Origin: Bacteroidota bacterium
GTDB lineage: Bacteria > Bacteroidota > Bacteroidia > AKYH767-A > 2013-40CM-41-45
Assembly: GCA_031411835.1 (NCBI GenBank)
Contig: JANOBV010000274.1
Coordinates: forward strand, 132 to 64,131
Length of the DNA stretch: 64,000 bases
Direction of reading: 5' to 3'
The position numbers and the translations under genes were made by a program. The notes under the pieces are model-generated. The model was not told where the DNA came from, ran no database searches, and worked only from the letters and a program-made list of their open reading frames with translations. How positions within the stretch are numbered: position 1 is the first letter of the stretch; the number at the start of each line of letters is the position of its first letter. Below are positions 1 through 64,000 of the stretch, in pieces.

Positions 1-97
1 CAAACGGGTAGTAATCATTCGCTATGGTCATCTCAGGAATACTCCAACTTAGATTTGAATAACGACCAATCTTACTGTAATCATTTAAATTTCCCAC
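1..97 (-). CDS. 5' end of a further orphan RHS C-terminal toxin cassette (partial, runs off the window start)
   Basis: Reverse translation of nt 1-60 reads NLSWSIPEMTIANDYYPFG. This parallels DWSVPEIATANDYYPFG at the core/toxin hinge of the 4701-aa gene. Nt 1-22 are nearly identical to 5160-5181. The cassette begins just after the stop of ORF 115..771. Confidence 0.5.
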   Translation of the reverse strand, partial: MGNLNDYSKIGRYSNLSWSIPEMTIANDYYPF

Positions 98-114
98 AAG
101 AATTATTCATTTAT

Positions 115-771
115 TTACCACAATATACTCCAATATATGAACGTACTGCTTTCTTTATTATAACAAATACCAAAGGAATAACCATTTGACCACATCTCAG
201 GCATGGTAGGATTTTTCTTTAAAGGGAACTCTTTAAATTTTTGAGTTGGTCTAGCCTCTAGAACTATAATTTCAAAACCTTTACAAATTCTAGACGACTC
301 TATGACTCTTTCTTGAAGGTTGTTTCCGATAAAATTTGGAATCGGATATTTATTTAAGTCGCATTTATCATCAGAAATGATCGAGTCATTCGTATCAACT
401 TTCTTTTCGGGTTTTTCGAAAACATCAATTTGATTTTTGTTGACAATTAAAAGGCACGTATCGTTGCTATTATATTTAGCAAGACATTTTAAATTCAATG
501 TCTGTTTCAAAATCGAATCAAATTCAAATTTCTGTAACCCGTAATTATAAAGTACTAGTCCCACATTGTTTTCACTTGTATCGGTGAATAAACTAATCTT
601 ATAGTCTTGAGAGATAACCATGCCTGGAAAATGCTTTGTTAATTTGGTGGGCAACTGACCTCTGCTATTTTTTAGAGTTTCACTTGCTTTCTCTAAATTA
701 TTATTTTGCTGTGCATTACAACAATTAAATAAAATGGAACAAAACAAGAAAAGGATAATTCGATTCAACAT
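115..771 (-). CDS. Exported protein, candidate immunity partner of orphan toxin 771..1655
   Basis: 218-aa ORF. N-terminal signal peptide MLNRIILFLFCSILFNCCNAQQ. Its ATG overlaps the toxin stop by 1 nt (TAATG). Confidence 0.6.
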   Translation of the reverse strand: MLNRIILFLFCSILFNCCNAQQNNNLEKASETLKNSRGQLPTKLTKHFPGMVISQDYKISLFTDTSENNVGLVLYNYGLQKFEFDSILKQTLNLKCLAKYNSNDTCLLIVNKNQIDVFEKPEKKVDTNDSIISDDKCDLNKYPIPNFIGNNLQERVIESSRICKGFEIIVLEARPTQKFKEFPLKKNPTMPEMWSNGYSFGICYNKESSTFIYWSILW

Positions 772-1655
772 TATTTTTTCTTTTTGAAAATTGATTTTAT
801 AACATCAATAGATTTATCAACAAAAGTCGCACTCTTCCCAACATCTAATTGAACCTTGTTTGAATAATATTCCGCAGTTACTCTGTTATCTTGCCCAAAT
901 GGTTTTGTCAAATTGTATATTGTTTTCTTGAACGAACTGTATTTATACGTAGCCTCTTCTTTTGAAATAAATTCTTTGGTATTTAACTTATCAGGTTTGA
1001 CATATGTGATTTTCGATTCATCAATTTGTTCCAAAGAACTATTAATTAAAGATATGTTTTCATCGGGCCCCATTCTTCCAGAACTTGTTTGTTCTGATTC
1101 TGCTATTTTTACTTTTTCAGATTTTGTATATCCATTTCTGTTGGCAAACTGCTCAGAATTTTCAACATATATAAAGTCTTTGTTCAACAAATTATTCCCA
1201 TATGCGTCATTGACTTTTTGACCAAACATGTCATTTGGCCCTAGTCTTTCGAAATCTTTGCTGTTTGCTCCATATTTTATTTTATCAAAAAAATCTTGCT
1301 TTATTTCCGTTGCATTTTTTATAAAAATAATTAAGCCGGTTTTCGAATTTACAAACCAATCTTTCCCGTCAAGATCTACAAAGAGGATCGGATTATTTCC
1401 ACTAAAATTGTATGGTGAAAACATTGGGTATTTAATGGCTAGTGGTTCTATAGAATACCATCTTGCAATTCTTGAATCATAAATTCTAGCTCCAAAATCT
1501 TGAACTTCACCCAAACCCTTCACATCATTCAGATTCTCCTTCCCATTAAACCCAAACCGATAATCCTCCGTACTCAACGTTCTCCCCGGCATCAACATTC
1601 CAAACGGGTAGTGTCTTTTTATAGTGGAATTAGTATATTTTTTTAGTACAATCAA
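771..1655 (-). CDS. Orphan RHS C-terminal toxin cassette (toxin domain of unknown type)
   Basis: Contains HYPFGMLMPGRTLSTEDYRFGFNGKENLNDVKG...NNPILFVDLDGKD, homologous to the hinge of the main RHS gene. There are no YD repeats upstream. About 190 aa of unique C-terminus follow. Confidence 0.75.
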   Translation of the reverse strand: MIVLKKYTNSTIKRHYPFGMLMPGRTLSTEDYRFGFNGKENLNDVKGLGEVQDFGARIYDSRIARWYSIEPLAIKYPMFSPYNFSGNNPILFVDLDGKDWFVNSKTGLIIFIKNATEIKQDFFDKIKYGANSKDFERLGPNDMFGQKVNDAYGNNLLNKDFIYVENSEQFANRNGYTKSEKVKIAESEQTSSGRMGPDENISLINSSLEQIDESKITYVKPDKLNTKEFISKEEATYKYSSFKKTIYNLTKPFGQDNRVTAEYYSNKVQLDVGKSATFVDKSIDVIKSIFKKKK

Positions 1656-1710
1656 ATCCTTGTCTTACATTTCTTTGCAAGAATCGCTAACATCTTTCAA
1701 TGTAGCAATA

Positions 1711-2145
1711 TTACTTCAAATCCATATTTATATGATAACCTACAATTACTAAATTAGTATCAATAGTTTCAAAATTGAAATTCTCAGTAGTATTTCCTTT
1801 CTCATATTTTACTTTTGCGTCGACGGCGTATATTTTTTCGATTTTACCATTTGTGTTTTTATAAGTAGTCTTTACATTTTTAATCTTTGTTTCAATAATC
1901 TTTCCAACCAAATTATTAATTTGAGAAAATATTTGCCTACCATTTTCGAGCTTAAAACGTTCAGAAATAAATCCATTCAAAGAATCCCACTTTTCCTCAG
2001 AAACAATTTTATAAATTCCCTGTGTATATTTAATTGCTTCGTCAACATCTTCCTTGGCGTTTTCCCGTATTTCAGTTTTCTTACATGAAAATAAGATTAC
2101 ACAAATAAAATAGATTAGATATTTAAATATTGTCCCTATTTTCAT
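1711..2145 (-). CDS. Lipoprotein, immunity-like, without an intact toxin partner
   Basis: 144-aa ORF with lipobox ILFSCKK. Located in the toxin/immunity array. Confidence 0.55.
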   Translation of the reverse strand: MKIGTIFKYLIYFICVILFSCKKTEIRENAKEDVDEAIKYTQGIYKIVSEEKWDSLNGFISERFKLENGRQIFSQINNLVGKIIETKIKNVKTTYKNTNGKIEKIYAVDAKVKYEKGNTTENFNFETIDTNLVIVGYHINMDLK

Positions 2146-2294
2146 TTGAATGTACTTAGGTTAATTGATTCGACTTTATATAGAGATTTTGCTGAGACTG
2201 AAACTCCGGCTGACGCTCTAGCAAAAGTAACACCACCGGCTGTAAACGATTTTTTTTTAATGATCGCCGAGTAGGATGCTAGGATTTCCTTGTA

Positions 2295-2813
2295 TTATCT
2301 CCCCCTTGTTTCATAAGGTGAAAAAATAAATCTCTCGTCAATAATTGTTTCCGACTTTAGTTCTTTAACAAATTTAGAGTCGGAGAGCGAAAATATTTTC
2401 TTAAATCTTGCCTTAGTCAATTTACGATAATAAAACTGAAAAGCAAGGTCAATGTTGTCAGTATTTATTTTGAGCACTTTAATATTTATGTACATATTTG
2501 AATTCGAATTTAAAACGCAATAATTTAACATATGATCTAAACCGTCATCACTAATCGATGTGTATACAACAAAATTATTACTTTCTTTTTTCCCCGAGAT
2601 CACATTTTCTGAATTATAATTAAGTTCCATAAGATAAGAAAATGAAAACACGATACTCGAGACTGGTGACGGATTGCTAATATATAACCGATAATAATTA
2701 AACATTGAATCGCTCTTATATATTTCACAATTTATATCTATATCCTTCGCATAGATTAAATGTCCTCCAAGCACAAATAAAACAATAAATAATTTGTTTC
2801 TCATATTTTTCAT
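2295..2813 (-). CDS. Exported protein, candidate immunity partner of orphan toxin 2810..3751
   Basis: 172-aa ORF. Signal peptide MKNMRNKLFIVLFVLGGHLIYAKD. 4-nt overlap with the upstream toxin ORF. Confidence 0.6.
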   Translation of the reverse strand: MKNMRNKLFIVLFVLGGHLIYAKDIDINCEIYKSDSMFNYYRLYISNPSPVSSIVFSFSYLMELNYNSENVISGKKESNNFVVYTSISDDGLDHMLNYCVLNSNSNMYINIKVLKINTDNIDLAFQFYYRKLTKARFKKIFSLSDSKFVKELKSETIIDERFIFSPYETRGR

Positions 2814-3751
2814 CTTAGACTTTTCACTTCGAATGGTTTTATTGGACTAATTGGGTTTGGATGTGTTTCATCATATCTTCTATACGGAAGCCCATGTAAT
2901 TCACGAACAAGGTTTTCGTAATCTATTGTAAGACCTCTTGCTTGAATCTGCTCGATCTTCGAAACATATCTAATAGAACCATGTCCTCCCAATTCATGAT
3001 ATAAAATTGAATATGGCGGCTCCACAACAAAGTTTCCATTCGATTCAAACAAATTCGTTGCTGCCTGACCATTCCAGAAAACTGTTATTCCAGACTTTCC
3101 ACTAAAATCAGGTAGTTTATCAGCGCCTAGATTTGGGAATGTGGCAGCGCCACCACTTCCGCCAACATTTGCAGGCGCTCCTCCCGTTGTTATTGCTCCA
3201 GGAATATAATCTGAATCTGCAGATTTTTTAATTGTGAATACAATATCACTTTGAACTGTTTCATCAATATTTTTTAAAATATTTTTTTGATCTACAGTTA
3301 GCTTGGAAGCTTTATCCTTATCGATTTGAAGCTCGTGATTATTATCAAAATAATAAGGTGTTTCATCTTTACTTGCGTTGATTCCATTTCTAAGAATTCG
3401 AAGGATTTTCTTTTCACTAAAGCCGTCTAATTTAACAACGTCTCCTAATACATCTGTGAATTTGACAGGATTGTCATTGAAGACACAATAGCTACTCAAT
3501 TGAGCATTAGGCTTAGGATCTAAATTATAACGCCTTCCAAGTCTTGTATCATATTCCCAAAACTTAGCTGTATTCATTTTTCCGACTCCTTTTAGGTTGT
3601 CAGATCTTTCTTGCCCATTAAACCCAAACCGATAATCCTCTGTACTCAACGTTCTCCCCGGCATGAGCATTCCAAACGGGTAATAATCCGAAGAAGTTGT
3701 GCGTGAATTAACATTAAAGCAAATAGATTTCCGGAAATAATTCTCTACCAT
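2810..3751 (-). CDS. Orphan RHS C-terminal toxin cassette (possible zincin-like variant, YHELGGHG)
   Basis: Contains DYYPFGMLMPGRTLSTEDYRFGFNGQE...DNPVKFTDVLGDV hinge homology, then a unique ~220-aa domain with a Gly-rich loop and HELGGH. Confidence 0.75.
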   Translation of the reverse strand: MVENYFRKSICFNVNSRTTSSDYYPFGMLMPGRTLSTEDYRFGFNGQERSDNLKGVGKMNTAKFWEYDTRLGRRYNLDPKPNAQLSSYCVFNDNPVKFTDVLGDVVKLDGFSEKKILRILRNGINASKDETPYYFDNNHELQIDKDKASKLTVDQKNILKNIDETVQSDIVFTIKKSADSDYIPGAITTGGAPANVGGSGGAATFPNLGADKLPDFSGKSGITVFWNGQAATNLFESNGNFVVEPPYSILYHELGGHGSIRYVSKIEQIQARGLTIDYENLVRELHGLPYRRYDETHPNPISPIKPFEVKSLR

Positions 3752-3826
3752 TTAATTTTAATCTTTTCATTTCCTTAATTCGCTAACTATAGAGAATAAT
3801 AATTACCAATTAAGGGAACTTTTATA

Positions 3827-4261
3827 TTATTCAAAAACTGGCCCTCTATTGGTATAAATCACATTCCATTGCTTTTCGATTTTTGAAAGTTCTATGATTT
3901 TATATTCTTGAAATATTTTTATTTCAGTCAAAGTACCATTAGCACTTTTAATTGAAAATGAATTATTTTTGTTTTGATTTTCGGTGTAATCCAATTCAAT
4001 TTGTTTTCCTGTAAATGAAGTAGACGAACTAGTTTCAAAATACTCCCTCATAATCATTTTTTTATTATAATAAATTTCCAAAGAATCTTTAAAACCAGCT
4101 TCAAAATATATTGTAACCTTATTATCGAACAGACTTTTTACTTCGGAAGTGTTTTTATCAAAGGATGTCTTAATTTCTGAACTAGCTTTTTTTTGCGAAG
4201 CACATCCTATATTAAAAAAGATCAGCAAAAGGAAAAATGTAATATTTTTCAAGTTTTTCAT
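3827..4261 (-). CDS. Lipoprotein, candidate cognate immunity protein of the main RHS metzincin tip
   Basis: 144-aa ORF with lipobox FFNIGCASQ. 4-nt overlap with the stop of the 4701-aa gene. Confidence 0.65.
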   Translation of the reverse strand: MKNLKNITFFLLLIFFNIGCASQKKASSEIKTSFDKNTSEVKSLFDNKVTIYFEAGFKDSLEIYYNKKMIMREYFETSSSTSFTGKQIELDYTENQNKNNSFSIKSANGTLTEIKIFQEYKIIELSKIEKQWNVIYTNRGPVFE

Positions 4262-7200
4262 TTTGTCGATTTTTTATCTTCGTCAATAGTTTCATAAAAT
4301 TTAAATAATTGGCCTGGAGTAGATTTTGTTGCAACTTTACCAGATCCATTATAATAACGATTTGAGACATCTGGGTTGGCGCCTGAATTCATTATGTTCT
4401 CTTGAATTCTAACATCTGGAGCAACGCCTTGCATTATATCTTCATCAGCGTCTCCTTTTTTAATTTCCCAAGGGTGTAATGCCCCAGCAGAGTGACCTAG
4501 TTCATGAGTGATGGTTCGAGATAAATCATCGTCACTACGACGAATTCCATCAACATAAGTGTATATTGAAATAACATTAGTTTGCGAATCTGCTCCTGGT
4601 CGCACAGGTGTTGAACCTGCCGTGTAGCTACCGTTTTTATCTGAAGTCGTAGCTTTTAATACTAAGGTAATCGTATTATTGTTGCCAACTTTATTTGCAT
4701 CCACAAATTCATATTCTAGTTGTGCACTATAATTAATGTTCTTGTCTTTATCAAATTGTGTATATGTTTGAGAAAATTGTTCTTGTGATTTTATAATTGA
4801 TTTTTGATTCTCTTCAACTGAACTTTCACAACGCGAAGCGTCGATGACTTGAATTTTTGTTTTAAAATCAACATTAAATTGCCCAGTCCTGATATCATAA
4901 CTAACTGTTTTTGACCACTCCTTGCCGTCTAAATCAATTCCGTCAATAACTCGATTTTCAGCAAATGTATATGGCGAATTCCACGGGAAATTATTTCCAA
5001 TTGGATCAATAGATAGAAATTTACCAAGCCTCGGATCATAAATCCTCATCCCATAATCCTGCAACTTCCCAACTCCTTTTACATCATTCAGATTTTCTTT
5101 GTCATTAAACCCAAACCGATAATCCGCACTACTCAACGTTCTCCCCGGCATGAGCATCCCAAACGGGTAATAGTCATTCGCAGTTGCAATTTCTGGCACA
5201 CTCCAATCTGCAACGTTATCGTTATTATTATCAAACAATACTTTCTTATCAGTAACAGTTGATAACACATTTCCCAAATGATTTGTAAGCTCATACATTT
5301 TTCTACCTGACCATGCAGAATAGAAATCAGGTTGTGTTGGAGTGGAAAAATCGAAAATTACTGTATCTACATTTAATACGCCAAGTCTGCTACTACCATA
5401 AATATTCAACTCTTTCAGTTTATATTCCCATCCATCTGTGAAAACATATGTGGCCATAATATTTCCTTGCGCATCGCGAACATGATAGAGTTGATCCATT
5501 GACCCCAGTCCAAAATGCTCTGTGTATGTTTCTACTTTGTTTCCCATTGGATCAAAGTAATTTAATATGAGATCTCTTGGGGTAAATGCAAAATACATTT
5601 TACCATTATTGTTAAAATCATATTGCATAGTGTCGGCTGCATCGTAGATAATGTTGCCGTTCAAATCATACTGATAATTTGCCGTGACTTGGGCATCCAG
5701 ATCTTCAGAATAATTTGAAGGGCTAACTGCATCATCAACAAAATCCAACATATTGGTACCTGAGAAATAATGATACTGAAGGCTGTCCATTTTTAAATAA
5801 GGTCCATTGTTTGTTGTACCATTTCGCTCATATGTAAGAATATTTCCGTTCGGATCATATTTTACATTCTCTTTATAATCTTCCAATCCGGCTGCTGTTG
5901 TCCATTCATGAATGGTGGTATCCAATCCATTATAAGCACGCTGAGCCGTCAACCTATTCAACTGATCGTATTTGTAAACATAACCAATATTTAGGAAATT
6001 CAAACTATCCATAGCTAAAACTGAGTGCCGGATATTTCCGTTATACAGACCATTATCCATTAAAGAACCATTCTTGTAGCTATCATTTCCAAACGTAGAA
6101 CCGCCCGTCGGATTGTAATTTGCTTCAAAATTACTTCCTCCAATTGGAGCATAATCCTGATTAAAGTAACCGAGATTGAATCCATATGCATCCCTAGAAA
6201 CAGGATCTATTCCTCCTAATGGTGGAATTGTACCATCTTGTCCCATATCGCGATTTGGATCTAGTTGAGAAGAATTAATTCCTTTCATCCAACCTTGCAG
6301 TGTATAAGCATAATCTATTCCCTGTACTTTATTCTCACCGAGTTCAACACGCGCAAGTGGACCATGCATATAATATGAATAGTGCGCATCTTCATCCCAA
6401 GTCATTCCATCGCGACTTGTATAAACATGTGTTATACGGTTGTCATCATCATATTCATAATGATGAGTAAATTGATCAATCGAATCACGTTGGTAATATA
6501 CATAGTTCACCTTTCCACTGATAAGATCATAATCATAATCGATCCGTTTGAATTGGTGATCTATCGAATTTAAAGTTGCAACTTCCTGTATAAGTGTTTT
6601 AACATTTCCGGAAATATCATAAGAGTAATGCGATGCCGAATAATAGTCTGTACTTGGATCATAAAATGAAAGATCAGAATAAGTCACACTAGAAACCCTG
6701 TTTCGCAGATTTTCCTGAGTAAATTGAGGAATTGTAAATACAGGTTCATCGTAATATGTCTTAGCTACTTCTGATTGCACACCAGCAGCGATCCATGCAG
6801 CAAACGAAGACGGATTTCTTGAAATTGCATTTGTTAAAGTAGTTGCGTTGGTAGTTTTTCCAACTTCTCCTACCCTTCCCAAATCATCATAAATTGTATA
6901 AGAATAACTATTCGCATAAAATTGAACTCCATTTTGCGAAGCAATGATTCTACCGACGTTATCATAGAAATAAACAACAGCATAGGCATCAGGAGTTTTT
7001 TGTCCTACAGGTTTATTCAATGAATTATAGTTATAAATAGTAGCGAATGGAGAAGTACGATATATTGGTGTAGTACCGAAACCACCATCTCTTACATCTA
7101 CAATTTGTTGCAATGTATCAGGATCATTGAATGGATGTACACCATTGGGCGGAATAGTAGCTACGAGATTTCCAGCCTGATCATAATAGTATAATGTGTA

Positions 7201-10200
7201 ATGATATTCTGAAAGTGGTCCATCAACATAAAAACTATCAACCATGGATTCGAGGCAATGCGCCATGTAATTATTTCTGAATTCTCCACGAAGCGAATCT
7301 TTATACAACTGATAATTATGTGCAGCGTTGTGATAGGCGAGTGTAATATAATCGTCCAGACATCCAGGAATATGGAATGTATCTGCAAGAGCAGGGAATT
7401 GCCCTTGATCACAAAGCAACAGGCTTCCTGAAGTATCGGGATGACAAGTTTGCAATTCAGTTTGGAGTTGCGCTTCTGTCCAAGTTTTTCCTAAATAATC
7501 ATTCACGAAATCCCACGGAGTTACGGTCGTATCATACGATGCAAGATAAGCTTGCATTGCTTCATCAAGAGAATCACAAGAAGACATAAGTATTCCACAA
7601 CTGTCAAGCATATGCAGATATTCCGGGTAACTAAAGCTAAGCCCCAATAAAGAATCTAAATAGACATTCAATACAGGAAGATCCAATACGTGTAAATGAT
7701 GATATGCTGCCAATGTATTTAATGTATCACAAGGAAGAGGTAAATAAATATCACAGTGATCAAACCAATATAAATAATCCCAATAATCGAATGTAAGGGT
7801 TAGTTGCGTGTTGAACCAAGTTGTAAGATCCTGCGGCGGTGTTAGCGCAAGGAAATCATTATACAACAATTGCAATGAATCACAATCTGTTGGATTAGGA
7901 GTATCTCCACCACAGCTAATTAGTAATGCATCATAATAAGATTGTGTATAGATGAAAGGATCGAGATTCAATATTGAACTTGCATACAAATAAAATAACG
8001 GTTTCGGTTGCGGCAAAGCATCGAACACTGAATCAATTGCAAGAATAGTATCACAAGGCAGCGGAAGTGCAATGCAGCCGTTGAACAAGTGCACATATTC
8101 ATAATATGTAAAGTTCATCGTCAGATGATCATTCATCCAATCATTCAAAGCAATCGTTGTCCCCGAAGATAAATATATTTGATAAAGAGAATCATAAACA
8201 TTACACGGTGAAGCGAATGGTGTATCAACATCACATATTGTAAACCAATCCCAGTATTGTCCAACAGTAAAATTAAGTTCCAATTCCGTATTTAACCATG
8301 TATACAAATCCGGGCCGGGTTGACGAACTTGGTAGTAATTGACATAGGTAAATAATTCAACACAATTATATGTGCTATCTGTAATATTACAGCTATCCAA
8401 AAGTACATTCACTGAATTTGAATCCGGATAACTTAGACCAAGTATCATATTCAACCATAAATAATACGGCGGACGTGGAGCAGGGAGTGCATTGTAAACA
8501 TCAGTCAGATCACTCAAACTATCACACGGAAGAAACGGATCAACACCACAACTATCGAGTAAATGAACATAGGTCCATAAATTATAATTCCAATTCAGTG
8601 TCGTAGAATCATTCAAATAAACATCCATTGCTACGACGTTCTGATAAGGAAGCCATTCGTAGTAGAGAGAATCTAATGTTTCGCAGAATGAATTCGCCGT
8701 ATCAATATTACATGAATCTAACCACGAAATAAATTGCTGATCTGAATAAGTTGTATTCATCGTATCATTTAACCAAACAAACAAACCATTTTGGATTAAT
8801 GAATTAGTGTAAACGCTAACCAAAGCACTTAGAGAATCACAACCTGGGAAACAATGGAAAAGATATAGTGTATCCAAACTACAGAATTCGACTAAGTGAG
8901 CATAGATAGAATCAGGAAGTCCCCATCCTGTTGTTGAATCTAAATATGCAATCAATGAAAGAGAATCGCTACAATTATAACTATTAATAAGGCTGGAAAT
9001 ATAACTACACGTATCACAAACTTCAGATACCGGACAACGAAGAAATACTTGTTGCCATTCATAATCTGTCAGAACAAGATCGAGCGATGCATTCAACCAA
9101 TTTTCCATGGTGATGTTAGTATCACATGGGTAGATCCCGGCGTAATAATTAATACTATCACAATTTGGAATGCAGTGTGAGATCCAATCGATACTGCAAG
9201 TATCCATCATGGAAATGAAAGTTGAATCAGAATAATTCCATCCGGATGCATTCGCAAGATAATCTCTCAACGAAATTGTATCATTACAATTATAACCTTG
9301 CATTAAACTATCAAGTACTGGACAAGGTGTACAAGTTGTATCAATAGCACATCGAACATAGATTAAACTCCAGTCATATTCAGAATATGATAAACCAAGA
9401 GTATCATTCAACCACATCCAAACCGGAATCGGACTTAAGCATGGATAATGTGATGCAAGTGCTTCAAGTGTATCACAATTAGGGATGCAATGGTGAAGCC
9501 AATCGATGTTGCAACTATCGAGCATAGAAATAAGGACAGAATCAGAATACGTCCATCCAGTCAAACTGTCGATCCATTGAGTGATAGAGATTGCAGAATC
9601 GCACGGATAGGAATTAACGATATCTTCCAGATAAGAACATGAATCACATGCTAAACTTCCCGGGCAATTCATCAATATCAATTGCCATTCATATTCTGAC
9701 AAAGAAAGATTGAGTGTATCATTTAACCAGACCCATCTTTCCAAAGTTGTATCACATGGGAAACTATGTGCTAGTTCAATGAGTGTGTCACAAACAACAC
9801 AATGATCCATCCATTGAATGTTGCAGCTGTCAAGCATGGATAATATTGTCGAATCAGAATAATTCCATCCGCTTAAAGTGTCTATCCATTCAGAGATCGT
9901 AAAGATCGAATCGCATGGGTAAGAAGCAAATAATGTATCGAGGTAATCACACGAGTCACAGCCTATAGAGCCGGGACAATTCAACAAGATCCTCTCCCAC
10001 TCGTACTCAGACAACGAAAGATTGAGAGCATTATTCAACCATACCCACCGTTCAATGCTTGTATCGCAAGGGAAATTATTTCCAAGTGAAACAAGAGTAT
10101 CGCAAGCAACACAATGATCCATCCATAGGATATTGCAACTGTCGAGCATAGAAATAATTGTGGTATCTGAATAGTTCCAGCCACTTAAACTATCGATCCA

Positions 10201-13200
10201 TTGAGAAATTGTGAAAATCGAATCGCATGGATAAGAAGAGAATAACGTAACAAGGTAATCGCACGAATCGCAGCTTATCGCACCCGGACAATTTATCAAT
10301 ATCCTCTCCCACTCGTACTCTGACAATGAAAGGTCAAGAACATTATTCAACCAAACCCAACGTTCGATGCTTGTATCGCAAGGGAAATCATTTCCAAGTG
10401 AGACAAGAGTATCACATGCAACACAATGATCCATCCATTGAATATTACAGCTATCTAGCATAGAAATAATTGTGGAATCTGAATAATTCCATCCACTCAA
10501 ACTATCGATCCATTGAGAAATTGTGAAGATCGAATCGCAAGGATAGGAAGAGAACAGTGAATCCAAATATAAACAGGAATCGCAGGAAATAGCAGCAGGA
10601 CAATTTATTAGTATTCGTTGCCATTCGTATTCTGAAAGAGAAAGATCCAACGCATTATTTAACCACACCCATCGTTCAATTGTGGAATCGCAAGGATAAT
10701 TACCTCCTATTTCAACCAATGAATCGCAAAGAACACAATGCTCTCCCCAATTAATACTGCAGCTATCCAACATTGAAATAATTACTGTATCAGAATAATT
10801 CCATCCGCTTAAGCTGTCAATCCATTGGGTCAATGTAAAAATTGAATCACATGGATATGAAATTACAAGATCACTTAAATGCTGACAGGAGTCGCAGGCC
10901 ACAGATCCAGGACAATTAGCGAGAATAAAACTCCATTCATATTTTGTATACTTTAAATTAAGTTTATAATTAAGCCATGCCCACCGTTCCATGGTTGTGT
11001 CACATGGGTAATCATCCGACAAAGCAACTAATGTATCGCAAAGTACACACCTATTCATCCATGAAATATTACAAGTATCGAGTAAAGCAACAACAGCAGT
11101 ATCTGAATAATTAAAATGGCCCATGCTATCGACCCACTGCAAAAGACTAAATGTCGAATGACATGGATAAGTAGCTGCCAGTGAATCAAGGTTGACGCAC
11201 ACATTGCAGTTTGTGTCCATTGGACACGCTAAAAATATTTGTTGCCACTCGTATCTGGTGAATGATAAGTGCATTTTTTGATTCAGCCATGACCACAAAG
11301 TTCTTCCAGTATTGCATGGGAATTGGTCCACATAATTCTGAAGAGTATCGCAATTATAAATACAATGAGCAAACCAATTGATGTTACAGCTATCAAGTCG
11401 AGGAATTAGTACACTATCAATGATATCATGCGGCAAATGTTCACTAAACCATTTTGTTAATTCAACTCCTCCATGACATGGATAACTTAGCAATATCTGA
11501 TTATATTCATCGCATGTATCACAATCAAAATTTATGTGACAAAATTCAAGGGCATATTCATAATCAGCTTGAGTATAATTTAGGCCTAATAAATTATTAA
11601 AAAAGTACTCAATTGTACTGTCTACCAAACAATCATACCCAGAATAAACGTCAATCAGTTTGTCACAATTTATGCAAGGCAATTGAATATGGCAACTATC
11701 CATGTAAACCAACCAAGTGGAATCCGAATAGGAAAACCCAAAATATGTATTTAAATAAGTAGCCAATGGCACTTTGCTTTCGCAATTGTATTCGGAAACC
11801 ACCATTGTCAAATTGTCGCAATTTATATGACACGGTATTTCGAATCTACATTTTATTATCAAAGAATCCCATTGTGTACTTGTATATCCCCAACCACTTT
11901 CATTTTCAAGATGCTGATAAACCGTTAATGTATCAGAACACTTATACTTATCAAGAAAGTGAGACAACTGCACACATGTATCACAATTAATTGTATCACC
12001 ACAAATGCGGAAATACATTGACCAAATATCAATATTTAAATTAACATCAAATTTGTCATTCATATAATCAACTAAAGATAAAGTGGATTTACAATTATAA
12101 GAATGAATAACATCATTAATGGATGCACAACAATTGAGACTAATATTGCATTCGTCAAGATAATGATAGTAAAAGCTATCCGTATAATTTGCCTGGAAAT
12201 AAAAATTCAACCATTGCATGAGAGTAATAGTGTCTTGAAAACAGTTGAATTCACCGACAGCTGCTGTAAGCAGTTCGCAATTAAATGTATTATGCGTAAT
12301 TGAGCAACTGTCAAGCCATTGCAAATAAAAAGACATTGAAAAATTATATCCAAGCATATCATTCATACACCTACTTAATAAGTAGGGAGGTTGAGAAGAC
12401 GCACATATATCATAAATTTCCTTAAGTGTATCACAAGATACTTTAACCTCAAGCCGATCATCAGTGCACATACTAAATATTGTCATATAATCAGAAAAGT
12501 TCAAATCTAAATTTAAATGAAAGTTGAAATAATCAGTAAATGGTGGTCTGACTGGAAGTGAAATGTAAGAATGATACCAATCCAATAAAACTTCGCATGG
12601 AATTGGTGATCTGCCATGGCATTGTTTCAGCCAAAGAATATATTCATGTAAAGTAAAATTAAGACCAAACGATGAGTTCATGCAATCAGCGAAATGATCT
12701 ACTGGATAACTAATACACGAATCTCTTTTGCTATTCAAAGAATCACAACTTATAGTAAATTCTGTCGGATCACCGGAAACGTAAATACCGCAATTATATA
12801 ACCATTTAAGAAGTGCTTCTCCTTCAATTGACAAACCTAAATAATTGCTGAACCAAACTGATAATGGAGGTTGATGCGTCAACAGATTATAAGCATTATA
12901 TGCTTCCCAAATTTTCATACAATCTATATATGGAACATTACAGCTATCCAACCAATTTGCATATGTATTCCAACTATAATCAACACCCAAAATACTATTC
13001 AACTGATTTTCAGGTGTAACACACTCTTCTATCGTCGGCCAAATTGAATTATAGAGGATTGCAATTGAATCGCATGAAGCAGATCCGGAAGGCACATCAA
13101 GTAAACAATCTGTAATTAATTTTGCCCATTGCTGATAGGTCAAATTTAAATCAAAAACCTGTTTAAGATAAACTGTTAGAGGCGGCCTAACTGTACTATC

Positions 13201-16200
13201 AAGACTAGAATAATTATCAACTGCATTTTGAAGGTCAATACAAGGAATTAAATTTACTCCACAGGAATCAAACCATTCCAAATATTCATTGATTGAAAAA
13301 TCAATGCCAATCGTATCATTCAAACAATTTGCAAACAAGCAAAATGCTGTTGAAGAATGGCAATCGACCAACAATAAATTAAGATTTAAGCAAGCAGTTG
13401 GCGAGTATGTTGGAACTGTTATACTACAAGCACTAAGTTGAGTCATATAATAACCATACGTATGTGTTGCTCCCAAAACATGATTCATCCACATTGAGAA
13501 TGGAGGACGCAACCCAACTGGTATAGCATTATACAAATCCACTGCAGAATCCAACAAGAAACACGAAGTCATCATTGCTGCTGAATTCATCTCAAAAGAT
13601 TCACTCTCCGAAGGTGGGATAAACAAATTATCTGTGCTCGCAATAAAATCACTTGAAAGTTTTGTGTTAGGTCTATACGTTTCAATAAAACTTGAAACTT
13701 TTCCTATAGATTCAAAATTGAAAGCAGATTTACCTTGAATGATTTTTGATTCCCTTTTCACTGGCCAATCTACATTACCTAAATCTGATTTAATATCAAT
13801 TTCAGATTTCTGTAGAGAATCTCCTATTTCAGATCTGTGCTTTAGGCTTTTGAGTTTACGTTCATTTTTTAATCTATTATACTCGTCAATTATATGTTGG
13901 CGATTTCGCGCATCAGAATTTTTATTCGCGTTCGTTGGCGTAATAGAAAATGTAGAAGTGTTTTTACTTCTATTTGTCGGCACTAAATGGTCTCCACTTC
14001 TACGCATAGTCATACCAGTAGCGTATGGAATATGTGAAGATGGATCACAATTTAAAATCCACGCAGCATATTGCATGTAATTATAATCCAAAAACAAATG
14101 TTTATTTATGTAAACCACAAAAGAATCAGCCGGTAAGCCTGATGCTTCAAATTCCGCTTTGTGGTACATCAATGTATCGCAAATTACAAATCCGGTTGTG
14201 ATGGTATCGAAAGCACAGTTGTAGATCCAGGTAGAATAATCTCTTTCAGGAAGTGAGAAAAGTAATTCTTGGTTGAAAAAATCAACTAGGGACATGCCAC
14301 CTGCATCTTGTTGCTGCAAGTAATCAATGAAAATAAGTCGAATATCATTGCAGTCTGGCGGTGGATTAGCAACAATAGTGTCGATCGAACATTGACTCAT
14401 GAATGAATAATAATCTGTTGGCGACAAATGAAAACCGAAACGATGGTTAATATAATCGGCCATGATCTCGGGATCATCTTCACTGCCTAATACGAGGCTA
14501 AATTCATTTGTATAATCAACATAAGCTGAACTGATACTATCGCATGGCAAACAATCATTGCAACTTAAAACTTGGGGCAAACGAATAGCTTCCGACATAT
14601 TCAAACAAATCGAATCAAAACAATTTGAGCGAATTATTTCCAGCTCATCTTTAGAAAGCCAGCTTTGAAAATTAGTGGAGAGATATACCTGAAAAGAATC
14701 TAGTGAATAGTTTCCTGTTTCAGCAACCATCATAGAGAAAAGGCTATCAAACTTTTCACAAGTACATGTAGATGGTTTTGGAAAAGCAATGTCATTGACA
14801 TCAATCGCACCCGGTTTCTCATACGGTCGTGGTTGATCAATAACTACAGCATTGCATCTTGAATTTGAAGAAACACCAAGAATTTGTTCCATTGCGGTTT
14901 GAAAATCACGAGGAGATACAACACTTGTATCAGCAGCAGTACTAGAGCCTAGTGGATGCGTGGCGTCGCAACCTGCTTTACAGATATCTTCAAATTTATT
15001 AAGTAAAGTATTCAATGTTGCAGCATCAATATTGCCGCAGTAATCCTGAAGCTGATGAGTCCAGGCATTTCTGTATGAGTGACAAATATCACTACAATGT
15101 TGATCCAACTTATCTTTATTAACATATGCATTCGCCTGATTTGTATCTGCAAATGTAAGTGGTGCATTTGGCCCTTGGTGATTAAATCTTGGGACTTTAT
15201 ACTTATAAGCTATTCCGTATCGAGGTCCGGCACACGTTCCAGTATGACCCAAGTAATGGTATGGGGACAATGGATCACTCCCAATCCAATTATTTCCACA
15301 AGCGCTTGCGGCACTACATGTTGAAGTTGCAAAATAATTTTCCCGCAATGCAAAATATTTATCCTTCTCATAGAGATATAGCAATTTAAAAGCTTGCCAT
15401 GCTACGTTCTGATCTCCTACACATAAATCATATATATTTAATGTATCAGTACAAAAATCATATCCTGCAGGTAATTGACCATGTATAGCTGCAAGACAAG
15501 CATACTCCCACAATGTATATGTTATATTAGATTTTCCTGTGCAAGCAGCATTATATGGTGATGAAAAAGGAACAGTTTTATAACTATGCAACTTTCCTTC
15601 GAATGCCGAAAGATATGCATGACCATCTGCTAACGCTGGCACAAAAAAGGGATCAGGGTTTGGATTATCCAATGGATGAATAAAGCCAAGGCTATCTGCT
15701 GCAGCAAACGTTTCAACTTCTAACATCTGCGCATCATAATCATTAGACTCTGAATTTTTAATACAAAATTCCAAGTAGCAAGATTCAGGATGAGACTTCA
15801 AAAGTGATATTGCCCAGGACTCATCAAAATTATCTATGAATTCCTGCAAACCTAATTGATCAGGTGTTTTCGGTCCGTCAGGTGTTGAAACAAAAATAGT
15901 ATCTCCTTGTTCATCTAGATAAGGTGTTGAAGGCGCCTTAGAATAATTGAAATGTGTTCCATCCCAATAAAACAACGAGGTTCTATCAGAAGTGTCTGAT
16001 GGCATTCCGTCTGGATCCTTTCCATAAGAAGCATATTGCCCACCAGGCTTCAAATCACTTATCATCAAATCCCTTTTAGTTGAACACACATCGAAAGGGT
16101 GACAAATTTCCATGCACTGCAAATAACTTTTATGATAGAGGTTATAAGCATTGGTTGAATCTTCGCCTGTAAATGATGTATCAATAAAGCCTCCGGCTAT

Positions 16201-18363
16201 AAGTTCCGTAAACATCTCTGCAATGAATGAAGCAGAATCGCCTAATTGATCCATGCATGTTTCACAAGTCAGATTGCAACCGGAAGAATCTATTGTTGAT
16301 AATTCATTCTGTATAAATGAATCAATAGATATGCAAGTATTCTCTCTTAGAAATTTATCCGTATAAAAATCCAACGCTTTATTACTTACAGTGACAACTC
16401 TGCTTATGAAATATGAACCAACTGTAAGATCAATTTGAAAAGTATCAGCCAAAGCAGAATCCGGAAGAACACACAAAGTATCAAATGCATTAGATAATGA
16501 ATCTGGAAATGGATACGTATTTGGTATTTTATAATTCTGATAATTTCTAATTAAAAGCGGTTCATTTCTATTTGCATTCGGGCTGCACAACGAACTTATA
16601 GATACTTGAATATTATAATAGCAATCATAACAGATAGAATCATTATCACAATTTGCAAAAGTCAAATGATCCGGAAATATTGAATAGTAAAATGTAAATG
16701 TCCCCGGAGTTTTTGCTAAAAAAGATGTAGAACTTGTTACTGAAGAATCCTGAATAAAACTAGGTTCGATCAATGGAGTTCTTATAATAATATCGGGAGA
16801 ATATTCACGTAAAGTGTCTAGGTTATGAGGAGGGTGTCCAGTAAGCGCAGTAGCAATTACACGATCATGTGCATCTTTATAAGCAACAGAGCCTTGTCCA
16901 TTAGGGTCAACAGTCAATTCTTGAGTATAATGAATATCCTTTCCAACATCATTTCCAAAAAGTCGATCCAATTCTGTTTGCGATGGTTTTGCATAATAAA
17001 ATTGCGTTTCATGACCTGAGCCCAATGTCAGATCTTGTCCCACTCCACTCTGTCTATTCACTCTACCTGTATTATCAGGTGTAAATTCTGTTACTGAAAA
17101 CGGATAACCAAATGAATTTGGAATATACTTGAAAGGAGCTTGGGTATATAGTGGATTGTTATCAGAATAATAACGAGCAGCGCCTGAATCAATACTCAAA
17201 GGCACAGGGCCCACACCGCAACCTGCAGTATCAAAATCCATCCAGCTATAAGGATCTCCAGCTGGATTCATATTATAACGATGATAATATCTAATCTGCG
17301 GATTGAATGCCGGAGCAGGTAAAACCTGTACAGCTGCACGCCCTTGATAATCGTAAATAGTTTCAGCAACAACTGTTGTATCTACAGAATTTACACGAGT
17401 AACAGATTGACGATTTCGAAGTGTGCCGTCATGATATGAGATAACTTCTTTACGCTTTCCTTCCTCTGCAAATGATACATTATACTGCCATGTCAATGTA
17501 GGTTCATGCCAAGGTACAGTATACCAAGATGAAAAATATCCCCATTCAGTATTTGTCAATTGATATCCGGGAAACGTTTTCACTCCACGAACTCTATATA
17601 ATAATTTCCCCTGACTATAGATCAAAGGTATTTCATAGGCATTAGCGGATGTATTAATTCTCGTTGCACCAAGATGAAAAAGTGAATCTAGGTTACCATA
17701 AAATGAAAAATTCTTTACGACTAAACTACTATCATCAAAGAATGCCCATTCAAGATCATAGCTGTTTGCACCGGGAATTTGTGACCAATTTACTTGAAGT
17801 TGATTTCTTGGAGCGTCATAATTCACAGAATTAAAATTCGGAGATAAAGAACAATTAAAAGAATACGAACGATTAAAATTCAGTTCCGCATATAACCTAA
17901 GATTATTATGCTTAATTACAGAACCGTTTCCTTGGGCAAAAACGAAAGCACCTACTGTCACTTTAATTCTATATGCATCTTTAATATAATAAATTGCTTT
18001 GTTATGGTAAGGCTTATTGGCGATAGTGTCATAATCAATATACATTACTACTGACTGAGAAGTCATTGTATTCAATGAATCCCAAGTATCGATATTCAGT
18101 GTGACAGAGCAACTATAAGAATCTTTTATTACTTCACTTGATTGAGGATCTATTTCAAAAACAACAAAACCTTTAGCAGAATAAACTGTATCGATTGTAG
18201 ACCATGTGGCAGTATCTCGAACTCCTAGTGTATCCAATGTATTGAAAGCTGTTCCAGATAAATAATCGGAAAAGGTTTCAGTTTGAGCATTCGCACTGAA
18301 TGTCAAAAGAAGCAACACGACAAGTATTTGCCCTCTAAACCAAAGTAAAATTTTCTCAATCAT
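4258..18363 (-). CDS. Giant secreted RHS/YD-repeat polymorphic toxin (4701 aa) with a C-terminal metzincin-type toxin domain
   Basis: Uninterrupted 14.1-kb ORF. Signal peptide LLLLTFSANAQTE. YD-type repeats such as YYYDQAGNLVAT, YDDLGRVGEV, YDISGNVKTL, YDDDNRITHV, YDPNGNILTY and YDLNGNIIYD map to ~5.2-7.2 kb. Hinge DYYPFGMLMPGR...IDGIDLDGKEW. HELGHSAGALH at 4474-4506. Confidence 0.95.
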   Translation of the reverse strand: MIEKILLWFRGQILVVLLLLTFSANAQTETFSDYLSGTAFNTLDTLGVRDTATWSTIDTVYSAKGFVVFEIDPQSSEVIKDSYSCSVTLNIDTWDSLNTMTSQSVVMYIDYDTIANKPYHNKAIYYIKDAYRIKVTVGAFVFAQGNGSVIKHNNLRLYAELNFNRSYSFNCSLSPNFNSVNYDAPRNQLQVNWSQIPGANSYDLEWAFFDDSSLVVKNFSFYGNLDSLFHLGATRINTSANAYEIPLIYSQGKLLYRVRGVKTFPGYQLTNTEWGYFSSWYTVPWHEPTLTWQYNVSFAEEGKRKEVISYHDGTLRNRQSVTRVNSVDTTVVAETIYDYQGRAAVQVLPAPAFNPQIRYYHRYNMNPAGDPYSWMDFDTAGCGVGPVPLSIDSGAARYYSDNNPLYTQAPFKYIPNSFGYPFSVTEFTPDNTGRVNRQSGVGQDLTLGSGHETQFYYAKPSQTELDRLFGNDVGKDIHYTQELTVDPNGQGSVAYKDAHDRVIATALTGHPPHNLDTLREYSPDIIIRTPLIEPSFIQDSSVTSSTSFLAKTPGTFTFYYSIFPDHLTFANCDNDSICYDCYYNIQVSISSLCSPNANRNEPLLIRNYQNYKIPNTYPFPDSLSNAFDTLCVLPDSALADTFQIDLTVGSYFISRVVTVSNKALDFYTDKFLRENTCISIDSFIQNELSTIDSSGCNLTCETCMDQLGDSASFIAEMFTELIAGGFIDTSFTGEDSTNAYNLYHKSYLQCMEICHPFDVCSTKRDLMISDLKPGGQYASYGKDPDGMPSDTSDRTSLFYWDGTHFNYSKAPSTPYLDEQGDTIFVSTPDGPKTPDQLGLQEFIDNFDESWAISLLKSHPESCYLEFCIKNSESNDYDAQMLEVETFAAADSLGFIHPLDNPNPDPFFVPALADGHAYLSAFEGKLHSYKTVPFSSPYNAACTGKSNITYTLWEYACLAAIHGQLPAGYDFCTDTLNIYDLCVGDQNVAWQAFKLLYLYEKDKYFALRENYFATSTCSAASACGNNWIGSDPLSPYHYLGHTGTCAGPRYGIAYKYKVPRFNHQGPNAPLTFADTNQANAYVNKDKLDQHCSDICHSYRNAWTHQLQDYCGNIDAATLNTLLNKFEDICKAGCDATHPLGSSTAADTSVVSPRDFQTAMEQILGVSSNSRCNAVVIDQPRPYEKPGAIDVNDIAFPKPSTCTCEKFDSLFSMMVAETGNYSLDSFQVYLSTNFQSWLSKDELEIIRSNCFDSICLNMSEAIRLPQVLSCNDCLPCDSISSAYVDYTNEFSLVLGSEDDPEIMADYINHRFGFHLSPTDYYSFMSQCSIDTIVANPPPDCNDIRLIFIDYLQQQDAGGMSLVDFFNQELLFSLPERDYSTWIYNCAFDTITTGFVICDTLMYHKAEFEASGLPADSFVVYINKHLFLDYNYMQYAAWILNCDPSSHIPYATGMTMRRSGDHLVPTNRSKNTSTFSITPTNANKNSDARNRQHIIDEYNRLKNERKLKSLKHRSEIGDSLQKSEIDIKSDLGNVDWPVKRESKIIQGKSAFNFESIGKVSSFIETYRPNTKLSSDFIASTDNLFIPPSESESFEMNSAAMMTSCFLLDSAVDLYNAIPVGLRPPFSMWMNHVLGATHTYGYYMTQLSACSITVPTYSPTACLNLNLLLVDCHSSTAFCLFANCLNDTIGIDFSINEYLEWFDSCGVNLIPCIDLQNAVDNYSSLDSTVRPPLTVYLKQVFDLNLTYQQWAKLITDCLLDVPSGSASCDSIAILYNSIWPTIEECVTPENQLNSILGVDYSWNTYANWLDSCNVPYIDCMKIWEAYNAYNLLTHQPPLSVWFSNYLGLSIEGEALLKWLYNCGIYVSGDPTEFTISCDSLNSKRDSCISYPVDHFADCMNSSFGLNFTLHEYILWLKQCHGRSPIPCEVLLDWYHSYISLPVRPPFTDYFNFHLNLDLNFSDYMTIFSMCTDDRLEVKVSCDTLKEIYDICASSQPPYLLSRCMNDMLGYNFSMSFYLQWLDSCSITHNTFNCELLTAAVGEFNCFQDTITLMQWLNFYFQANYTDSFYYHYLDECNISLNCCASINDVIHSYNCKSTLSLVDYMNDKFDVNLNIDIWSMYFRICGDTINCDTCVQLSHFLDKYKCSDTLTVYQHLENESGWGYTSTQWDSLIIKCRFEIPCHINCDNLTMVVSEYNCESKVPLATYLNTYFGFSYSDSTWLVYMDSCHIQLPCINCDKLIDVYSGYDCLVDSTIEYFFNNLLGLNYTQADYEYALEFCHINFDCDTCDEYNQILLSYPCHGGVELTKWFSEHLPHDIIDSVLIPRLDSCNINWFAHCIYNCDTLQNYVDQFPCNTGRTLWSWLNQKMHLSFTRYEWQQIFLACPMDTNCNVCVNLDSLAATYPCHSTFSLLQWVDSMGHFNYSDTAVVALLDTCNISWMNRCVLCDTLVALSDDYPCDTTMERWAWLNYKLNLKYTKYEWSFILANCPGSVACDSCQHLSDLVISYPCDSIFTLTQWIDSLSGWNYSDTVIISMLDSCSINWGEHCVLCDSLVEIGGNYPCDSTIERWVWLNNALDLSLSEYEWQRILINCPAAISCDSCLYLDSLFSSYPCDSIFTISQWIDSLSGWNYSDSTIISMLDSCNIQWMDHCVACDTLVSLGNDFPCDTSIERWVWLNNVLDLSLSEYEWERILINCPGAISCDSCDYLVTLFSSYPCDSIFTISQWIDSLSGWNYSDTTIISMLDSCNILWMDHCVACDTLVSLGNNFPCDTSIERWVWLNNALNLSLSEYEWERILLNCPGSIGCDSCDYLDTLFASYPCDSIFTISEWIDTLSGWNYSDSTILSMLDSCNIQWMDHCVVCDTLIELAHSFPCDTTLERWVWLNDTLNLSLSEYEWQLILMNCPGSLACDSCSYLEDIVNSYPCDSAISITQWIDSLTGWTYSDSVLISMLDSCNIDWLHHCIPNCDTLEALASHYPCLSPIPVWMWLNDTLGLSYSEYDWSLIYVRCAIDTTCTPCPVLDSLMQGYNCNDTISLRDYLANASGWNYSDSTFISMMDTCSIDWISHCIPNCDSINYYAGIYPCDTNITMENWLNASLDLVLTDYEWQQVFLRCPVSEVCDTCSYISSLINSYNCSDSLSLIAYLDSTTGWGLPDSIYAHLVEFCSLDTLYLFHCFPGCDSLSALVSVYTNSLIQNGLFVWLNDTMNTTYSDQQFISWLDSCNIDTANSFCETLDSLYYEWLPYQNVVAMDVYLNDSTTLNWNYNLWTYVHLLDSCGVDPFLPCDSLSDLTDVYNALPAPRPPYYLWLNMILGLSYPDSNSVNVLLDSCNITDSTYNCVELFTYVNYYQVRQPGPDLYTWLNTELELNFTVGQYWDWFTICDVDTPFASPCNVYDSLYQIYLSSGTTIALNDWMNDHLTMNFTYYEYVHLFNGCIALPLPCDTILAIDSVFDALPQPKPLFYLYASSILNLDPFIYTQSYYDALLISCGGDTPNPTDCDSLQLLYNDFLALTPPQDLTTWFNTQLTLTFDYWDYLYWFDHCDIYLPLPCDTLNTLAAYHHLHVLDLPVLNVYLDSLLGLSFSYPEYLHMLDSCGILMSSCDSLDEAMQAYLASYDTTVTPWDFVNDYLGKTWTEAQLQTELQTCHPDTSGSLLLCDQGQFPALADTFHIPGCLDDYITLAYHNAAHNYQLYKDSLRGEFRNNYMAHCLESMVDSFYVDGPLSEYHYTLYYYDQAGNLVATIPPNGVHPFNDPDTLQQIVDVRDGGFGTTPIYRTSPFATIYNYNSLNKPVGQKTPDAYAVVYFYDNVGRIIASQNGVQFYANSYSYTIYDDLGRVGEVGKTTNATTLTNAISRNPSSFAAWIAAGVQSEVAKTYYDEPVFTIPQFTQENLRNRVSSVTYSDLSFYDPSTDYYSASHYSYDISGNVKTLIQEVATLNSIDHQFKRIDYDYDLISGKVNYVYYQRDSIDQFTHHYEYDDDNRITHVYTSRDGMTWDEDAHYSYYMHGPLARVELGENKVQGIDYAYTLQGWMKGINSSQLDPNRDMGQDGTIPPLGGIDPVSRDAYGFNLGYFNQDYAPIGGSNFEANYNPTGGSTFGNDSYKNGSLMDNGLYNGNIRHSVLAMDSLNFLNIGYVYKYDQLNRLTAQRAYNGLDTTIHEWTTAAGLEDYKENVKYDPNGNILTYERNGTTNNGPYLKMDSLQYHYFSGTNMLDFVDDAVSPSNYSEDLDAQVTANYQYDLNGNIIYDAADTMQYDFNNNGKMYFAFTPRDLILNYFDPMGNKVETYTEHFGLGSMDQLYHVRDAQGNIMATYVFTDGWEYKLKELNIYGSSRLGVLNVDTVIFDFSTPTQPDFYSAWSGRKMYELTNHLGNVLSTVTDKKVLFDNNNDNVADWSVPEIATANDYYPFGMLMPGRTLSSADYRFGFNDKENLNDVKGVGKLQDYGMRIYDPRLGKFLSIDPIGNNFPWNSPYTFAENRVIDGIDLDGKEWSKTVSYDIRTGQFNVDFKTKIQVIDASRCESSVEENQKSIIKSQEQFSQTYTQFDKDKNINYSAQLEYEFVDANKVGNNNTITLVLKATTSDKNGSYTAGSTPVRPGADSQTNVISIYTYVDGIRRSDDDLSRTITHELGHSAGALHPWEIKKGDADEDIMQGVAPDVRIQENIMNSGANPDVSNRYYNGSGKVATKSTPGQLFKFYETIDEDKKSTK
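7410..14768 (-). repeat. Coding array of about 43 tandem cysteine-bracketed ~50-56-aa modules inside the RHS gene
   Basis: By-eye partition of the translation. Each module looks like C-(D)-(S/T)-L..Y...(P)...W/Y-(L/M)-N..L.L.(F/Y)(S/T)..(E/Y)(Y/W)..(L)(D)(S/T)-C. Example: CDSLSDLTDVYNALPAPRPPYYLWLNMILGLSYPDSNSVNVLLDSC. One ~190-aa charged linker interrupts the array near 13.5-14.1 kb. Confidence 0.8.
9024..11208 (-). repeat. Seven tandem 312-nt (104-aa, two-module) super-repeats; the central copies are near-identical at DNA level
   Basis: gaatcgcatgg/gaatcgcaagg recurs at 9908, 10220 and 10532, exactly 312 nt apart. Protein copies read CDSC.YL..LF.SYPCDSIFTISQWIDSLSGWNYSD.TIISMLDSCNI.WMDHCVACDTLVSLGN.FPCDTSIERWVWLNN.L.LSLSEYEWERIL.NCPG.I. 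Confidence 0.9.
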
Positions 18364-18365
18364 AA

Positions 18366-19055
18366 TTAAAACCTTAAGTGATTAATTAGCGAATATTTTT
18401 TATACTTCGGAGTCAATTGAACAACGGAGTTTGTGATATTTAAATATTTATTAACATTGTATTTGTCTTTCAATTCAACATCTGAAAATAAATAATCCGA
18501 ATATTCATACTTTACAATCGGAATATAATCGTACAGATCATTTATTGGCGTATTGTAATAAACTGAAATAAGCTTCAACGTAAACCTCTCAGTATTAAAA
18601 CTAATTCTAATTGAATCTATGGCATCACTTACTGAATAAAGTGTGTAAGTCCGAGTATTATTCTTATTGAAAACAATTTTCGATATGATTTTTGAATTAA
18701 CAATAACACTGTCAAGGAAATTAAAACTTACCTGCTTTCTTGCATCTGCAGAAGCTTTCGAAACAAGAATGCCTTTCATTTCCTCATTCACAGAAACCAA
18801 CACATTGCCGTCTGAAACACTTTTAATTCCCTCAAGAGAAACAAAGTATTTTCTTTTATAGAATGAATATTCGCCGAAACTAGAATCGATCAAGCTATTC
18901 GTTTTTCTGTCGCCATAAACAATTTTCATTTTGTATGAAAATTGTTTGTCGCCAGAATGAACCCTTTGAATTTGCATTAAGTCTTCTGCCAGATTCTGCG
19001 CCTGGATGGCACTATAGAAAAAGCAAAAGAAAATTAGGACTAAATAGACCTTCAT
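18366..19055 (-). CDS. Secreted protein of unknown function, operon partner
   Basis: 229-aa ORF. Signal peptide LIFFCFFYSAIQAQN. 2-nt gap to the RHS gene start and 4-nt gap to the upstream gene. Confidence 0.7.
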   Translation of the reverse strand: MKVYLVLIFFCFFYSAIQAQNLAEDLMQIQRVHSGDKQFSYKMKIVYGDRKTNSLIDSSFGEYSFYKRKYFVSLEGIKSVSDGNVLVSVNEEMKGILVSKASADARKQVSFNFLDSVIVNSKIISKIVFNKNNTRTYTLYSVSDAIDSIRISFNTERFTLKLISVYYNTPINDLYDYIPIVKYEYSDYLFSDVELKDKYNVNKYLNITNSVVQLTPKYKKYSLINHLRF

Positions 19056-19059
19056 CGTC

Positions 19060-22000
19060 TTATTGTTTTTTGAAATTTGTTTGAGCTTCTTTAATTGTCA
19101 TAACACCTCTTTCTGTTTCCTTTTTCACTCTAATTAAATGGCCTTCATCATCATATTCATAAAATGTTGCATAGTTATTTGCATCCAATTCACTCATTAA
19201 ACGAAGTGATCTTGAACTATAAACAAACGATTTCATGTTTGAGTGATATGGATAGATTCTAAAGTCATCAAAGTATGCAGTGTTAGTTCCAGCGCAGAGT
19301 TCAATTCTGATTTTTGTCGCATTAGCTGGCACATCGAACACTTCATCATAGCGCTGCCATCCTTCTACAACAACTCCTTTCGGATAGAAAACATTCACAG
19401 CGGTATTTCCGGTAAAACTGACAACAATCGAATCCTGTGAATAACCAACAGGTCCACATGCCGCATCTTCTTTGACCCAAACACTTAAAATATACTTTCC
19501 TGAATCGGGTGAAAATTTATCGATACATCCATTGACCATTTCATACCAGATGCTATCTTTTTCGATATACAATGAGTCCTCGCCTTTATACATAATATCT
19601 TTTTCTACAAAAGCGCTTTTACCATTTGCAATATGTAAGGAGCGGTTTCCTGTATGTGAAAAATCCGTCGAAATAGAAATTCCATTTGCTGTATCAAGAG
19701 AATTTTGAAAATCGAAATGTTGCGATATACAAACTGAACAGGAATTTCTGAAATCATAATCTTCAAAATTATCATTAGCAGTTTGCTTTAACCTAGCATT
19801 TGCAGTCACCGCTTTTACGAATGAATTCACATAACCATAAATAGCTGATGAATAATGATCAAGCGCATCGTGACTTTCAATCTCAGTTCCTTGTTTCGAA
19901 ATACGTGTTACAGTATTTGTCGCAATCCAATTAGGGTCAGATTTCCCTGTATTATTCCAGCCGGAACTGTAATTCCAGAATGGAGTGAAATCTTCATAGT
20001 ATCCATCATCCTTAATTCTTGAAGCATTCACAGCAAGCGGTTTTCTGTTAGTATAATAATTCCAAGTTTTAGAAGGATGCCAGTTGTTTATCATTCCACG
20101 ATGATAAGGATTTGCGAACACGGTTAAATTTTCACAATCGTTTTGACAACTAATACATCTCAAATCAAACAAAACGGAGTCTCTATGATTCACTCCTACA
20201 TAAACAACACCATCAAATGGATTACTTGGTGGAATTAAAACAGGCATTAGTGAATCAAGATTAATAGGATTCCCTGACAAGCTTGTCATTGACAAATTAC
20301 ACTCACCAAAGTGCCACTCTGAGTAAGAAGTAACAGTGCTCGAAGACGGACAATTCAAACTATAGAACGGCATTGAATCAACATTTTGTTCGTTTATAGA
20401 ATCCGGATCACAGGAACAATGGCAATAATCGAAGAGCTCACCAACAGTTATACTATCTTCCACACAAGCATTGTAAACATTATTGCTGTGATTCAAATTG
20501 TAGTTGATCATTGCATTCACAAAATTTTCCAAACAAAATTCTGGAACCACAGTATCGCAATTTTGAACTCTCTCTTCACCACAATAAATTTTCCATTTAT
20601 CGTTGTACTCAAGTGCGCTAGCTGAAATAATTCTTGCATTAGAAGCCACTTCGAAAGTGTTTGTACTTGAATTAATCGGTGGCGATTTAATAGTTGTCAA
20701 AGAGCCGATAGGAAGCGATTGCATATTTCTTCTACCTGATCTTACTACTTTAAGATCTACCATATTAAAATTGAATACACTTGAAATAGACAGGAAATTA
20801 TATTGATCGTGTACTCTTAATACCCCATTATATTTTCCCACATAATATCTCCCACCTATAGGTACTTCATTTTTCTCCAGAACAATTTCATCGCCATCAC
20901 ATAAAAGATCATTGATGTTAGAGACACCTGAACCAATATAACCATCATGTATGAGCACATTCGGAATTTTCAAACCCGAATTTATATATGCAGGCCCCAT
21001 ATTCTTATAAGCCCAATGTGCAGGATATGTCCAATTGTAAATTGGCTCATCAAATTCATTCGTAGTTTTTGTGAGTAGTACTTCACCCGTTTCTGAATCC
21101 CTTAAAAGGTTTTGTTTTTCTACTGTTGAACCGTCTTTGACCTCAATAACTTTTTCAAGTATCCCATACTTGTGAACTACTTTTGTTGCAACAACTGATC
21201 GAAATTGCACCTCTTCGCTTGTGAATGAAGGGAGAATTGGAGGTAGGACAATAAACAAAGGGAAAAACCCTAATGGAAAAATAAAGCCATCCGAATTATA
21301 ATCTAGTTTTTCTCCTACGGTACTAGTATTCTCTTCTCGCATGTCCATACACAAATCAATATCTTGAGCAATTTCTCTGTTATAGATCTCTCCTTTAGGT
21401 GTAATTATATCAGCATGTTCATTCAATCTTAAATGATCTTTGAAGTTTTCAGATTTATATACGTATTCTGTACTACTTACATCATGACCAAATGCATTCC
21501 TAATTTTTACGTTTTTCGGCTTGCCATGCATATCATTAATTTCAATGGAATATCCTTGACTGACCATCCATTTCTCTGATGAATATAGTGATCCGAGAAA
21601 GCTTAGTTTGAAAGGTGGCTTCTTTTGCGCGGACAAAATATTCGTACGCGCAGTTATTACAGGAAAGTCTTTCGCTGTATAAAATGTATTCTCAGTATAA
21701 CCTGTTGCTGTTCTTCGAATATGTTCATTACTAAAATTTGAAACATATACCTTACTATACCCAACAACCGGGCTTGGAAAAAATGATTCGCCAAATGGCT
21801 CTTCTAAATAACCATAATCACTCGAACCTAGTGGCTTTGTAATTTCATAATTTACAGGTTGCTTAAAAGGATTTTCATCATTTCCTATAACCGGCTCCCA
21901 ATTGGCCACACCTGAACTTATGTATTTTCCTCCAGTTGTATCTGCATAAAAATACTCTTGTCCATACTCTTTATATAAACCATCAGTGGACATCGAATTC

Positions 22001-25000
22001 CAATTATCAGAAATCGTAATTCTTTTGACCCTACTTCCACCACCAAGTTTTTTGTAATTTGAATTTGTTAAACGAACAAATGACTTTTCAGGAATGAATG
22101 TTTCCGCCCAATGTTTTTTACATGCAGTTGTTTCAAATCCATCAAACATCGTCGCAATCTCCTTGAAAGAACCTATTAATGCTGTCATCGCATCGCCCAA
22201 ATTATTACCGGGATCAGAACTTCCCGGATAAATAACTTCCGGATAATTATTTTTTAAAAATTGCCATGCACTTCTAGCAACTGGATTTTTATTTCCTATT
22301 CTATCAATTTTCACCCAAATTACACCTTGCACACCTGGACCTCCAGCCTGATAAATTCCATGCCAATTTCCCGTTCTATCAATCGCACAATATCCTGGTA
22401 CATAATCTGGAAGACCGCCACCCAAATCCATATAAAACCTATAGTATATATTTTCTAGGTCCTTAATATATTTTTCATAGTAATTATCTGTATTCGGCAC
22501 ATCAATGAAAAGAATATTGCATTGATCATTGGCATCATTATACAATCTATTTGCACGGAAACTTATTGTCCCCGTTTTATCAGAACCAACACCGCTTACA
22601 AAATACATTTCGCCGGCACGTTTATTCTGCACATAAGCGTAATCATCTGACTCAAGATCTACTTTAATTGTTCCGCCTGAAGGTAGATTAATACTCTCCA
22701 AATTATAAGAACGAATAAACGGATTTGTTAATAAAGTATCTTGAATTGTGTATGGAAATTCTGCAGTTGAGACTGGACGACTTAAGCTGGAATTTGTTTT
22801 ATAATTTCCCCAGCGATCATAATTTTTTAATCCGTAGTCAGGATTTTGAACACTATAATTAAAGCTATAACTATTTAATTGACCTTTGGTATTTGAACCA
22901 TAAGTAAAATAAACTTTTTTTAAAGTAAGTTTTCCTTTATTCTGGTTAACATTACTCTCTTGTGTATAATATGAATAAGAACCACCTGTATTATTAATTG
23001 TATCAGAAGTATTATTTGGAACATTTGGACAAAGTGAATAGTCATAAACAAAGTGCACAGTTTTAATCGGAACAGCATTATATGGATTTCGAATTAGATC
23101 AGATTTCGAATACAACTCTATTGACCTAAGTAATTTCTGTCCACATGCATATTTTCTACTTGCACTTGGTTGCCCGCCATTCTCACTTTCAACTCCCATT
23201 GCATCCAATCTGTCTTCTATTTTAAAAACAGCGACAAGTGTTCTTGATTCGATTGAATTCACATACCAAATTTCCTTTTGCCCATACGAGTAAGATCCTT
23301 TAGCGTCACCACCAACACTTGATACCGGAGAACCATTTCCCGCATGCAATCCTCCATTATAATTTGCTTGATTCTGCTCATAAGGAACACGCCACTTATA
23401 ATCTGCAGTAGCTAGAGTATAATTAAATTTTATCGCATCACCATTATCATCATCAGAAATTCCATCACCTGTTCTATCGATATAATCAGCTGAAAGTATT
23501 CCGGAGATTAAATATGAGTAGGCATATCCCGGAGTGGTTTCTGAAGAGTAAAAATTGTCCAACCCTCTTGTGTTATGATCTTTATTGTTATCCACATTTG
23601 GGATGTACTCAACTAAACCGGATGCCGGATCTGTACCCAAATCTTTACACGCAAATGTTACATCCTTTTGAAAATTATTATATGTTGGTATGCCATAAAC
23701 ATAACGCTTTCCATCTGGCTTATTAACTGTGATTTCTGAAATATGATGAGCAGGTTTTGGTGCAATTGTAGTCCACCAAGAGGTGTGAGATACACCAGGT
23801 CTAAGTGAAATACAAGACCGATAATCAGGAATTACATTTTTAGTAAACGAAATCAATTTTAAATTCAAACCTGCAGCAGTTATTTCACGCCCAGTCAAAT
23901 ATGAAATATTCTGGATTCTTTTATCGCGAATAGCTCTTGCTGCAACAGAATTAATTGGAAGTGTCTCGATAGGTCTATTCTTTTCAACAGTTGTTTTTAA
24001 CAAAAATGGTAAATTCACCATATTCTGTTGCTTCAAAATGTTTACGACGGGGTTTTCATTTCCTATATAATTATTAAATTCTGTATCACTTAGAGTTTGT
24101 TCTCCAACAGTTTTAAAATAAGAACCTTCATAAGTCAAATTTGAAGTATGATTTTGAAAATCTAGTGTATTAATTACTCTATTATCATCAGTCCATTTTT
24201 TCGAAGTTGTGTTCACTGCAACTTGAGCAATATTAGCTCCTGCATGAGCAAGATTAGGTCCAAAACCCAATTGTATCCCACCACTAGTCGATTCACTTCC
24301 ACTTGTTGTAATATTATCATAAAGAATTCCAATATCACCACGATGCGCTCTGAACTGCCCGGATATTCCTTGACCATTAATTGAAAAAAGATCGTAAGTG
24401 TAATTTGCTAATGGTAAATTCGGTATCGCTTTATTATAGGGCCCGTCTTTTTCTCTATTAAAATCCTGAACAGCACTCAAACTCTTACTTCCCTCTGCTG
24501 AATTTAAATACCCATAACTGTTACATACTCTTCTCTTTGTTTCTAAAGTTTGTTTAGACCAATAACCTGTAAGAGATAAATTACCATGAATTCCCCATAA
24601 CTCTCCGCCAACAGTGCCATTAAACGTAAATGAATTGTTATGCATTGGCATTGCAATGGTAGGATTGAATGTCGGATAGCCAAATGATATGGAGACATTG
24701 GTATTAGCATTTCCATTTTTATTAGGAGCATTTTTATCGCTGTGCTTCCTCGTCCTTGAAAATGAAAGTTCCTGCAATCCTCCTCTTGTATTATATGCTA
24801 GGCTTGCTTTGTTATCAAATGAATTATTGTTTTTGTTTGCAGTAGAACTATAAGTTGCAGTTGCTGAAAGCGTAGTCCCATCTTGAGAGCTAACTTGCAT
24901 CCCAAGCGCTGCAGATTTTTCACCACCACCAGGTTTACTTACAGTAAGTGAAGGAGAAAGTCCAAAATTTATACCATACCCTTTGTAATTATTTGCACTA

Positions 25001-25497
25001 ATACCAATATTTGCATTCAATCCAATTGTTGCGCTGTCTCCAGTTGCGTCTCCTTTAGGAATATGAAACCCAAACAACTTTACATTAGCACCTAAATCAA
25101 TTCCCCAAGTCTTATTATCTTTCATGTTAAATTCCTTCACCAACGTATCACCCCAAAAATCATCTGGTAAACCACGCATAGATCTATTGATTGCTCCAGG
25201 ATTTATATTCCACCCAAGTCCAACCCAACTTGCTTCCTGATCGGAAGTTGGATTCGAATTGTAAATTAAATTCAGTGGATAATCACCAACTTCCATCAAA
25301 GGAATATTATAAGAGAAGTCGCCGGAAAAAAGGTCCACCATATCATTCGCACCTATCGGAGAAAACGAATTCACCTCCGGTTGTGTAGGGCCACTGGTAA
25401 GACCATAAGTTGTTAACGGATACAACAATTGAAAAGACATACAAAAAAGCAGGAGTACTGAAATTTTTCTTGAATATCTGGACCGTATTTCTTGCAT
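19060..25497 (-). CDS. Giant secreted protein (2145 aa) with an SpvB/TcB-like N-terminal motif, a C-terminal jelly-roll-like module and a terminal YD repeat
   Basis: N-terminus: PEVNSFSPIGANDMVDLFSGDFSYNIPLMEV...LNLIYNS...WVGLGWNINPGAINRSMRGLPDDF. Internal: DRTGDGISDDDNGDAIKF. C-terminus: YFDDFRIYPYHSNMKSFVYS...NNYATFYEYDDEGHLIRVKKETERG. Confidence 0.9.
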   Translation of the reverse strand: MQEIRSRYSRKISVLLLFCMSFQLLYPLTTYGLTSGPTQPEVNSFSPIGANDMVDLFSGDFSYNIPLMEVGDYPLNLIYNSNPTSDQEASWVGLGWNINPGAINRSMRGLPDDFWGDTLVKEFNMKDNKTWGIDLGANVKLFGFHIPKGDATGDSATIGLNANIGISANNYKGYGINFGLSPSLTVSKPGGGEKSAALGMQVSSQDGTTLSATATYSSTANKNNNSFDNKASLAYNTRGGLQELSFSRTRKHSDKNAPNKNGNANTNVSISFGYPTFNPTIAMPMHNNSFTFNGTVGGELWGIHGNLSLTGYWSKQTLETKRRVCNSYGYLNSAEGSKSLSAVQDFNREKDGPYNKAIPNLPLANYTYDLFSINGQGISGQFRAHRGDIGILYDNITTSGSESTSGGIQLGFGPNLAHAGANIAQVAVNTTSKKWTDDNRVINTLDFQNHTSNLTYEGSYFKTVGEQTLSDTEFNNYIGNENPVVNILKQQNMVNLPFLLKTTVEKNRPIETLPINSVAARAIRDKRIQNISYLTGREITAAGLNLKLISFTKNVIPDYRSCISLRPGVSHTSWWTTIAPKPAHHISEITVNKPDGKRYVYGIPTYNNFQKDVTFACKDLGTDPASGLVEYIPNVDNNKDHNTRGLDNFYSSETTPGYAYSYLISGILSADYIDRTGDGISDDDNGDAIKFNYTLATADYKWRVPYEQNQANYNGGLHAGNGSPVSSVGGDAKGSYSYGQKEIWYVNSIESRTLVAVFKIEDRLDAMGVESENGGQPSASRKYACGQKLLRSIELYSKSDLIRNPYNAVPIKTVHFVYDYSLCPNVPNNTSDTINNTGGSYSYYTQESNVNQNKGKLTLKKVYFTYGSNTKGQLNSYSFNYSVQNPDYGLKNYDRWGNYKTNSSLSRPVSTAEFPYTIQDTLLTNPFIRSYNLESINLPSGGTIKVDLESDDYAYVQNKRAGEMYFVSGVGSDKTGTISFRANRLYNDANDQCNILFIDVPNTDNYYEKYIKDLENIYYRFYMDLGGGLPDYVPGYCAIDRTGNWHGIYQAGGPGVQGVIWVKIDRIGNKNPVARSAWQFLKNNYPEVIYPGSSDPGNNLGDAMTALIGSFKEIATMFDGFETTACKKHWAETFIPEKSFVRLTNSNYKKLGGGSRVKRITISDNWNSMSTDGLYKEYGQEYFYADTTGGKYISSGVANWEPVIGNDENPFKQPVNYEITKPLGSSDYGYLEEPFGESFFPSPVVGYSKVYVSNFSNEHIRRTATGYTENTFYTAKDFPVITARTNILSAQKKPPFKLSFLGSLYSSEKWMVSQGYSIEINDMHGKPKNVKIRNAFGHDVSSTEYVYKSENFKDHLRLNEHADIITPKGEIYNREIAQDIDLCMDMREENTSTVGEKLDYNSDGFIFPLGFFPLFIVLPPILPSFTSEEVQFRSVVATKVVHKYGILEKVIEVKDGSTVEKQNLLRDSETGEVLLTKTTNEFDEPIYNWTYPAHWAYKNMGPAYINSGLKIPNVLIHDGYIGSGVSNINDLLCDGDEIVLEKNEVPIGGRYYVGKYNGVLRVHDQYNFLSISSVFNFNMVDLKVVRSGRRNMQSLPIGSLTTIKSPPINSSTNTFEVASNARIISASALEYNDKWKIYCGEERVQNCDTVVPEFCLENFVNAMINYNLNHSNNVYNACVEDSITVGELFDYCHCSCDPDSINEQNVDSMPFYSLNCPSSSTVTSYSEWHFGECNLSMTSLSGNPINLDSLMPVLIPPSNPFDGVVYVGVNHRDSVLFDLRCISCQNDCENLTVFANPYHRGMINNWHPSKTWNYYTNRKPLAVNASRIKDDGYYEDFTPFWNYSSGWNNTGKSDPNWIATNTVTRISKQGTEIESHDALDHYSSAIYGYVNSFVKAVTANARLKQTANDNFEDYDFRNSCSVCISQHFDFQNSLDTANGISISTDFSHTGNRSLHIANGKSAFVEKDIMYKGEDSLYIEKDSIWYEMVNGCIDKFSPDSGKYILSVWVKEDAACGPVGYSQDSIVVSFTGNTAVNVFYPKGVVVEGWQRYDEVFDVPANATKIRIELCAGTNTAYFDDFRIYPYHSNMKSFVYSSRSLRLMSELDANNYATFYEYDDEGHLIRVKKETERGVMTIKEAQTNFKKQ

Positions 25498-25500
25498 AAT

Positions 25501-26088
25501 CTAAATTTTAAAATCAGGAATATTTTTTATTGCATCTGTGGAAATTGAAAAATTAAAATCTTCAATTCCGGTACGCATTAACTTATCTTGGAAATGAAAT
25601 TTTAAACTATCGGACAACAATTCTTTCTTCTCAAAAATCATTTCAAAAGAATATCGATCTCCAACTCCACCGGTATTATCATATTGTGACATCAAACACT
25701 TCAAAGTATCTGAACAGTTAACCAAATAGGCATAATCATTAAAATGAAATTTCAGTTGACTATCATAACTTTCTTTTGTAAGTGAATCAATACTTCCAAA
25801 CAACATTCCTCTATTTGAATATATTTCTGTTTTAAAATAAATGTAGTCTTGAAATCGCTCTTTAACCTTTGCAAATTCTGCATCATTTAGTTTAATTCCT
25901 CTTAGTTCTTTCAAAGCTAAATAGTCACTTGGCTCATATTGTATTTCAACAACCATGTCGCCGAAGGAGTTTCTAATAACTAATCCATTTTTCGGATTTC
26001 GAACGTATTCCACATATTCTTTTGTCTCCAATCGGGTTGTACAAGAGCCCAAAATCAAAATAGAGAAAACATATATTAAATATTTCAT
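25501..26088 (-). CDS. Lipoprotein of unknown function, operon partner
   Basis: 195-aa ORF. Lipobox ILGSCTT. 3-nt gap to the downstream gene. Confidence 0.7.
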   Translation of the reverse strand: MKYLIYVFSILILGSCTTRLETKEYVEYVRNPKNGLVIRNSFGDMVVEIQYEPSDYLALKELRGIKLNDAEFAKVKERFQDYIYFKTEIYSNRGMLFGSIDSLTKESYDSQLKFHFNDYAYLVNCSDTLKCLMSQYDNTGGVGDRYSFEMIFEKKELLSDSLKFHFQDKLMRTGIEDFNFSISTDAIKNIPDFKI

Positions 26089-26093
26089 ATAAA

Positions 26094-27164
26094 TTAATTT
26101 TTTTCTGTAATCGTAAAATTCATTTTGTATTCCTCATTGAAAGAATTTCGAATCAGAAAACTGTAGTTTCCATTTTTTTTCAATCCGTCCAACTCCGAAG
26201 TATTAACAGTAATTTTATTCAGTCCATAAACCAAATTAATTTCAGGCAACTTTACTACAAACTTCCCGGTCTTGAGATCAACAATTGAATAATTCAACTT
26301 TTCGTCTTTTGTTCTATTATCATAGAGAAAACGAATAGCGTTTTTATACAAATAGTTTCCACTATTTATATTTCGATGAATAAGAGTAAATCCTTTTCCG
26401 GGATCTCCTTCATTCACATCTGTCTTTGGAGTAAACTTCCAAATCTCGGACTGACCTACTTTTTGGCCGGTATTATCAATTGCAATAACCTGCCAACAAT
26501 AGGTTATGTTATATCGCAATGGCACTGCATCAACCGGATAAGGCAGCAGCATACTTTTCCATGTATAATTCAACAATTTTAAATTTGACGAAATCGCATC
26601 TTCAGCAGTTGAATAAGGAGCAAACTCTGTTAATAAAACCCTATAGCTAACACCTCCGGTAAAAGTTGATATCCATTCAAGATCAGGATTCAATGTTTCA
26701 ATTATTTCACCATTGCCGGGCATAAGCAGATTAATCATCTCTGACTTATTCAGGTTCACTTCTTCGCACTCTTTCAAATCAATTTCTTCAGTCTTTATTC
26801 TTATTGAAGTACAAACTTCCAATCTTCCATAACCAATTTCATTTCCAACTGATAAAGCATTCGACATCTCATTTGAATAACTTGTAATGTTGAAATTCAA
26901 ATGAGATAAAGAGTTCAAACCGGGCAAAATATCCAATTCAAGATTCTGTCTCTGCACTATAATTTTCGCTGAAATACTTCGAATAGATATTTCAATTAGC
27001 GTCCTACATGTCGGTCCGGAATTTAAAATTTGAATGTCATGGAAATCCTCTGTTCTAAATGATTGATGTAAAGAATAATTATTTATTATTTGCAATTTCG
27101 ATTGTGCTCGAACAGATGTCAATAAAAATAAAATAGAAAATATTGTAAGTAATTGCTTCTTCAT
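26094..27164 (-). CDS. Secreted protein of unknown function (beta-rich, Ig/Fn3-like segments), operon partner
   Basis: 356-aa ORF. Signal peptide FLLTSVRAQS. 4-5-nt intergenic gaps on both sides. Confidence 0.7.
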   Translation of the reverse strand: MKKQLLTIFSILFLLTSVRAQSKLQIINNYSLHQSFRTEDFHDIQILNSGPTCRTLIEISIRSISAKIIVQRQNLELDILPGLNSLSHLNFNITSYSNEMSNALSVGNEIGYGRLEVCTSIRIKTEEIDLKECEEVNLNKSEMINLLMPGNGEIIETLNPDLEWISTFTGGVSYRVLLTEFAPYSTAEDAISSNLKLLNYTWKSMLLPYPVDAVPLRYNITYCWQVIAIDNTGQKVGQSEIWKFTPKTDVNEGDPGKGFTLIHRNINSGNYLYKNAIRFLYDNRTKDEKLNYSIVDLKTGKFVVKLPEINLVYGLNKITVNTSELDGLKKNGNYSFLIRNSFNEEYKMNFTITEKN

Positions 27165-27168
27165 TGCT

Positions 27169-29130
27169 TTAATATGAAAGTGTAATATTCATCTGAACTT
27201 GATAGCTTGAATTATAATTAATAAATTCTCCTGCAGAAAGAAAATCGTTCCTGCTTCCACTGAAACCAACTGACAGGTTTTTACTTTGACTCCAATTCGC
27301 GCCAATAGAAGTAACAATTGTATTTTGCACACCAATATTATTAATCGACAATCGCTCATTGAAACTGATCTTTTTTAGTCTGAACGAATGCATAACTGAA
27401 GTAGTAGAACCTAGTCTTTTCTCAATTCCGTAATCATTTTTGTAAATGTTTTCCTGGATTTGAATTACCGAGCTTTTCGCCTTATACTGAAAAACACAAC
27501 CATAATTTTCATTTATAGAATTAAGACCTGTAGCAGATTTCGAATAATTTTTACTATACAAAGTTTTAAAATCGGACTTCTTTGAAATCTGATAACCGAC
27601 TGAAATCTGATAAAAATTAGAAACATTTGTAAAGCCGTCTTCCTGCGTGTATACTAAATAATTATTTACACCATATTTAATTCCAAGCTTAATCTTTGAA
27701 CTAACCTTTAGATTCGAGTTAACTAAAATTGAATTTCTCTTCCAACTAGTACTAATTGCATTTTCAAACTTAAAATTCAGCTTAAGCTTATCAACGAAAA
27801 ACATTTTTTGAACTTCTCCCGACATTGCAGTATAACCTGTTGTTAAATACAGGTTGCCCGGAGTAAAATAATCTCTTCCAATTACCAAATACTTGGCTCT
27901 GATGTCACAATTCAGTTGTTTTACATGAGTGTTCAATTCAACACTTGCAGAATAGTCGCGCTCATTACCTTGTTGGTCGTCTTTAATATTTTTAGCAATT
28001 ACTCCAACGGCATCCACGCCTTTTACTATTTCTTTTTCTATGTTCAAAGAAACCAATGAAACCTGTGATGCTCTAGCCGGATCTAATTCTTTAACATCGT
28101 TGTCAAATTTTGTAAAGGATAATATTGTATTATTTCCCGGCCTTCCAATTCCGGCAGACAAGGAATAAAAATTTCGTCCTTTCTCATTTTCAAGAATAAC
28201 ATTGTTGAATGAACCTACACTCAAATTATCAAATGAAATTCGCCTGTTAATTCCTGATGTAAATCCGGCAATAATTTTTCCATCAGAGTATTTCAATTTT
28301 ATGCCGTTGAAATTATAATTGTACAATGTTAACCATGATTCGTTTGTTGATTGAACTCCGATATTGATCGTTTCGAAATTTGATAAAATCTTATGGCTCC
28401 TTTTTCGAATCGCCCCTACACTTTTCGCTTTTGTAATTATAGAATCATTCAATTCCTTTTGTTCTTTTAATCGAGCTTTCTTTATTTCAACCTCATTAAA
28501 ATAATTCTCCTTCAACTCTTCAAATTCAGCTACGGAATTTCTACAAGATCTCAATTGATTTGTATCTACCGAATAATCAACTTTTCTTAGTGAATCTCTA
28601 AAATCATTCGTATTGAGACTATCTTCTGAAACATTTAATGAATCGACAATTTTACTTGCATATCTTGCTGAGTCAATCTTGTACTTGGCCAAATACATTT
28701 TTGCAATCGAAATCAATTGTAAATATTCAGGATCAGAAAGTATTTTAGTAAGGCTATCTATTTTTTGATCATTAAAATTCTTCAGCTTACTTATACTATC
28801 TTCTCTTGCTGATAGTCGTTGAAGCATTTCATTTCTCGAAAATGAAATATTAAAACAATTAAACTGAACATTTCCATTGGGCAAGCGAGTTGCGTTCCAA
28901 ATGAAATTAACCGGGATGTCATATGCACTTATAGTTTCAACAAATTGAAAATTCGCAAATGCTCCACTTTGCCCATATAAATTATTTTGCATAAATCCGA
29001 TGCTCCCTGTTGTTCTTCCACTCACATTTATATTAGACAAAAGACGGCTTTTCTCCTGGGCAAAACTCGTTTTTATAAAAGTCAGCAGCATGCAATTAAT
29101 TATTAAATAATATAAAACTAATCTTCGCAA
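27169..29130 (-). CDS. Putative outer-membrane beta-barrel protein with a central coiled-coil segment; first gene of the operon
   Basis: 653-aa ORF. Signal peptide TFIKTSFAQE. Amphipathic alternating strands in the C-terminal half. C-terminal ...QMNITLSY ends in an aromatic residue, as OMPs typically do. Confidence 0.65.
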   Translation of the reverse strand: MRRLVLYYLIINCMLLTFIKTSFAQEKSRLLSNINVSGRTTGSIGFMQNNLYGQSGAFANFQFVETISAYDIPVNFIWNATRLPNGNVQFNCFNISFSRNEMLQRLSAREDSISKLKNFNDQKIDSLTKILSDPEYLQLISIAKMYLAKYKIDSARYASKIVDSLNVSEDSLNTNDFRDSLRKVDYSVDTNQLRSCRNSVAEFEELKENYFNEVEIKKARLKEQKELNDSIITKAKSVGAIRKRSHKILSNFETINIGVQSTNESWLTLYNYNFNGIKLKYSDGKIIAGFTSGINRRISFDNLSVGSFNNVILENEKGRNFYSLSAGIGRPGNNTILSFTKFDNDVKELDPARASQVSLVSLNIEKEIVKGVDAVGVIAKNIKDDQQGNERDYSASVELNTHVKQLNCDIRAKYLVIGRDYFTPGNLYLTTGYTAMSGEVQKMFFVDKLKLNFKFENAISTSWKRNSILVNSNLKVSSKIKLGIKYGVNNYLVYTQEDGFTNVSNFYQISVGYQISKKSDFKTLYSKNYSKSATGLNSINENYGCVFQYKAKSSVIQIQENIYKNDYGIEKRLGSTTSVMHSFRLKKISFNERLSINNIGVQNTIVTSIGANWSQSKNLSVGFSGSRNDFLSAGEFINYNSSYQVQMNITLSY

Positions 29131-29205
29131 TCTCCGTGTGAGTTTAACTAAATACTACATCAACTTTATTTTCGAATTGCACTGATAAAATCCATTCGTT
29201 AAAAC

Positions 29206-29238
29206 CAAATGTAAATTTCGCGACCATCGCTTCCAAAC
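29206..29238 (-). promoter_or_regulatory. Candidate Bacteroidota sigma-A promoter for the operon
   Basis: The minus strand reads TTTG-(20 nt)-TACATTTG. This fits the -33 TTTG / -7 TAnnTTTG pattern, roughly 75 nt upstream of the 29130 start. Confidence 0.3.
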
Positions 29239-29458
29239 TTTTTTTTCAACACAAATTATTTTTGCACCCGTTTTAATAAAAAAAAAGATAAAACACATTT
29301 CAAAATTCATTTTTAGATTGAATTCAAATAATTTTTATAAATATAGTATTTATACTACTTTTTAAAATTCGATTTCAATTCCCTTTTAAATATTTTTTAT
29401 TTTTTTTTATTCCGATTAATTATTTATCATTGAAACAATATTAAATAAATTATCAATC

Positions 29459-31186
29459 ATGAAAATTGCTTGCAGAATTTTATTGTTGATTGCATTGTCA
29501 TCACAAACTCTCTTCGGACAAACTGCATTGTGGTCGGAGAACTTTGACAACAATTTTACAGGATGCAATATCAATAGTTACCCATTTGCTTGGGATTCTG
29601 TTTTAGTTGGAAGCCAAGGTTCAAATGCAAATACATGGTACATTAGTTATCCGGAAAATTCCATAGGAGGAGTCGGCTGCGATACACAAAATATAAATAC
29701 ATCTAAAGGCGCATTATATATTGGCTATGGTGGAGGTTGCGATTCTTCTCTATATGGTGCAGTATATAAAAAAGGCTGCGACAACAACACAAGTAAACTT
29801 GCAGTTACACCGACTATCAATTGTTCTAGCGCTACAACTGCACCGATACTCGAGTTTGATTATTTAACACGTCCATTCCATTGGGAAGACTACGCTTCTG
29901 TTTTATTCAGCCAGGATAATGGAGCCAATTGGGACACACTAATTCAAAGATTAAACACGGGAAGATGCTACAGAGTTATTAATTCCGGTTTCTGGGATCA
30001 TGAAAGTATTACGTTGCCTTCCTTCGCTATTGGAAACAGTAGTGTTAGAATTGCTTTTGCATGGACAAATGATGATAATTGTGTGGGGACGGGAATTTCG
30101 ATTGCGATTGATAATATAAAAATTATTACGGGTACCTGTGATTTACCAATTACTTTTGGCAAAGGAGGAACCCTTCAAATCCCAACTGAATTGTGTGTCG
30201 ACAATTTAATAAACTTAGGCATTTCTTCACCCACTGGTTCAGGATTTTCTTATGAATGGTCCGTAGATGGTATTGTGGTTTCAACAACTTCTGCAATTTC
30301 AGAATATTTAACTTTAGGTGACCACATAGTTTCTGCATATGTATATAACGAAAGTGGGGAGTGCGGATTAATTACACAGACAGTAGATGTTCAACCAACT
30401 TTTGCTGTTACTGCATCAACAAGCGACAACGACATCTGTCTTAATGAATGTATAGATTTTTACGCAACGGCTATGCCTTCAAGTAGTTGTTATACTTATC
30501 AATGGACTTTTATAAATGCAATACCAGATGGATCAAACATCCAAAATCCTACTGGAATTTGTTTTGATAATCCATATTTATCAAATGGAACTGTTATTGT
30601 TTCATGTAGCACAACCGTCTGTCAAGTCACTACCACTACCGATTTATATGTCAACACTTGCGGACATACTTATGTAACACTTATTTATCATGATGGCCTC
30701 AACTCCATTTGCGAAGGTCAATCAATCCAATTTCATAGTAATGCTACTGATGCAACTTCCTATTATTGGTCATTCCCAGGAGGCACTCCAAGCTCGAGCA
30801 CATTGCCAGAACCTACAATCACATATAATGCAAATACTATTGGAATCCCGGATTACGATTATTCACTCATAGTTACGAATTCCTATAATACTGATACAAT
30901 ATGGTCCTCGGTAAGCACTAACCTAAATGTAGCCCCTTCCCCGGCAATCCCTTCATTAATGAGCACTTCTATTACAGGAGGTACACTACTTACAATAACA
31001 AACTCGTCTGCTTATACTTTTCCACCCGAAACTCTTAAATGGTATTCTAACACTGGATCATGGAATTACATTTCAAATGATAATAATTTCACATATACTG
31101 CTACTATCTCAACTCCGACACTTTACAAAGTCGAAGTTTCAAATTCTTACAGCTGCATTTCTGTAGGGACGATTACAGCTCCATGA
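29459..31186 (+). CDS. Secreted Cys-rich protein with PKD/Ig-like repeats
   Basis: 575-aa ORF. Signal peptide LIALSSQTLFGQT. Repeated segments of the type YQWTF...G...NPT..F and YYWSFPGGTPSSS. Confidence 0.7.
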   Translation: MKIACRILLLIALSSQTLFGQTALWSENFDNNFTGCNINSYPFAWDSVLVGSQGSNANTWYISYPENSIGGVGCDTQNINTSKGALYIGYGGGCDSSLYGAVYKKGCDNNTSKLAVTPTINCSSATTAPILEFDYLTRPFHWEDYASVLFSQDNGANWDTLIQRLNTGRCYRVINSGFWDHESITLPSFAIGNSSVRIAFAWTNDDNCVGTGISIAIDNIKIITGTCDLPITFGKGGTLQIPTELCVDNLINLGISSPTGSGFSYEWSVDGIVVSTTSAISEYLTLGDHIVSAYVYNESGECGLITQTVDVQPTFAVTASTSDNDICLNECIDFYATAMPSSSCYTYQWTFINAIPDGSNIQNPTGICFDNPYLSNGTVIVSCSTTVCQVTTTTDLYVNTCGHTYVTLIYHDGLNSICEGQSIQFHSNATDATSYYWSFPGGTPSSSTLPEPTITYNANTIGIPDYDYSLIVTNSYNTDTIWSSVSTNLNVAPSPAIPSLMSTSITGGTLLTITNSSAYTFPPETLKWYSNTGSWNYISNDNNFTYTATISTPTLYKVEVSNSYSCISVGTITAP

Positions 31187-31622
31187 ACTAAATAAATTTC
31201 ACACCATTTCTATTTAACACTAATATTAAAATTTGAACTATATAATTAATATTCAACATTCATCCAAAACAATTTCTTGAATTCATTTCATATTCAATAT
31301 TAAACAATTCAAACTGCATTTTTCACAGTTAAATTAATAGTCACAAATATTCTCAATTTTTCAAATATTTTCACTTTTTTTAATTCAACTTGACATCTCC
31401 TAAACACAAATTAAAAAGTGTTCAATTATTAAATTGATACTAAATAATTATTAGTAAGAACATAGATAGCTGAAATTAAAAAAACAAAATATTTTATAAA
31501 TTTTTCCTTTCTATTTAAATCATTTAGCTTAGCTTTAGCACTTCACACTGCACTCTTATCACTTCGAATTCTTCTTGAAATCGAGGTTTTTACATCAGAC
31601 GTTTATCAAACTTTAACGCTAT

Positions 31623-32306
31623 ATGATTTTAAGAGACCTTTCAATTATTATTGCAGATGACCATCCGGTACTTAGAAATGGGCTACGGAACATTTTAGAA
31701 CGTGAAGCATTCGTAATAAAAGTGGACGAAGCCGAAAATGGGCAAGAAGTAGTAAATTTACTTCAATCTGTTCACTATGACATTGTATTGATGGACATTC
31801 GAATGACTCCTATGTGCGGCCTCCAAACAACAAAAATAATTCAAGATAAATATAGCAATACAAAAGTGATTGCATTTTCTATGTTTAACGACACTCGTTA
31901 TGTCAAAGAAATGAAAGATGCAGGTGCTTGCGGGTACTTACTAAAAAGTGCGAGTAAAAGTGAAATTATCAATGCAATACAAATAGTGTCATCCGGTGGC
32001 CATTTTTTTTGCGAGGGTACTCAAAATAGTACTTCAAACATCTTGAATACAAATTCGCAAAAAGAAAATGGGATCAAAGCCAACAACTTAAGGGAAATCA
32101 TTTATCTATTGTGTTTAGGAAAAATAAATAAAGAAATCGCAGCTATTCTTGATCTTTCACCACGGACAGTGGAAAAATATCGAAATGATATTAGCGATAA
32201 GCTTGTAATAAAAAATATTGCCGGGATTATTCGGTATGGGATTGAACAAGGAATTTTGGATGATGAAGCGTTGAAAATAAAATTTGCGAAGTATAGTTCG
32301 AAATAA
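31623..32306 (+). CDS. NarL/LuxR-family response regulator (REC + HTH_LuxR)
   Basis: IIIADDHPVLRNGL...DIVLMDIRMP-like receiver domain. C-terminal NKEIAAILDLSPRTVEKYRNDISDKL. No adjacent kinase. Confidence 0.85.
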   Translation: MILRDLSIIIADDHPVLRNGLRNILEREAFVIKVDEAENGQEVVNLLQSVHYDIVLMDIRMTPMCGLQTTKIIQDKYSNTKVIAFSMFNDTRYVKEMKDAGACGYLLKSASKSEIINAIQIVSSGGHFFCEGTQNSTSNILNTNSQKENGIKANNLREIIYLLCLGKINKEIAAILDLSPRTVEKYRNDISDKLVIKNIAGIIRYGIEQGILDDEALKIKFAKYSSK

Positions 32307-32419
32307 AATACAACTTCGTTTTATGGCAATTCGATATAGTAAATTAAAATGACCTGGGAGTTTGAATTGAATATAAATGATTTCCGATTGCCTATAAAGA
32401 AGAAACGGCTATGCGAAAG

Positions 32420-32617
32420 TTATTTTTCTTTAATGTCTGTTAGCTCGTCTTTATTTCCAATTCTGTTTAAGTTAATTTGTTCCATTTGCAACTCAACAAG
32501 CAAATAAACAAATCTTCTGATTTCCTCAACTTCTTCTTTTGAATATTTGCGGCTATCTTTATTTAAGATCTTTTGGCATTTTTCGATTGACCATATTTTT
32601 CTACAAAGGTAGGTTAA
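32420..32617 (-). pseudogene. Start-less relic homologous to the small ORF that precedes the serine recombinase
   Basis: Translation ...CQKILNKDSRKYSKEEVEEIRRFVYLLVELQMEQ aligns with AKKILNKENEEYTDSEVEIILKVLQRFTELEIE of ORF 47865..48011. No ATG follows the upstream in-frame TAG. Confidence 0.35.
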
Positions 32618-32866
32618 CTAACATTTGAAATCGCAAGATTCAATTCACCCCTCCATTTGAAAAAATTCTGAAAAAGTAAAAAAAAGCAAATCGCGTAATT
32701 TTCGAAAAACAAAAAAAGCAAGAAAAGTAAATTGCAGAAAAAAAAAAAATCGGAAAGAAATTTTAGATTTCAATACAAGGATTGAGATATTGAAAATTAC
32801 TCCTAACAAGGTTTTGCTACGACTCCTACTACGAACTATTCAAGGCTGTGACAATAACCGATTATT

Positions 32867-33130
32867 TTGCCAATAAGAAAACAAATCGAGGAGACTAACA
32901 GTAACGGCCATTGTCTGGGGTTGAACTATGTTGGTATCGCAGTCGAACGTGAAGAGCCGGAATACAATACCTTGAAGCATTCCATCTTGCAGGTAGTTGA
33001 ACTAAGAGAGGAACAGAAGCTGGAACACATTGAACAGTTTGGTGAAGATTTCGTTCGTCGTTTCAGAAAGCCAACAGTAAAGGGATACACGAAGGAGACA
33101 CTCAAAAATCTAGTAATGTTGTTGTCGTAA
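32867..33130 (+). CDS. Hypothetical protein
   Basis: 87-aa ORF with a non-ATG start, followed by a strong hairpin terminator. Confidence 0.3.
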   Translation: MPIRKQIEETNSNGHCLGLNYVGIAVEREEPEYNTLKHSILQVVELREEQKLEHIEQFGEDFVRRFRKPTVKGYTKETLKNLVMLLS

Positions 33131-33171
33131 CACCATAGAAGCGCGGAGGACTACAGAGTAAAGTGTTGCAA

Positions 33172-33201
33172 TAAAAAAACCACGCGAGTGAGCGTGGTTT
33201 T
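33172..33201. terminator. Bidirectional intrinsic terminator
   Basis: aaaaaaa-CCACGC-gagtga-GCGTGG-ttttt, between convergent ORFs. Confidence 0.7.
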
Positions 33202-33233
33202 TCATTCTTGTGTGTTCATTTTATTTGACAGTG

Positions 33234-33536
33234 TTAATGTGACATCGCAATTATTATCAAGTAAATAATTAAAATGATGAAGCTATAGAACATGTGATCA
33301 AGGCCATGTTTAATAATACCTATTAACGCCCTTATTGCTTCAACATTATCTCGTTTACTCAGTATGATAATAGTAGCGAGGATGCCCAGTATTATGAGTG
33401 TTACAACGGATATTTCTAACGGGTGTGATGTTAAATCCATGATAAGAATTATTAGATAGGTTAGGTGCCACTTGAGAAGATGTAATTTCGGCAATAGGAA
33501 TTTCTGAGTGAATGACAGAAATTCGATGTAGGGCAT
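33234..33536 (-). CDS. Small multi-pass membrane protein
   Basis: 100-aa ORF with about three hydrophobic helices (LTYLIILIM, VVTLIILGILATIIIL, FIILIIYLIIIAM). Confidence 0.4.
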   Translation of the reverse strand: MPYIEFLSFTQKFLLPKLHLLKWHLTYLIILIMDLTSHPLEISVVTLIILGILATIIILSKRDNVEAIRALIGIIKHGLDHMFYSFIILIIYLIIIAMSH

Positions 33537-33907
33537 TGTTGTTTTTCATTTTGATTATTTTTTAATGATTAAAAATTAAGATAGATGCGGAACAACAACA
33601 TGTGAAGTTCTTTGCTTGGGGAAGGGGCGTAGCTATGTCATGGTTTGGGGGATTAGTATTGTTAATGAAAATTGTATTGATTCGAATCTAAGGATATTGA
33701 AGAAAACCGCTAATGTAAGATGCATATTAGTTAATAAAAATCCAAAATCAATTTTCGCATTGAGGCCAAAGCCTGATAATTATCGGAGTTTATAAAAACC
33801 ATGAAGTCTGGGGATATATAGTATTCAGTACGACCTCCAGCCTGGGGTTGAGGAGCAGTTCATCAGGGTCCTGCTCCTACTTTGGTGCTTGACAAACCTG
33901 ATGTAAC

Positions 33908-34505
33908 ATGACTCTGAAATACATGAACGAATTTCCAACGTACATCCTGAACGGATACAACTTCGAAGCAATGCTCCAGTATGCAATGAAAAATATTTAC
34001 GGGATGAAGGCTCAGCACGATATGCTGTACTTCGCACTTGTACGAATGCAGAACGACTGCGGATGGAATGAGAAGACAATCGGTGTCCCACGATCAAGAG
34101 CTATGACGGTCGGCGTTTTCGAATCGAACGATTTACTACAAGAAGCTTGTGGAACCACAAGAGTTCGGACTGATACAGATCGTGAAGAAATCACACAACC
34201 CATCCGTGGCAACGATCGTTTCGCTTCAAACGGAAGCATTCCGTAATTTTATTTCTGCACGGATAAAGAAAAAGGCTAAGGGAGATGTACCAAATGTGGT
34301 ACATGTAGATGTACCAAAAGTGGTGCATTATGATGTACGAGAAAAGGGGCATCTTAATGGGTCACATATTAAAGAAATGGCCCTACGGCCCATTTCAGAA
34401 AAAAAGGAAATGAAAGTCAAACGGCAACGGAGCCGCATAGGCGGACTCCTGCCGGTAAGGAAACAGGACGTTACAGTCAGTACAGTCCTCCACCTTCTAT
34501 CATGA
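33908..34505 (+). pseudogene. Winged-helix, replication-organiser-like gene split by an apparent frameshift
   Basis: Frame A ends ...LYFALVRMQNDCGWNEKTIGVPRSRAMTVGVFE. The +1 frame continues SNRTIYYKKLVEPQEFGLIQIVKKSHNPSVATIVSL. The switch lies near the T-run at ~34110-34125. Confidence 0.35.
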
Positions 34506-34777
34506 AAGAATTTTTATCACACCTTCACGAACAAGAAGTACCAAAAGAGAACGCTCATACTGTGTTAACGATGTCAAACAACATAGACGTGTTACAATCC
34601 ATCAAGTCATTCCAACCGAACCTTCACGAAGAAGATGTAAAGCGCACGATCAATGCTATCGTGACATTCCTTCAGGACAATCCATCGCGTGAAGGAGATG
34701 AAACTATAGATGCGTTTATACTCACGGTTGATCGGAAACGTGCACTCAAACAATCAAAGGATGATGATCTCTCATAA
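34502..34777 (+). CDS. Hypothetical protein
   Basis: 91-aa ORF. ATGA overlap with the preceding ORF. Confidence 0.4.
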   Translation: MKEFLSHLHEQEVPKENAHTVLTMSNNIDVLQSIKSFQPNLHEEDVKRTINAIVTFLQDNPSREGDETIDAFILTVDRKRALKQSKDDDLS

Positions 34778-35013
34778 CACGACCAAAAAAGAATGCAGGA
34801 TGCGGTAATTCATGACTCCTCAATAATTGAATGTTTGCAGTCGGTTGCGGAGGTGTGAGACGTGTTGCGCTTCTTCACGCATATATCTTTTACGGTAGTT
34901 TATTAGGTTCGCACCGTGACGTCCCACAGGACGTAATAGCATCGCATTAGGACTCATCTGGATGATCCGGATATTTCGAATGCTATTGTGCACCAAAATG
35001 ATTACAACTCAGT

Positions 35014-35532
35014 ATGCCAAGAAAGAACAACGATATAACGCACAGAAGTCACGTCGAAGAGGTCGCTCAAAAACTTTTGGAGTTCTGGCCGAACTGGAAG
35101 ATCAGAAGCGTGCTCGGAAAAAAGTTTGATCTATCTAATTCTATGATGGAAAAGATGATCGTCGAAGCACAGAAGTTGATATGCGAGTCAACGAATAACT
35201 GGGAACAAGAACTCGCCAAGCATATCGCACGCGGAAATAACCTTCTGAACAAAGCGATTGAGAAGGATGATCTTCTTACAGCATCGACCATGTTCGCCAA
35301 CCTTTCCAGATTGAGCGGGATGGAACGAACATCTATCGATTTATCAAGCATCGGTGAAGCTATTCAAGCCGCACAGATCATTTTCCAGTTACCAGAACCG
35401 AAGCAAAAAACGCTCGACACTTCGGCAAATGCCTTAGCTGAGTTGTCGATAGGATCTGGTTACCAGCTCGATGAGCTGCTTCACAGCAGCCCTCCAAAGG
35501 ATGAGACGATCATAGATCGGTTCCAAAACTGA
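35014..35532 (+). CDS. Hypothetical helical protein
   Basis: 172-aa ORF in the GC-richer block. No motif I can name with confidence. Confidence 0.5.
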   Translation: MPRKNNDITHRSHVEEVAQKLLEFWPNWKIRSVLGKKFDLSNSMMEKMIVEAQKLICESTNNWEQELAKHIARGNNLLNKAIEKDDLLTASTMFANLSRLSGMERTSIDLSSIGEAIQAAQIIFQLPEPKQKTLDTSANALAELSIGSGYQLDELLHSSPPKDETIIDRFQN

Positions 35533-35703
35533 GCCTATTCCGTTAGACAGAAATGATGAGTGAGGGACGAAGTCATTACATCCCTGGTGAGCAGGGAATA
35601 GTTGCTGAGTTGAACATTACACACGCCGGTTGGACACGTCTGGGATTGCATACCCAGTCACATTTTTAAAATAATTAAGAAACACTATGTAAAATCAATA
35701 ACT

Positions 35704-35994
35704 ATGAAAACATATAAAGTCAAACCAGCACCAGATAGTAACAAGACGAAACAAGTAATTCAAGAGCTGGCAGAATTAGAAGGCCATGTAAATACGAAGC
35801 CGACCAGAGTGCAAAGCACAGTTCCGTATTTGCAACACTTACGCTCAGAGGTAAACATGCTAGAACTAGAAAGTGGTTTACGTATTCCGAACGGAATCCT
35901 GGTAATTATAATTCGTGAACTGATAAGCACATTACCGAATAATTATTCTGTCGAAGGTTCTAAGACAGAAGTGATAATCCGCCGCAACCAGTGA
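35704..35994 (+). CDS. Hypothetical protein
   Basis: 96-aa ORF. Its stop overlaps a following short ORF start (TGAATG). Confidence 0.4.
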   Translation: MKTYKVKPAPDSNKTKQVIQELAELEGHVNTKPTRVQSTVPYLQHLRSEVNMLELESGLRIPNGILVIIIRELISTLPNNYSVEGSKTEVIIRRNQ

Positions 35995-36060
35995 ATGGGT
36001 CAATATGATGTATCAGATCATGTTGATGGTCCTGTAGTTGCTGGTGAAGTTTCCGGTGAT

Positions 36061-36108
36061 GTTCTTAGTACAGTTCTTAGTATAGTTCTTCGTACAGTTC
36101 TTCGTACA
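36061..36108. repeat. Four tandem 12-bp repeats
   Basis: gttcttagtaca gttcttagtata gttcttcgtaca gttcttcgtaca. Confidence 0.9.
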
Positions 36109-36180
36109 GTTGATCCTGTATATGACGTCCAAACTAGTACTAGTATTAAAAAATTAATAAACAGATCATGATCCATTTCT

Positions 36181-36240
36181 GTGTATAACTGTGCATAATT
36201 GTGCAAAATTGTGCAAAAATGTGCAAAATTGTGTTAAATT
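36181..36240. repeat. Six 10-bp helically phased iteron-like repeats
   Basis: gtgtataact gtgcataatt gtgcaaaatt gtgcaaaaat gtgcaaaatt gtgttaaatt. Confidence 0.9.
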
Positions 36241-36480
36241 GATCCAGATCGATGATGTTGAAAAGTGGCATCCGATGGTATACGTTTGTATCTTGTAGTA
36301 ATGATAAGCGCGGTGTAACTTTGTAGTAACAAAAAACCGGAAGATGGTCTAGATCTCCCGGCTTAATAAAAATACCACAAGTGTGACTCTTAGCGCCATC
36401 TTGTCTGCAGTATAAGACAAGACCCTCAGGGCTCATGGATTTGTGGCGAGGGCGAACTACCTCCGACAATACAAAGGTTG

Positions 36481-36520
36481 GAAGATGCTTTTGCATTGGC
36501 AATAGCATCTTCTCTTTTTT
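36481..36520 (+). terminator. Intrinsic terminator on the plus strand with no plus-strand ORF upstream
   Basis: GAAGATGCT-t-TTGC-attg-GCAA-t-AGCATCTTC followed by tctttttt. Confidence 0.55.
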
Positions 36521-36801
36521 ATGAACAGTTATGCACCGCTGTATGTGCAAAATTTCTGTAGCTATTCCAAACCACTTGTCCAGTAAGGCCTTCCAGCGTT
36601 CTTAACAAATTTTGTTTATAACTCTCTATTGACAACACAGTGAGAATCACAGTTGAAAATAGGCTTTTTCAGTCTAAAAAATAAGCAATCATTTTTCAGT
36701 GTAGTGAGAATAGTTGCGAATCGCATCGCATTCTATTGTTGATTGTGGTTTTGTTTTTCTCAAATATTCATTTAGTTTTGATTATTCTAAATCATATATC
36801 A

Positions 36802-37290
36802 ATGAAAAAGCTCTTAAAGACCTTCCTAGTTCTAGCATTTTTATTTGTTGCTTTTAATACTCCTGCAAATTCCGCTGGTGATCGGCCACTAGAAAGTTCG
36901 TCTGATTCACTAATATCCGCAACAACTACAATTACGAAAGTAGTAGATGTTAATGACGGATGGTTAAATACGGGAATACATGTACTGTCAGGATGGAGAG
37001 TCACATTTGTTGCAGATCCTGGAGGAAGATGGATTTTAAACGATAGTCCACCATGTGATGCCAAAGGTTATAATACGAAATGCGGTAGTGGATGTATGGT
37101 AGTTGGTGCTCATCATGGGAGTCTGGTGGCAAAGATTGGTCCAGTACAATTAGAAGTAGGAATGCAAGGCCAAATGGATATTGGTGATGGACAAGGTGGA
37201 GTAATATTTATTGGTTGTAATAAAGGACCAGGCAATTTTGGACGTAATGGTCAGGTTGCCGTCACTATGACGATTGAGCGCATTCCTTAA
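36802..37290 (+). CDS. Secreted protein, possibly a PA-IL/LecA-like lectin fold
   Basis: Signal peptide MKKLLKTFLVLAFLFVAFNTPANSA. The pattern DGWLNTGIHVLSGWRVTFVADPGGRW...GSLVAKIG...GGVIFIGCN...NGQVAVTM is reminiscent of PA-IL-like domains. Confidence 0.5.
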   Translation: MKKLLKTFLVLAFLFVAFNTPANSAGDRPLESSSDSLISATTTITKVVDVNDGWLNTGIHVLSGWRVTFVADPGGRWILNDSPPCDAKGYNTKCGSGCMVVGAHHGSLVAKIGPVQLEVGMQGQMDIGDGQGGVIFIGCNKGPGNFGRNGQVAVTMTIERIP

Positions 37291-37427
37291 TACGTTTGAC
37301 GCATGGCTAAAGCAAAAAGAAAAACACCACATAGGTACACCTCAGAAGAGGATGCATTCCTGTTGCAGACAGTGCGGGCTCACATCTAATAAATAAAAGA
37401 TACCTTAACTTTTTAACTATACCATTT

Positions 37428-38132
37428 ATGAAAAAATTATGCTACTTCTCCCTTTTAATTTTTGTTTTGAATTCATGTTCAAATAACTCAGTTGACAATA
37501 ACTCGGGTGACAAGTTTCTCGGGACATGGCACAACCCACAGATGCACGGAAAGAGTTTCGAAAAATTAGTCATCGAGAAAAACGGTGACGACTTTCTTGT
37601 AACATTCACAAGGAAAGTCTTCGAGGACGCGATGTTCTATAATCATGACGGAGAGTTCAAGGAAGTTGGGAAGCTCGTTGGAAACTCCATCGTTATAAAT
37701 GATCGGACAAAAATATCGCTTATCAACAATGGCGATGGGCTACTTATGCGCGGAATTGAATTTGCCAAAGGTGATAAGGAAGCTGTTTCCGAACAACAAG
37801 TAGATTTGGCACCAGAACAAATTCAAAAGAATAACAAAATACCTGGTTTGGATGCGATGTTGGGTACTTTTCAGGCTAAGGAAGATATGCCTAAAATAGA
37901 AGTAAAAGGCCGCACAATCGATTATTTTACAATACAAAGATCTCAAGAAAATATTTTAGATATAACGTTCTGCTTGCTTCCTTGCAACGATCCGAAGGAA
38001 GAACTTCACGTAAAAGGTGAATACGATCCGGCAACAAAAACTATTATTCATCAGGAACTCAGAATATATTTCGTTGGACCACAAATGATTTTAAATGTAG
38101 ATGGATCAGAGTATCACTTCAAAAAATATTAG
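37428..38132 (+). CDS. Lipoprotein of unknown function
   Basis: 234-aa ORF. Lipobox VLNSCSNN. Confidence 0.6.
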   Translation: MKKLCYFSLLIFVLNSCSNNSVDNNSGDKFLGTWHNPQMHGKSFEKLVIEKNGDDFLVTFTRKVFEDAMFYNHDGEFKEVGKLVGNSIVINDRTKISLINNGDGLLMRGIEFAKGDKEAVSEQQVDLAPEQIQKNNKIPGLDAMLGTFQAKEDMPKIEVKGRTIDYFTIQRSQENILDITFCLLPCNDPKEELHVKGEYDPATKTIIHQELRIYFVGPQMILNVDGSEYHFKKY

Positions 38133-38159
38133 GACTCGTGATGATAGGTAAAATCACAC

Positions 38160-38357
38160 CTACCCGAGCTCTCTGATCTTTGCGTCTAGCATTTTTCTCA
38201 CACTGTCTTTGTATGGATCGTACACCAACTCGTCGCGTTTATCGCCGCACCAGAATTCTACTTTCCTCTTGTCGTCAGTCATCTTGTACTCCTGGTACTC
38301 TACCACCAGCTCACCCTTCGTTAAGCTGCCGCTCGTCATACGTGTTCCTGCTTGCAT
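38160..38357 (-). CDS. Small hypothetical protein
   Basis: 65-aa ORF. Competing ORFs exist on the opposite strand. Confidence 0.25.
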   Translation of the reverse strand: MQAGTRMTSGSLTKGELVVEYQEYKMTDDKRKVEFWCGDKRDELVYDPYKDSVRKMLDAKIRELG

Positions 38358-38417
38358 TGCAATCTTTTCTTTGTCAGAATGTACGAACTATTTTCTTTTC
38401 GAGCACATATCTTTTTG

Positions 38418-38690
38418 CTAAGCATGTTCCTTAGTTAACATAGCGACGACAAGAATTGTTAGACCAATTATAAACAATACATATCCGGATCGATTGCAAA
38501 TGCGACTTTTCTTCCTCGCGTTAGCAAGACGTAATTTATCTTCATCGGCAAAAACCACTGAATCAAATCTGCCGTGTGTTGGCAATATGCGTTCAATGAT
38601 TTCGGCTACCATGTCACCTTGAATGTCTGCTGACTTTGCGAGCAGATATGCTCCAACCGCATTTAGGACGAGTCCTATTATTTCTACCAT
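38418..38690 (-). CDS. Small two-helix membrane protein
   Basis: 90-aa ORF. Hydrophobic N- and C-terminal helices (IIGLVLNAVGAYLL, YVLFIIGLTILVVAML). Confidence 0.45.
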   Translation of the reverse strand: MVEIIGLVLNAVGAYLLAKSADIQGDMVAEIIERILPTHGRFDSVVFADEDKLRLANARKKSRICNRSGYVLFIIGLTILVVAMLTKEHA

Positions 38691-38717
38691 TTTTGTTTTA
38701 AAAAATAGGTGGCAAGA

Positions 38718-39131
38718 TCAACGATTTCTATTTAAGACTGCATCCTGTTGGTCTTGTGCTTGACGTGATGCTTCTGCAGCAAGTGACGCAGCAGCCAAAG
38801 AATCTTCTTTATTCCAATCTTTATCGCTTATCCTTATGAATGATATTGGATTGCCCGTTGCTCTGTCAAGAATTATATCGTTGCCCTCAATGTATTCGAA
38901 ATCTCCGTAGGAGGTCATGAGCATATTGTGAGAGAGTGTCATATTGTTGCGTTGGATTACAGTATTATTTGACTTGATCAAAGTGCAGGTGTAAATGTTC
39001 CCATACTTATCAATCTTTACTGCCTTAGAATAGGTTGGACTAGTCGCCTTCCAATAACCAACAATTGATTTAGACTCACAGGAACTAATAAGAATTGCCG
39101 ATAAGGATAATAGTTTTAGAATGTTTTTCAT
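38718..39131 (-). CDS. Lipoprotein of unknown function
   Basis: Internal start MKNILKLLSLSAILISSCESK (lipobox). The longer ORF-track start at 39185 is less likely. Confidence 0.55.
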   Translation of the reverse strand: MKNILKLLSLSAILISSCESKSIVGYWKATSPTYSKAVKIDKYGNIYTCTLIKSNNTVIQRNNMTLSHNMLMTSYGDFEYIEGNDIILDRATGNPISFIRISDKDWNKEDSLAAASLAAEASRQAQDQQDAVLNRNR

Positions 39132-39327
39132 GTTTTTATTTGTTTCGAAACAAAAATAAAAAACTTTTATAAAAAAAACTAACAAAACAATTGAAACATT
39201 CTCCTATTGCATTATCACAATCTGGACATTGCTTTCATTTTATAAAATATGTTGAACGGAAGATATAAAAAAATGTCGGGAAAACAAGTACGGCTCTGAG
39301 GTATATAAAAAAATAAAGAGCAACTAC

Positions 39328-39756
39328 ATGGGATGTGAAATTGACACACTACTACTACGGGGCGATAGCGGAATAACAAAAAAGGTTTACAAGACTGTGC
39401 ATGTCTGCTCGTCTTCTGTGCCCTTGCCGCAGATAAGTGAAGACGAGTGCATAGATTACGCCAAGCAACAGATAAAACGGGATCTACGTGAACGTATGTA
39501 TACCAACTCACTCGCTTGGTGTCCCGATACTATGAAGGAAGGCCTCGAAGCTTTTGCCTCTACCTGGATCGATAACAACATTAAATACGAACTGCGGGAC
39601 GACTACGAGAAAGATAATTTTGAAGATACCATCGTCTTCAAGTTGTACGTGATGTGCTACTACCAGCAAGGAAGATGCTATGAGAAAGATCTTGACATAT
39701 TAGAATCTCGCAGTTTCGATTTAGATGGCTACGAATTTCGAAACGAGAATTGTTGA
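39328..39756 (+). CDS. Hypothetical protein, translationally coupled to the glycosyltransferase-like gene
   Basis: 142-aa ORF. TGA stop immediately followed by the GTG start at 39757. Confidence 0.45.
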   Translation: MGCEIDTLLLRGDSGITKKVYKTVHVCSSSVPLPQISEDECIDYAKQQIKRDLRERMYTNSLAWCPDTMKEGLEAFASTWIDNNIKYELRDDYEKDNFEDTIVFKLYVMCYYQQGRCYEKDLDILESRSFDLDGYEFRNENC

Positions 39757-40443
39757 GTGAAGCTCGTAGCGATCATACCGACGCGAGGAGACAGGCCTGA
39801 GTTGTTGAAAAACACACTCGGGCTTCTCTCTTCTCAGACCATGCCGCCGGACTTTACAATGGTTGTAGGTCCGGACGTCGTGCCGGTCGCAGGCACAGAC
39901 ATCACCAGAAGATACAAGGCAGGTATCGCGGCGGCTTCGGCATCTGCCGATCTCATCATGTTCATAGAAGACGACGATTGGTACGGGCCGCGATACATCG
40001 AGACTATGTACTACGGTTGGCTCGAAGCGGGATCACCGCAATGCTTCGGGTGGGATCGCACGACGTACTACCACATCGTGTCACGCAAGCACATGACGAA
40101 CACTCACAAAGGGAGATCGTCAGCGATGAACACGATGATCACGTCGAAATCTATTTCTCACATCGGATTTCCGCTCGACTCGGAGCCGTTCTTCGACCTG
40201 CACGTCTGGAAATCGTTAAAGGGGAAATCTGTAACGCGTCGCGATCACGATCAACACTGCATCGGGATAAAACACGGGGTTGGAATGACCGGAGGAAAAG
40301 CACACGACAAAGACTGGAGGGGATTCACGACCGAAGATCCTGACATGTTTTGGTTGAAAGAGAGAGTGAACAGAGAGTCGTTTGAGTTGTATTCTAATAA
40401 AGAAAAGTTTTCGTTCCCTGCAGATCGCTCATGTGGTAGATGA
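39757..40443 (+). CDS. GT-A fold (family 2-like) glycosyltransferase
   Basis: VAIIPTRGDRPELL at the N-terminus and an acidic IMFIEDDDWY (DxD-type) motif. The gene is strongly GC-enriched. Confidence 0.55.
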   Translation: MKLVAIIPTRGDRPELLKNTLGLLSSQTMPPDFTMVVGPDVVPVAGTDITRRYKAGIAAASASADLIMFIEDDDWYGPRYIETMYYGWLEAGSPQCFGWDRTTYYHIVSRKHMTNTHKGRSSAMNTMITSKSISHIGFPLDSEPFFDLHVWKSLKGKSVTRRDHDQHCIGIKHGVGMTGGKAHDKDWRGFTTEDPDMFWLKERVNRESFELYSNKEKFSFPADRSCGR

Positions 40444-41413
40444 TTATTTTACAATTGTTGTCCCCGCGAAGAATGTAATTAGTGAGTGAGAAACTCATTG
40501 TGTATTCTAGGCTATAGAAAAGATTTTCCGAAGTGAATTTATTATCGTCATTTACTATAAAGATAATGTCGTGTTCTGGTCTATAGTTTCCCATCTGGCC
40601 CGATGGCTTAGTTTGATCAAACCAATTCCGGTACTGATGGTAGAGATTGACAATCTTTAAATCGATTTTTTCAGCATCGGATACACTTGCATAGATGTTG
40701 TTATCAATGATGACACTGATGTAATTACTCTGCGGCGGTCCGTCGTGTTCATCAAGAAACCCGTCCCAATATATTGTAGACGTGTTTGTTTTTCGAAAAA
40801 CATTAACATACACTTTGAGGTCATCCTCTGGATCTCGCCACATTCCGGTACTATCTCGCACCATTTTATCATGTGTCCATCCTGTTAGTGTTAGGAGATA
40901 TTTATGCACTGCTTGGCGCACTAGCTGTTTTGCTTGATCGAAGCTCATGTCGTTTGGTGCTTTTTCTGCAATGAATTCTTCGAATGTTCTCTTGCTTATA
41001 AGACCAAATAATTCGCTTTGATGGCTAATGTTGTTCGCGTATTGATAATCCAACCTTCGTTGATTCTCATCGAACGCACGTTTCATCTCTTCACGAGTGA
41101 GTTGATCTTTGTTAATAATGGTTTTAAGATATTCTGAATTAGTGCTGTCCTTCGTGTGAAGGTTAGCTCTGTATGTGGAATCGAGCTTTGCTACCTCTGC
41201 CTTTTGTTTTGCTTCAGAGTCCTTTTCTTTCGCGGCGGCCTCGCTCTGAGAACGCGAGGTTGCCCACGCCGTCGCGAAGATTACTATGATCGCAAATAGG
41301 CCAGTCAGCCTTCGTACGAGAAGATCTTTCTTTTTGTCGTTTTCGTATTTGTAAATCTGCAGTACGGCAACAGCGACAGATGCAACTACTGCGGTGATTT
41401 CAAAAGCTGTCAT
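40394..41413 (-). CDS. Membrane-anchored protein (two N-terminal TM helices, coiled-coil linker, unknown C-terminal domain); third gene of the DUF262 operon
   Basis: 339-aa ORF. ITAVVASVAVAVLQI and LFAIIVIFATAWAT helices, then the charged AAAKEKDSEAKQKAEVAKL. Confidence 0.65.
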   Translation of the reverse strand: MTAFEITAVVASVAVAVLQIYKYENDKKKDLLVRRLTGLFAIIVIFATAWATSRSQSEAAAKEKDSEAKQKAEVAKLDSTYRANLHTKDSTNSEYLKTIINKDQLTREEMKRAFDENQRRLDYQYANNISHQSELFGLISKRTFEEFIAEKAPNDMSFDQAKQLVRQAVHKYLLTLTGWTHDKMVRDSTGMWRDPEDDLKVYVNVFRKTNTSTIYWDGFLDEHDGPPQSNYISVIIDNNIYASVSDAEKIDLKIVNLYHQYRNWFDQTKPSGQMGNYRPEHDIIFIVNDDNKFTSENLFYSLEYTMSFSLTNYILRGDNNCKIIIYHMSDLQGTKTFLY

Positions 41414-41452
41414 AGATAAATCTAAAATTCATTGTACAAGTTTTTTTGCTTT

Positions 41453-41968
41453 TCAATAGCAGCCTGGTTCCCATGCTTTATTTTCATCATCTAGTGTCTT
41501 TAGATATTTTTGTGTAGATCCTCTGTTTATTAAAGCAAAGGAATCCGGGTTTGCTATAAATAGTATTTTTGATTTAATTCTTCCGGGATTTTCTAATCTT
41601 AAATCAATCACTGTAATTTTCTCGGAAGGACAATACTCAGAAAAATTCTTTAAATCTTTTTCGGGTTCATTATATTGCTCGTAATTAAAATCCGGATTAC
41701 AACAAGCACCGCCATTTAATAGATATTCAAATCCTTCTAGTTCCTTCTCAACAACAAATTTCTCACCTATTTTTCTTACCAATAAAATGCCTTCTCCATT
41801 TAATATTTCAGAAGTCAAATCTACATGGCTTTCGCCTAACAATAGGCCTCCTTTTTTGCCGTCTATGACTAGATTATTTGATAAGAGCAAATCAAAATCT
41901 TCTTTTGAAATTTCGACGCCCTTCAAGTCTTTCGAGTTTGCAAATATATTGTCCAGTATTTCCATCAA
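41453..41968 (-). CDS. Hypothetical cytoplasmic protein; second gene of the DUF262 operon
   Basis: 171-aa ORF. 12-nt gap after the DUF262 gene and 39-nt gap before the next gene. Confidence 0.6.
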   Translation of the reverse strand: MMEILDNIFANSKDLKGVEISKEDFDLLLSNNLVIDGKKGGLLLGESHVDLTSEILNGEGILLVRKIGEKFVVEKELEGFEYLLNGGACCNPDFNYEQYNEPEKDLKNFSEYCPSEKITVIDLRLENPGRIKSKILFIANPDSFALINRGSTQKYLKTLDDENKAWEPGCY

Positions 41969-41980
41969 GATCGTATTTAA

Positions 41981-43588
41981 CTAATCATCAAAATGGACTA
42001 ATTCTCTCAAATATTCAAGGACAAGTTCCGATCGGGCTACTATGAATCTTTCATAATCATTGGATTTATAAATGCTTTTAACATTTGGCAATAGATTGCT
42101 ATACATTATTCCATCGAATTCCTTTGATGGAATCTCTTTAAAGAAATAATCTTTAGGCTCTCGTTTGGAAATTGTTTTGTTAGAGTCTGCGGGCAAAAAA
42201 CAAAAATTCAATACGTTGTTTATGGCATCGGATTCCAAACCCTGACTTTTTAAATACGCGTTCGGAAATACGTGGTGGAATTCTTTTCTGTTGTATTCTG
42301 ATAACGCTTTTCCTAAGTCAATCGGGGAGTTTTTGATAAGATCAATGGGATTACGTTGTGCCATCATAAGCAGAAAAGCTCTAGTGAGATAATTGCTTTT
42401 GCTAAAATTTGTGTTAATCAATTGGGATTGATTAACTGTTGTGGGGTATGTTTCAAGTCCTCCATTATTTCCTGCTCTAAACTGGACCATGTTGTAAATG
42501 TCATAATTCATTTTTTGAGTAGTAGTACCTGTCACATATCTATTTGAAAATGCTGTTCTCCAAAACCAGTTTTTTAACCATGAGAGTTCTTTAGCTTTGA
42601 TCTTTCCCGGAATAGAGAAAAATTTAATTATTCCAACCAATTGTTGAATTGCAGGCAAAAAATCTTGATGAACACAATTGAGGCCGGTCGAAAGAAAATC
42701 AATTGCCTTTTTTACAGCAGCTGTATAATTTTTCCATTGTTGCCTTACAATTTTCCCGTCAAGTTTTAATACTGCTTGAGTAGTGCTATCATTTTGTATC
42801 ATCCCTGATAGTGATTGCAAGATGATTTGGTTTGGTACATGACCAAATCCTTTTGCTTCCAGTCTTTCGATTAGCTCGTGAGTCGATTCAAGAAGATGAA
42901 AATCATCGGTCCACGTCCAAGCTGTCATAAGATCCAATGTGGATAGTTTTGTTCCTGTGTTGTTGATCCTTTCAAAGATAATACCCACCTCTTCTTTTGA
43001 TCGATGTTTAATTGTTACTACTGGGATCTCATAATTTAAAAATCGTGAACACAACTCAGTCGCATCGTTATGATATTTCGTATCCAATTCGCTCAAGGCT
43101 GGAATCAATTTTGAAGTATTGATCAGGTTCTTTAAATGAATAACGGATTTGGAAAGTGCATCAATCTCGGTACTCGGTACAAATGTTTTATACTGGAAAT
43201 CATAGTGGATTTCAAAGAGGTCGAGATTAGGGTTGTAATTATCAGTAGAGCGATCTTGTTCTGTCTTGTCACTGAACACTGCATAGATTGATGACAATCT
43301 TTGTTGGCCATCGAGGACATAATTAAGAGGGTAATCCATTTCTGAATCAGGAATTTTATACCCTGCAATATTTCTTGTGTGCTTTAGTCTTTCTTTGGTA
43401 TACCATAACAAAACACTTCCAATGGGATAGTTGTCATTTATACTATCAAGCAATTCGATGATCTGATTTTGTTTCCACACATACGATCTTTGGAATGCAG
43501 GAATACGAATATCACCCGAGTTTATTCTCTGAATAAGTCGATCTATCTTTTCTGAGGTGGGGGTTAATTCCGGCTGTTTTATGCTCAT
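41981..43588 (-). CDS. DUF262 (ParB/Srx-like) protein with a C-terminal His-Me-like motif; GmrSD/BrxU/SspE-type nuclease candidate
   Basis: IRIPAFQRSYVWKQNQIIELLDSI..YPIGSVLLW and LDGQQRLSSIY in the N-terminal half. EFHHVFPNAYL...NNVLNFCFLPADSNKTIS near the C-terminus. Confidence 0.8.
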   Translation of the reverse strand: MSIKQPELTPTSEKIDRLIQRINSGDIRIPAFQRSYVWKQNQIIELLDSINDNYPIGSVLLWYTKERLKHTRNIAGYKIPDSEMDYPLNYVLDGQQRLSSIYAVFSDKTEQDRSTDNYNPNLDLFEIHYDFQYKTFVPSTEIDALSKSVIHLKNLINTSKLIPALSELDTKYHNDATELCSRFLNYEIPVVTIKHRSKEEVGIIFERINNTGTKLSTLDLMTAWTWTDDFHLLESTHELIERLEAKGFGHVPNQIILQSLSGMIQNDSTTQAVLKLDGKIVRQQWKNYTAAVKKAIDFLSTGLNCVHQDFLPAIQQLVGIIKFFSIPGKIKAKELSWLKNWFWRTAFSNRYVTGTTTQKMNYDIYNMVQFRAGNNGGLETYPTTVNQSQLINTNFSKSNYLTRAFLLMMAQRNPIDLIKNSPIDLGKALSEYNRKEFHHVFPNAYLKSQGLESDAINNVLNFCFLPADSNKTISKREPKDYFFKEIPSKEFDGIMYSNLLPNVKSIYKSNDYERFIVARSELVLEYLRELVHFDD

Positions 43589-44558
43589 AAAATTTTATAT
43601 TAAAATCTATTTAAGATTTGAGAAATATCGGAATAAAATTAAAATAAAAAAGGGAGACATTTCTGCCTCCTTTTAGTATATAGACTAACAATCGTTTTAT
43701 ATATCATTTGACTTTTAATCCCATCTCTTTGCAATGTGCCAGTATCTTTTCGATGATCGGTGCAGTGATTTGATTGCATTTTATGTGCGTCTTTCTTTAA
43801 ACTTCGAAAATGTCAACATCATCAATGAAGTTACACTTGCATGGGTTTGTCTTTACTCTTTCGCTTCCTTGATTGGGGCATAATATCCCAAACGTTGAAC
43901 CAATTTGTATGGACATACTTTTTGGATTACAAATTGAACAACCATCTACTGTATAACAAGTTTAAACATTTTGTTGATTCAATACATCAACAAATGATTT
44001 TAAATTGTATGTTAAAACTCAATCTGGATCTTGAGTTCAGATTGATTCATCGACTCAAGTCTAAAGGATTGAGAAATGTAAAGTTCAAACCCACGTCGTC
44101 CGACTTTCCGCATTCGACAGTTTGCGAGTTGACAGTCGGCTTAAGGCGAAAAATCGACAAGAGATTCATGGTGACAAAATCTGAAAATGTGATTGAATTC
44201 ACAAAAGAAAACCGCTACATGCAAGAAGAGATAGAGAATCATCTAACTGAGTTAAAACTCGCAAATCAAAACACAATCCCATGCTTTAATATTCAAACTC
44301 TATTACTAGAAATAGGAATTTAGCAATAATCAATATATTAAATAGCATATCTGTCATCACCTGAAAGTTTTTGCCTCATTAAACAAAAATCAAAATCAAA
44401 CCCTTCGTCTAACAGCTCTTCTATTTTTTTTTTGAACTTTTTATTTTGATACTGAGAATGCAATATCGAATAATACTTCCAATGCCAGTTCCCAATATTT
44501 TTGACTACATGATACTTTGGCCGTTTGAGATCATTATTAAAATCATCTATACATGACT

Positions 44559-44963
44559 TTATAGTTCCGTCTTAAAAGACCTCTGTCGGGCAATATAATC
44601 TTTGCGCATGGACAACAGTTGGCAGTTCTTTGCCGCAGTGGTGACAAGATTTTTTCGGATTTCATCCTCTGTTTTTATGTGCTTCTCATCAATCCAGGCT
44701 TCAGTTTTCTCTAAGTCGAACATTAATATTTTACCAATCTTACAGTAAGGAATATAATGCTTATCAACCCAGCTTTAGACTGTGCTGTAGACTGTCGCTT
44801 TAGACCAACCATATACTTGACATAGTTTATCAATGTTAACTTTGCGGGTTGAGCATGGCTTTTCAGATTCAGAAAATTTAAGCAAACTGATCTTCTCCTG
44901 AAAAATCAGTTCAAGTTGCTCGACTGTTAGATCGATGATTCGAAAATTGGGCGAATCCGACAT
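44559..44963 (-). pseudogene. Excisionase/HTH_17-type DNA-binding gene interrupted by an in-frame TAA
   Basis: ...KLCQVYGWSKATVYSTV-TAA(44775-44777)-SWVDKHYIPYCKIGKILMFDLEKTEAWIDEKH. The stop falls inside the helix-turn-helix/wing unit. Confidence 0.55.
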
Positions 44964-45023
44964 TTGACTGCAATACTATGCTGTCAGGCTAGTAATTTAC
45001 AAAGCACTCAAGGAAAGTGACTA

Positions 45024-45440
45024 TTAATTTAAAATAAAAAGTTCAGAAACCTGCAAAATAAGATCTTTACATGGTTGTTGCTTTACAGAAATCAGTTTGT
45101 GTGCATAACCAGATGAAATCTCTTTTACTGAATCTTCAACGTTATAATGGAAAAATCTTGAAATCCACTGTTCCAGATTCTTTTTTGAAGAAATGATCAA
45201 TTGTTTTGTTCGAAGCTGCAAGAAGGCATCTAAGAGTCGATTTGCCGGACCTAGGAACGAAACATGTTCTTCAATTGGATTTCCGCTCAAAAGAAAATTC
45301 AAGTTTTCATGTTCGGCCTAATCAAAGAATGGCGAGAGAATTTCAAACTCCATGCCAATGAATTTTTCATTGATGCGAATCTCCTTATTAATAAAATTAG
45401 AAGGCGACATGTCATGCAGTTTTCTCTTTAATTTACTCAT
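45024..45440 (-). pseudogene. Hypothetical gene interrupted by an in-frame TAG
   Basis: MSKLKRKLHDMSPSNFINKEIRINEKFIGMEFEILSPFFD-TAG(45318-45320)-AEHENLNFLLSGNPIEEH... in a single frame. Confidence 0.45.
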
Positions 45441-45716
45441 TACATAACCAATTCACTTCTTTTAAATCCATCCTTAAAAGCGATCCGTCTGAGCTTATCA
45501 TAAATAGTAAATTCAACACGTCCTATGATTGCATTTTTATTTTTTGCATAATAATTTTCTTTAAACCTACCATAATGATAGTTCAAAAAGGTATTGATCT
45601 TAAAAACATCCAACAGAACTAAATTGATGGGCAAAAAGATTGAATAAGTAGTATTATTGGAATCGACAATAAATGGCAAATGATTCTTTATCCTTTTCTC
45701 ATTTTTTTACGAAAAT

Positions 45717-45742
45717 TTCGCAATTTTCGTAAAAACCAAAAT
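45717..45742. promoter_or_regulatory. 26-bp near-perfect palindrome (operator or origin-like site)
   Basis: TTACGAAAATT-tcgc-AATTTTCGTAA, with one central mismatch. Confidence 0.6.
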
Positions 45743-46408
45743 TCAAAGAAATTTAAATTGGAATGTTGTAATCATTCGTACTATGAAATTAGCTTTTTGG
45801 TATTTTAGTCATGATATACACCAGCAAAAAAAGCAAATTCAAAAAACTAGAATTTATGGATTAATTCGATCAAAAGAAAATAAATGATTTTTCTTCTAGG
45901 ATATCCGCATTAATCCGTATTTATCCGCATCTGTTACTCATGCCAGCAAGTTTGAAAAAAAGGTATTAGCGTAAAAAAAAAGAAATTACGCAAATAAATA
46001 AAAGTCCAAAAATAAAAAAAGTAAATTCCACAAATTCCGCAAATTCCGCAAATTTAGAATTTTTCGTAAATTTAGAATTAAAATCATTTACACATTAATG
46101 TATGGGTTTCATTTAAATACAAAGCATCATTATAGAACACGAATATTAATCGTTTGCTTTAGTGATTTGAAAATACAGGAAATAAATTTTTTGATAGGTC
46201 AAACCTATCTTGATCTAAATTTAATTTAAAAAAAAAATTAAAGATGATTCAATGTGTTATCAATTTTCCTTGATCTTTTCCGAAAGTTGATGATAAAAAT
46301 ATAAACTGATGCATGCAACGGTTAGACTTATCACGCACAAAAGAATAAAAGGTGAATTGTCAGTTACATTTTTTTCAGGGAAACCTGATTCAAGTGGGTT
46401 AAATGATT

Positions 46409-46819
46409 TCATTTTCGTATTCTTAATAATAGTTTCTTTTCAATATGAATTTTATTTTTTTCGATCTCGTTTGTCCATGCATATAAGCAACAGGCAAAGT
46501 ATTTTATTCCTTTGCTTGAGAGTATTATTTCAGAGAATCTCTCTGGTCGGAAGGATGTATTCTTCAAGTGGTCTTCGTAGATACCATTCTTTTTCTTGGA
46601 GCTTTCGTATAAGCCTTCGAGTAATGAATCATTCATCATTAAAGGTTTAAGTACAAGATTCGCTCTCTTATTCCTTGAGCGCGCAATCCGGTTGTTGTGA
46701 ACCTCCTTACATTTTGGATGATATAGCTGATTTAAGCGACCATAAAACTCGCCGCCGCACTCTAAACATTCGTGCTTAAAACCTTTTCCAGCTATATATT
46801 CTAAATTCTCGTTTTCCAT
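46409..46819 (-). CDS. Zinc-ribbon protein
   Basis: 136-aa ORF. CLECGGEFYGRLNQLYHPKC motif (CxxC...HxxC). Confidence 0.6.
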   Translation of the reverse strand: MENENLEYIAGKGFKHECLECGGEFYGRLNQLYHPKCKEVHNNRIARSRNKRANLVLKPLMMNDSLLEGLYESSKKKNGIYEDHLKNTSFRPERFSEIILSSKGIKYFACCLYAWTNEIEKNKIHIEKKLLLRIRK

Positions 46820-46884
46820 GGTTTCAAATATATTAATAAAATCAACATATATGTTGATTTTATTAATATATTTGAAACCATGGA
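46815..46884. promoter_or_regulatory. Perfect 70-bp palindrome forming the whole divergent intergenic region
   Basis: Base-by-base pairing checked from centre 46849/46850 out to 46815/46884. It includes both start codons (46817-46819 minus, 46880-46882 plus). Confidence 0.9.
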
Positions 46885-47782
46885 TTTAGACAAAACTATA
46901 TACTACAAGTCAAAATATTTTGATTTGCGCCCATTTGTACTTGATGATACCGGGGTTACTCACAGAGAACTCTCCCATTGGGAAGAAAAAGATTTGCTGT
47001 TCTCTAAAACAGATTCAAATAAGTGGAAGCGCTTTAATCTAGTAGAACTTGCTTGGATCAGATTCATTGCTCAATTAAGAAAACTTAATATTGGGTTGAA
47101 GACAATAAAATTGATTAAGAAAGAATTGCTATCTGATATAAATCAAAACATAAAGGATGAAGTGCTTCTTTATGCAATTGATATATTAAAAAAATCGCAC
47201 CCCGATTTCCAAATGTCTGATGACAATAAAAAAGAATTACAACAAGTAATCGACAATCTTCAAATGTCATTTTTTGAAAGTTCTCTTTACGAAATGCTAA
47301 TTTTAAAGACACCCATATCAGTTGCAATCTCAATAAAAGCGAATACTGCAGATAAAGAAGTTGAATCTATCGATGACCAACTATTTATGGACCTCATACA
47401 TTGGCAAAGAGTCATTGACGAAAACGCTATGGACAAATTTCTGGACACTCTAAAGTCAACTTGTATTTGCATTTCATTGAATGAAATTCTTCAGGATGTA
47501 TTCAAGAATATATCTACCCTTAAATTATCAAAGCTTTTCAGTCTTACCCCTGCTGAAATAAAATTAATTTCTGAAGTAAGAAAATCAAAATATAAGTCTG
47601 TTGAAATTACATTTGACAATAATAACAAACCCAATCTAATAATTTCAACTGAACAAATTGAAATCACAAACCTAGCGAAACTATTAGAAGTTCTTTCTAA
47701 AAAGGGATATAGAAAGCTGAACCTAATTGAGGATAATGGAAAAATTGTTCACTTTGAAATTGCAAATAAAATAAAATTGTAA
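46880..47782 (+). CDS. MerR-like HTH protein with a long C-terminal extension
   Basis: TGVTHRELSHWEEKDLLFSK...RFNLVELAWIRFIAQLRKLNIGLKTIK resembles a MerR N-terminal domain. Confidence 0.65.
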   Translation: MDLDKTIYYKSKYFDLRPFVLDDTGVTHRELSHWEEKDLLFSKTDSNKWKRFNLVELAWIRFIAQLRKLNIGLKTIKLIKKELLSDINQNIKDEVLLYAIDILKKSHPDFQMSDDNKKELQQVIDNLQMSFFESSLYEMLILKTPISVAISIKANTADKEVESIDDQLFMDLIHWQRVIDENAMDKFLDTLKSTCICISLNEILQDVFKNISTLKLSKLFSLTPAEIKLISEVRKSKYKSVEITFDNNNKPNLIISTEQIEITNLAKLLEVLSKKGYRKLNLIEDNGKIVHFEIANKIKL

Positions 47783-47864
47783 CGGTACTAGAGATCCTAG
47801 ACCAACATTAAATTCTGGTGCCTTTATCTGATAAGCAGGGAAGCCACCGCGATTTAAATTTAAA

Positions 47865-48011
47865 ATGTTAACTATTGATGAAGCAAAGAAAATATTAAAC
47901 AAAGAAAACGAAGAATACACTGATAGCGAAGTTGAAATAATCCTAAAGGTCCTGCAAAGATTTACAGAACTTGAAATAGAATTTCTAAAACAAAAAGAAA
48001 TAGATGATTGA
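47865..48011 (+). CDS. Small leader ORF overlapping the recombinase start
   Basis: 48 codons, MLTIDEAKKILNKENEEYTDSEVEIILKVLQRFTELEIEFLKQKEIDD. 8-nt overlap with 48004. A homologous relic lies at 32420-32617. Confidence 0.5.
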   Translation: MLTIDEAKKILNKENEEYTDSEVEIILKVLQRFTELEIEFLKQKEIDD

Positions 48012-49539
48012 TGTAATAATTTATTCGAGAGTCTCTACAGACGAACAAGCAGATAAAGGATACAGTTTAAGATCCCAGGAAGAAAAGATGCAAACTTTTT
48101 GTAAGTTTTTAAATTACAATATAGTCAAGCATTTTCAGGAAGACTTCTCCGCTAAGACATTTGACAGACCACAGTTCAATCAACTTTTATTATTTCTTAA
48201 GGAAAATAAAAATATTAGAAAACTTATTCTTATAAAATGGGACAGGTTTTCAAGGAATGTTTCAGACGCACTGAATATGCTGAAGACTTTACGACTTATG
48301 AATGTCGAAGTTATAGCAATCGAACAACCAATAGACATCAACATTCCGGAACAGAAAATGATGCTTTCAATTTATCTCACCGCACCTGAAATTGAAAATG
48401 ACCGTCGATCTTTAAACACCATGTCAGGAATGCGCAGGGCACAAAGAGAAGGCCGATGGGTAGCTTCAGCACCAAGTGGATACAGTCTCAAGAAAGATGA
48501 ACGGAACAAAACCGTACTTGTCAAGAATGAAAAAGCCAAGCTAGTGGTAATGGCTTATGAATTATATGCTAGTGGAAATTATCATTTGGAAGAAGTTCGA
48601 AGGATCATGAATAAAAAAGGTCTTAATATTGGCCGAAGCCAGTTCTGGAATTTTTTGAGAAATCCTATCTATATTGGAAAGATACATATCAAAGCGTTTG
48701 GTAACGAGGAATCAGAAACTGTAGATGGTCTACATGAAGCGACTGTTTCAAATGAGTTATTTCAAAAAGTACAAGATGTTGCTGAAGGAAAAGCAAGAAT
48801 AAAAACTAGAATGAAAAAAGTCAGTGTCGCATTTCCACTTAGAGGACATTTGATTTGCCCTACATGCAATAAAACTTTAACAGCAAGTAAAAGTAAAGGA
48901 AATGGAGGTCAATATTCTTATTACCATTGCCAATCAGGATGCAAAGAGAGGCAGACCTCAACAGAGATACACGAAACATTCTTAAAGATGCTGAACCAAC
49001 TAACATTAAAACCTAAAGTTGCAGAATTGTATCATGTAATGTTATTGAAGTCATTACAAAAACACCGATCAAATCTTAAGCTAGACAAAAAAACTGTTAA
49101 CGAAAAAATTTCAGTTATAAATAAAAAAATAGAAAAAGTAGATGAGAAGTATATTGAAGATGGGCTAGATAAAGAAACATACAAACGATTAATAAGCAAA
49201 TACAAAAAAGAAATTTCTGAACTTCAATCTCAAATCTTCATTGACTCAATTGCAAATAAAAATGAAATAGAAAATGGACTTGGTCTATTGACCAATTTAG
49301 AAAAGTTCTATGAAAATGCTTCGATTGAAATTAAACAAAAACTGATTAGTTCGATATTCCCGGAAAAATTAATTTATCAGAAAAGAATTTATCGAACCAC
49401 TAAAGCTAGTGAGATACTTCGTCTGCTTTACGCCACTAGAGCGGGTTCTGAGACATTTATAAAAAATGAAAACCGGAAGAAATTGAATTCTTCCGGTCAG
49501 GTAGCCCCGACAGGAATCGAACCTGCATCAAAAGTTTAG
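48004..49539 (+). CDS. Large serine recombinase (integrase)
   Basis: VIIYSRVSTDEQ catalytic-serine motif, recombinase domain, zinc ribbon CPTCNKTLTA...YYHCQSGC and a coiled-coil segment. The last ~14 codons (QVAPTGIEPASKV) are templated by the tRNA gene. Confidence 0.9.
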   Translation: MIDVIIYSRVSTDEQADKGYSLRSQEEKMQTFCKFLNYNIVKHFQEDFSAKTFDRPQFNQLLLFLKENKNIRKLILIKWDRFSRNVSDALNMLKTLRLMNVEVIAIEQPIDINIPEQKMMLSIYLTAPEIENDRRSLNTMSGMRRAQREGRWVASAPSGYSLKKDERNKTVLVKNEKAKLVVMAYELYASGNYHLEEVRRIMNKKGLNIGRSQFWNFLRNPIYIGKIHIKAFGNEESETVDGLHEATVSNELFQKVQDVAEGKARIKTRMKKVSVAFPLRGHLICPTCNKTLTASKSKGNGGQYSYYHCQSGCKERQTSTEIHETFLKMLNQLTLKPKVAELYHVMLLKSLQKHRSNLKLDKKTVNEKISVINKKIEKVDEKYIEDGLDKETYKRLISKYKKEISELQSQIFIDSIANKNEIENGLGLLTNLEKFYENASIEIKQKLISSIFPEKLIYQKRIYRTTKASEILRLLYATRAGSETFIKNENRKKLNSSGQVAPTGIEPASKV

Positions 49540-49573
49540 GAAACTTCTATTCTATCCATTGAACTACGGGGCC
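49500..49573 (-). tRNA. tRNA-Arg (anticodon CCU)
   Basis: Hand-folded cloverleaf. Acceptor GGCCCCG/CGGGGCT, D-arm GTTC/GAAT, anticodon arm GAAGT-TTCCTAA-ACTTT, T-arm GCAGG-TTCGATT-CCTGT, discriminator A. Confidence 0.85.
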
Positions 49574-49811
49574 AAAAATGATAACGAAAGTACGCAAATT
49601 CGGAGTTTTTTAAGGGGATTATGAATGTGACAGGCGGAAACGTAAATGACTGCCAATGCGGTTTTTATGAATAATAATGAATTTTTAAAACTTTTTTGAG
49701 ACAAGATTGTTCTACTACCCAGTGAATATTCCACAAAATAATTTCAATTCTTATTTGCCCGGACGATGTAATATTGGTCAGAGGGAAATCAATGTGCGTA
49801 GAAAGTTTCTA

Positions 49812-50132
49812 ATGCTGTTTTTGCCGGTGTCAATACTTTTATCTGTTGGCTCTTACTTTTTCCCTGAATCAAAAATTCTGTGGCTTGCTCTTTTGGCTTG
49901 CACTTTTTCAGCCATTGTTCTCTACAGCGAAATAAAATACAAGTTCTGTGTCATCTTCGGATTTTTCAACTTGTATAACTTTAAAAAACTCGGCAACCTC
50001 GATCATGTAATCGATCCCGAGAAAAGAAAAATAGATCATCAACGGGTTTTGAAAACTCTTGTGGTGTCAATGTTCTTAGCTTTAGCTTACTCTGCGGGAT
50101 TACACTTTGCGATCATAGTTCTGCATAATTAA
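49812..50132 (+). CDS. Small membrane protein
   Basis: Hydrophobic helices follow the internal ATG (MLFLPVSILLSVGSYFF). The ORF-track start at 49707 is a TTG. Confidence 0.4.
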   Translation: MLFLPVSILLSVGSYFFPESKILWLALLACTFSAIVLYSEIKYKFCVIFGFFNLYNFKKLGNLDHVIDPEKRKIDHQRVLKTLVVSMFLALAYSAGLHFAIIVLHN

Positions 50133-50156
50133 AAACTTTAGCCTGGATTAAAATGA

Positions 50157-50205
50157 TTTCACAGATTCTGAATGTGAAATTATCTCACACGCAGAATCTG
50201 TGAAA
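50157..50205. terminator. 14-bp perfect inverted repeat between convergent genes
   Basis: TTTCACAGATTCTG-(21 nt)-CAGAATCTGTGAAA. A related cacagaat/aatctgtg pair follows at ~50224-50250. Confidence 0.4.
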
Positions 50206-50266
50206 TCTTCGAAATCCTGGTCACACACAGAATCCATTAATCTGTGTAATCCCTGTTTAATATGGG

Positions 50267-51844
50267 TTACTTATCTTTTCCAGTCACAACCTTTTTTACC
50301 CCATTAAAAATCGAATTCCAACTGTAATTAAAAATGAATCGCCTCGGATCTCTTTTGTAATTGATGTTTGCTTTTGTATTTGGATCGCTTTTAGAAGGCA
50401 CATCAGACTTCACAACAAAAGTATTTGCTAACAAAGAAATTATTTTCTTTCCTGTAGTTTGGGACTTTCCATCGACTGCACTCACAACTGCAACCTTTAG
50501 ATCTTTGTAGCTCATATCAACATATCCTTTCGATGAAATCATGGTTGCATGGAAATTAAACTTCAAATAATTAATATAACCATCAGTGGCAGATACACCG
50601 GCAATAAACGGTAACATTGAATTCAATGCCTTCGCAGGGAATGGGCCCATCTCTCCTCTAGAAAAAAATGAATTATCATCTTTAGCCATGGGAAATTCAA
50701 GATGTGATTCGAAATTACTTTTGTCTCCGAAAATTGCTTTTGAATTTACCTTTAATGCATCTTCAAAATGAATGTTAGAAATATTTTCAATATCAGATTT
50801 AATATTTGAAAATGAAATCTTACCGGGATGGTCTGATCCTTCGCGTAATTCTTCATACATCACATCGCCATTCAAAACAATTAAATGATTAATTGAAATT
50901 GGGATATCAATCGACTTCAATCGCTCTTGCAAAGGCAAAGGATATTCAACTTTCGAGAAAATATTCTTATCACGATAAGCATTTAGCTCAAAACTTTTAA
51001 CCTCTATCGAATCCGCAATCACCATTTGTCTTTCAACAAACGATTTCGCATCAAAAGTATTAGAAGTAATAAGTGGAATTGATAATACAATTCTGTCCGT
51101 TTGATTTCCATTTTTCTTTCCAAACAATTTCTTCGAATAATTGGGAACTAATTGAAAAGAATCAATTCGGAGAGATCTATCAGCATAAGAAACTTGCAAA
51201 CCGGAAACCTTAACAGTATACATACTATCTACTGTGAGATAACTTATTCCTTCTAATCTCGCCTTAATGTCATAAGCAGAAAACTCCTTACTATCCTTTA
51301 TCGTATCAACAGAAAATTCACGAATTGATATCAATCCTTTGTCACTTTTAAAGAGAGGAAGTGTATCAGACCTTTTCGTAAAATAAGCAAAATGAGGATC
51401 TACTATTTGTATATTAGAAATATTGATCGAATTTTTTTCTTCTTTCTCTACTTTTAAACTGTCTTTATTATCCTTCGCCCTACTCATCACAATAAATGGT
51501 GAACTGATTACCAGTTTTCTTGCCTGCAGACTTTTAGTATAGATCAATTTGAAAACTGACACACCTTGAATGCTAATTGATTTAGCCTTCATGGATGTTA
51601 ATGGCGAAATTGAAGCGGAATCAGAATTGATCAACTCCACTTCTGAAAGCTTCATTCCTGAACTAAAAATATTTACAAAAACATCACCAACAACCAGGTG
51701 GTACTCGCCTTGCGATTCATTATAGACTTTTACTAATTGGTCTTTTATATACGATTTAAAAATAATTGGTAAAATAAAAATCAGTGCAGCTATTGACAAA
51801 AAAATAATCAAAGAACGTTTTAATATTTGCTTTTTTAGCAGCAT
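50267..51844 (-). CDS. Membrane-anchored protein of unknown function (AsmA/DUF748-like by architecture only)
   Basis: 525-aa ORF. One N-terminal TM helix (SLIIFLSIAALIFILPIIF) and a long beta-rich body. Confidence 0.6.
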   Translation of the reverse strand: MLLKKQILKRSLIIFLSIAALIFILPIIFKSYIKDQLVKVYNESQGEYHLVVGDVFVNIFSSGMKLSEVELINSDSASISPLTSMKAKSISIQGVSVFKLIYTKSLQARKLVISSPFIVMSRAKDNKDSLKVEKEEKNSINISNIQIVDPHFAYFTKRSDTLPLFKSDKGLISIREFSVDTIKDSKEFSAYDIKARLEGISYLTVDSMYTVKVSGLQVSYADRSLRIDSFQLVPNYSKKLFGKKNGNQTDRIVLSIPLITSNTFDAKSFVERQMVIADSIEVKSFELNAYRDKNIFSKVEYPLPLQERLKSIDIPISINHLIVLNGDVMYEELREGSDHPGKISFSNIKSDIENISNIHFEDALKVNSKAIFGDKSNFESHLEFPMAKDDNSFFSRGEMGPFPAKALNSMLPFIAGVSATDGYINYLKFNFHATMISSKGYVDMSYKDLKVAVVSAVDGKSQTTGKKIISLLANTFVVKSDVPSKSDPNTKANINYKRDPRRFIFNYSWNSIFNGVKKVVTGKDK

Positions 51845-52008
51845 CTCAAATTGGTTTAGAAATTAATGTCAAGAGCAAAGAATATATGCAGCGCCAAAAG
51901 TACGCTTAAAATAACTGATTACCTTTTACATAATTCCGAATTTATTTTACATTATCCATACTTTTCAATTATTGAAAAATAACTAAATTCGCAAAAAAAC
52001 ATATTGAA

Positions 52009-52830
52009 ATGAAAAAACTCTACTTTCTAATTCTAATACTCTTCGCAACTTTAGCAAAAGCTCAAAACCCAACAGTAACTGGCGATTCTATACTTTGCCC
52101 AAATTCATCCGGAATGCTAAGCACTCAAACATACGATACTTATCAATGGTTTCTTCGCTACTTTGGATCTTCAACAATTACTCCCATTTCAGGAGCGAAC
52201 TCACAATTTCTATCCATTGATTATGCAACATATGCCGCATCATACTTGTCTGTTGAAGTTACACTTGGTGCAAATGACTACATTTCACCGGAATTTTTTG
52301 TTGACGGTTGGGCTTTCGCAGGATTCTCTGTAATGAGCTCCGGTAACTTCACCGTTGGACCTTTGGGAGAATCAGTTTTATGTCCGGGCGACACAATGTA
52401 TTTTGAAATATTGCAACCATACGATACAAATATTACTTGGTACAATAACGGCGATACGATTCAAGGAATTACAAGTACGATCTTGACTGTCACAGATCCG
52501 GGAGTTTACTACGTTACAGGCGCACCTTCTCTTTGTCAATTATACATAGAAGGTCCGGGAGTTGATTTAACAGTAATCGATTGTCCGGTAGGAATTGATG
52601 AGAATGAAAGCACAACTACCATTTCTGTTTATCCAAATCCTACAGTTGACAAAATCAAAATCATCAATAAGAATAAAGACAAGAATTATATTTTAACTGA
52701 TGCTTTGGGAAAAATTGTAATGAGCGGTGTTTTCGATTCAACAGAAACTGAATTGGATCTTCAATTTTTGAATTCAGGGATCTATTTTTTGAAGACTGAG
52801 AATGGAATTGCGAAAATTGTGAAGCAGTAA
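52009..52830 (+). CDS. Secreted protein with a T9SS (Por) C-terminal sorting domain
   Basis: Signal peptide LILILFATLAKAQN. C-terminus ISVYPNPTVDKIKIIN...LTDALGKIV...LNSGIYFLKTENGIAKIVKQ. Confidence 0.75.
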   Translation: MKKLYFLILILFATLAKAQNPTVTGDSILCPNSSGMLSTQTYDTYQWFLRYFGSSTITPISGANSQFLSIDYATYAASYLSVEVTLGANDYISPEFFVDGWAFAGFSVMSSGNFTVGPLGESVLCPGDTMYFEILQPYDTNITWYNNGDTIQGITSTILTVTDPGVYYVTGAPSLCQLYIEGPGVDLTVIDCPVGIDENESTTTISVYPNPTVDKIKIINKNKDKNYILTDALGKIVMSGVFDSTETELDLQFLNSGIYFLKTENGIAKIVKQ

Positions 52831-52836
52831 AAATAA

Positions 52837-53005
52837 AACACTAAGATCACAAGTTACACAAAAGGCCACGGAATTTAGTTTTACTTTTTACTATCTATTT
52901 TAATATCAAAAACTATAGGTAGTCTTTATAGATTTTTGATTTTAGAATAAATAGCAAAAAGGAATAAATCCGTGGACTTTTGTGTAACTTGTGGTCTTAG
53001 TGTTT
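52837..53005. repeat. Imperfect ~37-bp inverted repeats flanking ~96 bp (MITE-like or long hairpin)
   Basis: aaacactaagatcacaagttacacaaaaggccacgga versus tccgtggactttgtgtaacttgtggtcttagtgttt, with two mismatches and one indel. Confidence 0.7.
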
Positions 53006-53105
53006 CATAATTTCAAAACGACAACATAGATTAAGAACTCCTTAACAGACCATTAACGGAAAATAGAGCACGATTGGCGTATGTTCGCAAGACATACACA
53101 CGATC

Positions 53106-55535
53106 ATGAAAAAGTTTCTTTTCCTCCTCTCATTAATTTCTCTCGGCTCAACATCTTTTTCTTTTGCTAAACTTCCGGAAATAAAAGGGAGTATTAAAAA
53201 TTCGGAGAAAGCTCCAGTTGAATTTGCCAATGTAGTATTATTAATGGCAAATGATAGTTCCATCGTAAAAGCCGGACTAACAGAAACCGACGGTACATAC
53301 AATTTTCAGGATATTCCAATTGGTCAATACAAATTGCTTGTTGCACAATTAGGTTACGAAAAATTTTACAGTGAAACTTTTGAAGTAAAAGAAACATCGG
53401 AACCACTAATTCTAAAAGAAGTTTTACTAGCAGAAAGCGCCATCAATTTACGTGAAGCAACAGTTACGGCAAAGAAACCTCTTATCGAGCATCACATTGA
53501 CAAAACAGTAGTGAATGTAGAAAATAGTATTGTAAATGCGGGTGCTACTGCTATTGAAATTTTAAAGCGTTCACCCGGGGTTATAGTCGACAATGACGGA
53601 AACATTAGCCTGAGTGGAAAGTCAGGTGTCAACGTGATGATCGATGGCAAACCAACTTATCTCTCTGCAAAGGATCTCTATGAAATGCTGAAGAACATGA
53701 ATAGCGATCAACTTAGTCGAATCGATATCATCACAAATCCTTCTGCAAAATATGACGCAGCAGGAAACTCCGGGATCATTGATATTCGTTTGAGAAAAAG
53801 ACAAGACGTTGGACTGAATGGAAGCATTAACGGCAGCTACGGACAAGGTGCCTACCCCGATGCAGGCGGTGGAATTAGTCTTAACTACAGAAAAGAAAAA
53901 ATCAACCTCTTTGGCGGATACGATTATACAAGAGGATATTATTATACACGGACAACATTAGCACGCCGTTTTTTCAGTGATGGAAGTAACACACTTTTTG
54001 ATCAGAGTACTTTTAATAAAGGCGATTACACAAACCAAAATTTCAAAGGCGGAATTGATTATTATATAGGCAAAAAACATTCGTTGTCCGCTGTAGTGAG
54101 AGGAAATTTCAATTCAAACTACGACAGAACTACCAGCACAACGCTTATTAAAAATACTTCAGAAGTTGTAGACAGCAGCTACATTACTGACAACATCAAC
54201 AACAGTAAATGGAACAGTATAACTGGAACACTTAACTATCAATTTAAAATTGATTCGCTAGGCAAAGAATTAACAGTAGATTTAGATAAAGCTAAATACG
54301 ACAACGGAAATGATTTTATTTTTCGAACAACTTATTACGATGTGAATAATGCAGTAGTAAACAATGAACACGCAACCAACGATCAGCCTGCAACAATCAA
54401 TATTAATTCAGCAAAATTAGATTATACTCAACCTTGGAAAAAGACAATGAAAATTGATGCAGGATTAAAAAGTAGTTTTGTTACTACAGATAACGATGTA
54501 AAGTACATGAACTATTATGCAGATCAAGCAGTAATTGATACCGGGAAAACAAATCATTTCAACTATAAAGAAAATATAAATGCTGCCTATATCAATTGGA
54601 CAGGTGAATATAAAAAAGTAGGATTTGAAATTGGTTTCCGTGGGGAGCAAACTATTGCTGATGGCGAACAAGTAGTAAATAATGAGACGTTTAGCAGAAA
54701 TTATTTTCAGTTATTTCCAAGCGCATTTTTTAATTATAAATTCACCGATAAGCACATGACGCGTTTGTCGTATAGCAGAAGGATCGATCGTCCCGGGTAC
54801 CAGCAGTTGAATCCATTCCGGTACTTCCTCGATCCATATACTTATCAGCAAGGTAATCCGAATCTAGAACCACAGATCACTGACAACTACGAAGCCACTT
54901 ACATTTTCAAACAACTTTATACTATTAAATTCAATTACAGTCATACAACAGATGCAATGACACAGATCACAAAGCAGATCGATTCAACGCATACGACATA
55001 TATTAAAATGGAGAACTTGGATTCGAAAGATAATTACGGCGTGAATATCAATTTACCAATTCATGTAACAGAATGGTGGACGAGTTCAAATAACATTTCA
55101 TTATTCAACAACAAATATCAAGGTGTTTCTTCGGTTGGGAATATCGACAAATCGCTTACCTCCTATTTCATAAATTCAGAAAACAGTTTTGAAATGAAAA
55201 AAGGATGGGCATTTGAGATCAGCGGCTACTACCAATCACAAATGGTCTGGGGCACATGGCTTGTCGACCCACAAGGATCAGTGAGTGCCGGAATTAGTAA
55301 AAATCTATTGCAAGATCGGTTACAGCTAAAATTAAATCTAAACGACATTTTCCATACGCAAAAGGAAAGCTCAGCCATAAAATATCAGAATATTGATGCG
55401 AAATTTTCACAAGTATACGACACGCAATTTTTCCGGATCCATGCAAGTTACAATTTCGGGAAAAGGAATATAAAAACTAAAAATCACAGTCGTGGCCCGG
55501 AAGAAGAAAACCGGATTAATTCAGGACGCCAATAG
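53106..55535 (+). CDS. Outer-membrane beta-barrel family protein with an N-terminal carboxypeptidase-regulatory-like domain (TonB-dependent-receptor-like)
   Basis: 809-aa ORF. Signal peptide. GSIKNSEKAPVEFANVVLL...TDGTYNFQDIPIGQYKL. Plug-like IEILKRSPGVIVDNDGNISLSG. Long barrel. Confidence 0.8.
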   Translation: MKKFLFLLSLISLGSTSFSFAKLPEIKGSIKNSEKAPVEFANVVLLMANDSSIVKAGLTETDGTYNFQDIPIGQYKLLVAQLGYEKFYSETFEVKETSEPLILKEVLLAESAINLREATVTAKKPLIEHHIDKTVVNVENSIVNAGATAIEILKRSPGVIVDNDGNISLSGKSGVNVMIDGKPTYLSAKDLYEMLKNMNSDQLSRIDIITNPSAKYDAAGNSGIIDIRLRKRQDVGLNGSINGSYGQGAYPDAGGGISLNYRKEKINLFGGYDYTRGYYYTRTTLARRFFSDGSNTLFDQSTFNKGDYTNQNFKGGIDYYIGKKHSLSAVVRGNFNSNYDRTTSTTLIKNTSEVVDSSYITDNINNSKWNSITGTLNYQFKIDSLGKELTVDLDKAKYDNGNDFIFRTTYYDVNNAVVNNEHATNDQPATININSAKLDYTQPWKKTMKIDAGLKSSFVTTDNDVKYMNYYADQAVIDTGKTNHFNYKENINAAYINWTGEYKKVGFEIGFRGEQTIADGEQVVNNETFSRNYFQLFPSAFFNYKFTDKHMTRLSYSRRIDRPGYQQLNPFRYFLDPYTYQQGNPNLEPQITDNYEATYIFKQLYTIKFNYSHTTDAMTQITKQIDSTHTTYIKMENLDSKDNYGVNINLPIHVTEWWTSSNNISLFNNKYQGVSSVGNIDKSLTSYFINSENSFEMKKGWAFEISGYYQSQMVWGTWLVDPQGSVSAGISKNLLQDRLQLKLNLNDIFHTQKESSAIKYQNIDAKFSQVYDTQFFRIHASYNFGKRNIKTKNHSRGPEEENRINSGRQ

Positions 55536-55556
55536 TAAAATTCAAATATTCTCTTT

Positions 55557-55600
55557 GCCTCATTCTTCTCTATAATTTAAAGAAGAATGAGGCATTTTTT
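55557..55600 (+). terminator. Intrinsic terminator
   Basis: GCCTCATTCTTC-(13 nt)-GAAGAATGAGGC followed by a T-run. Confidence 0.75.
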
Positions 55601-55755
55601 ATTAATAAGAACACCACTTTATGAAAATATTCTTTTGATTTCGTGACATTTATACCTAACTTTAATTTGGCTTAAACTAAAGTTGGTCACTGTTCGTCAT
55701 TATTTAAATATTACCTGACCCTATATCATTTATATCACACTTAGGTAAAACCACT

Positions 55756-57081
55756 ATGAGCACTACAATTTCACCTGCCAAAGGCAAACTAGGCGTTTTA
55801 ACCGTCGGTATGGGCGCCGTTTCAACGACATTTATTGCCGGAGTACTTTCGATCCGAAAAGGACTGGAAAAACCCATCGGATCATATTCGCAATTAGGCA
55901 CGATTCGCCTAGGAAAACGAACCGAAAATCGTAATCCGCTAGTCAAAGAATTCGCTGAACTTGCCACACTTGACAGTATGGTCTTTGGAGGTTGGGACAT
56001 TTTCGAAGACAATGCAATGGAAGCTGCATTGAACGCCGGAGTTCTTGACGTTCATAAGCATTTGAACCCTTTGAAAGATGAACTCTCTGCAATTGTTCCA
56101 ATGAAGGCAGTCTTTGATCCAAAATATGTAAAGCGTTTACACGGTTTACATATGAAACCAATCAAATCAAAACGCAAACAAGCAGAAGCTTTAATTGCAG
56201 ACATAAAAGAATTTCGCGAAAAAAATAATTGCAATCGTTTAGTAATGATCTGGTGTGCATCGACTGAAATTTATATCGAAAGATCAGATGTGCATATGTC
56301 AATTGAGGCATTTGAAAAAGGACTTGACGACAATGATCCATCGATCTCTCCATCTATGATCTATGCATATGCAGCGATCAAATCGAAAGTACCATTTGCA
56401 AATGGCGCACCCAATTTAACGATCGACATTCCTGCTCTTGAGCAATTGGCTTTAGAAATGGGAGTACCAATTGCCGGAAAAGATTTCAAGACAGGTCAAA
56501 CACTAATGAAAACAATCGTTGCTCCCGGTTTGAAAGCAAGAATGCTAGGGATCAGAGGTTGGTTTTCTACAAACATTCTTGGTAATCGCGACGGAGAAGT
56601 TTTAGATGATCCGGATAATTTCAAAACCAAAGAAGTTTCTAAACTGAGTGTATTGGATAACATTCTTGAACCTTCTAAACATCCTGAACTGTACAGCGAC
56701 CTTTATCATAAAGTTCGTATCAATTATTATCCGCCGCATGGCGACAATAAAGAAAGTTGGGACAACATTGATATTACAGGATGGATGGGTTACCAAATGC
56801 AAATCAAGATCAATTTTTTATGCAGAGATAGTATTTTAGCTGCGCCAATTGTTTTGGATCTTGCGTTGTTTCTTGACCTTGCTCAACGTTCAGAAATGAG
56901 TGGCATTCAGGAGTGGCTTTCATTTTATTTCAAAGCACCGCATACAGCAGAGGGTCTTCCACCGCAACACGATATTTTCAAACAATTGATGAAATTAGAA
57001 AATACATTACGGCATATAAAAGGTGAAGATTTAATTACACATCTTGGCCTGGATTACTATAAGGAATTTATCGAAGCGTAA
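55756..57081 (+). CDS. ino1: myo-Inositol-1-phosphate synthase
   Basis: 441-aa ORF. GVLTVGMGAVSTTFIAGV Rossmann start, then WCASTE, FANGAPN, GKDFKTGQTLMKT and SKLSVLD segments typical of bacterial/archaeal MIPS. Confidence 0.85.
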   Translation: MSTTISPAKGKLGVLTVGMGAVSTTFIAGVLSIRKGLEKPIGSYSQLGTIRLGKRTENRNPLVKEFAELATLDSMVFGGWDIFEDNAMEAALNAGVLDVHKHLNPLKDELSAIVPMKAVFDPKYVKRLHGLHMKPIKSKRKQAEALIADIKEFREKNNCNRLVMIWCASTEIYIERSDVHMSIEAFEKGLDDNDPSISPSMIYAYAAIKSKVPFANGAPNLTIDIPALEQLALEMGVPIAGKDFKTGQTLMKTIVAPGLKARMLGIRGWFSTNILGNRDGEVLDDPDNFKTKEVSKLSVLDNILEPSKHPELYSDLYHKVRINYYPPHGDNKESWDNIDITGWMGYQMQIKINFLCRDSILAAPIVLDLALFLDLAQRSEMSGIQEWLSFYFKAPHTAEGLPPQHDIFKQLMKLENTLRHIKGEDLITHLGLDYYKEFIEA

Positions 57082-57536
57082 TGCTAAAGCGGCTGAGTAA
57101 AAGTATAGCGACACTTGGCCCAATTGGCTACTTACCAAAAGCCCCGGGGACATGGGGTTCCATGACCGGTGCTCTTATTTGGTACTTGGCTGCCGAGTTT
57201 TTTTCGGGATTTTATAAATATCAAATTGTATGTGTAGTTGCTTCTGCCCTAATTGGAATTATCGTTTCAAATATCGTTAGCAAATCAGGTAGTAAAGACC
57301 CGAAAGAGGTTGTCATTGATGAATTAACAGGAATGTGGATCGCATTGCTCTGGCTCCCACATTCTATAAAACTTACCATTATTGCGTTAATCCTCTTTAG
57401 AATTTTCGATATTGCAAAACCTTTCGGAATCCGGCGTTTGGAAAAAGTGAAAGGTGGTTGGGGAATCATGCTCGACGATATAGCAGCCGGAATTGTAAGT
57501 GCATTAATTCTACATACCACATTATACCTGATTTGA
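57081..57536 (+). CDS. PgpA-family phosphatase (phosphatidylinositol-phosphate phosphatase candidate)
   Basis: LGPIGYLPKAPGTWGS, DPKEVVIDELTGMW and FRIFDIAKPFGIR...GGWGIMLDDIAAG. TAATG overlap with the MIPS gene. Confidence 0.8.
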   Translation: MLKRLSKSIATLGPIGYLPKAPGTWGSMTGALIWYLAAEFFSGFYKYQIVCVVASALIGIIVSNIVSKSGSKDPKEVVIDELTGMWIALLWLPHSIKLTIIALILFRIFDIAKPFGIRRLEKVKGGWGIMLDDIAAGIVSALILHTTLYLI

Positions 57537-57557
57537 TTTTCAGGAACAAAATAACAG

Positions 57558-57998
57558 ATGAGTACCACATTAATCGGAAAAAGGAAATTTACCAAGCTTA
57601 GCCAATCCACATTTCTGGCTAAGAACAGTCGTTTTCTACGATTTCAGTTGTCAGCCCTCACCGCTACGATGGTAGATTTCTCAATGACAATTATCCTCAA
57701 AAACATATTTGAACTTCATTATACTACTGCAGTTGCACTAGGTGCATTTTGCGGAGCAATCACAGCATTCCTCATTAATCGTTTCTGGGTCTTTTCTGCA
57801 ACGGAAAACCATGTTGGAAAACAAGCATTCAAATATTCAGCAGTAGTTTTAGGAAGTATTTTTCTCAATACTGCCGGAACATATCTGTTAACTGAATCAA
57901 TGATGTTAACATACCTTCTTTCAAAAGCAATTGTTGCTTTGATTGTTGGATTTACATATTCATATTACTTTTCAAAACGATTTGTTTTTTATGCTTAA
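57558..57998 (+). CDS. GtrA-family membrane protein
   Basis: 146-aa ORF with four TM helices. FLRFQLSALTATMVDF and INRFWVF motifs. Confidence 0.7.
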   Translation: MSTTLIGKRKFTKLSQSTFLAKNSRFLRFQLSALTATMVDFSMTIILKNIFELHYTTAVALGAFCGAITAFLINRFWVFSATENHVGKQAFKYSAVVLGSIFLNTAGTYLLTESMMLTYLLSKAIVALIVGFTYSYYFSKRFVFYA

Positions 57999-60537
57999 GA
58001 TTTCGAAGTTCAACATAATTACTTTTTTATTGGTGGTCTTCTTTCCAATAACATTTTTCGGACAAACAATAGTCCGCGGATTAGTAACTGATGCGAAAAC
58101 CGGCGATCCTCTTCCTTTCGTAAGCGTCATTCTCGAAGGAACTACAGAAGGTCGAAATACTGATTTCAATGGTCAGTATTTTATGGAAACAAATACACCC
58201 GGTACGAAATTAAAATTCGTTTTAGTTGGGTATCAAACCGTCGTAAAAGATATTATTCAAGGACAATCTCAGATTACCTCCGTAAAAATGTCAATAGCAG
58301 CCAAAGAATTGAAAACTGTTGAGATAAAGGGAGAAAAACAACGATATAAGAATAAAAACAATCCGGCTGTTGAACTAATTGACCGTGTAATTGCTCACAA
58401 AAAACAGAATAGGAAAGATCAGTTAAAAGCATACGAATATGAAAAGTATGAGAAAGTACAATTTGCTTTAAGTAATATCACTGAGAAATTTAAAAATAAG
58501 CGTTACCTGAAAAACTTCCAGTTTGTTTTTGATAATCTCGATTCAAACCAAATGCCCGGTAAAGTAATCTTACCAATGTATTTGCAAGAAACTCTTTCTG
58601 AAGTTTATTATAAAAAAGACCCTAAGCGTAGTAAAGAAATTATCAAAGGAACTCACAAGGTAGATTACGATGATTTCGTGAACAACGATGGCATGTCTTC
58701 ATTCATTGCATATTTATATCAAGATGTAAATATTTACGATAATAGTGTACCAATTTTAACGAATCCGTTTATAAGTCCTATTTCCGATAATGGCCCACTT
58801 TTCTATCGATATTATATAAAAGATACTGTTATGGTAGACAGCACCAAATGCTATCATTTAATTTTTTATCCAAGAAACAAAGCTGATTTTATTTTTCAAG
58901 GTGAACTTTATATCACTTATGACTCTAACTATGCAGTAAGAAAAAATGAATTAACTGTTAGTCCTGATATTAATTTGAATTTTGTAAAGGAATTAAAACT
59001 TACACAAGAATATACAGAAGCATCGCCGGGTGAATGGTTACTAAGCAAAGACAATATATCCATAGATTTTGGAATTAGGGAAAACGGGCTAGGAATTTAC
59101 GGACAGCGAGCAGTAAGTTTTAAAAACTTTGCTTTAGATCAGCAAAAACCGGATACTTTTTATACAGGAGAAACTATTGTCACACCGGATTCTTCACAAA
59201 AACGTGGTGAAGAATATTTCGATAAATACAGGCATGGCGAGTTGACGGCTTCCGAAAAAGGCGTGTACCAAATGGTAGATAGCGTTCAGAAAGTTCCTGC
59301 ATTTCGACACACAATTAATTTATTAGAACTTCTATTTGCAGGCTATAAAGATTTCGGTCCTTTTGAAATTGGGCCTGTCAGTACGTTTTATAGCTATAAT
59401 CCCATAGAAGGTTTCCGTGCACGATTAGGAGGGCGGACGACAAAGAAATTCAGTGATCGGATCCAATTAGAATCATATGGAGTATATGGATTTACAGATG
59501 AACGGTGGAAATACTTTGTCGGAGTAAAAACAGCAATAGGTCAAAAATCATATTTGGATTTTCCGCAAAAAAATATTTATGCTTCATATCAGCATGAAAC
59601 TAAAATTCCGGGACAAGAATTGCAATTTGTTCAAGAAGACAATGCATTACTTTCAATCAAACGTGGGAAGAATGACAAACTTCTTTATAATAAAACTTTG
59701 AACCTTGAATTACAAAATGAAAGTGCAAATCATTTCTCCTACACTTTAGGTTTTCAGAACCTCATTCAATCGCCTGCAGGTACATTACATTTCAACAAAC
59801 TTGATTACAACGATACCACAGTTTCAATAAATGAGATTGAGACTTCAACGTTTAATTTAATGTTAAGATATGCACCACATGAAAAATTCTATCAAGGAAA
59901 AACATATAGAAGGGCAATGTTGAATGAATATCCAATCATGTGGGTTAGATATGAATTTTCGAAAAAGGATTTTTTAAAGAGTGATTATTCATATCATACA
60001 TTAACTGCAAATATTTTTAAAAGAGCATTTGCTGCACCTTTAGGTTATTCGGATATTGAAGTTGAAGCAGGAAAAATATTTGGCACCGTTCCATATCCAT
60101 TACTTGAAATACATCGTGCCAATCAGACTTTTTCTTATCAGTTACAATCATACAATCTGATGAATTTTCTTGAATTCGTTAGCGATGAGTATTTCTCGGT
60201 GAATTTCACACATTATTTTAATGGATTCTTTTTTAATAAAATTCCACTTTTCAAAAGACTTAAATGGCGAGAAGTTGCAACATTCAAATTGCTTTATGGA
60301 CGAATTACAGATGAGAACGACCCTGAAAAAAATCTTGATCTTCTACGATTGCCTACAAATCCCGATGGTTCACAAATCACTTATTCCTTAGAAGCTCGTC
60401 CATATATGGAAGCCAGCGTAGGGATAACAAATATTTTCAAGATCATTCGTATCGATCTTATTAAACGATTAAGCTATCTTGAGCATCAAAATGTTTCAGA
60501 ATTCGGAATCAGAGCAAGAGCCAAATTGGATTTTTAA
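57991..60537 (+). CDS. Carboxypeptidase-regulatory-like domain plus large beta-barrel protein (DUF5686-type)
   Basis: Start chosen at MLKISKFNIITFLLVVFFPITFFGQ (ATGCTTAA overlap with the GtrA stop). IVRGLVTDAKTGDPLPFVSVILEGT... Confidence 0.65.
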   Translation: MLKISKFNIITFLLVVFFPITFFGQTIVRGLVTDAKTGDPLPFVSVILEGTTEGRNTDFNGQYFMETNTPGTKLKFVLVGYQTVVKDIIQGQSQITSVKMSIAAKELKTVEIKGEKQRYKNKNNPAVELIDRVIAHKKQNRKDQLKAYEYEKYEKVQFALSNITEKFKNKRYLKNFQFVFDNLDSNQMPGKVILPMYLQETLSEVYYKKDPKRSKEIIKGTHKVDYDDFVNNDGMSSFIAYLYQDVNIYDNSVPILTNPFISPISDNGPLFYRYYIKDTVMVDSTKCYHLIFYPRNKADFIFQGELYITYDSNYAVRKNELTVSPDINLNFVKELKLTQEYTEASPGEWLLSKDNISIDFGIRENGLGIYGQRAVSFKNFALDQQKPDTFYTGETIVTPDSSQKRGEEYFDKYRHGELTASEKGVYQMVDSVQKVPAFRHTINLLELLFAGYKDFGPFEIGPVSTFYSYNPIEGFRARLGGRTTKKFSDRIQLESYGVYGFTDERWKYFVGVKTAIGQKSYLDFPQKNIYASYQHETKIPGQELQFVQEDNALLSIKRGKNDKLLYNKTLNLELQNESANHFSYTLGFQNLIQSPAGTLHFNKLDYNDTTVSINEIETSTFNLMLRYAPHEKFYQGKTYRRAMLNEYPIMWVRYEFSKKDFLKSDYSYHTLTANIFKRAFAAPLGYSDIEVEAGKIFGTVPYPLLEIHRANQTFSYQLQSYNLMNFLEFVSDEYFSVNFTHYFNGFFFNKIPLFKRLKWREVATFKLLYGRITDENDPEKNLDLLRLPTNPDGSQITYSLEARPYMEASVGITNIFKIIRIDLIKRLSYLEHQNVSEFGIRARAKLDF

Positions 60538-60538
60538 T

Positions 60539-61252
60539 ATGACAACAAGAGATCGACTTCAACATTTACTTCATCGCATTTTGCATCCACTAGTGAAATT
60601 TTTTATTTCAATCGGACTAACGCCTAATGGAGTGACAACAATTGGATTGATCTTGAATTTAGGAGTAGCTATCATTTTTATTATTGGCGCTGAATATGGC
60701 GCACGTGGTGATCTCTCCTATATCGGCTTTGGCGGAGCAATGATACTCTTTGCAGGAATGTTTGACATGCTCGATGGACAAGTAGCACGAATTGGAAATA
60801 TGACTTCACGCTTTGGTGCATTGTATGATTCCGTACTTGATCGCTACAGTGAAATGCTAATGTTTCTAGGAATCTGCTACTACCTCGTTGCGCATCATTA
60901 TTTTTTAAGTTCACTCGTAGGCTTCATCGGATTAATGGGATCATTGATGGTCAGTTATACTCGAGCACGAGCAGAGGGATTGGGCATTCCATGTAAAGAC
61001 GGATTAATGCAGCGTCCTGAAAGAGTTGTGACTATTGGGTTATCTGCGCTTTTGTGTGGCATAATTTCACATTACACAGAAGGTGAACACAAATGGATAA
61101 TTCCGGGAATTGAAAAACCATTTGAATCAATTGCAATTTTCACACTACCTTTAACGCTTGTTGCTATATTAGCAAACTATACAGCAATTCAGAGACTTCA
61201 AGCCTGTTATCGTTACATGACTGAGCAAGATAAAAATGCAAATACAATTTAA
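60539..61252 (+). CDS. CDP-alcohol phosphatidyltransferase (phosphatidylinositol-phosphate synthase candidate)
   Basis: DMLDGQVARIGNMTSRFGALYDSVLD exactly fits D-x2-D-G-x2-A-R-x8-G-x3-D-x3-D. Start taken at MTTRDRLQ, 1 nt after the previous stop. Confidence 0.85.
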   Translation: MTTRDRLQHLLHRILHPLVKFFISIGLTPNGVTTIGLILNLGVAIIFIIGAEYGARGDLSYIGFGGAMILFAGMFDMLDGQVARIGNMTSRFGALYDSVLDRYSEMLMFLGICYYLVAHHYFLSSLVGFIGLMGSLMVSYTRARAEGLGIPCKDGLMQRPERVVTIGLSALLCGIISHYTEGEHKWIIPGIEKPFESIAIFTLPLTLVAILANYTAIQRLQACYRYMTEQDKNANTI

Positions 61253-61257
61253 TTTAG

Positions 61258-61809
61258 ATGCTGAAAATATTTAGTCTGCTTTTTCTATTGTTAATTTCGG
61301 GAACAGAGTTTGCCGAAGAATACAAGCCTCATTTATATCCTGTTCCACCAACAAATGAAAATTCATTATTCTATGTTCAAAGAAGTAAGAATACTAATGC
61401 AATAGTATATGATCTGAATCGTCTTCCAGATGGAACACCGGATCCGAAAAATCCGATTCACATCTATTGGATTCGCTATGCCGTTGATAGTACAAAAGAG
61501 GAGCTTTCATACATTCAACAAAAATATGCTTACGGTCTAATTTCTCGTCCTTATAATGGACAAAAAAATGCCTATGTAGTTCAATTTGTATCGTATGACA
61601 AAAAGAATTTCTATCTTTTGCCAACGAGCACACCAAAGAAATACGCTGCCTACACTAATATAAATGGAAAGTTAGCAGAACTTAAAAAAGTCTTTATCAT
61701 GCTGAACGGCGGAACATTTTGGTTCCCTACGATTGAGTACATAGAAATGATCGGCAAAGATCCGGCAACACAACAAATAATCTCAGAACGATTTGTTCCA
61801 AAGAAATGA
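61258..61809 (+). CDS. Secreted protein of unknown function (DUF4833-like by context)
   Basis: 183-aa ORF with a signal peptide. Embedded in the inositol-lipid cluster. ATGA overlap with the next gene. Confidence 0.55.
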   Translation: MLKIFSLLFLLLISGTEFAEEYKPHLYPVPPTNENSLFYVQRSKNTNAIVYDLNRLPDGTPDPKNPIHIYWIRYAVDSTKEELSYIQQKYAYGLISRPYNGQKNAYVVQFVSYDKKNFYLLPTSTPKKYAAYTNINGKLAELKKVFIMLNGGTFWFPTIEYIEMIGKDPATQQIISERFVPKK

Positions 61810-62756
61810 TCATAGAAAATAATACCAAGGGAAGATCAACATCGAATTTATTGAGCAAGTTGATGGTCCCTTTGCTTTCCGTTCTATATCTAATAATTGC
61901 GCATTTTACTACTGGAATTAGAAACGATCACATTTTCCTTGTTGGAATTGTGAATGCATCATTTTTTATTTCAGATCTAACGAGACGATTCATCGTTGGC
62001 TTTTCAATCTTTGTTATCTACTGGATACTTTTCGATAGCATGAAGCTTTGGCCAAATTGGTCGTTCAACAATGTTGATATACTTCCAATTTACAATTTAG
62101 AAAAAAGCTTATTCGGGATTCATCATGGATCAACAGTTCTTACCCCGAACGAATATTTCAATTTACATCAAAATGTATTTTTCGATCTATTATGTTCAGC
62201 ATTTTATTTATGCTGGATTCCATTGCCACTAATTTTCGCTTTCTATTTGTTCAATTATAGAAAAGATCTTTTTCTTCGTTTTTCACTCGCGTTTTTCTTC
62301 GTAAATATTCTTGGATTCATAATATACTACACTCATCCGACGGCGCCACCATGGTATTACGAAGCATATGGGAATGTTTTAGATACATCGATCAAAAGTA
62401 ATGCAGCAGGACTAATTCGCTTTGACAAATATTTTGGAATTACTTTGTTTGAAGACCTCTATTCAAAAGGATCAAATGTTTTTGCAGCCATGCCATCATT
62501 ACATTCTGCTTATCCGTTGATCGGTTTCATTTATGCAAAGCGACTAAACAAAAAATATTTCATGTACATATTTGGAATAGTAAGTATTGGAATCTGGTTC
62601 TCTGCTATCTATTTATATCATCATTATACCCTAGATATAATTGTTGGAATTTCTTGCGCACTTTTAGGGATAGCAATTCTCGAGAAACTTATTTTCTCTT
62701 CCAATAAAGTAGAGAAATGGCTGCTTAATTTCGAAAAGTCAATTACACCGGTTTAA
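61806..62756 (+). CDS. PAP2-superfamily membrane protein, inositol phosphorylceramide synthase-like
   Basis: Multi-pass. PSLHSAYP and [11 protein letters not shown] match the SxH / HxxxD PAP2 motifs of AUR1/sphingomyelin-synthase-type enzymes. Confidence 0.7.
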
Positions 62757-64000
62757 CATCAGGCGTAAAGAGTAATTTGAAATTTGTTCCATCGAACAAT
62801 CCTTTATCACTCAATTTCAAATATGGTATTACTAACAATGCCATAAATGAAAGTGTCATAAAAGGCGCACCTAGAGTTGAACCCGCACTTTTCGCCATTG
62901 CATCAATTGCGGTATATTCCATTGCAACTTTAAAACCATCAGCAGCACTCATTAATCCGGCAACAGGTAATGCAACAACTTTCTCATCGCTTCCATTCAC
63001 ACAACTGACTCCACCTTCATGTGCTATGATCAAATTTACTGCGCGACATAAACTTTCGTCGTCGCAGCCGACTGCAACTATATTATGACTGTCATGCGCA
63101 ACAGAAGATGCAAGCGCACCTGATTTCAATCCAAAATTACGAATGAAAGCTTTGGCAACCGGAGCATTTTGATAGCGATTTACAACAACCATTTTCAAAA
63201 TATCATTCTTTGTGTCACTTTCAAAACAATTATTTATTACCGGAATTTTAAAGTCAAGTTTATTTGTGATCAATTGCCCGTCGAGAGCTTCTATAACAGG
63301 TAATGAGTCTCGCCCATCAGATTCGATCTTAAAATCTTCAGGTCTTTTTAACTTACAATTAAATTGATTGATAGGAATACATTTTTTTCTTTCGATAAAT
63401 GTTTTTCCATTTTCTGCAACTAGTTGCCCTTCGATATATGTATGAAGCACATTGAAATTTTCAAGATCATCAACAACAATAAAATCAGCGGCATCACCTT
63501 CCCGAAGGATTCCCATTTTTATTTTGTAATGTTCAACCGGATTTATAGTTGCAACTTGAATAATTTTATAAATATCTATCCCTTTTTTCACAGCTCGCGC
63601 ACACAGTTGATTGATGTGACCTTGAACCAAGCTATCGGGATGTTTATCGTCACTACAGAACATCATCATTTTGTAATGCTCGTTCACTAATCCAATCAAA
63701 GCTTCGAAATTTTTTGCCGCACTTCCTTCTCGAATGAGGATCTTCATTCCATACTTTAATTTATCTAGCGCTTCCTCCGCAGTAAAACATTCGTGATCTG
63801 TCGAAATACCTGCTTCAATATATTGTCGAGCTTGTTCACCTCTTAATCCGGGCGCATGTCCATCGACCGGTTTATTTAATTTATGAGCAGCTTTTATTTT
63901 GAGCATTACTTGTTCATCCTTGTATAGTACACCGGGGAAATTCATCATTTCACTTAGGTATAATATATCATCCGATTTTAAAAGCGTTTCAACTTGAACA
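62743..64000 (-). CDS. ade: Adenine deaminase (partial; N-terminus beyond the window end)
   Basis: ...[15 protein letters not shown]...[12 protein letters not shown]...[32 protein letters not shown]... The reading frame stays open to nt 64000. Confidence 0.85.

Follow-up and report, generated by a model that had tools for sequence, protein, structure and literature searches.

The window, a 64,000-nucleotide stretch of DNA from a member of the Bacteroidota, carries a minus-strand operon of seven genes in which a giant RHS polymorphic toxin is encoded next to a set of exported partner proteins. Gene context and structure models of moderate confidence suggest, on balance, that these genes belong to a Bacteroidota-specific module that handles a Sec-exported RHS toxin, probably for export through the outer membrane and display on the cell surface. 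We found no paper describing this module. The initial annotation had proposed a dedicated apparatus for surface presentation or delivery; the co-conserved operon partners and the model of an outer-membrane barrel lend weight to the apparatus, while its role in delivery is read from gene context.

The ORF listing places seven tightly packed ORFs at exactly the coordinates first assigned to them. In order of transcription, they encode an outer-membrane beta-barrel protein (653 aa; 27169..29130), an exported 356-aa protein (26094..27164), a lipoprotein (195 aa; 25501..26088), an exported, beta-rich 2145-aa protein (19060..25497), a LolA3-type protein (229 aa; 18366..19055), the RHS toxin (4701 aa; 4258..18363) and an exported immunity protein (144 aa; 3827..4261). 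Intergenic distances are 4, 5, 3, 4 and 2 nt, except for the toxin and immunity genes at the end, which share 4 nt. Each of the seven proteins starts with basic residues that lead into a hydrophobic segment; this assignment comes from a hydrophobicity heuristic and reading of the sequence, and with that qualification the earlier statement that every ORF begins with a signal peptide or lipobox is sound, the segments being signal-peptide-like or lipobox-like. A hydrophobic N-terminus is also common among relatives from other loci (outer-membrane protein, 37/44; 356-aa family, 60/63; lipoprotein family, 47/52; 2145-aa family, 71/82; LolA-like proteins, 64/68; RHS proteins, 58/62). Upstream lies an AT-rich intergenic region of 328 nt (29131..29458, minus strand) that is at most compatible with an operon promoter; within it, TACATTTG at 29213-29206 agrees with the Bacteroidota -7 element, TAnnTTTG. 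The genes are thus co-directional, as originally described, but the seventh ORF is an immunity gene rather than an apparatus part, and the end of the operon is not the end of the locus, as orphan RHS cassettes and further immunity candidates continue to approximately position 115.

Matches to TIGR03696 and DUF6443, YD motifs and its genomic surroundings establish the 4701-aa protein as a true RHS polymorphic toxin. A signal peptide (aa 1-26) precedes a family-conserved N-terminal region, delimited by region-by-region conservation (approximately aa 100-1300, nt 14464-18066), that includes DUF6443 (aa 298-359, nt 17287-17472; in a scan of this fragment by itself, 36.6 bits with a cut-off of 27.8). 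A lineage-specific Cys/Trp-rich repeat insert (approximately aa 1400-3550, nt 7714-14166) follows, and the gene contains a 312-nt tandem repeat at 9659-10861. The YD-repeat shell (approximately aa 3600-4480, nt 4924-7566) ends in the RHS-associated core (TIGR03696, aa 4398-4480; 37.1 bits, NCBIfam cut-off 32.5), and the junction motifs of this core, DYYPFGMLMPGR and RIYDPRLGKFLSIDP, are readable in the protein sequence. The remaining residues (aa 4481-4701, nt 4261-4923) form a toxin tip that resembles a Zn-metallopeptidase, with a HELGH motif and a reprolysin-like match that falls under the cut-off (24 bits versus 27). A regular-expression search located 6-7 YxYDxxGN-type motifs between aa 3725 and 4230, and the shell aligns with RHS ORFs from related loci; Pfam RHS_repeat scored below threshold (E=0.43) and a sequence search against solved structures returned no matches for the shell, which is too diverged for either search to detect. 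The N-terminal 1300 aa are conserved in about 60 of the 72 RHS ORFs of related loci, while the tip (aa 4500-4701) is common to none of the 72, which is the pattern expected if the N-terminus were the part responsible for trafficking. The core above its cut-off, the YD repeats, the variable tip, the immunity gene and the orphan cassettes are all present, in agreement with the first description of this protein as an RHS toxin.

The gene at 3827..4261 has a 4-nt overlap with the toxin stop codon, and its product, which has a lipobox-like NIGC motif, is presumed to be the cognate immunity protein. This protein has no relatives across 81 related loci, as expected of a polymorphic immunity gene. Two orphan RHS C-terminal cassettes lie beyond it on the same strand. 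In the first (313 aa; 2810..3751), the core junction DYYPFGMLMPGR leads into another toxin tip, and its 93-nt core repeat (3607-3699) shares 86% identity with 5094-5186 of the main RHS gene; a 4-nt overlap joins the cassette to the gene of its candidate immunity protein (172 aa; 2295..2813, minus strand), which has a signal-like N-terminus and is likely exported. The second cassette (294 aa; 771..1655) likewise has core repeats (1535-1627, 81%; 1395-1610, 72% to 4954-5169), bringing the 93-nt core repeat to three copies at the locus, and overlaps by 1 nt the gene of its own candidate immunity protein (218 aa; 115..771, minus strand), also likely exported and with a signal- or lipobox-like N-terminus. 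A 144-aa lipoprotein ORF at 1711-2145, with a similar N-terminus, may be another orphan immunity gene. Since all four immunity candidates appear to be exported, the toxins most likely act in the periplasm of the target cell, in which case delivery would need to cross only the target's outer membrane.

The first gene of the operon begins with TTG; read from this codon, its 653-aa product has a signal peptide, and it ends in an aromatic residue (Y). An AlphaFold2 model (mean pLDDT 73.5, barrel blocks approximately 85-95) predicts about 26 beta-strands, the fourth and fifth of which are separated by a long helical insertion of low confidence (aa 99-250, nt 28381-28836). Foldseek aligned the model with the FimD usher barrel, SlpA, LptD and porins among solved structures (probability 1.0, E ~2e-8), but TM scores were only 0.2-0.47 and the similarity is therefore generic. 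No Pfam or NCBIfam family matched the protein or 15 members of its family, while a profile built from 37 upstream ORFs of related loci (534-856 aa, mostly 700-850) matched it with E=1.6e-32. The protein thus models as a large outer-membrane beta-barrel in the size class of ushers and LptD, in support of its earlier description as barrel-like. The family of the 356-aa protein is characterized by conserved motifs of Cys, Pro and Trp, and some of its members, enlarged by insertions, reach 930-2059 aa; Pfam, NCBIfam and solved-structure searches with the protein were without match, and among 16 relatives three weakly match DUF928 and one an Ig-like domain. The same searches were empty for the 195-aa lipoprotein, which has a canonical lipobox (ILGSC); a lipobox-like motif occurs in 30 of 52 members of its family. 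No resemblance of this lipoprotein to LolB/LolA was detectable (hhalign probability 1%).

The 229-aa protein, which has a type I signal peptide, was first listed as a small secreted protein, but NCBIfam scores place it as LolA3-like. It matches LolA3_fam (NF053579) with 74.4 bits (E=9.7e-21), below the curated cut-off of 83, and LolA1_Flavo with E=4e-5, and among ten syntenic counterparts tested, seven score above the LolA3_fam cut-off (85-222.5 bits) and three below; a sequence search with the family profile found no LolA among solved structures. Two studies of LolA3 (Fjoh_0605, PGN_0947) assign it no function (PMC11885536, PMC13103446). Deletion of lolA3 in F. johnsoniae left gliding and the T9SS unaffected, in a paper that does not mention Rhs (PMC11885536), and P. 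gingivalis LolA3 binds LolB very weakly, from which its authors infer a separate function (PMC13103446). The 229-aa protein and its syntenic counterparts share with the LolA/LolB sorting pathway the LolA3_fam match and a LolA-style type I signal peptide; they differ in that LolA3 is here a constant member of an RHS operon and that the search for a LolB-like partner was negative, the operon lipoprotein showing no likeness to LolB.

The 2145-aa protein has relatives in at least 560 species genomes, almost all of which are titled Bacteroidota, and the gene order of the window recurs in Terrimonas alba and 80 further loci (Chitinophagaceae, Saprospiraceae, Flavobacteriales, Crocinitomicaceae, Cytophagales and Sphingobacteriales). 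Where there was enough flanking sequence, an RHS gene follows the 2145-aa gene in 61 of 63 loci, with gaps of a few nt, and a LolA-like gene lies directly after the 2145-aa gene in 58 of 63. The upstream partners are less constant: the 356-aa gene is present in 48/60 loci, the lipoprotein in 41/60 and the barrel in 38/60, with the adjoining partner absent in 12, 19 and 22 of 60, respectively. These absences indicate that the trio alone (2145-aa, LolA3-like and RHS) is a firm unit; it is nearly invariant in related loci, and the other three parts are frequent. The partners are therefore co-conserved with RHS genes, in the same order, in several families of Bacteroidota, and none of them matched a well-characterized, unrelated family in Pfam, NCBIfam or structure searches, two checks on which the initial proposal could have failed.

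Pfam and NCBIfam searches with all seven proteins returned no PAAR, VgrG, Hcp, TssB/C, TcA, POTRA/TpsB, usher or T9SS C-terminal domain, and no such secretion families were found among the larger ORFs elsewhere in the window (some 20 of 45 ORFs with ≥90 aa). The view that the window lacks a known secretion system holds for these scanned ORFs; a small Hcp- or PAAR-sized gene could lie among the smaller ones. The T6SS loads cytoplasmic cargo, and the Sec signal peptides, together with the lack of a PAAR or VgrG match and of T6SS families among the scanned window ORFs, argue against this route. Genes of the type II secretion/type IV pilus kind (secretin, GspE/PilB ATPase, (pseudo)pilin, prepilin peptidase) are likewise absent from the window. 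Some related loci, however, do add recognizable components. A gene for a Skp/OmpH-like chaperone is inserted in the operon at 23 of them, and in L071, L065 and L017 a co-directional pilin/prepilin peptidase/GspE-type ATPase/secretin/PilN-like cluster, with genes that overlap or nearly abut, lies 37-335 nt upstream of the module; with partial traces in L033, L037 and L050, this link is limited to 3-6 loci.

The export of the RHS toxin, and perhaps of the 2145-aa protein, by a T9SS encoded elsewhere, with the partners as adaptors, chaperones or anchors, is the alternative that fares best, although we consider it unlikely. The host has T9SS cargo, as the product of 52009-52830 in the window carries a Por_Secre_tail domain (Pfam), and in Flavobacterium sp. 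DGU11 (L057) genes for a CHU_C-tailed giant protein, PorP/SprF and a PorE-like protein lie upstream of the module, on the same strand and ~1.3 kb before its Skp-like gene. In work by Kharade and McBride from 2015, F. johnsoniae Fjoh_0604 and Fjoh_0606 were reportedly among the proteins lost from the medium of T9SS mutants, which would also favor this route. Gene adjacency has led to similar proposals for P. gingivalis PGN_1817/1818 (PMC6775972), Apibacter (PMC8125069) and TANFOR toxins (PMC7073777); these are Sec-dependent polymorphic toxins, as is the one described here, but the proposals rest on neighboring genes with T9SS tails, of which the module operon has none; it encodes instead a barrel, a LolA3-like protein and the 2145-aa partner. 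Neither a type A (Por_Secre_tail/TIGR04183) nor a type B (CHU_C/TIGR04131) domain was found in the seven proteins, in line with the original remark that both giant proteins lack one, or in the precomputed Pfam domains of the 120 2145-aa homologues listed; detection of Por_Secre_tail in the neighboring window gene indicates that the Pfam library is able to find this domain. Furthermore, the C-terminus of the RHS protein is the toxin itself, and the large barrel encoded in cis at most loci would be redundant with SprA. The lolA3 deletion leaves T9SS function intact, a result that does not cover the converse.

A second alternative, which we regard as quite improbable, is that the upstream genes build a separate surface structure (a giant adhesin or fiber with barrel, chaperone and lipoprotein) beside which RHS genes simply happen to settle, or which serves the RHS proteins for attachment alone; the module would in that case be no toxin exporter. 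In Pelagihabitans (L065) a giant LRR/Ig protein, and not an RHS gene, follows the 2145-aa homologue, so the clientele of the 2145-aa family may extend to giant surface proteins at large. Many related loci have a duplicated or split 2145-aa gene, some homologues of the 2145-aa protein carry adhesin-type domains (PA14, PKD or GLEYA), and the module adjoins the type IV pilus-like cluster at a few loci. Against this stand the RHS gene that follows within a few nt in 61/63 loci, in families with 2145-aa proteins only 32-40% identical to that of the window, and the module-specific N-terminal 1300 aa shared by the RHS proteins. Chance insertion would not be expected to produce linkage so tight across the phylum.

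The 2145-aa protein itself has, by the searches made here, no recognizable family. Its homologues (>3251 clusters) carry the label hypothetical or take their names from an accessory domain such as PA14 or PKD. The most conserved features, judged by invariant columns, are an N-terminal motif (aa 36-116, nt 25150-25392) and a YD-repeat-like motif at the C-terminus (aa 2099-2137, nt 19087-19203), where RHS_repeat matches weakly (E=0.21); a Cys-rich variable region lies at approximately aa 1640-1800. Following the N-terminal motif are ~12-14 long, putatively amphipathic beta-hairpin strands (aa 115-432, nt 24202-25155). When the model of aa 1-1200 (pLDDT 63.6) was compared with known folds, the only matches were weak ones, with secretin pores and with small transmembrane barrels such as OmpG (probability 0.97, TM 0.36), and an amphipathicity test on aa 115-432 did not discriminate, so these data hint only weakly at a membrane hairpin region. 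The N-terminal motif (FSYNIPL...YPLNLIYNS...GLGWNI...RGLPDDF) resembles the start of the TcB SpvB domain, a resemblance that would suit a Tc-toxin-like ABC complex aimed at eukaryotic cells, with the 2145-aa protein as the TcB/TcA-like and the RHS protein as the TcC-like (cocoon) component. Although the size of the 2145-aa protein is within the TcA range, a single weak YD repeat is found at its C-terminus and SpvB/TcdB domains occur on some Bacteroidota RHS proteins (PMC8125069, PMC3482391), such a complex is very improbable, since the "SpvB-like" label failed in every search (no SpvB, TcdB mid-N/mid-C, VRP1 or TcA match for the whole protein or the isolated motif, with no Pfam match for aa 30-140 alone at E≤5; no TcB among solved structures with family profiles; no Tc component, TcB included, in the fold search with aa 1-1200) and since exported immunity genes with orphan toxin/immunity cassettes are a signature of interbacterial antagonism.

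With other RHS toxins (T6SS Rhs effectors, TcC, WapA), the 4701-aa protein shares the YD shell, a core with a DPxG-type junction and a C-terminal toxin that varies, along with an immunity gene downstream and orphan cassettes that repeat the core junction. It differs from them in that a Sec signal peptide takes the place of PAAR, prePAAR or VgrG, and in having a Bacteroidota-specific N-terminal region of 1300 aa with DUF6443, a Cys-rich repeat insert of 2150 aa, and five linked, non-T6SS partner genes. The analogy with CdiB-CdiA (type Vb) is functional only: a Sec-exported giant polymorphic toxin, here probably displayed on the surface for contact-dependent delivery, is encoded beside an outer-membrane barrel and an immunity gene. 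In contrast to CdiB-CdiA, the module has no Omp85/POTRA barrel, TPS domain or haemagglutinin repeats (Pfam/NCBIfam), its barrel is modeled with ~26 rather than 16 strands and without POTRA, and there are four additional conserved partners. Chaperone-usher systems are also analogous in function only, combining a periplasmic chaperone with a barrel of ~24-26 strands, and FimD barrels were the best fold matches of the 653-aa protein; however, there is no usher or PapD Pfam match, the FimD TM scores (0.3-0.47) are generic for large barrels, the chaperone of the module is LolA-like and not Ig-like, and the cargo is a giant RHS protein rather than pilins.

We propose that all parts of the module would enter the periplasm through Sec, where the LolA3-like protein may keep a hydrophobic or lipid-bearing partner soluble, which could be the lipoprotein or else the 2145-aa protein with its amphipathic hairpin region, possibly assisted by the added Skp-like protein in other lineages. 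The 653-aa barrel would be the conduit or anchor in the outer membrane, for which the secretin cluster may substitute in a few lineages. The 2145-aa protein would insert its N-terminal beta-hairpin region into a membrane and pair with the conserved N-terminal 1300 aa of the RHS protein, possibly via its C-terminal YD-like motif, and the RHS cage would then carry the metallopeptidase toxin to a neighboring cell, most likely to act in the periplasm once the outer membrane is crossed. A more ambitious form of this proposal, which we offer tentatively and hold to be possible rather than probable, is that the module is an unrecognized, Bacteroidota-wide system that secretes giant Sec-dependent RHS toxins across the outer membrane and delivers them, non-homologous to types I-XI, with LolA3 as a dedicated periplasmic chaperone, the 653-aa barrel as the export conduit, and a barrel of amphipathic beta-hairpins that the 2145-aa protein would place in a membrane so as to present the RHS cage or translocate it into the neighbor's periplasm.

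For many Sec-dependent RHS toxins of the Bacteroidota, published suggestions about the export route rest on nearby genes with T9SS tails. The locus described here points instead to a defined set of partners that hundreds of species possess. Among them are culturable strains of Chitinophaga and Flavobacterium (C. japonensis DSM 13484, C. niastensis DSM 24859, F. supellecticarium and, provided that Fjoh_0604-0606 corresponds to this module, F. johnsoniae), so the question can be addressed by gene deletion and competition assays. It also offers a concrete functional context for LolA3, which both a deletion-mutant study and a crystal-structure study left without a role. If the module is a true, self-contained exporter, it would represent a new pathway of transport across the outer membrane and would give Bacteroidota of soil, freshwater and the sea a new means of interbacterial antagonism.

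Seven minus-strand ORFs form the operon and are separated by 2-5 nt, except for the final pair, which overlaps by 4 nt; ORF calling agrees exactly with the initial annotation. They encode a 653-aa outer-membrane barrel with a TTG start (27169-29130), a 356-aa protein (26094-27164), a 195-aa lipoprotein with the canonical lipobox ILGSC (25501-26088), a 2145-aa protein (19060-25497), a 229-aa LolA3-like protein (18366-19055), a 4701-aa RHS toxin (4258-18363) and a 144-aa presumed immunity protein with a lipobox-like NIGC (3827-4261). A 328-nt AT-rich spacer lies upstream of the first gene. Based on a hydrophobicity heuristic and reading of the sequence, all seven N-termini have one or two basic residues followed by a hydrophobic stretch, in agreement with the signal peptide or lipobox previously claimed for each product; by the same heuristic, the hydrophobic N-terminus is kept in most relatives of every family. 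The reported absence of known secretion systems is also borne out, with no Pfam or NCBIfam match to T6SS, Tc, two-partner secretion, usher or T9SS-tail families among the seven operon proteins or the larger ORFs of the remaining window.

Homologues of the 2145-aa protein fall into more than 3251 clusters, annotated as ‘hypothetical’ or after an accessory domain, and pattern scanning of a single genome for each species places a relative in at least 560 genomes. The 80 loci that we kept come from the Chitinophagaceae, Saprospiraceae, Flavobacteriales, Crocinitomicaceae, Cytophagales and Sphingobacteriales; some are from isolates, belonging to Chitinophaga, Terrimonas, Flavobacterium and Pelagihabitans. 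In 81 related loci we called ORFs and compared them with profiles built iteratively from the window proteins. The conserved gene order in these loci is barrel, 356-aa protein, (optional) Skp-like protein, lipoprotein, 2145-aa protein, LolA-like protein and RHS. Among loci with enough flank, an RHS gene follows in 61 of 63 and a LolA-like gene is present in 58 of 63, while the 356-aa family, the lipoprotein and the barrel family are found in 48, 41 and 38 of 60, respectively. Based on these counts, the module has a firm core of three members: the 2145-aa protein, the LolA-like protein and the RHS toxin. The initial annotation had proposed a dedicated apparatus, and its partners are indeed co-conserved with RHS genes. 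Two of the loci kept, both with the complete module, come from metagenome-assembled genomes labelled Rhizobium sp. (L005) and Akkermansia sp. (L040); these labels may be binning errors on contigs that are really from Bacteroidota, and if correct they would represent rare occurrences of the module outside this phylum.

The structure model of the 653-aa protein, built with 16 relatives, is a large barrel (mean pLDDT 73.5; barrel 85-95), consistent with its earlier description as outer-membrane-barrel-like. Four strands are followed by a low-confidence helical insertion of ~150 aa and ~22 further strands in the model, and in a fold search FimD usher barrels, SlpA, LptD and porins come up at probability 1.0, with TM values of only 0.2-0.47. 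Neither Pfam nor NCBIfam yielded a family, and as modeled the protein is a large outer-membrane barrel without a recognisable family. A word-indexed search gave one relative, even with a 16-sequence alignment as query, while the exhaustive search gave the 16 used for modeling; the family is beyond pairwise detection, but a profile built from 37 ORFs located upstream in related loci picks up the window protein with E=1.6e-32. The 356-aa protein and the lipoprotein could not be assigned to families in Pfam, NCBIfam or solved structures. A fusion of the 356-aa protein with the barrel was considered and rejected, as those members of the 356-aa family that reach 930-2059 aa owe their length to insertions, and a LolB-like identity for the 195-aa lipoprotein (making a LolA/LolB pair) is unsupported (hhalign probability 1%). 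Solved structures offered no useful sequence match to the N-terminus or shell of the RHS protein, nor to the 356-aa family, the lipoprotein family or the LolA-like family.

Against the NCBIfam model LolA3_fam the 229-aa protein scores 74.4 bits, just below the cut-off of 83. Since 7 of 10 tested counterparts at the same operon position score above the cut-off, with a maximum of 222.5 bits in Flavobacterium supellecticarium, LolA3 as defined by NCBI is, judged by sequence, a component of the module in the genomes carrying related loci. The name LolA3 dates from 2025, when it was given to Fjoh_0605, and deletion of lolA3 left both gliding and T9SS secretion unaffected; Rhs is not mentioned in that paper (PMC11885536). 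A crystal structure of P. gingivalis LolA3 followed in 2026; the protein shows only very weak LolB binding, and the authors attribute to it a distinct role of unknown nature (PMC13103446).

The largest product, of 4701 aa, is a true RHS polymorphic toxin: it scores 37.1 bits against the RHS-associated core model (cut-off 32.5), carries 6-7 YD motifs within aa 3725-4230, and contains the junction motifs DYYPFGMLMPGR and RIYDPRLGKFLSIDP. The C-terminal tip of 220 aa is Zn-metallopeptidase-like (HELGH; Reprolysin_5 at 24 bits, under the cut-off). Comparison with 72 RHS ORFs of related loci shows that aa ~100-1300 are common to ~60 of them and that the shell (aa 3600-4480) is shared, while aa ~1400-3550 are essentially restricted to the window's lineage and the toxin tip (aa 4500-4701) is found in none. 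DUF6443 lies within the conserved N-terminal part and scores above threshold when this fragment is scanned alone. The lineage-restricted segment (window 7714-14166), positioned between the conserved N-terminal region and the shell, is a 2150-aa Cys/Trp-rich array of ~100-aa repeats (CDSC...YPCDS...W...), inside which is a tandem repeat with a 312-nt unit (9659-10861; 3.9 copies, 78% identity). The array matches no Pfam family, is near-absent from RHS proteins of related loci, and could be a stalk or receptor-binding part.

The 144-aa ORF directly after the toxin, previously counted as part of the apparatus, is reassigned here as the presumed cognate immunity gene. Farther downstream are two orphan C-terminal cassettes (RHS toxin pieces with the core junction) at 2810-3751 and 771-1655, each with an exported ORF behind it, and the locus thus extends to about position 115; an additional lipoprotein ORF lies beside them (1711-2145). 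A 93-nt core junction occurs three times (1535-1627, 3607-3699 and 5094-5186; 81-86% identity) and is a substrate for recombinational swapping of toxin tips. All four immunity candidates are exported, which suggests that the toxins act in the periplasm or envelope of the target.

We lean towards the view that these genes constitute a dedicated export/display module for the RHS toxin. Dependence of RHS export on the T9SS is, in our estimate, unlikely. The window encodes a T9SS cargo, a 273-aa protein with a Por_Secre_tail C-terminal sorting domain (52009-52830), and the host organism therefore has a T9SS; gene adjacency has also led to T9SS proposals for RHS/polymorphic toxins of Bacteroidota (PMC6775972, PMC8125069, PMC7073777). 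However, no T9SS sorting domain was detected on any module protein. In L057, a locus of Flavobacterium sp. DGU11 (1-7651), three genes located ~1.3 kb ahead of the Skp-like gene encode a giant CHU_C-tailed (T9SS type B) protein, PorP/SprF and a TPR/PD40/OmpA (PorE-like) protein, which may reflect a link to the T9SS or a coincidence. A T6SS route is unlikely for the module proteins because T6SS cargo is loaded from the cytoplasm, whereas these proteins carry Sec signals.

Several related loci have additional or substituted components. A Skp/OmpH-like periplasmic chaperone is encoded between the 356-aa and lipoprotein genes in 23 loci. In L071, from a Flavobacteriales metagenome-assembled genome (1-27442), 14 co-directional genes nearly all overlap or abut, with a single 278-nt gap ahead of the lipoprotein gene; the order is pilin-like, prepilin peptidase, GspE-type ATPase, secretin, PilN-like, four small genes, lipoprotein, 2145-aa homologue (two parts), LolA3 and RHS. 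The same pilin/peptidase/ATPase/secretin/PilN-like cluster occurs directly upstream of the module genes, and on their strand, in L065 (298-9984) and in the upstream part of L017, and its edge is visible at the limit of the flank read in three other loci (L033, L037, L050). Within the flank read, the large barrel is absent from most secretin-linked loci. These few loci are compatible with an interchangeable outer-membrane conduit (barrel vs. secretin). In L065, from Pelagihabitans pacificus, what follows the 2145-aa homologue is not LolA3 and RHS but a giant protein (>3100 aa; 16478-25798) bearing LRR, Ig and CHU_C-associated Ig domains; members of the 2145-aa family may thus act for other giant surface proteins as well. 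This replacement, together with adhesin-type domains in some 2145-aa homologues, would fit a separate surface structure merely accompanied by RHS genes, but we regard this as decidedly improbable given the RHS linkage in 61 of 63 loci and the N-terminal region that the RHS proteins share. The window itself contains no Skp-like gene, secretin cluster or extra genes of the L057 and L065 types.

The 2145-aa protein has no relative in Pfam, NCBIfam or solved structures, including searches with family profiles. The label ‘SpvB-like’ in the initial annotation did not survive direct testing, and SpvB/TcB identity is rejected by Pfam searches with the full-length protein and its N-terminal fragment, two solved-structure profile searches and a fold search; a Tc-like complex is highly improbable, as all membership tests failed. 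Conservation is highest in an N-terminal motif (aa 36-116), which we take to resemble, at the level of pattern, the start of TcB proteins (a resemblance detected by no tool), and at the extreme C-terminus (YEYDxxGxLxRVKKETERG), a single weak YD repeat. In a model of aa 1-1200 (pLDDT 63.6), aa 115-432 contain a run of 12-14 long antiparallel strands, with one face hydrophobic and the other Ser/Thr/Gly/Asn-rich and nearly charge-free; a strand-face hydrophobicity test for a membrane barrel did not discriminate this region from control strands. The sole fold-search matches are weak, to small transmembrane barrels and secretin pores, with none among viral structures. Paralogy with the RHS protein was also rejected (no significant BLASTP match). 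The gene is tandemly duplicated in L057 (1895 + 1892 aa), L060, L061, L073 and L011. Elsewhere, in ~20 loci, it is broken into two ORFs, an N-terminal one of ~1850 aa and a C-terminal one of 300-1150 aa. PA14, GLEYA or PKD insertions occur in some homologues.

At 29459-32306, divergent from the operon, is a gene for a secreted 575-aa PKD-domain protein, followed by a 227-aa ORF that reads as a LuxR-type response regulator and could regulate the operon. The region 33000-49600, with G+C up to 0.435 (~0.33 elsewhere) and numerous short family-less ORFs, includes genes for a GmrSD-type restriction endonuclease at 41981-43588 and for a MerR-type regulator at 46880-47782. A large serine recombinase gene (48004-49539) in the same region overlaps, at its 3' end, a minus-strand tRNA gene (49502-49573), and the region looks like a mobile element integrated at the tRNA. 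An inositol-lipid synthesis cluster (55756-62756) encodes myo-inositol-1-phosphate synthase, a CDP-alcohol phosphatidyltransferase, DUF4833 and a PAP2 phosphatase; the gene for a DUF5686 outer-membrane protein sits inside it (57943-60537), and that for a TonB-dependent-like barrel is immediately upstream (53106-55535).

The analysis establishes the operon, the export signals of all its products, a linkage that spans the phylum, the fold class of the barrel and the kinship with LolA3; the mechanism that follows is conjecture. If the genes do form a dedicated export/display module, Sec would bring every part into the periplasm, where the LolA3-like protein (plus Skp where present) may hold a hydrophobic or lipidated partner soluble, and the large barrel, or a secretin, would provide the conduit or anchor. 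The 2145-aa protein may insert into a membrane via its amphipathic hairpin region and dock the RHS protein at the latter's conserved N-terminal 1300 aa, and the RHS cage would take the toxin into the periplasm of a neighbour; in sibling cells, the exported immunity protein would neutralise it. We hold each of these steps with less confidence than the module reading as a whole.

The putative F. johnsoniae homologues Fjoh_0604 and Fjoh_0606 may be among the proteins listed in a T9SS secretome study of that species. The RHS toxin itself is of a known kind, and in a 2012 survey of polymorphic toxins (PMC3482391) the RHS toxins of Bacteroidetes are classed solely as ‘T2SS’, which there denotes a Sec signal, or as ‘TcdB/TcaC’. 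Full-text searches of literature outside subscription journals found neither the module nor DUF6443 described. The accessory module, and the place of LolA3 therein, appear undescribed, and we tentatively raise the possibility that the module represents a categorically new outer-membrane transport system.

Follow-up and report, generated by a model that had tools for sequence, protein, structure and literature searches.

A 4,701-aa DUF6443-RHS polymorphic toxin protein encoded in the window (the whole 64,000-nucleotide stretch of Bacteroidota DNA analysed here) devotes about half of its length to an array of 43 tandem modules of ~46 aa each, joined by 4-12-aa linkers (aa 1202-3641). The module is a previously undescribed, very rare domain type, and comparison with related proteins leads us to conclude that the array grew out of a resident module that was amplified from 1-5 copies to about 43. 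We propose, giving the idea about an even chance, that this amplification has produced a disulfide-locked, stiff extracytoplasmic stalk or spacer that carries the toxin cage.

The gene (4258..18363) is a single intact ORF on the minus strand, a point absent from the preliminary description, and its reading frame is open without interruption for 14,106 nt. A putative signal peptide (aa 1-26, 18286..18363; MIEKILLWFRGQILVVLLLLTFSANA) was read by eye from the translation, with a hydrophobic core followed by A-N-A and Gln (Q) at +1. The all-beta region behind it (aa 27-520, 16804..18285) was modeled by AF2 as a beta-sandwich, an FN3-like domain and DUF6443 hairpins, with strands nearly throughout (pLDDT 81.7, 33-row alignment A6); the top Foldseek PDB matches of this N-terminal model were mosquito SGS1 (8fjp_A, E=4.5e-8) and FnIII stacks, and the N-terminal 888 aa scanned alone scored 34.3 bits for DUF6443 against a cutoff of 27.8. 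A Cys-containing conserved middle region common to all family members (aa 521-1201, 14761..16803) follows, which aligns by eye with P0001, P0002, P0008, P0010, P0012 and P0014; over aa 1-1200 the window protein and P0002 are 49% identical. On the far side of the array lie a conserved pre-shell segment (aa 3642-3717, 7213..7440; LCDQG...NAAHNYQLYKDSL...) that 7 family members keep in alignment A4, the YD/RHS shell (aa 3718-4480, 4924..7212) running from EYHYTLYYYD to the Rhs-associated core (TIGR03696, aa 4398-4480, 37.1 bits against a cutoff of 32.5), and a variable C-terminal toxin (aa 4481-4701, 4261..4923) with an HExxH motif in its sequence (ITHELGHSAG). Homologues have Pfam RHS_repeat matches. 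The array is therefore located where it had been placed, with the conserved N-terminal part on one side and the YD shell on the other.

About 43 modules had been described at 7410-14768, and we found 43, at nt 7441-14760. An HMM seeded with 7 modules chosen by eye and then iterated on the same protein detected 42 of them, each at E = 2e-9 to 5e-19, with a period of 50-58 aa: three within aa 1274-1440 (at aa 1274, 1338 and 1395, E = 3e-11 to 8e-14) and 39 contiguous at aa 1601-3641. The 43rd, module 0 (aa 1202-1248), is degenerate and scores weakly (E = 0.009), and its counterparts score better (2e-6 in P0010, 1.5e-5 in P0012). Among 50 shuffled versions of the array the seed HMM gave 0 matches below 1e-3, versus 33 in the real protein, and the family HMM gave no match in the RHS protein beyond the array limits. 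The count of 43 is a lower bound, as near-identical copies could be collapsed by the assembler.

Four proximal modules delimited by HMM (0-3, aa 1202-1440, 14044..14760) represent an ancestral low-copy set that occurs in most relatives, with counterparts in P0010, P0012 and metagenome loci. They are separated from the main array by a single interruption not previously described, a 160-aa basic, Ser/Asn/Lys-rich non-repeat spacer (aa 1441-1600, 13564..14043) that has 0 Cys and a net charge of +4 and is the region's only basic stretch; an equivalent low-complexity stretch is also found in P0001 and P0002. The main array itself falls into three zones, likewise new to this analysis. In the N-flank zone (modules 4-12, aa 1601-2078, 12130..13563; HMM), every other module is of the 'RPP' type and the ones between bear extra internal Cys, with C11/C22 present in modules 9 and 11; the zone is broadly colinear with modules of P0002. 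The central zone (modules 13-33, aa 2079-3174, 8842..12129; HMM and TRF) is of the 4-Cys type, and the C-flank zone (modules 34-42, aa 3175-3641, 7441..8841; HMM) is of the 2-Cys type, with several modules that are reciprocal best matches in P0002. The alternation of two central sub-types noted earlier is real: the super-repeat measures 104 aa or 312 nt (TRF period 312, 3.9 copies, 78% matches), and mean identity in this zone is 23% between adjacent modules (lag 1) versus 53% between next-but-one modules (lag 2). Across the whole array, next-but-one identity reaches 91% and adjacent identity never exceeds 31%, as one would expect of tandem domains that must not co-misfold.

AF2 prediction of four consecutive modules (aa 2542-2749) returned bundles of three helices per module at pLDDT 84.5 and pTM 0.58. 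We judge this pTM to be above expectation for four independent 52-aa domains; inter-module geometry is uncertain at this value, and pLDDT falls to 66-77 in the linkers after 'WVWLN'-type modules. The Cys reported at both module ends and the aromatic/Leu/Asn core were recovered, with C1 and C43 invariant in 42/42 array modules and 137/137 family modules, a near-invariant W-L-N, and conserved positions that fit a hydrophobic-core pattern. In the covariation check that had been suggested for Cys pairing, extra Cys occur only as pairs: C13 and the downstream linker Cys are both present in 70, both absent in 54 and discordant in 13 of 137 modules (Fisher p = 2e-24), and C11 occurs with C22 in 9/9 cases family-wide. 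The main array has 130 Cys, an even number, and in central modules mostly 2-3 residues (range 0-3) separate the linker Cys from the next C1. A disulfide from C1 at the start of helix 1 to C43 at the end of helix 3 would close each module, while each of the 21 central modules would have another, running from C13, in the helix 1-helix 2 loop, to the following linker; we infer that such disulfides do form.

The preliminary description took the array for a huge insertion, on the understanding that in shorter relatives the YD repeats come fairly soon after the N-terminal region. Within this family, neither statement survived comparison. The EYHYTLYYYD motif recovers 490 related loci, pre-shell length is typically 1,400-2,300 aa among 68 related metagenome RHS ORFs, and relatives have the same ~1,200-aa N-terminal region with 0-5 module copies at the same position. 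The comparison of repeat number that had been called for gives, at this one fixed site, 0-3 copies for most relatives and 5 for P0010. P0008, which represents an independent expansion of a variant, has about 10, the P0001 lineage has at least 25, P0002 (= L004) has 39-40 and the window protein has 43. Because the same module is resident at the same site and the pre-shell region of relatives is long, we interpret the array as an expansion and not as foreign sequence inserted into a short RHS protein. Ordinary Bacteroidota DUF6443-RHS proteins (P0010, P0012, P0014 and most of loci L007-L082) resemble the window protein in having the N-terminal beta region, Cys-containing middle, pre-shell segment, YD shell, variable toxin and an upstream 2,100-aa partner, but they have 0-5 copies rather than 43, no basic spacer and no alternation of 4-Cys sub-types.

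As the preliminary description had supposed, the module corresponds to no named family. Pfam and NCBIfam gave no module match for the whole protein or for 24 four-module segments, PDB sequences gave no significant module match (a motif-level match alone, at the E=1e-3 limit), and Foldseek with the module model gave nothing below E=1. When 1.84 billion representative proteins were searched exhaustively by HMM, about 11 true module carriers came to light, and all those with readable context are DUF6443-RHS proteins.

The disulfide-stapled extracellular stalk suggested previously is the best fit to the signal peptide, the paired Cys, the three-helix fold and the contents of P0002, in which a non-repeat insert mid-array produces PKD and Ig_7 (CHU_C-associated) matches, both just under the Pfam cutoff; their position within that array suggests an extracellular context. 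The great variation in copy number at one fixed site among homologues in turn suggests spacer-like behaviour. Rod shape, rod length, surface exposure and spacer function are what we infer beyond these observations. A Sec signal peptide would export the protein, which would fold in an oxidising extracytoplasmic compartment, and a chain of 43 autonomous three-helix bundles would form a long, stiff, mechanically inextensible rod of ~100 nm, a rough estimate of our own at roughly 2-2.5 nm per module. Such a rod would be strongly acidic (K+R 2.4%, D+E 12%, net charge -198 for the array) and is probably O-glycosylated: the main array contains 69 sites of the D-[ST]-[AILVMT] motif for O-glycosylation in Bacteroidota (PMC12871550), six times the number expected from shuffles (z = 17.6), and the shell has 0.75 such sites per 100 aa. 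Much of this D-[ST] excess lies at conserved helix starts (CD[ST]L) and could reflect helix capping instead of glycosylation.

It is highly improbable that the array is an artefact, either a shorter repeat that was mis-assembled or a decaying pseudogene region with no protein product. The copy number of such genes is hard to assemble, and assemblies of relatives do break here: L002 has a 100-N scaffold gap within its central array, and in the closest relative the contig holds only a 5'-truncated copy that begins inside a module. Against this stand the long open frame and the DNA copies, which are only 61-83% identical (61-80% for direct repeats in the central zone), with no near-identical copies reported by a repeat scan of the array DNA; this divergence makes an assembly artefact unlikely. 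P0002, assembled independently, has the same flank order. Also contrary to decay, dN/dS is 0.05-0.16 among paralogous di-modules, with dS saturated, and against the L083 orthologue it is 0.072 for modules (in the C-flank comparison), 0.059 for the shell and 0.047 for the pre-shell segment. To judge from the sequences, purifying selection acts on the copies, which are old, and the array is both old and stable. Central copies keep 77-91% aa identity despite saturated synonymous sites. A passive spacer would not need to be constrained this tightly, which hints at a surface for specific binding or packing.

Two further explanations build on that constraint. The modules might form a multivalent adhesin or receptor-binding array, in which length is secondary and a repeated target-cell or matrix ligand is bound, such as glycans or cell-wall polymers; such an array would be comparable to large clostridial toxin repeats or the fibronectin-binding FG repeats of Embp. 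The aromatic-rich composition (W 3.8%, Y 6.7%), the near-invariant W-L-N and the identity of central copies, which implies that surface positions are also constrained, speak for this, and helical-bundle repeats in Embp both bind ligand and form a rod (PMC7587433). We nevertheless consider it unlikely, since no known binding domain was matched by sequence or fold, the conserved positions fit the pattern of a hydrophobic core, the negative charge would repel anionic bacterial surfaces, surfaces differ by ~50% between the window protein and P0002 lineages in our own reading, with no single ligand site obviously preserved, and 0-3 modules suffice in most family members. Improbable too is an assembly scaffold, whereby the array would pack alongside other copies, double back as a two-stranded hairpin that leaves and re-enters the cage, or dock along the 2,145-aa partner, to give a fibre or sheath and not a single-chain stalk. 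At about 760 aa, the C-terminal YD region is shorter than known single-chain Rhs cages. N-terminal strands or the partner protein might therefore complete the cage, and the array would then be a loop leaving and returning to the cage, not a linear stalk. Consistent with a scaffold are the symmetric zoning (9/21/9 modules), the strongly constrained central modules, the presence of the partner gene together with the RHS gene in 43 of the loci fetched, and the match of the N-terminal model to SGS1, a cage protein in which the accessory domains form excursions from the shell (PMC9935623). On the other hand, hhalign of the N-terminal region versus the protein's own YD shell found no similarity, partner-bearing relatives mostly have 0-3 modules, so that the partner does not need the array, and RHS ORFs of ~1,100 aa in L023 and L031, with only ~73 aa ahead of the shell, suggest a stand-alone YD part, although these could be orphan cassettes.

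Several known systems resemble the proposed stalk. Ebh is a rod of alternating three-helix bundles with ~70 Å per two-bundle repeat and about 320 nm overall (PMC7587433). Like the present array, Ebh and Embp (FIVAR-GA 'FG' repeats; PDB 2DGJ, 6GV5, 6GV8) consist of dozens of strictly alternating two-bundle repeats in an elongated extracellular rod, but they have no sequence or Foldseek similarity to the modules, whose far smaller bundles have helices of 8-10 residues, are connected through short loops where Ebh and Embp share a long helix, and are predicted to be disulfide-closed. To our knowledge, Ebh and Embp repeats lack disulfide bonds. These are staphylococcal adhesins, whereas here the host is a Gram-negative Bacteroidota and the payload an RHS toxin cage. 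In teneurins an extracellular EGF-repeat stalk of small disulfide-bonded modules precedes the YD shell (reviews PMC6297184, PMC6425310). Tandem small disulfide modules ahead of a YD/RHS cage are thus common to both, but teneurin has 8 beta-rich EGF-like modules with 6 Cys each, and the modules here number 43, are helical and have 2 or 4 Cys; we judge the likeness convergent, without homology. In periscope proteins (SasG, Rib, SHIRT and CdrA stalks), the copy number of a tandem-domain rod sets projection (PMC8201768); their DNA repeats are near-identical, neighbours share 82-100% protein identity and copy number changes fast, in contrast to the divergent neighbours, DNA copies and saturated synonymous sites of the present array. 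RecX, with three tandem small three-helix units, was the sole repeat-of-three-helices protein among Foldseek matches; these matches were not significant (E = 5-9.5, TM 0.22-0.29), and RecX is cytoplasmic, has no Cys in a closing role and is unrelated in function.

The genomic setting bears on what the stalk would carry. The C-terminal toxin has weak matches to Reprolysin_5 (E = 0.0013) and Reprolysin_3 (E = 0.06), both under cutoff, and the C-terminus of the close relative P0005 is unrelated to it. A putative immunity gene, assigned by position and sequence (144 aa, 3827..4261, minus strand, lipoprotein-type signal ..FFNIGC), has a start that overlaps the RHS stop, and a family search with its protein gave no match. 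Since immunity candidates bear signal or lipoprotein peptides, their sequences point to the periplasm as the site of toxin action. Synteny extends to five co-directional genes upstream of the RHS gene (653, 356, 195, 2145 and 229 aa; 18366..29130, minus strand), which recur in the same order and with similar sizes upstream of P0001 in L002. Among the rows listed, nearly all place the homologue of the 2145-aa gene upstream of the RHS match, and the 229-aa protein is LolA3-like (74.4 bits, under the cutoff of 83). The stalk would hold the YD cage and metallopeptidase-like toxin away from the N-terminal 1,200 aa, which presumably docks to the producer surface or the conserved 2,145-aa partner, and stalk length would set the reach of this polymorphic antibacterial toxin.

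The cysteine-bracketed modules lie in a single open reading frame on the minus strand (window 4258-18363), which encodes an RHS protein of 4,701 aa. A module HMM, seeded with 7 modules chosen by eye and then iterated on this protein, detected 42 modules, each scoring between E = 2e-9 and 5e-19. Three are at aa 1274-1440, and the other 39 form an unbroken run over aa 1601-3641 that repeats every 50-58 aa. A 43rd, degenerate module at aa 1202-1248 reached E = 0.009, and its counterparts in two homologues 2e-6 and 1.5e-5. The seed HMM gave 33 matches below 1e-3 in the real protein versus none in 50 shuffles of the array, and over the rest of the 4,701 residues the family HMM had no match outside the array. 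The first and last cysteines, designated C1 and C43 by module position, were invariant across modules. These results bear out the ~43 tandem modules of the preliminary description, as 42 strong and one degenerate, and the HMM-defined span (7441-14760) essentially matches the 7410-14768 proposed there.

The two alternating sub-types read by eye are likewise real, with neighbours in the central zone sharing 23% identity and next-but-one modules 53%. Over the whole array, next-but-one identity reached up to 91% while no neighbouring pair exceeded 31%, and TRF reported a 312-nt super-repeat equal to two modules. The main array (window 7441-13563) is zoned symmetrically into 9 N-flank modules, 21 modules with four Cys and 9 with two; this symmetry is perhaps meaningless, or a sign of a fold-back (hairpin) arrangement. 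A 160-aa spacer (aa 1441-1600, window 13564-14043), which is basic, Ser/Asn/Lys-rich, of low complexity and Cys-free, lies between modules 0-3 and the main array of 39 modules. Two homologues, P0001 and P0002, have an equivalent stretch, and the spacer may serve as a hinge, as a site of cleavage or in surface binding. The spacer, the 9+21+9 zoning and the minus-strand orientation of the gene had been absent from the preliminary description.

The reading frame is open across 14.1 kb. DNA copies of the super-repeat were 61-83% identical (the best di-module pair 83%, the others 61-80%), and the repeat scan returned no near-identical DNA copies. Paralogous di-modules gave dN of 0.06-0.32 and dS of at least 1.26 or undefined (saturated), with dN/dS of ~0.05-0.16. 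In comparison with the nearest relative, a 5'-truncated copy in metagenome locus L083 with 71-78% amino acid identity, dN/dS was 0.072 for the modules and, of the same order, 0.059 for the YD shell. The protein of that copy (P0005; L083 1-312) begins within a module, has stop codons ahead of it, and resembles a long displaced RHS fragment; the searches yielded no closely related gene at full length. In L002, a MAG of another relative, a 100-N scaffold gap (17160-17259) falls within the central array. Since the relatives' assemblies break in the array, at this gap and at the L083 truncation, we take 43 modules as a lower bound. The independently assembled P0002 (locus L004) has 39-40 modules and is roughly colinear with the present array at both flanks. 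By these measures, the array is real coding sequence and no assembly artefact.

For four modules (aa 2542-2749), AlphaFold2 was given an alignment of 24 rows, in which six proteins were represented by windows of four modules without overlap. The model (mean pLDDT 84.5, pTM 0.58) predicts three short helices per module, the first running from C1, the second across W-x-W-L-N and the third ending at C43. Because C1 stands at the start of helix 1 and C43 at the end of helix 3, both would lie at the bundle ends, where a disulfide would close the bundle. Across 137 family modules, C1 and C43 occurred either alone or with one co-occurring pair: C13 and the downstream linker Cys of the same module were both present in 70, both absent in 54 and discordant in 13 (Fisher p = 2e-24), and C11 was accompanied by C22 in 9 of 9 cases. 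That the partner of C13 is the downstream and not the upstream linker follows from the edges of the four-Cys zone, where module 12 has C13 without an upstream linker Cys and module 34 shows the reverse. The main array holds 130 Cys in such paired patterns, and their co-occurrence supports disulfide pairing. Two checks proposed at the outset, structure prediction for 2-4 modules and covariation of the Cys, thus yielded three-helix bundles and co-occurring pairs, respectively. In the central zone mostly 2-3 residues (range 0-3) separate the linker Cys from the next C1, and so short a gap after a tethered linker Cys suggests stiff joints. The disulfide geometry and the rod shape of the array are inferred; the structural description as a whole we hold with high confidence.

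Whole-protein scans against Pfam-A 2025 and NCBIfam 20.0 returned no match within the array, and when 24 segments of four modules each, drawn from 6 proteins, were compared at E<=1, no family was matched by more than one member. A Foldseek search of PDB and BFVD with the four-module model found nothing below E = 1, with the three-helix repeat protein RecX listed at E = 5-9.5, and phmmer with the whole 4,701-aa protein had no match in PDB. For the FIVAR/GA modules of Ebh and Embp there was no Pfam match, and 2DGJ and 6GV5 were not among the 35 Foldseek PDB matches at E<=10; for EGF-like modules there was no Pfam match in the array, whose predicted fold is all-helical with 2 or 4 Cys per module. 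Against all PDB sequences the module profile matched only 19 residues of a calponin-homology (CH) domain (whole-sequence E ~1e-3, per-stretch E 1.7-20), where the helix-2 motif ..W.WLN..L.L.Y.. (module positions 16-34, e.g., aa 2561-2579) resembles WVNDSLHLNYT in the first helix of the CH domains of EB1 and EB3. This likeness is at motif level only, whereas a domain match would cover ~110 aa, and the CH domain of EB proteins such as EB3 was rejected. Neither DUF6443 nor this module type was the subject of any paper in our literature search. As the preliminary description had supposed, the module belongs to no named family among those searched and is a new domain family. The rod would be a convergent counterpart of the EGF stalk in animal teneurins and of the helical rods in staphylococcal Ebh and Embp. 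Teneurin modules, however, are ~40-aa, beta-rich units with six Cys, whereas the present ones are predicted to be helical with two or four, and periscope proteins consist of highly identical tandem DNA repeats, in contrast to copies here at 61-83% identity and dS of at least 1.26.

Outside the array, the Rhs-associated core TIGR03696 scored 37.1 bits (cutoff 32.5) at aa 4398-4480, the end of the YD shell, and DUF6443 (PF20041) scored 34.3 bits (cutoff 27.8) on aa 1-888 and 24.9 bits in the whole-protein scan. Pfam RHS_repeat did not match this protein at E<=1; YD motifs are visible in its sequence, and homologues match in the same region (P0008, 24.8 bits; P0012, 29.6 bits). The Pfam and NCBIfam scans otherwise gave weak metallopeptidase matches at the C-terminus, and the C-terminus of the close relative P0005 differs from this one. 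The N-terminal 494 aa (aa 27-520, window 16804-18285) were predicted by AlphaFold2 as all-beta (pLDDT 81.7), and the best structural match in PDB was mosquito SGS1 (E = 4.5e-8), followed by FnIII stacks. SGS1 is a horizontally acquired Rhs/YD cage protein of mosquitoes. The DUF6443 strands might be part of the YD shell; hhalign detected no similarity between the N-terminal region and the protein's own shell.

When 1.84 billion representative proteins were searched exhaustively with the HMM, 14 of them scored E<=1e-3. Three (P0009, P0011 and P0013) were unrelated low-complexity repeats and were removed from the carriers. Those kept were P0002 (4,968 aa, 39-40 modules), P0003 (a fragment, 23 modules), P0001 (partial, 16 modules, from a Bacteroidia MAG), the fragments P0004-P0007, P0008 (3,244 aa, about 10 modules of a longer variant), P0010 (2,554 aa, 5 modules), P0012 (3,225 aa, 4 modules) and P0014 (2,777 aa, 2 modules). 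DUF6443 was present in every carrier with a readable N-terminus. The array of P0002 includes a ~420-aa non-repeat stretch (aa ~2860-3280) with PKD and Ig_7 (CHU_C-associated) matches, both just below the Pfam cutoff. In P0008 (aa 1358-1970), ~10 copies of a 55-70-aa variant (C.eLq.Iv..y...C...F..YFN.hFG..YTWdeI..lYik.CG) share a mean mutual identity of 47% versus at most 41% with any module of the present array; being closer to one another, they appear to be an independent expansion in a more distant DUF6443-RHS protein. A Bcl-2 Pfam match in P0008, with no single stretch under the E-value limit, was treated as spurious. Other searches were sparse: no record of this exact protein turned up, a word-indexed protein search with the array found one homologue only, megablast of the array against plasmids and a metagenome scan with a single protein as query found nothing, a genome-collection scan gave one 3.9-kb contig at 46% identity, and the DUF6443 region retrieved only fragments of 132-416 aa, uninformative on architecture.

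A metagenome scan with the shell-start motif EYHYTLYYYD, on the other hand, identified at least 490 related loci, of which 80 were fetched. The preliminary description held that in shorter Bacteroidota RHS proteins the N-terminal region leads fairly directly into YD repeats, and accordingly saw the array as a huge insertion. Both points fail for this family: in 68 RHS ORFs from the fetched loci the region ahead of the shell is typically 1,400-2,300 aa long, and it has 0-3 detectable modules at ~aa 1,200-1,300, the position of modules 0-3 here. Copy number, which had been proposed for comparison, ranges between 0 and 43 at a single position, and large arrays were confined, among the fetched loci and the carriers, to this protein and the P0002, P0003 and P0001 lineages. 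Since relatives carry the same module in low copy at the same site, the array arose, on this comparative evidence, by amplifying a module that was already resident and did not enter as foreign DNA. This protein and P0002 share 49% identity in the N-terminal region and 57% in the shell; their flanking modules correspond largely one-to-one and the central alternating ones do not, yet module totals are similar (42-43 and 39-40).

Upstream of the RHS gene are five co-directional genes (window 18366-29130, minus strand) encoding proteins of 653, 356, 195, 2,145 and 229 aa, and the same order with similar sizes recurs upstream of P0001 (L002 1-9942). Homologues of the 2,145-aa gene are present in 43 of the fetched loci, and among the rows listed almost all of them precede the RHS match. 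Its product had no match in Pfam, NCBIfam or PDB, and an assignment to SpvB/TcB, suggested by a similar-looking N-terminus, found no Pfam, NCBIfam or PDB sequence support. We read signal peptides on the 653-, 356- and 229-aa proteins; the 195-aa protein is a putative lipoprotein, the 653-aa protein, with a barrel-like C-terminal end, a putative outer-membrane protein, and the 229-aa protein is LolA3-like (74.4 bits, cutoff 83). The set looks like an uncharacterised RHS-associated apparatus.

Downstream, a putative immunity gene (144 aa, lipoprotein-type) overlaps the RHS stop codon. Two orphan RHS C-terminal cassettes begin at the core motif YYPFGMLMPGR. For Rhs_assc_core, the one at 771-1655 scored 41.7 bits, and the one at 2810-3751 scored 27.9 bits, short of the cutoff of 32.5. 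Behind each comes a small gene whose product has a signal or lipoprotein peptide; the small genes in this stretch are at 115-771, 1711-2145 and 2295-2813. Cassettes and small genes are likely spare toxin-immunity pairs. A variable toxin, an overlapping immunity gene and orphan cassettes are the usual layout of a polymorphic-toxin locus, and the exported nature of the putative immunity proteins suggests that the toxin acts in the target's periplasm. The locus may lie next to or within a mobile island. Elsewhere in the window are a GmrSD-type restriction gene (41981-43588), a rise in GC to 0.40-0.44 around 34-42 kb, and, within 48004-49573, a large serine recombinase (48004-49539) whose 3' end overlaps an oppositely oriented tRNA-Arg(CCT) gene; in L002, the RHS locus is followed by a phage-type integrase and an HTH_17 gene.

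The composition of the array is strongly acidic, with 2.4% K+R versus 12% D+E and a net charge of -198. The motif D-[ST]-[AILVMT] occurs 69 times in the main array (window 7441-13563), six times the shuffle expectation (z = 17.6), and at 0.75 per 100 aa in the YD shell. This is the Bacteroidota O-glycosylation motif, with near-complete occupancy in non-cytoplasmic proteins (PMC12871550). The array would probably be O-glycosylated. Helix capping is an alternative explanation of the D-[ST] enrichment, and most copies in the array do stand at conserved helix starts (CD[ST]L).

We propose that the protein is Sec-exported and that its array, a chain of three-helix bundles each closed by a disulfide, would form a stiff rod outside the cytoplasm. 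The rod would determine how far the toxin cage lies from the conserved N-terminal part. Tension would be borne by the C1-C43 bonds, and the modules would not need to resist unfolding. At our own, unmeasured estimate of ~2-2.5 nm per module, the rod would be ~100 nm long; the larger bundles of Embp extend about 70 Å per two bundles (PMC7587433). Dissimilar alternating neighbours fit the known need to keep tandem domains that adjoin each other from misfolding together, which has been discussed previously (PMC8201768). A spacer role fits the copy number of 0 to 43 at one fixed site, the independent expansions in at least two lineages, the probable Ig-type domains inserted within the P0002 array and the similar array length in ancient orthologues. 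A purely passive spacer, however, is at odds with central copies more conserved than a spacer needs, and the rod may be either a linear stalk or a loop out of the cage. Weighing these points, we regard a stalk function as evenly balanced. The initial interpretation accordingly survives in favouring a stalk built from an unnamed module, but not in its insertion into a short RHS protein, which the relatives in this family do not support.

Cages of the RHS, Tc and teneurin type are widely used to package toxins, and the part ahead of the cage decides the route to the target. To our knowledge, nothing is known of how delivery works in the large Bacteroidota family of DUF6443-RHS proteins. This protein represents a new architecture among RHS polymorphic toxins, with a proposed tandem-domain stalk. 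A more specific proposal, which we offer tentatively and consider rather unlikely, is that the array is the reach-setting stalk, ~100 nm long, disulfide-locked, glycan-coated and force-resistant, of an undescribed Bacteroidota toxin-delivery apparatus. Besides the Sec-exported DUF6443-RHS protein, such an apparatus would include the 2,100-aa partner that always adjoins it, together with a putative outer-membrane protein, a lipoprotein and a LolA-like chaperone. Its rod would be neither stretched nor unfolded by force, because the load path would run via the C1-C43 bonds. The module is a compact, possibly force-resistant building block of interest to protein engineers. Its HMM, fold prediction and disulfide map describe a new domain family with clear boundaries, ready for deposition. 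The natural length series of 0, 5, 10, about 40 and 43 modules could test whether reach limits contact-dependent killing. For the DUF6443-RHS family itself, these data suggest an ability to grow a 43-module, disulfide-closed helical rod at one fixed site.

Follow-up and report, generated by a model that had tools for sequence, protein, structure and literature searches.

Three ORFs and a terminator-like hairpin, all on the minus strand, make up the locus described here. They reside in a 64,000-nucleotide stretch of Bacteroidota DNA, hereafter the window. In the order of transcription, the elements are:

43653..43670, minus strand: terminator-like hairpin and T-run, some 65 nt ahead of the start codon of gene 1 (terminator-site scan)
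41981..43588, minus strand: gene 1, predicted BrxU/HEC-05-type GmrSD-like protein, with a DUF262 NTPase domain, a helical linker and a divergent His-Me nuclease domain (Pfam, PADLOC, BrxU profile match)
41453..41968, minus strand: gene 2, predicted soluble protein of an unannotated small-protein family (90 relatives, family alignment A2)
40394..41413, minus strand: gene 3, predicted protein that opens with two hydrophobic helices, continues as a long helical stretch and ends in an alpha/beta domain (family alignment A1, model)

The products measure 535, 171 and 339 aa, respectively. Gene 1 starts at an ATG; gene 2 is read from a TTG, or as a 170 aa protein from an ATG located one codon later. 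Genes 1 and 2 are accordingly separated by 12 nt (12–15 nt, depending on the start), genes 2 and 3 by 39 nt. ORFs and gaps are thus as described in a first-pass annotation of this DNA. The hairpin at 43653..43670 is the sole minus-strand terminator-like site found in the interval 40000-44500, and sets gene 1 apart from anything upstream. Since the three genes lie on the same strand, are separated by short gaps, and no minus-strand terminator-like sites were found between them, they are probably co-transcribed. Sigma-70-type promoter-like sites are no commoner than expected by chance, exact TAnnTTTG matches are fewer than the shuffle mean (70 vs 86.8), and no exact TAnnTTTG precedes gene 1 or gene 3. 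Tight spacing, common strand and lack of internal terminator-like sites make co-expression, and some functional link among the three genes, possible.

The same layout had suggested that the trio could be a defence system. In its explicit form, this reading features a lineage-specific abortive-infection system, in which the DUF262 protein, on sensing or cutting foreign DNA, would signal, via the 171-aa protein, to a membrane effector with two transmembrane helices. One strand, gaps of 12 and 39 nt and no internal terminator-like site are in its favour; data on the distribution of the three genes, reported below, are not.

The locus had also been placed inside a mobile island. A large serine recombinase gene (48004-49539) abuts a tRNA-Arg (49500-49573), a MerR-type gene is located at 46880-47782, and G+C content is patchy. 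These features make the mobile-island setting plausible; att repeats and island borders were not found, and the search for att-like repeats of the tRNA-Arg region retrieved 11-13-mers attributable to chance only. The tRNA is the sole Rfam match. A BREX- or Ssp-embedded context, envisaged for nucleases of this type, was not observed: no BREX and no Ssp genes, and neither PDC-M55A nor PDC-M55B, were identified by PADLOC and Pfam among the ten ORFs that flank the three genes.

The three motifs singled out earlier in gene 1 are present, and start at residues 29, 93 and 438:

43475..43504, minus strand: IPAFQRSYVW motif of the DUF262 domain, residues 29-38 (P30, A31, F32, Q33, R34, V37 and W38 invariant in 16 orthologues)
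43298..43312, minus strand: DGQQR motif, residues 93-97, nucleotide-hydrolysis motif of GmrSD-like proteins (invariant in 16 orthologues)
42179..42277, minus strand: putative His-Me finger segment HHVFP...N461...N470, residues 438-470 (H438, H439, F441, P442, N461 and N470 invariant in 16 orthologues)

The Pfam GmrSD_N model (DUF262, PF03235) matches residues 17-224 (E = 5.8e-33, above the family cut-off). The role of DGQQR has been described in BrxU and HEC-06 (PMC8565348; 10.1101/2024.01.29.577857). The sequence ELLDS (residues 45-49; S49 is invariant in the 16 orthologues) aligns with RLFDS in the BrxU structure 7p9k, a nucleotide-binding and dimerisation motif (PMC8565348). The PADLOC model HEC-05 matches the protein over the full length (residues 12-531 of 535 vs 25-593 of 600 in the model, 1.6e-30). 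The top PADLOC score is for component C of PDC-M55 (5.3e-66, residues 7-460), and the models SspE and Orf5 also match, weakly (1.8e-5 at best) and in the N-terminal part only. A phmmer comparison to BrxU is significant for residues 16-68 only; a profile built on the 16 orthologues matches 7p9k at 1.2e-13, in three collinear segments.

At the opposite end of the protein, HHVFP at residue 438 is followed by ...NNVLNFCFLPADSNKT, and in the alignment of the 16-orthologue profile to 7p9k HvfP is paired with HIYP of the DHIYP nuclease motif of BrxU. Gene 1 has no match to the Pfam GmrSD_C model (DUF1524, PF07510), whose best value among the 16 orthologues is E = 0.09, in one of them. The region is denoted a putative nuclease domain by its motifs, by the match to the PADLOC HEC-05 profile and by the alignment to BrxU, which is weak. 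Judged from its sequence, gene 1 is predicted to encode a complete GmrSD-like enzyme of the BrxU/HEC-05 type, as its first description as a GmrSD/BrxU-type DUF262 and His-Me protein had anticipated.

Orthologues of gene 1, 48–65% identical, were identified in 19 genomes, which belong to Bacteroidota and Gammaproteobacteria apart from one Gracilibacteraceae MAG. Neither gene 2 nor gene 3 was found near any of them (0/19 loci, within up to 7 kb, by tblastn and HMM), and no neighbour family is common to more than 2 of the 19 loci. The possibility that large neighbours of the orthologues encode type I R-M subunits was dropped, because 9 out of 10 had no PADLOC match. Three plasmid-borne homologues (27–35% identity) are followed by three different small genes, none related to gene 2. 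The scan of viral contigs for gene 1 was empty. BrxU alone gives phage defence (PMC8565348); as, in addition, no neighbour is shared by the 19 orthologous loci, gene 1 would function on its own and not depend on a partner gene.

Genes 2 and 3 match no family in Pfam, NCBIfam, PADLOC or PHROGs, in line with the earlier failure to recognise a motif in the former and a known domain in the latter. PDB sequence-profile searches with either gene gave nothing significant, and neither was found in collections of viral contigs, phages and plasmids.

A word-indexed search with gene 2 retrieved an identical copy only, and the family emerged from an exhaustive search, which identified 90 relatives at E <= 1e-3. 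The family thus includes about 90 small proteins; its six named members all come from Bacteroidota. Members share the motifs GGLxLGxSH..GGI and ExEGxEY, and 45 of them, searched against Pfam, gave no match. Structure prediction, advised for both proteins of the pair, was successful for gene 2, which was modelled with confidence (pLDDT 92.5). Foldseek found nothing at E <= 0.001 for this model, either in PDB or in BFVD. A ParB/Srx fold, hinted at by a few Foldseek matches at E > 1, was rejected by profile-profile comparison with gene 1. Gene 2 is predicted to be a compact soluble protein; its conserved residues (Gly, His, Glu) may belong to a site for catalysis or ligand binding.

Gene 2 relatives reside in seven independent contexts (L027, L028, L029, L030/31, L033/34, L035/36, L037), as a solitary gene each time; no DUF262 gene, gene 3 relative or shared neighbour was found in them. 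Being small, soluble and encoded directly downstream of the nuclease gene (12–15 nt), the gene 2 product could be imagined as an antitoxin-like regulator or inhibitor, which restrains the gene 1 nuclease. This is very improbable, because the gene is missing from all 19 orthologous nuclease loci, has relatives where no DUF262 gene occurs, and in profile-profile comparisons is unrelated to gene 1, as it is to gene 3.

Gene 3 relatives are very rare, as only four other clusters were found among 5.8 billion proteins; a metagenome scan with the gene 3 alignment found L007 again, and nothing more. Two N-terminal transmembrane helices had been claimed, and two hydrophobic segments are indeed found there:

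41351..41413, minus strand: first hydrophobic (predicted transmembrane) helix of gene 3, residues 1-21 (Kyte-Doolittle 19-aa windows > 1.6; model helix 3-21)
41261..41326, minus strand: second hydrophobic (predicted transmembrane) helix of gene 3, residues 30-51 (Kyte-Doolittle 19-aa windows > 1.6)

The 19-aa windows scoring > 1.6 start at residues 1-3 and 30-33, and none occurs later in the protein. In the model, which in contrast to that of gene 2 has low confidence (pLDDT 58), long helices (27-85, 93-140) are followed by an alpha/beta domain. All Foldseek matches have E >= 0.16, and the best ones, none significant, are PD-(D/E)xK nucleases (among them Shedu, HamA, FokI and Mus81). Gene 3 was not assigned to these nucleases, given model confidence and E values, and because alignment A1 shows no conserved (D/E)xK triad.

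The four independent contexts in which gene 3 relatives were found (L002-4, L005, L006, L007), mostly short contigs of 1.7–3.4 kb, include neither DUF262 genes nor gene 2. In two of them (L002, L005) a RES-domain gene adjoins the gene 3 relative, and in L005 the latter is also accompanied by a tandem paralogue, by an OLD-like ATPase and by BrxC/BrxD, in a region which hosts TerB_C as well. Among gene 2 relatives, one adjoins SIR2_2 + DUF87 and AbiEii (L030), another SNIPE and AAA_23 + MComp1 + CTD4 genes (L027). These neighbourhoods, as well as the non-significant similarity of the gene 3 model to nucleases, would fit the hypothesis that gene 3, and possibly gene 2, are independent single-gene defence or abortive-infection factors stacked beside gene 1, all working in defence with separate functions. 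We regard this as unlikely. Two gene 2 contexts are not defence-like, as they feature glyoxalase, globin and SnoaL genes (L035), or acetyltransferase and deacetylase genes (L037); the fold of gene 3 is poorly defined and the nuclease triad is not conserved; the lack of PADLOC and PHROGs matches, and the absence from viral contigs, phages and plasmids, also weigh against it.

Co-occurrence was assessed by running HMMs of all three families over the 19 gene 1 loci and the four gene 3 and seven gene 2 independent contexts. Among the fetched loci, the window and L001 are the only places where genes 1, 2 and 3 are found together; L001 is a 3.8-kb contig, a 99.5% identical copy, which comes from a second metagenome sample and, on the basis of this identity, is the same element. 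A sensor plus membrane-effector neighbourhood conserved across genomes was not observed. Lack of co-conservation with DUF262 genes is the outcome that the first-pass annotation had named as refuting its own proposal. The stretch from gene 1 through gene 2 into the 5' portion of gene 3 is nearly unchanged in L001: gene 1 has no differences in 1608 nt, and 13 of the 19 differences cluster in the final 154 nt, which lie within gene 3. GC3 also varies among genes 1, 2 and 3 (0.33, 0.26 and 0.43, respectively). Differing GC3 and the jump of divergence within gene 3 point to a mosaic locus. Fourteen of the 16 nucleotide differences located inside gene 3 are synonymous; by this measure, the gene encodes a predicted membrane-anchored protein under purifying selection.

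These data bear directly on the three-gene abortive-infection system. The near identity of genes 1, 2 and part of 3 in a second metagenome sample, and the gene 3 relatives found in defence-rich regions (L005), may be taken as support. But in the independent contexts of genes 1, 2 and 3 (19, 7 and 4, respectively) the three do not co-occur beyond one element, no partner is conserved among the orthologues of gene 1, BrxU works alone, composition and divergence change along the locus, and genes 2 and 3 match no PADLOC model. The system is therefore improbable, and the trio should not be counted as a new three-gene immune system, since nucleases of this type found elsewhere are never accompanied by genes 2 and 3. 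A bolder variant has only a slim chance of being right. Genes 2 and 3 would be founders of two undescribed defence-related families (the fold of the first absent from PDB and the viral structure library, the second a membrane-anchored effector), recruited downstream of a BrxU-like nuclease in one lineage as a new tripartite unit, their association being very young and lineage-restricted.

Quite likely, instead, gene 1 is an autonomous, single-protein BrxU/HEC-05-like type IV enzyme, and genes 2 and 3 are unrelated cargo, probably carried on the same transcript. Gene 1 would be a modification-dependent (type IV) restriction enzyme, a GmrSD family member whose nearest known counterpart is BrxU/HEC-05. 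If it works as BrxU does, the DUF262 domain at its N-terminus (ELLDS, DGQQR) would bind and hydrolyse nucleotides, and control a cycle between dimer and monomer; phage DNA containing modified cytosines would next be cleaved by the His-Me finger at the C-terminus (HHVFP...N...N), as in BrxU and its relatives. Genes 2 and 3 would have landed directly downstream of gene 1 in one element, with no part in the nuclease machine; members of both families are found elsewhere alone, in variable, mobile or defence-rich regions.

The locus may thus be viewed as a defence-island juxtaposition of a known single-gene type IV restriction enzyme and two unrelated hitch-hikers, and cautions against naming systems from a single operon-like arrangement. 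Gene 1 marks a BrxU-like clade (48–65% identity, in Bacteroidota, Gammaproteobacteria and one Gracilibacteraceae MAG) missed by the Pfam GmrSD_C model. The gene 2 family (about 90 clusters), with a confident model, no structural neighbour and no entry in Pfam, would lend itself well to curation and structure determination.

GmrSD (EcoCT/Eco94) and SspE are defence nucleases acting on modified DNA, which feature the DUF262 fold and the DGQQR motif (PMC8565348; 10.1101/2024.01.29.577857). Gene 1 has both in common with them; its match to SspE is weak and N-terminal only, and no Ssp or Dnd genes were found among the scanned neighbours. PDC-M55 is an untested phage defence candidate of PADLOC, defined by the cassette FAM_00005>>FAM_02935>>FAM_00004 (Payne et al., 10.1101/2024.01.29.577857). 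Gene 1 matches component C, but components A and B are absent: none of the PDC-M55 models matches gene 2, gene 3 or any of ten neighbouring ORFs. The DUF262-like gene is the last in the PDC-M55 cassette; here it is the first, after the terminator-like hairpin. The closest parallel is BrxU from Escherichia fergusonii pEFER (PDB 7P9K), corresponding to PADLOC HEC-05, which is 99.2% identical to it. In contrast to BrxU, gene 1 lies outside any BREX locus (ten flanking ORFs, PADLOC). Beyond the N-terminal domain the two sequences have little similarity, the GmrSD_C model finds no match in gene 1, and the first residue of the His-Me motif is His in gene 1 (HHVFP) and Asp in BrxU (DHIYP); the xLxDS motif reads ELLDS in the former, RLFDS in the latter. 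Both are single polypeptides of similar length (535 aa vs 587 aa), and share the same order of elements: an N-terminal DUF262 domain with xLxDS and DGQQR, a long linker, a C-terminal His-Me motif and, after it, conserved Asn residues.

The three genes are arranged head to tail on the same strand, with intergenic gaps of 12 nt and 39 nt, as had been described from the sequence:

41981-43588, minus strand: gene 1, DUF262 nuclease-like ORF, 535 aa
41453-41968, minus strand: gene 2, ORF, 171 aa counted from TTG
40394-41413, minus strand: gene 3, ORF, 339 aa

An alternative start of gene 2, an ATG one codon after the TTG (170 aa), was picked by the gene caller on a related contig. Co-transcription of the trio is plausible, because no terminator-like hairpin separates the genes; the sole minus-strand hairpin of this type in 40000-44500 is found at 43670-43653, ~65 nt 5' of gene 1.

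The first-pass annotation took the trio for a candidate three-gene defence system. This reading fails, as genes 2 and 3 are not co-conserved with DUF262 genes: co-occurrence is absent in the contexts of 19 gene 1 orthologues, in 7 independent contexts of gene 2 relatives, and in those of the gene 3 relatives at loci L002-L007. On the best reading, gene 1 is a BrxU-like type IV restriction gene that stands alone, and genes 2 and 3 are two unrelated passengers that follow it.

Gene 1 orthologues (48-65 % identity) were searched in one genome per species, and identified at 19 loci of Bacteroidota, Gammaproteobacteria, and one Gracilibacteraceae MAG. With genes 2 and 3 as tblastn queries (E up to 10), these loci yielded chance fragments only, HMMs of the two families had no matches there, and all-against-all comparison of neighbouring ORFs revealed no family common to >2 loci. 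The adjoining genes are mixed, and encode DUF4917/SIR2-like PDC-S21, PDC-S60-like and HNH proteins, RlaP nucleotidyltransferases, an AMP-binding enzyme, and a SCO1 protein. Large neighbours were suspected to be type I R-M subunits, a guess that was dropped since 9 of 10 lack a PADLOC match. Four of the orthologues (L021, L024, L025, L026; match region about 6980-8600) are split in two frames or truncated, and may be pseudogenes or assembly errors; three come from isolates (Flavobacterium soyangense, Dyadobacter psychrotolerans, Vreelandella azerica). More distant full-length homologues reside in 28 plasmid records. No gene 2 relative lies downstream in the 3 inspected (27-35 % identity), and the small downstream gene differs in each.

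A word-indexed search with gene 2 detected one 99 % identical copy and nothing else; exhaustive HMMER search detected 90 representatives at E <= 1e-3, 13 of them at <= 1e-10. Relatives measure 130-270 aa, save a few fragments, and the alignment spans most of the protein. Residues G39, G40, G44, H47, E77, G78 and E80 are invariant in the family alignment, E75 and N147 nearly so, and these conserved residues fall in two motifs, GGLxLGxSH..GGI and ExEGxEY. Pfam matched none of the 45 members scanned, in agreement with the initial remark that gene 2 has no recognisable motif. All six members with an organism name belong to the Bacteroidota. Gene 2 relatives are solitary in 7 independent genomic contexts, often behind a long spacer, with no DUF262 gene or gene 3 relative beside them and no neighbour common to the family. 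Settings are defence-rich at L030 (SIR2_2 plus DUF87, AbiEii) and L027 (SNIPE, AAA_23 plus MComp1 plus CTD4), not at L035 and L037. The AlphaFold model of gene 2 is confident (pLDDT 92.5, pTM 0.87), and Foldseek found no match in PDB and BFVD at E <= 0.001. The family (41453-41968; L027-L037) is a candidate new domain family.

Gene 3 relatives make only four other 90 % clusters among 5.8 billion proteins (44-74 % identity), and neither DUF262 nor gene 2 was found in their contexts (L002-L007; L006 and L007 are short contigs). At L002-L004 the relative is preceded by a divergent 263-aa gene and a RES-domain gene. At L005 the relative comes after Peptidase_M78 and P63C genes. Directly 3' of it is a tandem paralogue, a 256-aa protein that corresponds to the C-terminal domain of gene 3, and then come an OLD-like ATPase and a RES-like gene; the surrounding island also carries BrxC/BrxD, TerB_C and SLFN_AlbA_2. 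RES-domain genes lie within a few kb of gene 3 relatives in two independent contexts (L005 7687-12184, L002 230-3155), a sample too small for association; the two RES proteins are 31 % identical. The two N-terminal TM helices earlier ascribed to gene 3 correspond to strongly hydrophobic 19-residue windows near 1-21 and 30-51, with none further on. The structural model is poor (pLDDT 58). PD-(D/E)xK nucleases were the top fold matches, not significant and with no conserved catalytic triad, and this assignment was rejected.

Among the loci compared, the trio recurs only as the same element, an apparent mosaic, at L001. This 3.8-kb locus comes from a BUSI22-1-series metagenome, source also of L002 and L003, and matches window 40661-44464 at 99.5 % identity. 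Differences are unevenly placed: gene 1 has none over its 1608 nt, gene 2 has 2, and the last 154 nt (gene 3 codons 199-250) have 13, of which 12 are synonymous. Divergence leaps inside gene 3 from ~0.16 % to ~8 % (window ~40660-40820, L001 3648-3801). Because differences cluster in the last 154 nt, a recombination breakpoint within gene 3 near position 40820 is suggested. GC3 is 0.33 in gene 1, 0.26 in gene 2, 0.43 in gene 3, and 0.62 in the convergent ORF overlapping the gene 3 3' end. Gene 3 is judged a real gene, under purifying selection, because 14/16 of its nucleotide differences from L001 are synonymous. The trio could still be a very young, lineage-restricted functional association, an improbable reading which nothing supports; a restriction gene trailed by passengers is preferred.

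Two abutting plus-strand ORFs at 39328-40443 converge on gene 3; searches of Pfam and of PDB sequences gave no match for either. One (142 aa) has a weak ThsB/TIR-like PADLOC match (4.2e-4). The other (228 aa), whose last 50 nt overlap the gene 3 3' end, is strikingly foreign in composition (GC 0.52, GC3 0.62) versus the 35 % G+C window. G+C is raised in 34000-41000 (0.37-0.44, versus 0.30-0.37 elsewhere), where several small ORFs, judged by eye from translations, have signal/lipoprotein-like N-termini (for example 36736-37290; 37428-38132, with a weak DUF6705 match; 38718-39185). This block appears to have been acquired separately from the gene 1-2 segment. The mobile-island setting initially proposed is plausible: a 511-aa large serine recombinase (48004-49539; Resolvase, Recombinase, Zn_ribbon_recom) overlaps at its 3' end a minus-strand tRNA-Arg(CCT) (49500-49573) by ~40 nt, a likely mobile-element integration site. 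The rest of the window yielded no att repeat. Two giant minus-strand ORFs, 4258-18363 (4701 aa) and 19060-25497 (2145 aa), form one gene string with flanking ORFs to 29130. Their sole Pfam signal is DUF6443, below threshold and close to the N-terminal end of the 4701-aa ORF, and does not suffice to classify that ORF; ORFs 18366-19055, 25501-26088, 26094-27164 and 27169-29130 have no Pfam match.

Gene 1 carries the motifs formerly noted, IPAFQRSYVW, DGQQR and HHVFP, starting at residues 29, 93 and 438, and its designation as a GmrSD/BrxU-type DUF262 protein holds: residues 17-224 match Pfam GmrSD_N (DUF262; 5.8e-33), and PADLOC HEC-05 covers nearly the whole protein (12-531 versus 25-593 of 600, 1.6e-30). 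The top PADLOC model is PDC-M55C (5.3e-66). PDC-M55 is a cassette FAM_00005>>FAM_02935>>FAM_00004, known in 47 instances (Payne et al. supplement, 10.1101/2024.01.29.577857); FAM_00005 also opens a cassette folded into HEC-01, an ATPase plus TOPRIM system (10.1101/2024.01.29.577857). PDC-M55 is absent from the trio locus, as none of its models matches genes 2, 3 or ten flanking ORFs, and gene 1 is first in its unit, not last as in PDC-M55. BrxU, a GmrSD-family type IV restriction enzyme, is 99.2 % identical to HEC-05 (10.1101/2024.01.29.577857). S49, D93-R97, H438, H439, F441, P442, N461 and N470 are invariant in 16 gene 1 orthologues, and ELLDS, which holds S49, is the counterpart of BrxU RLFDS. 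The nuclease domain is read as a divergent His-Me finger, from motifs and profile alignment rather than Pfam, because GmrSD_C fails to match gene 1 (best among orthologues, E = 0.09 in one). BrxU by itself suffices for phage defence (PMC8565348), and gene 1, a BrxU-type GmrSD-like enzyme and a further member of a known group, would by analogy act in the same way.
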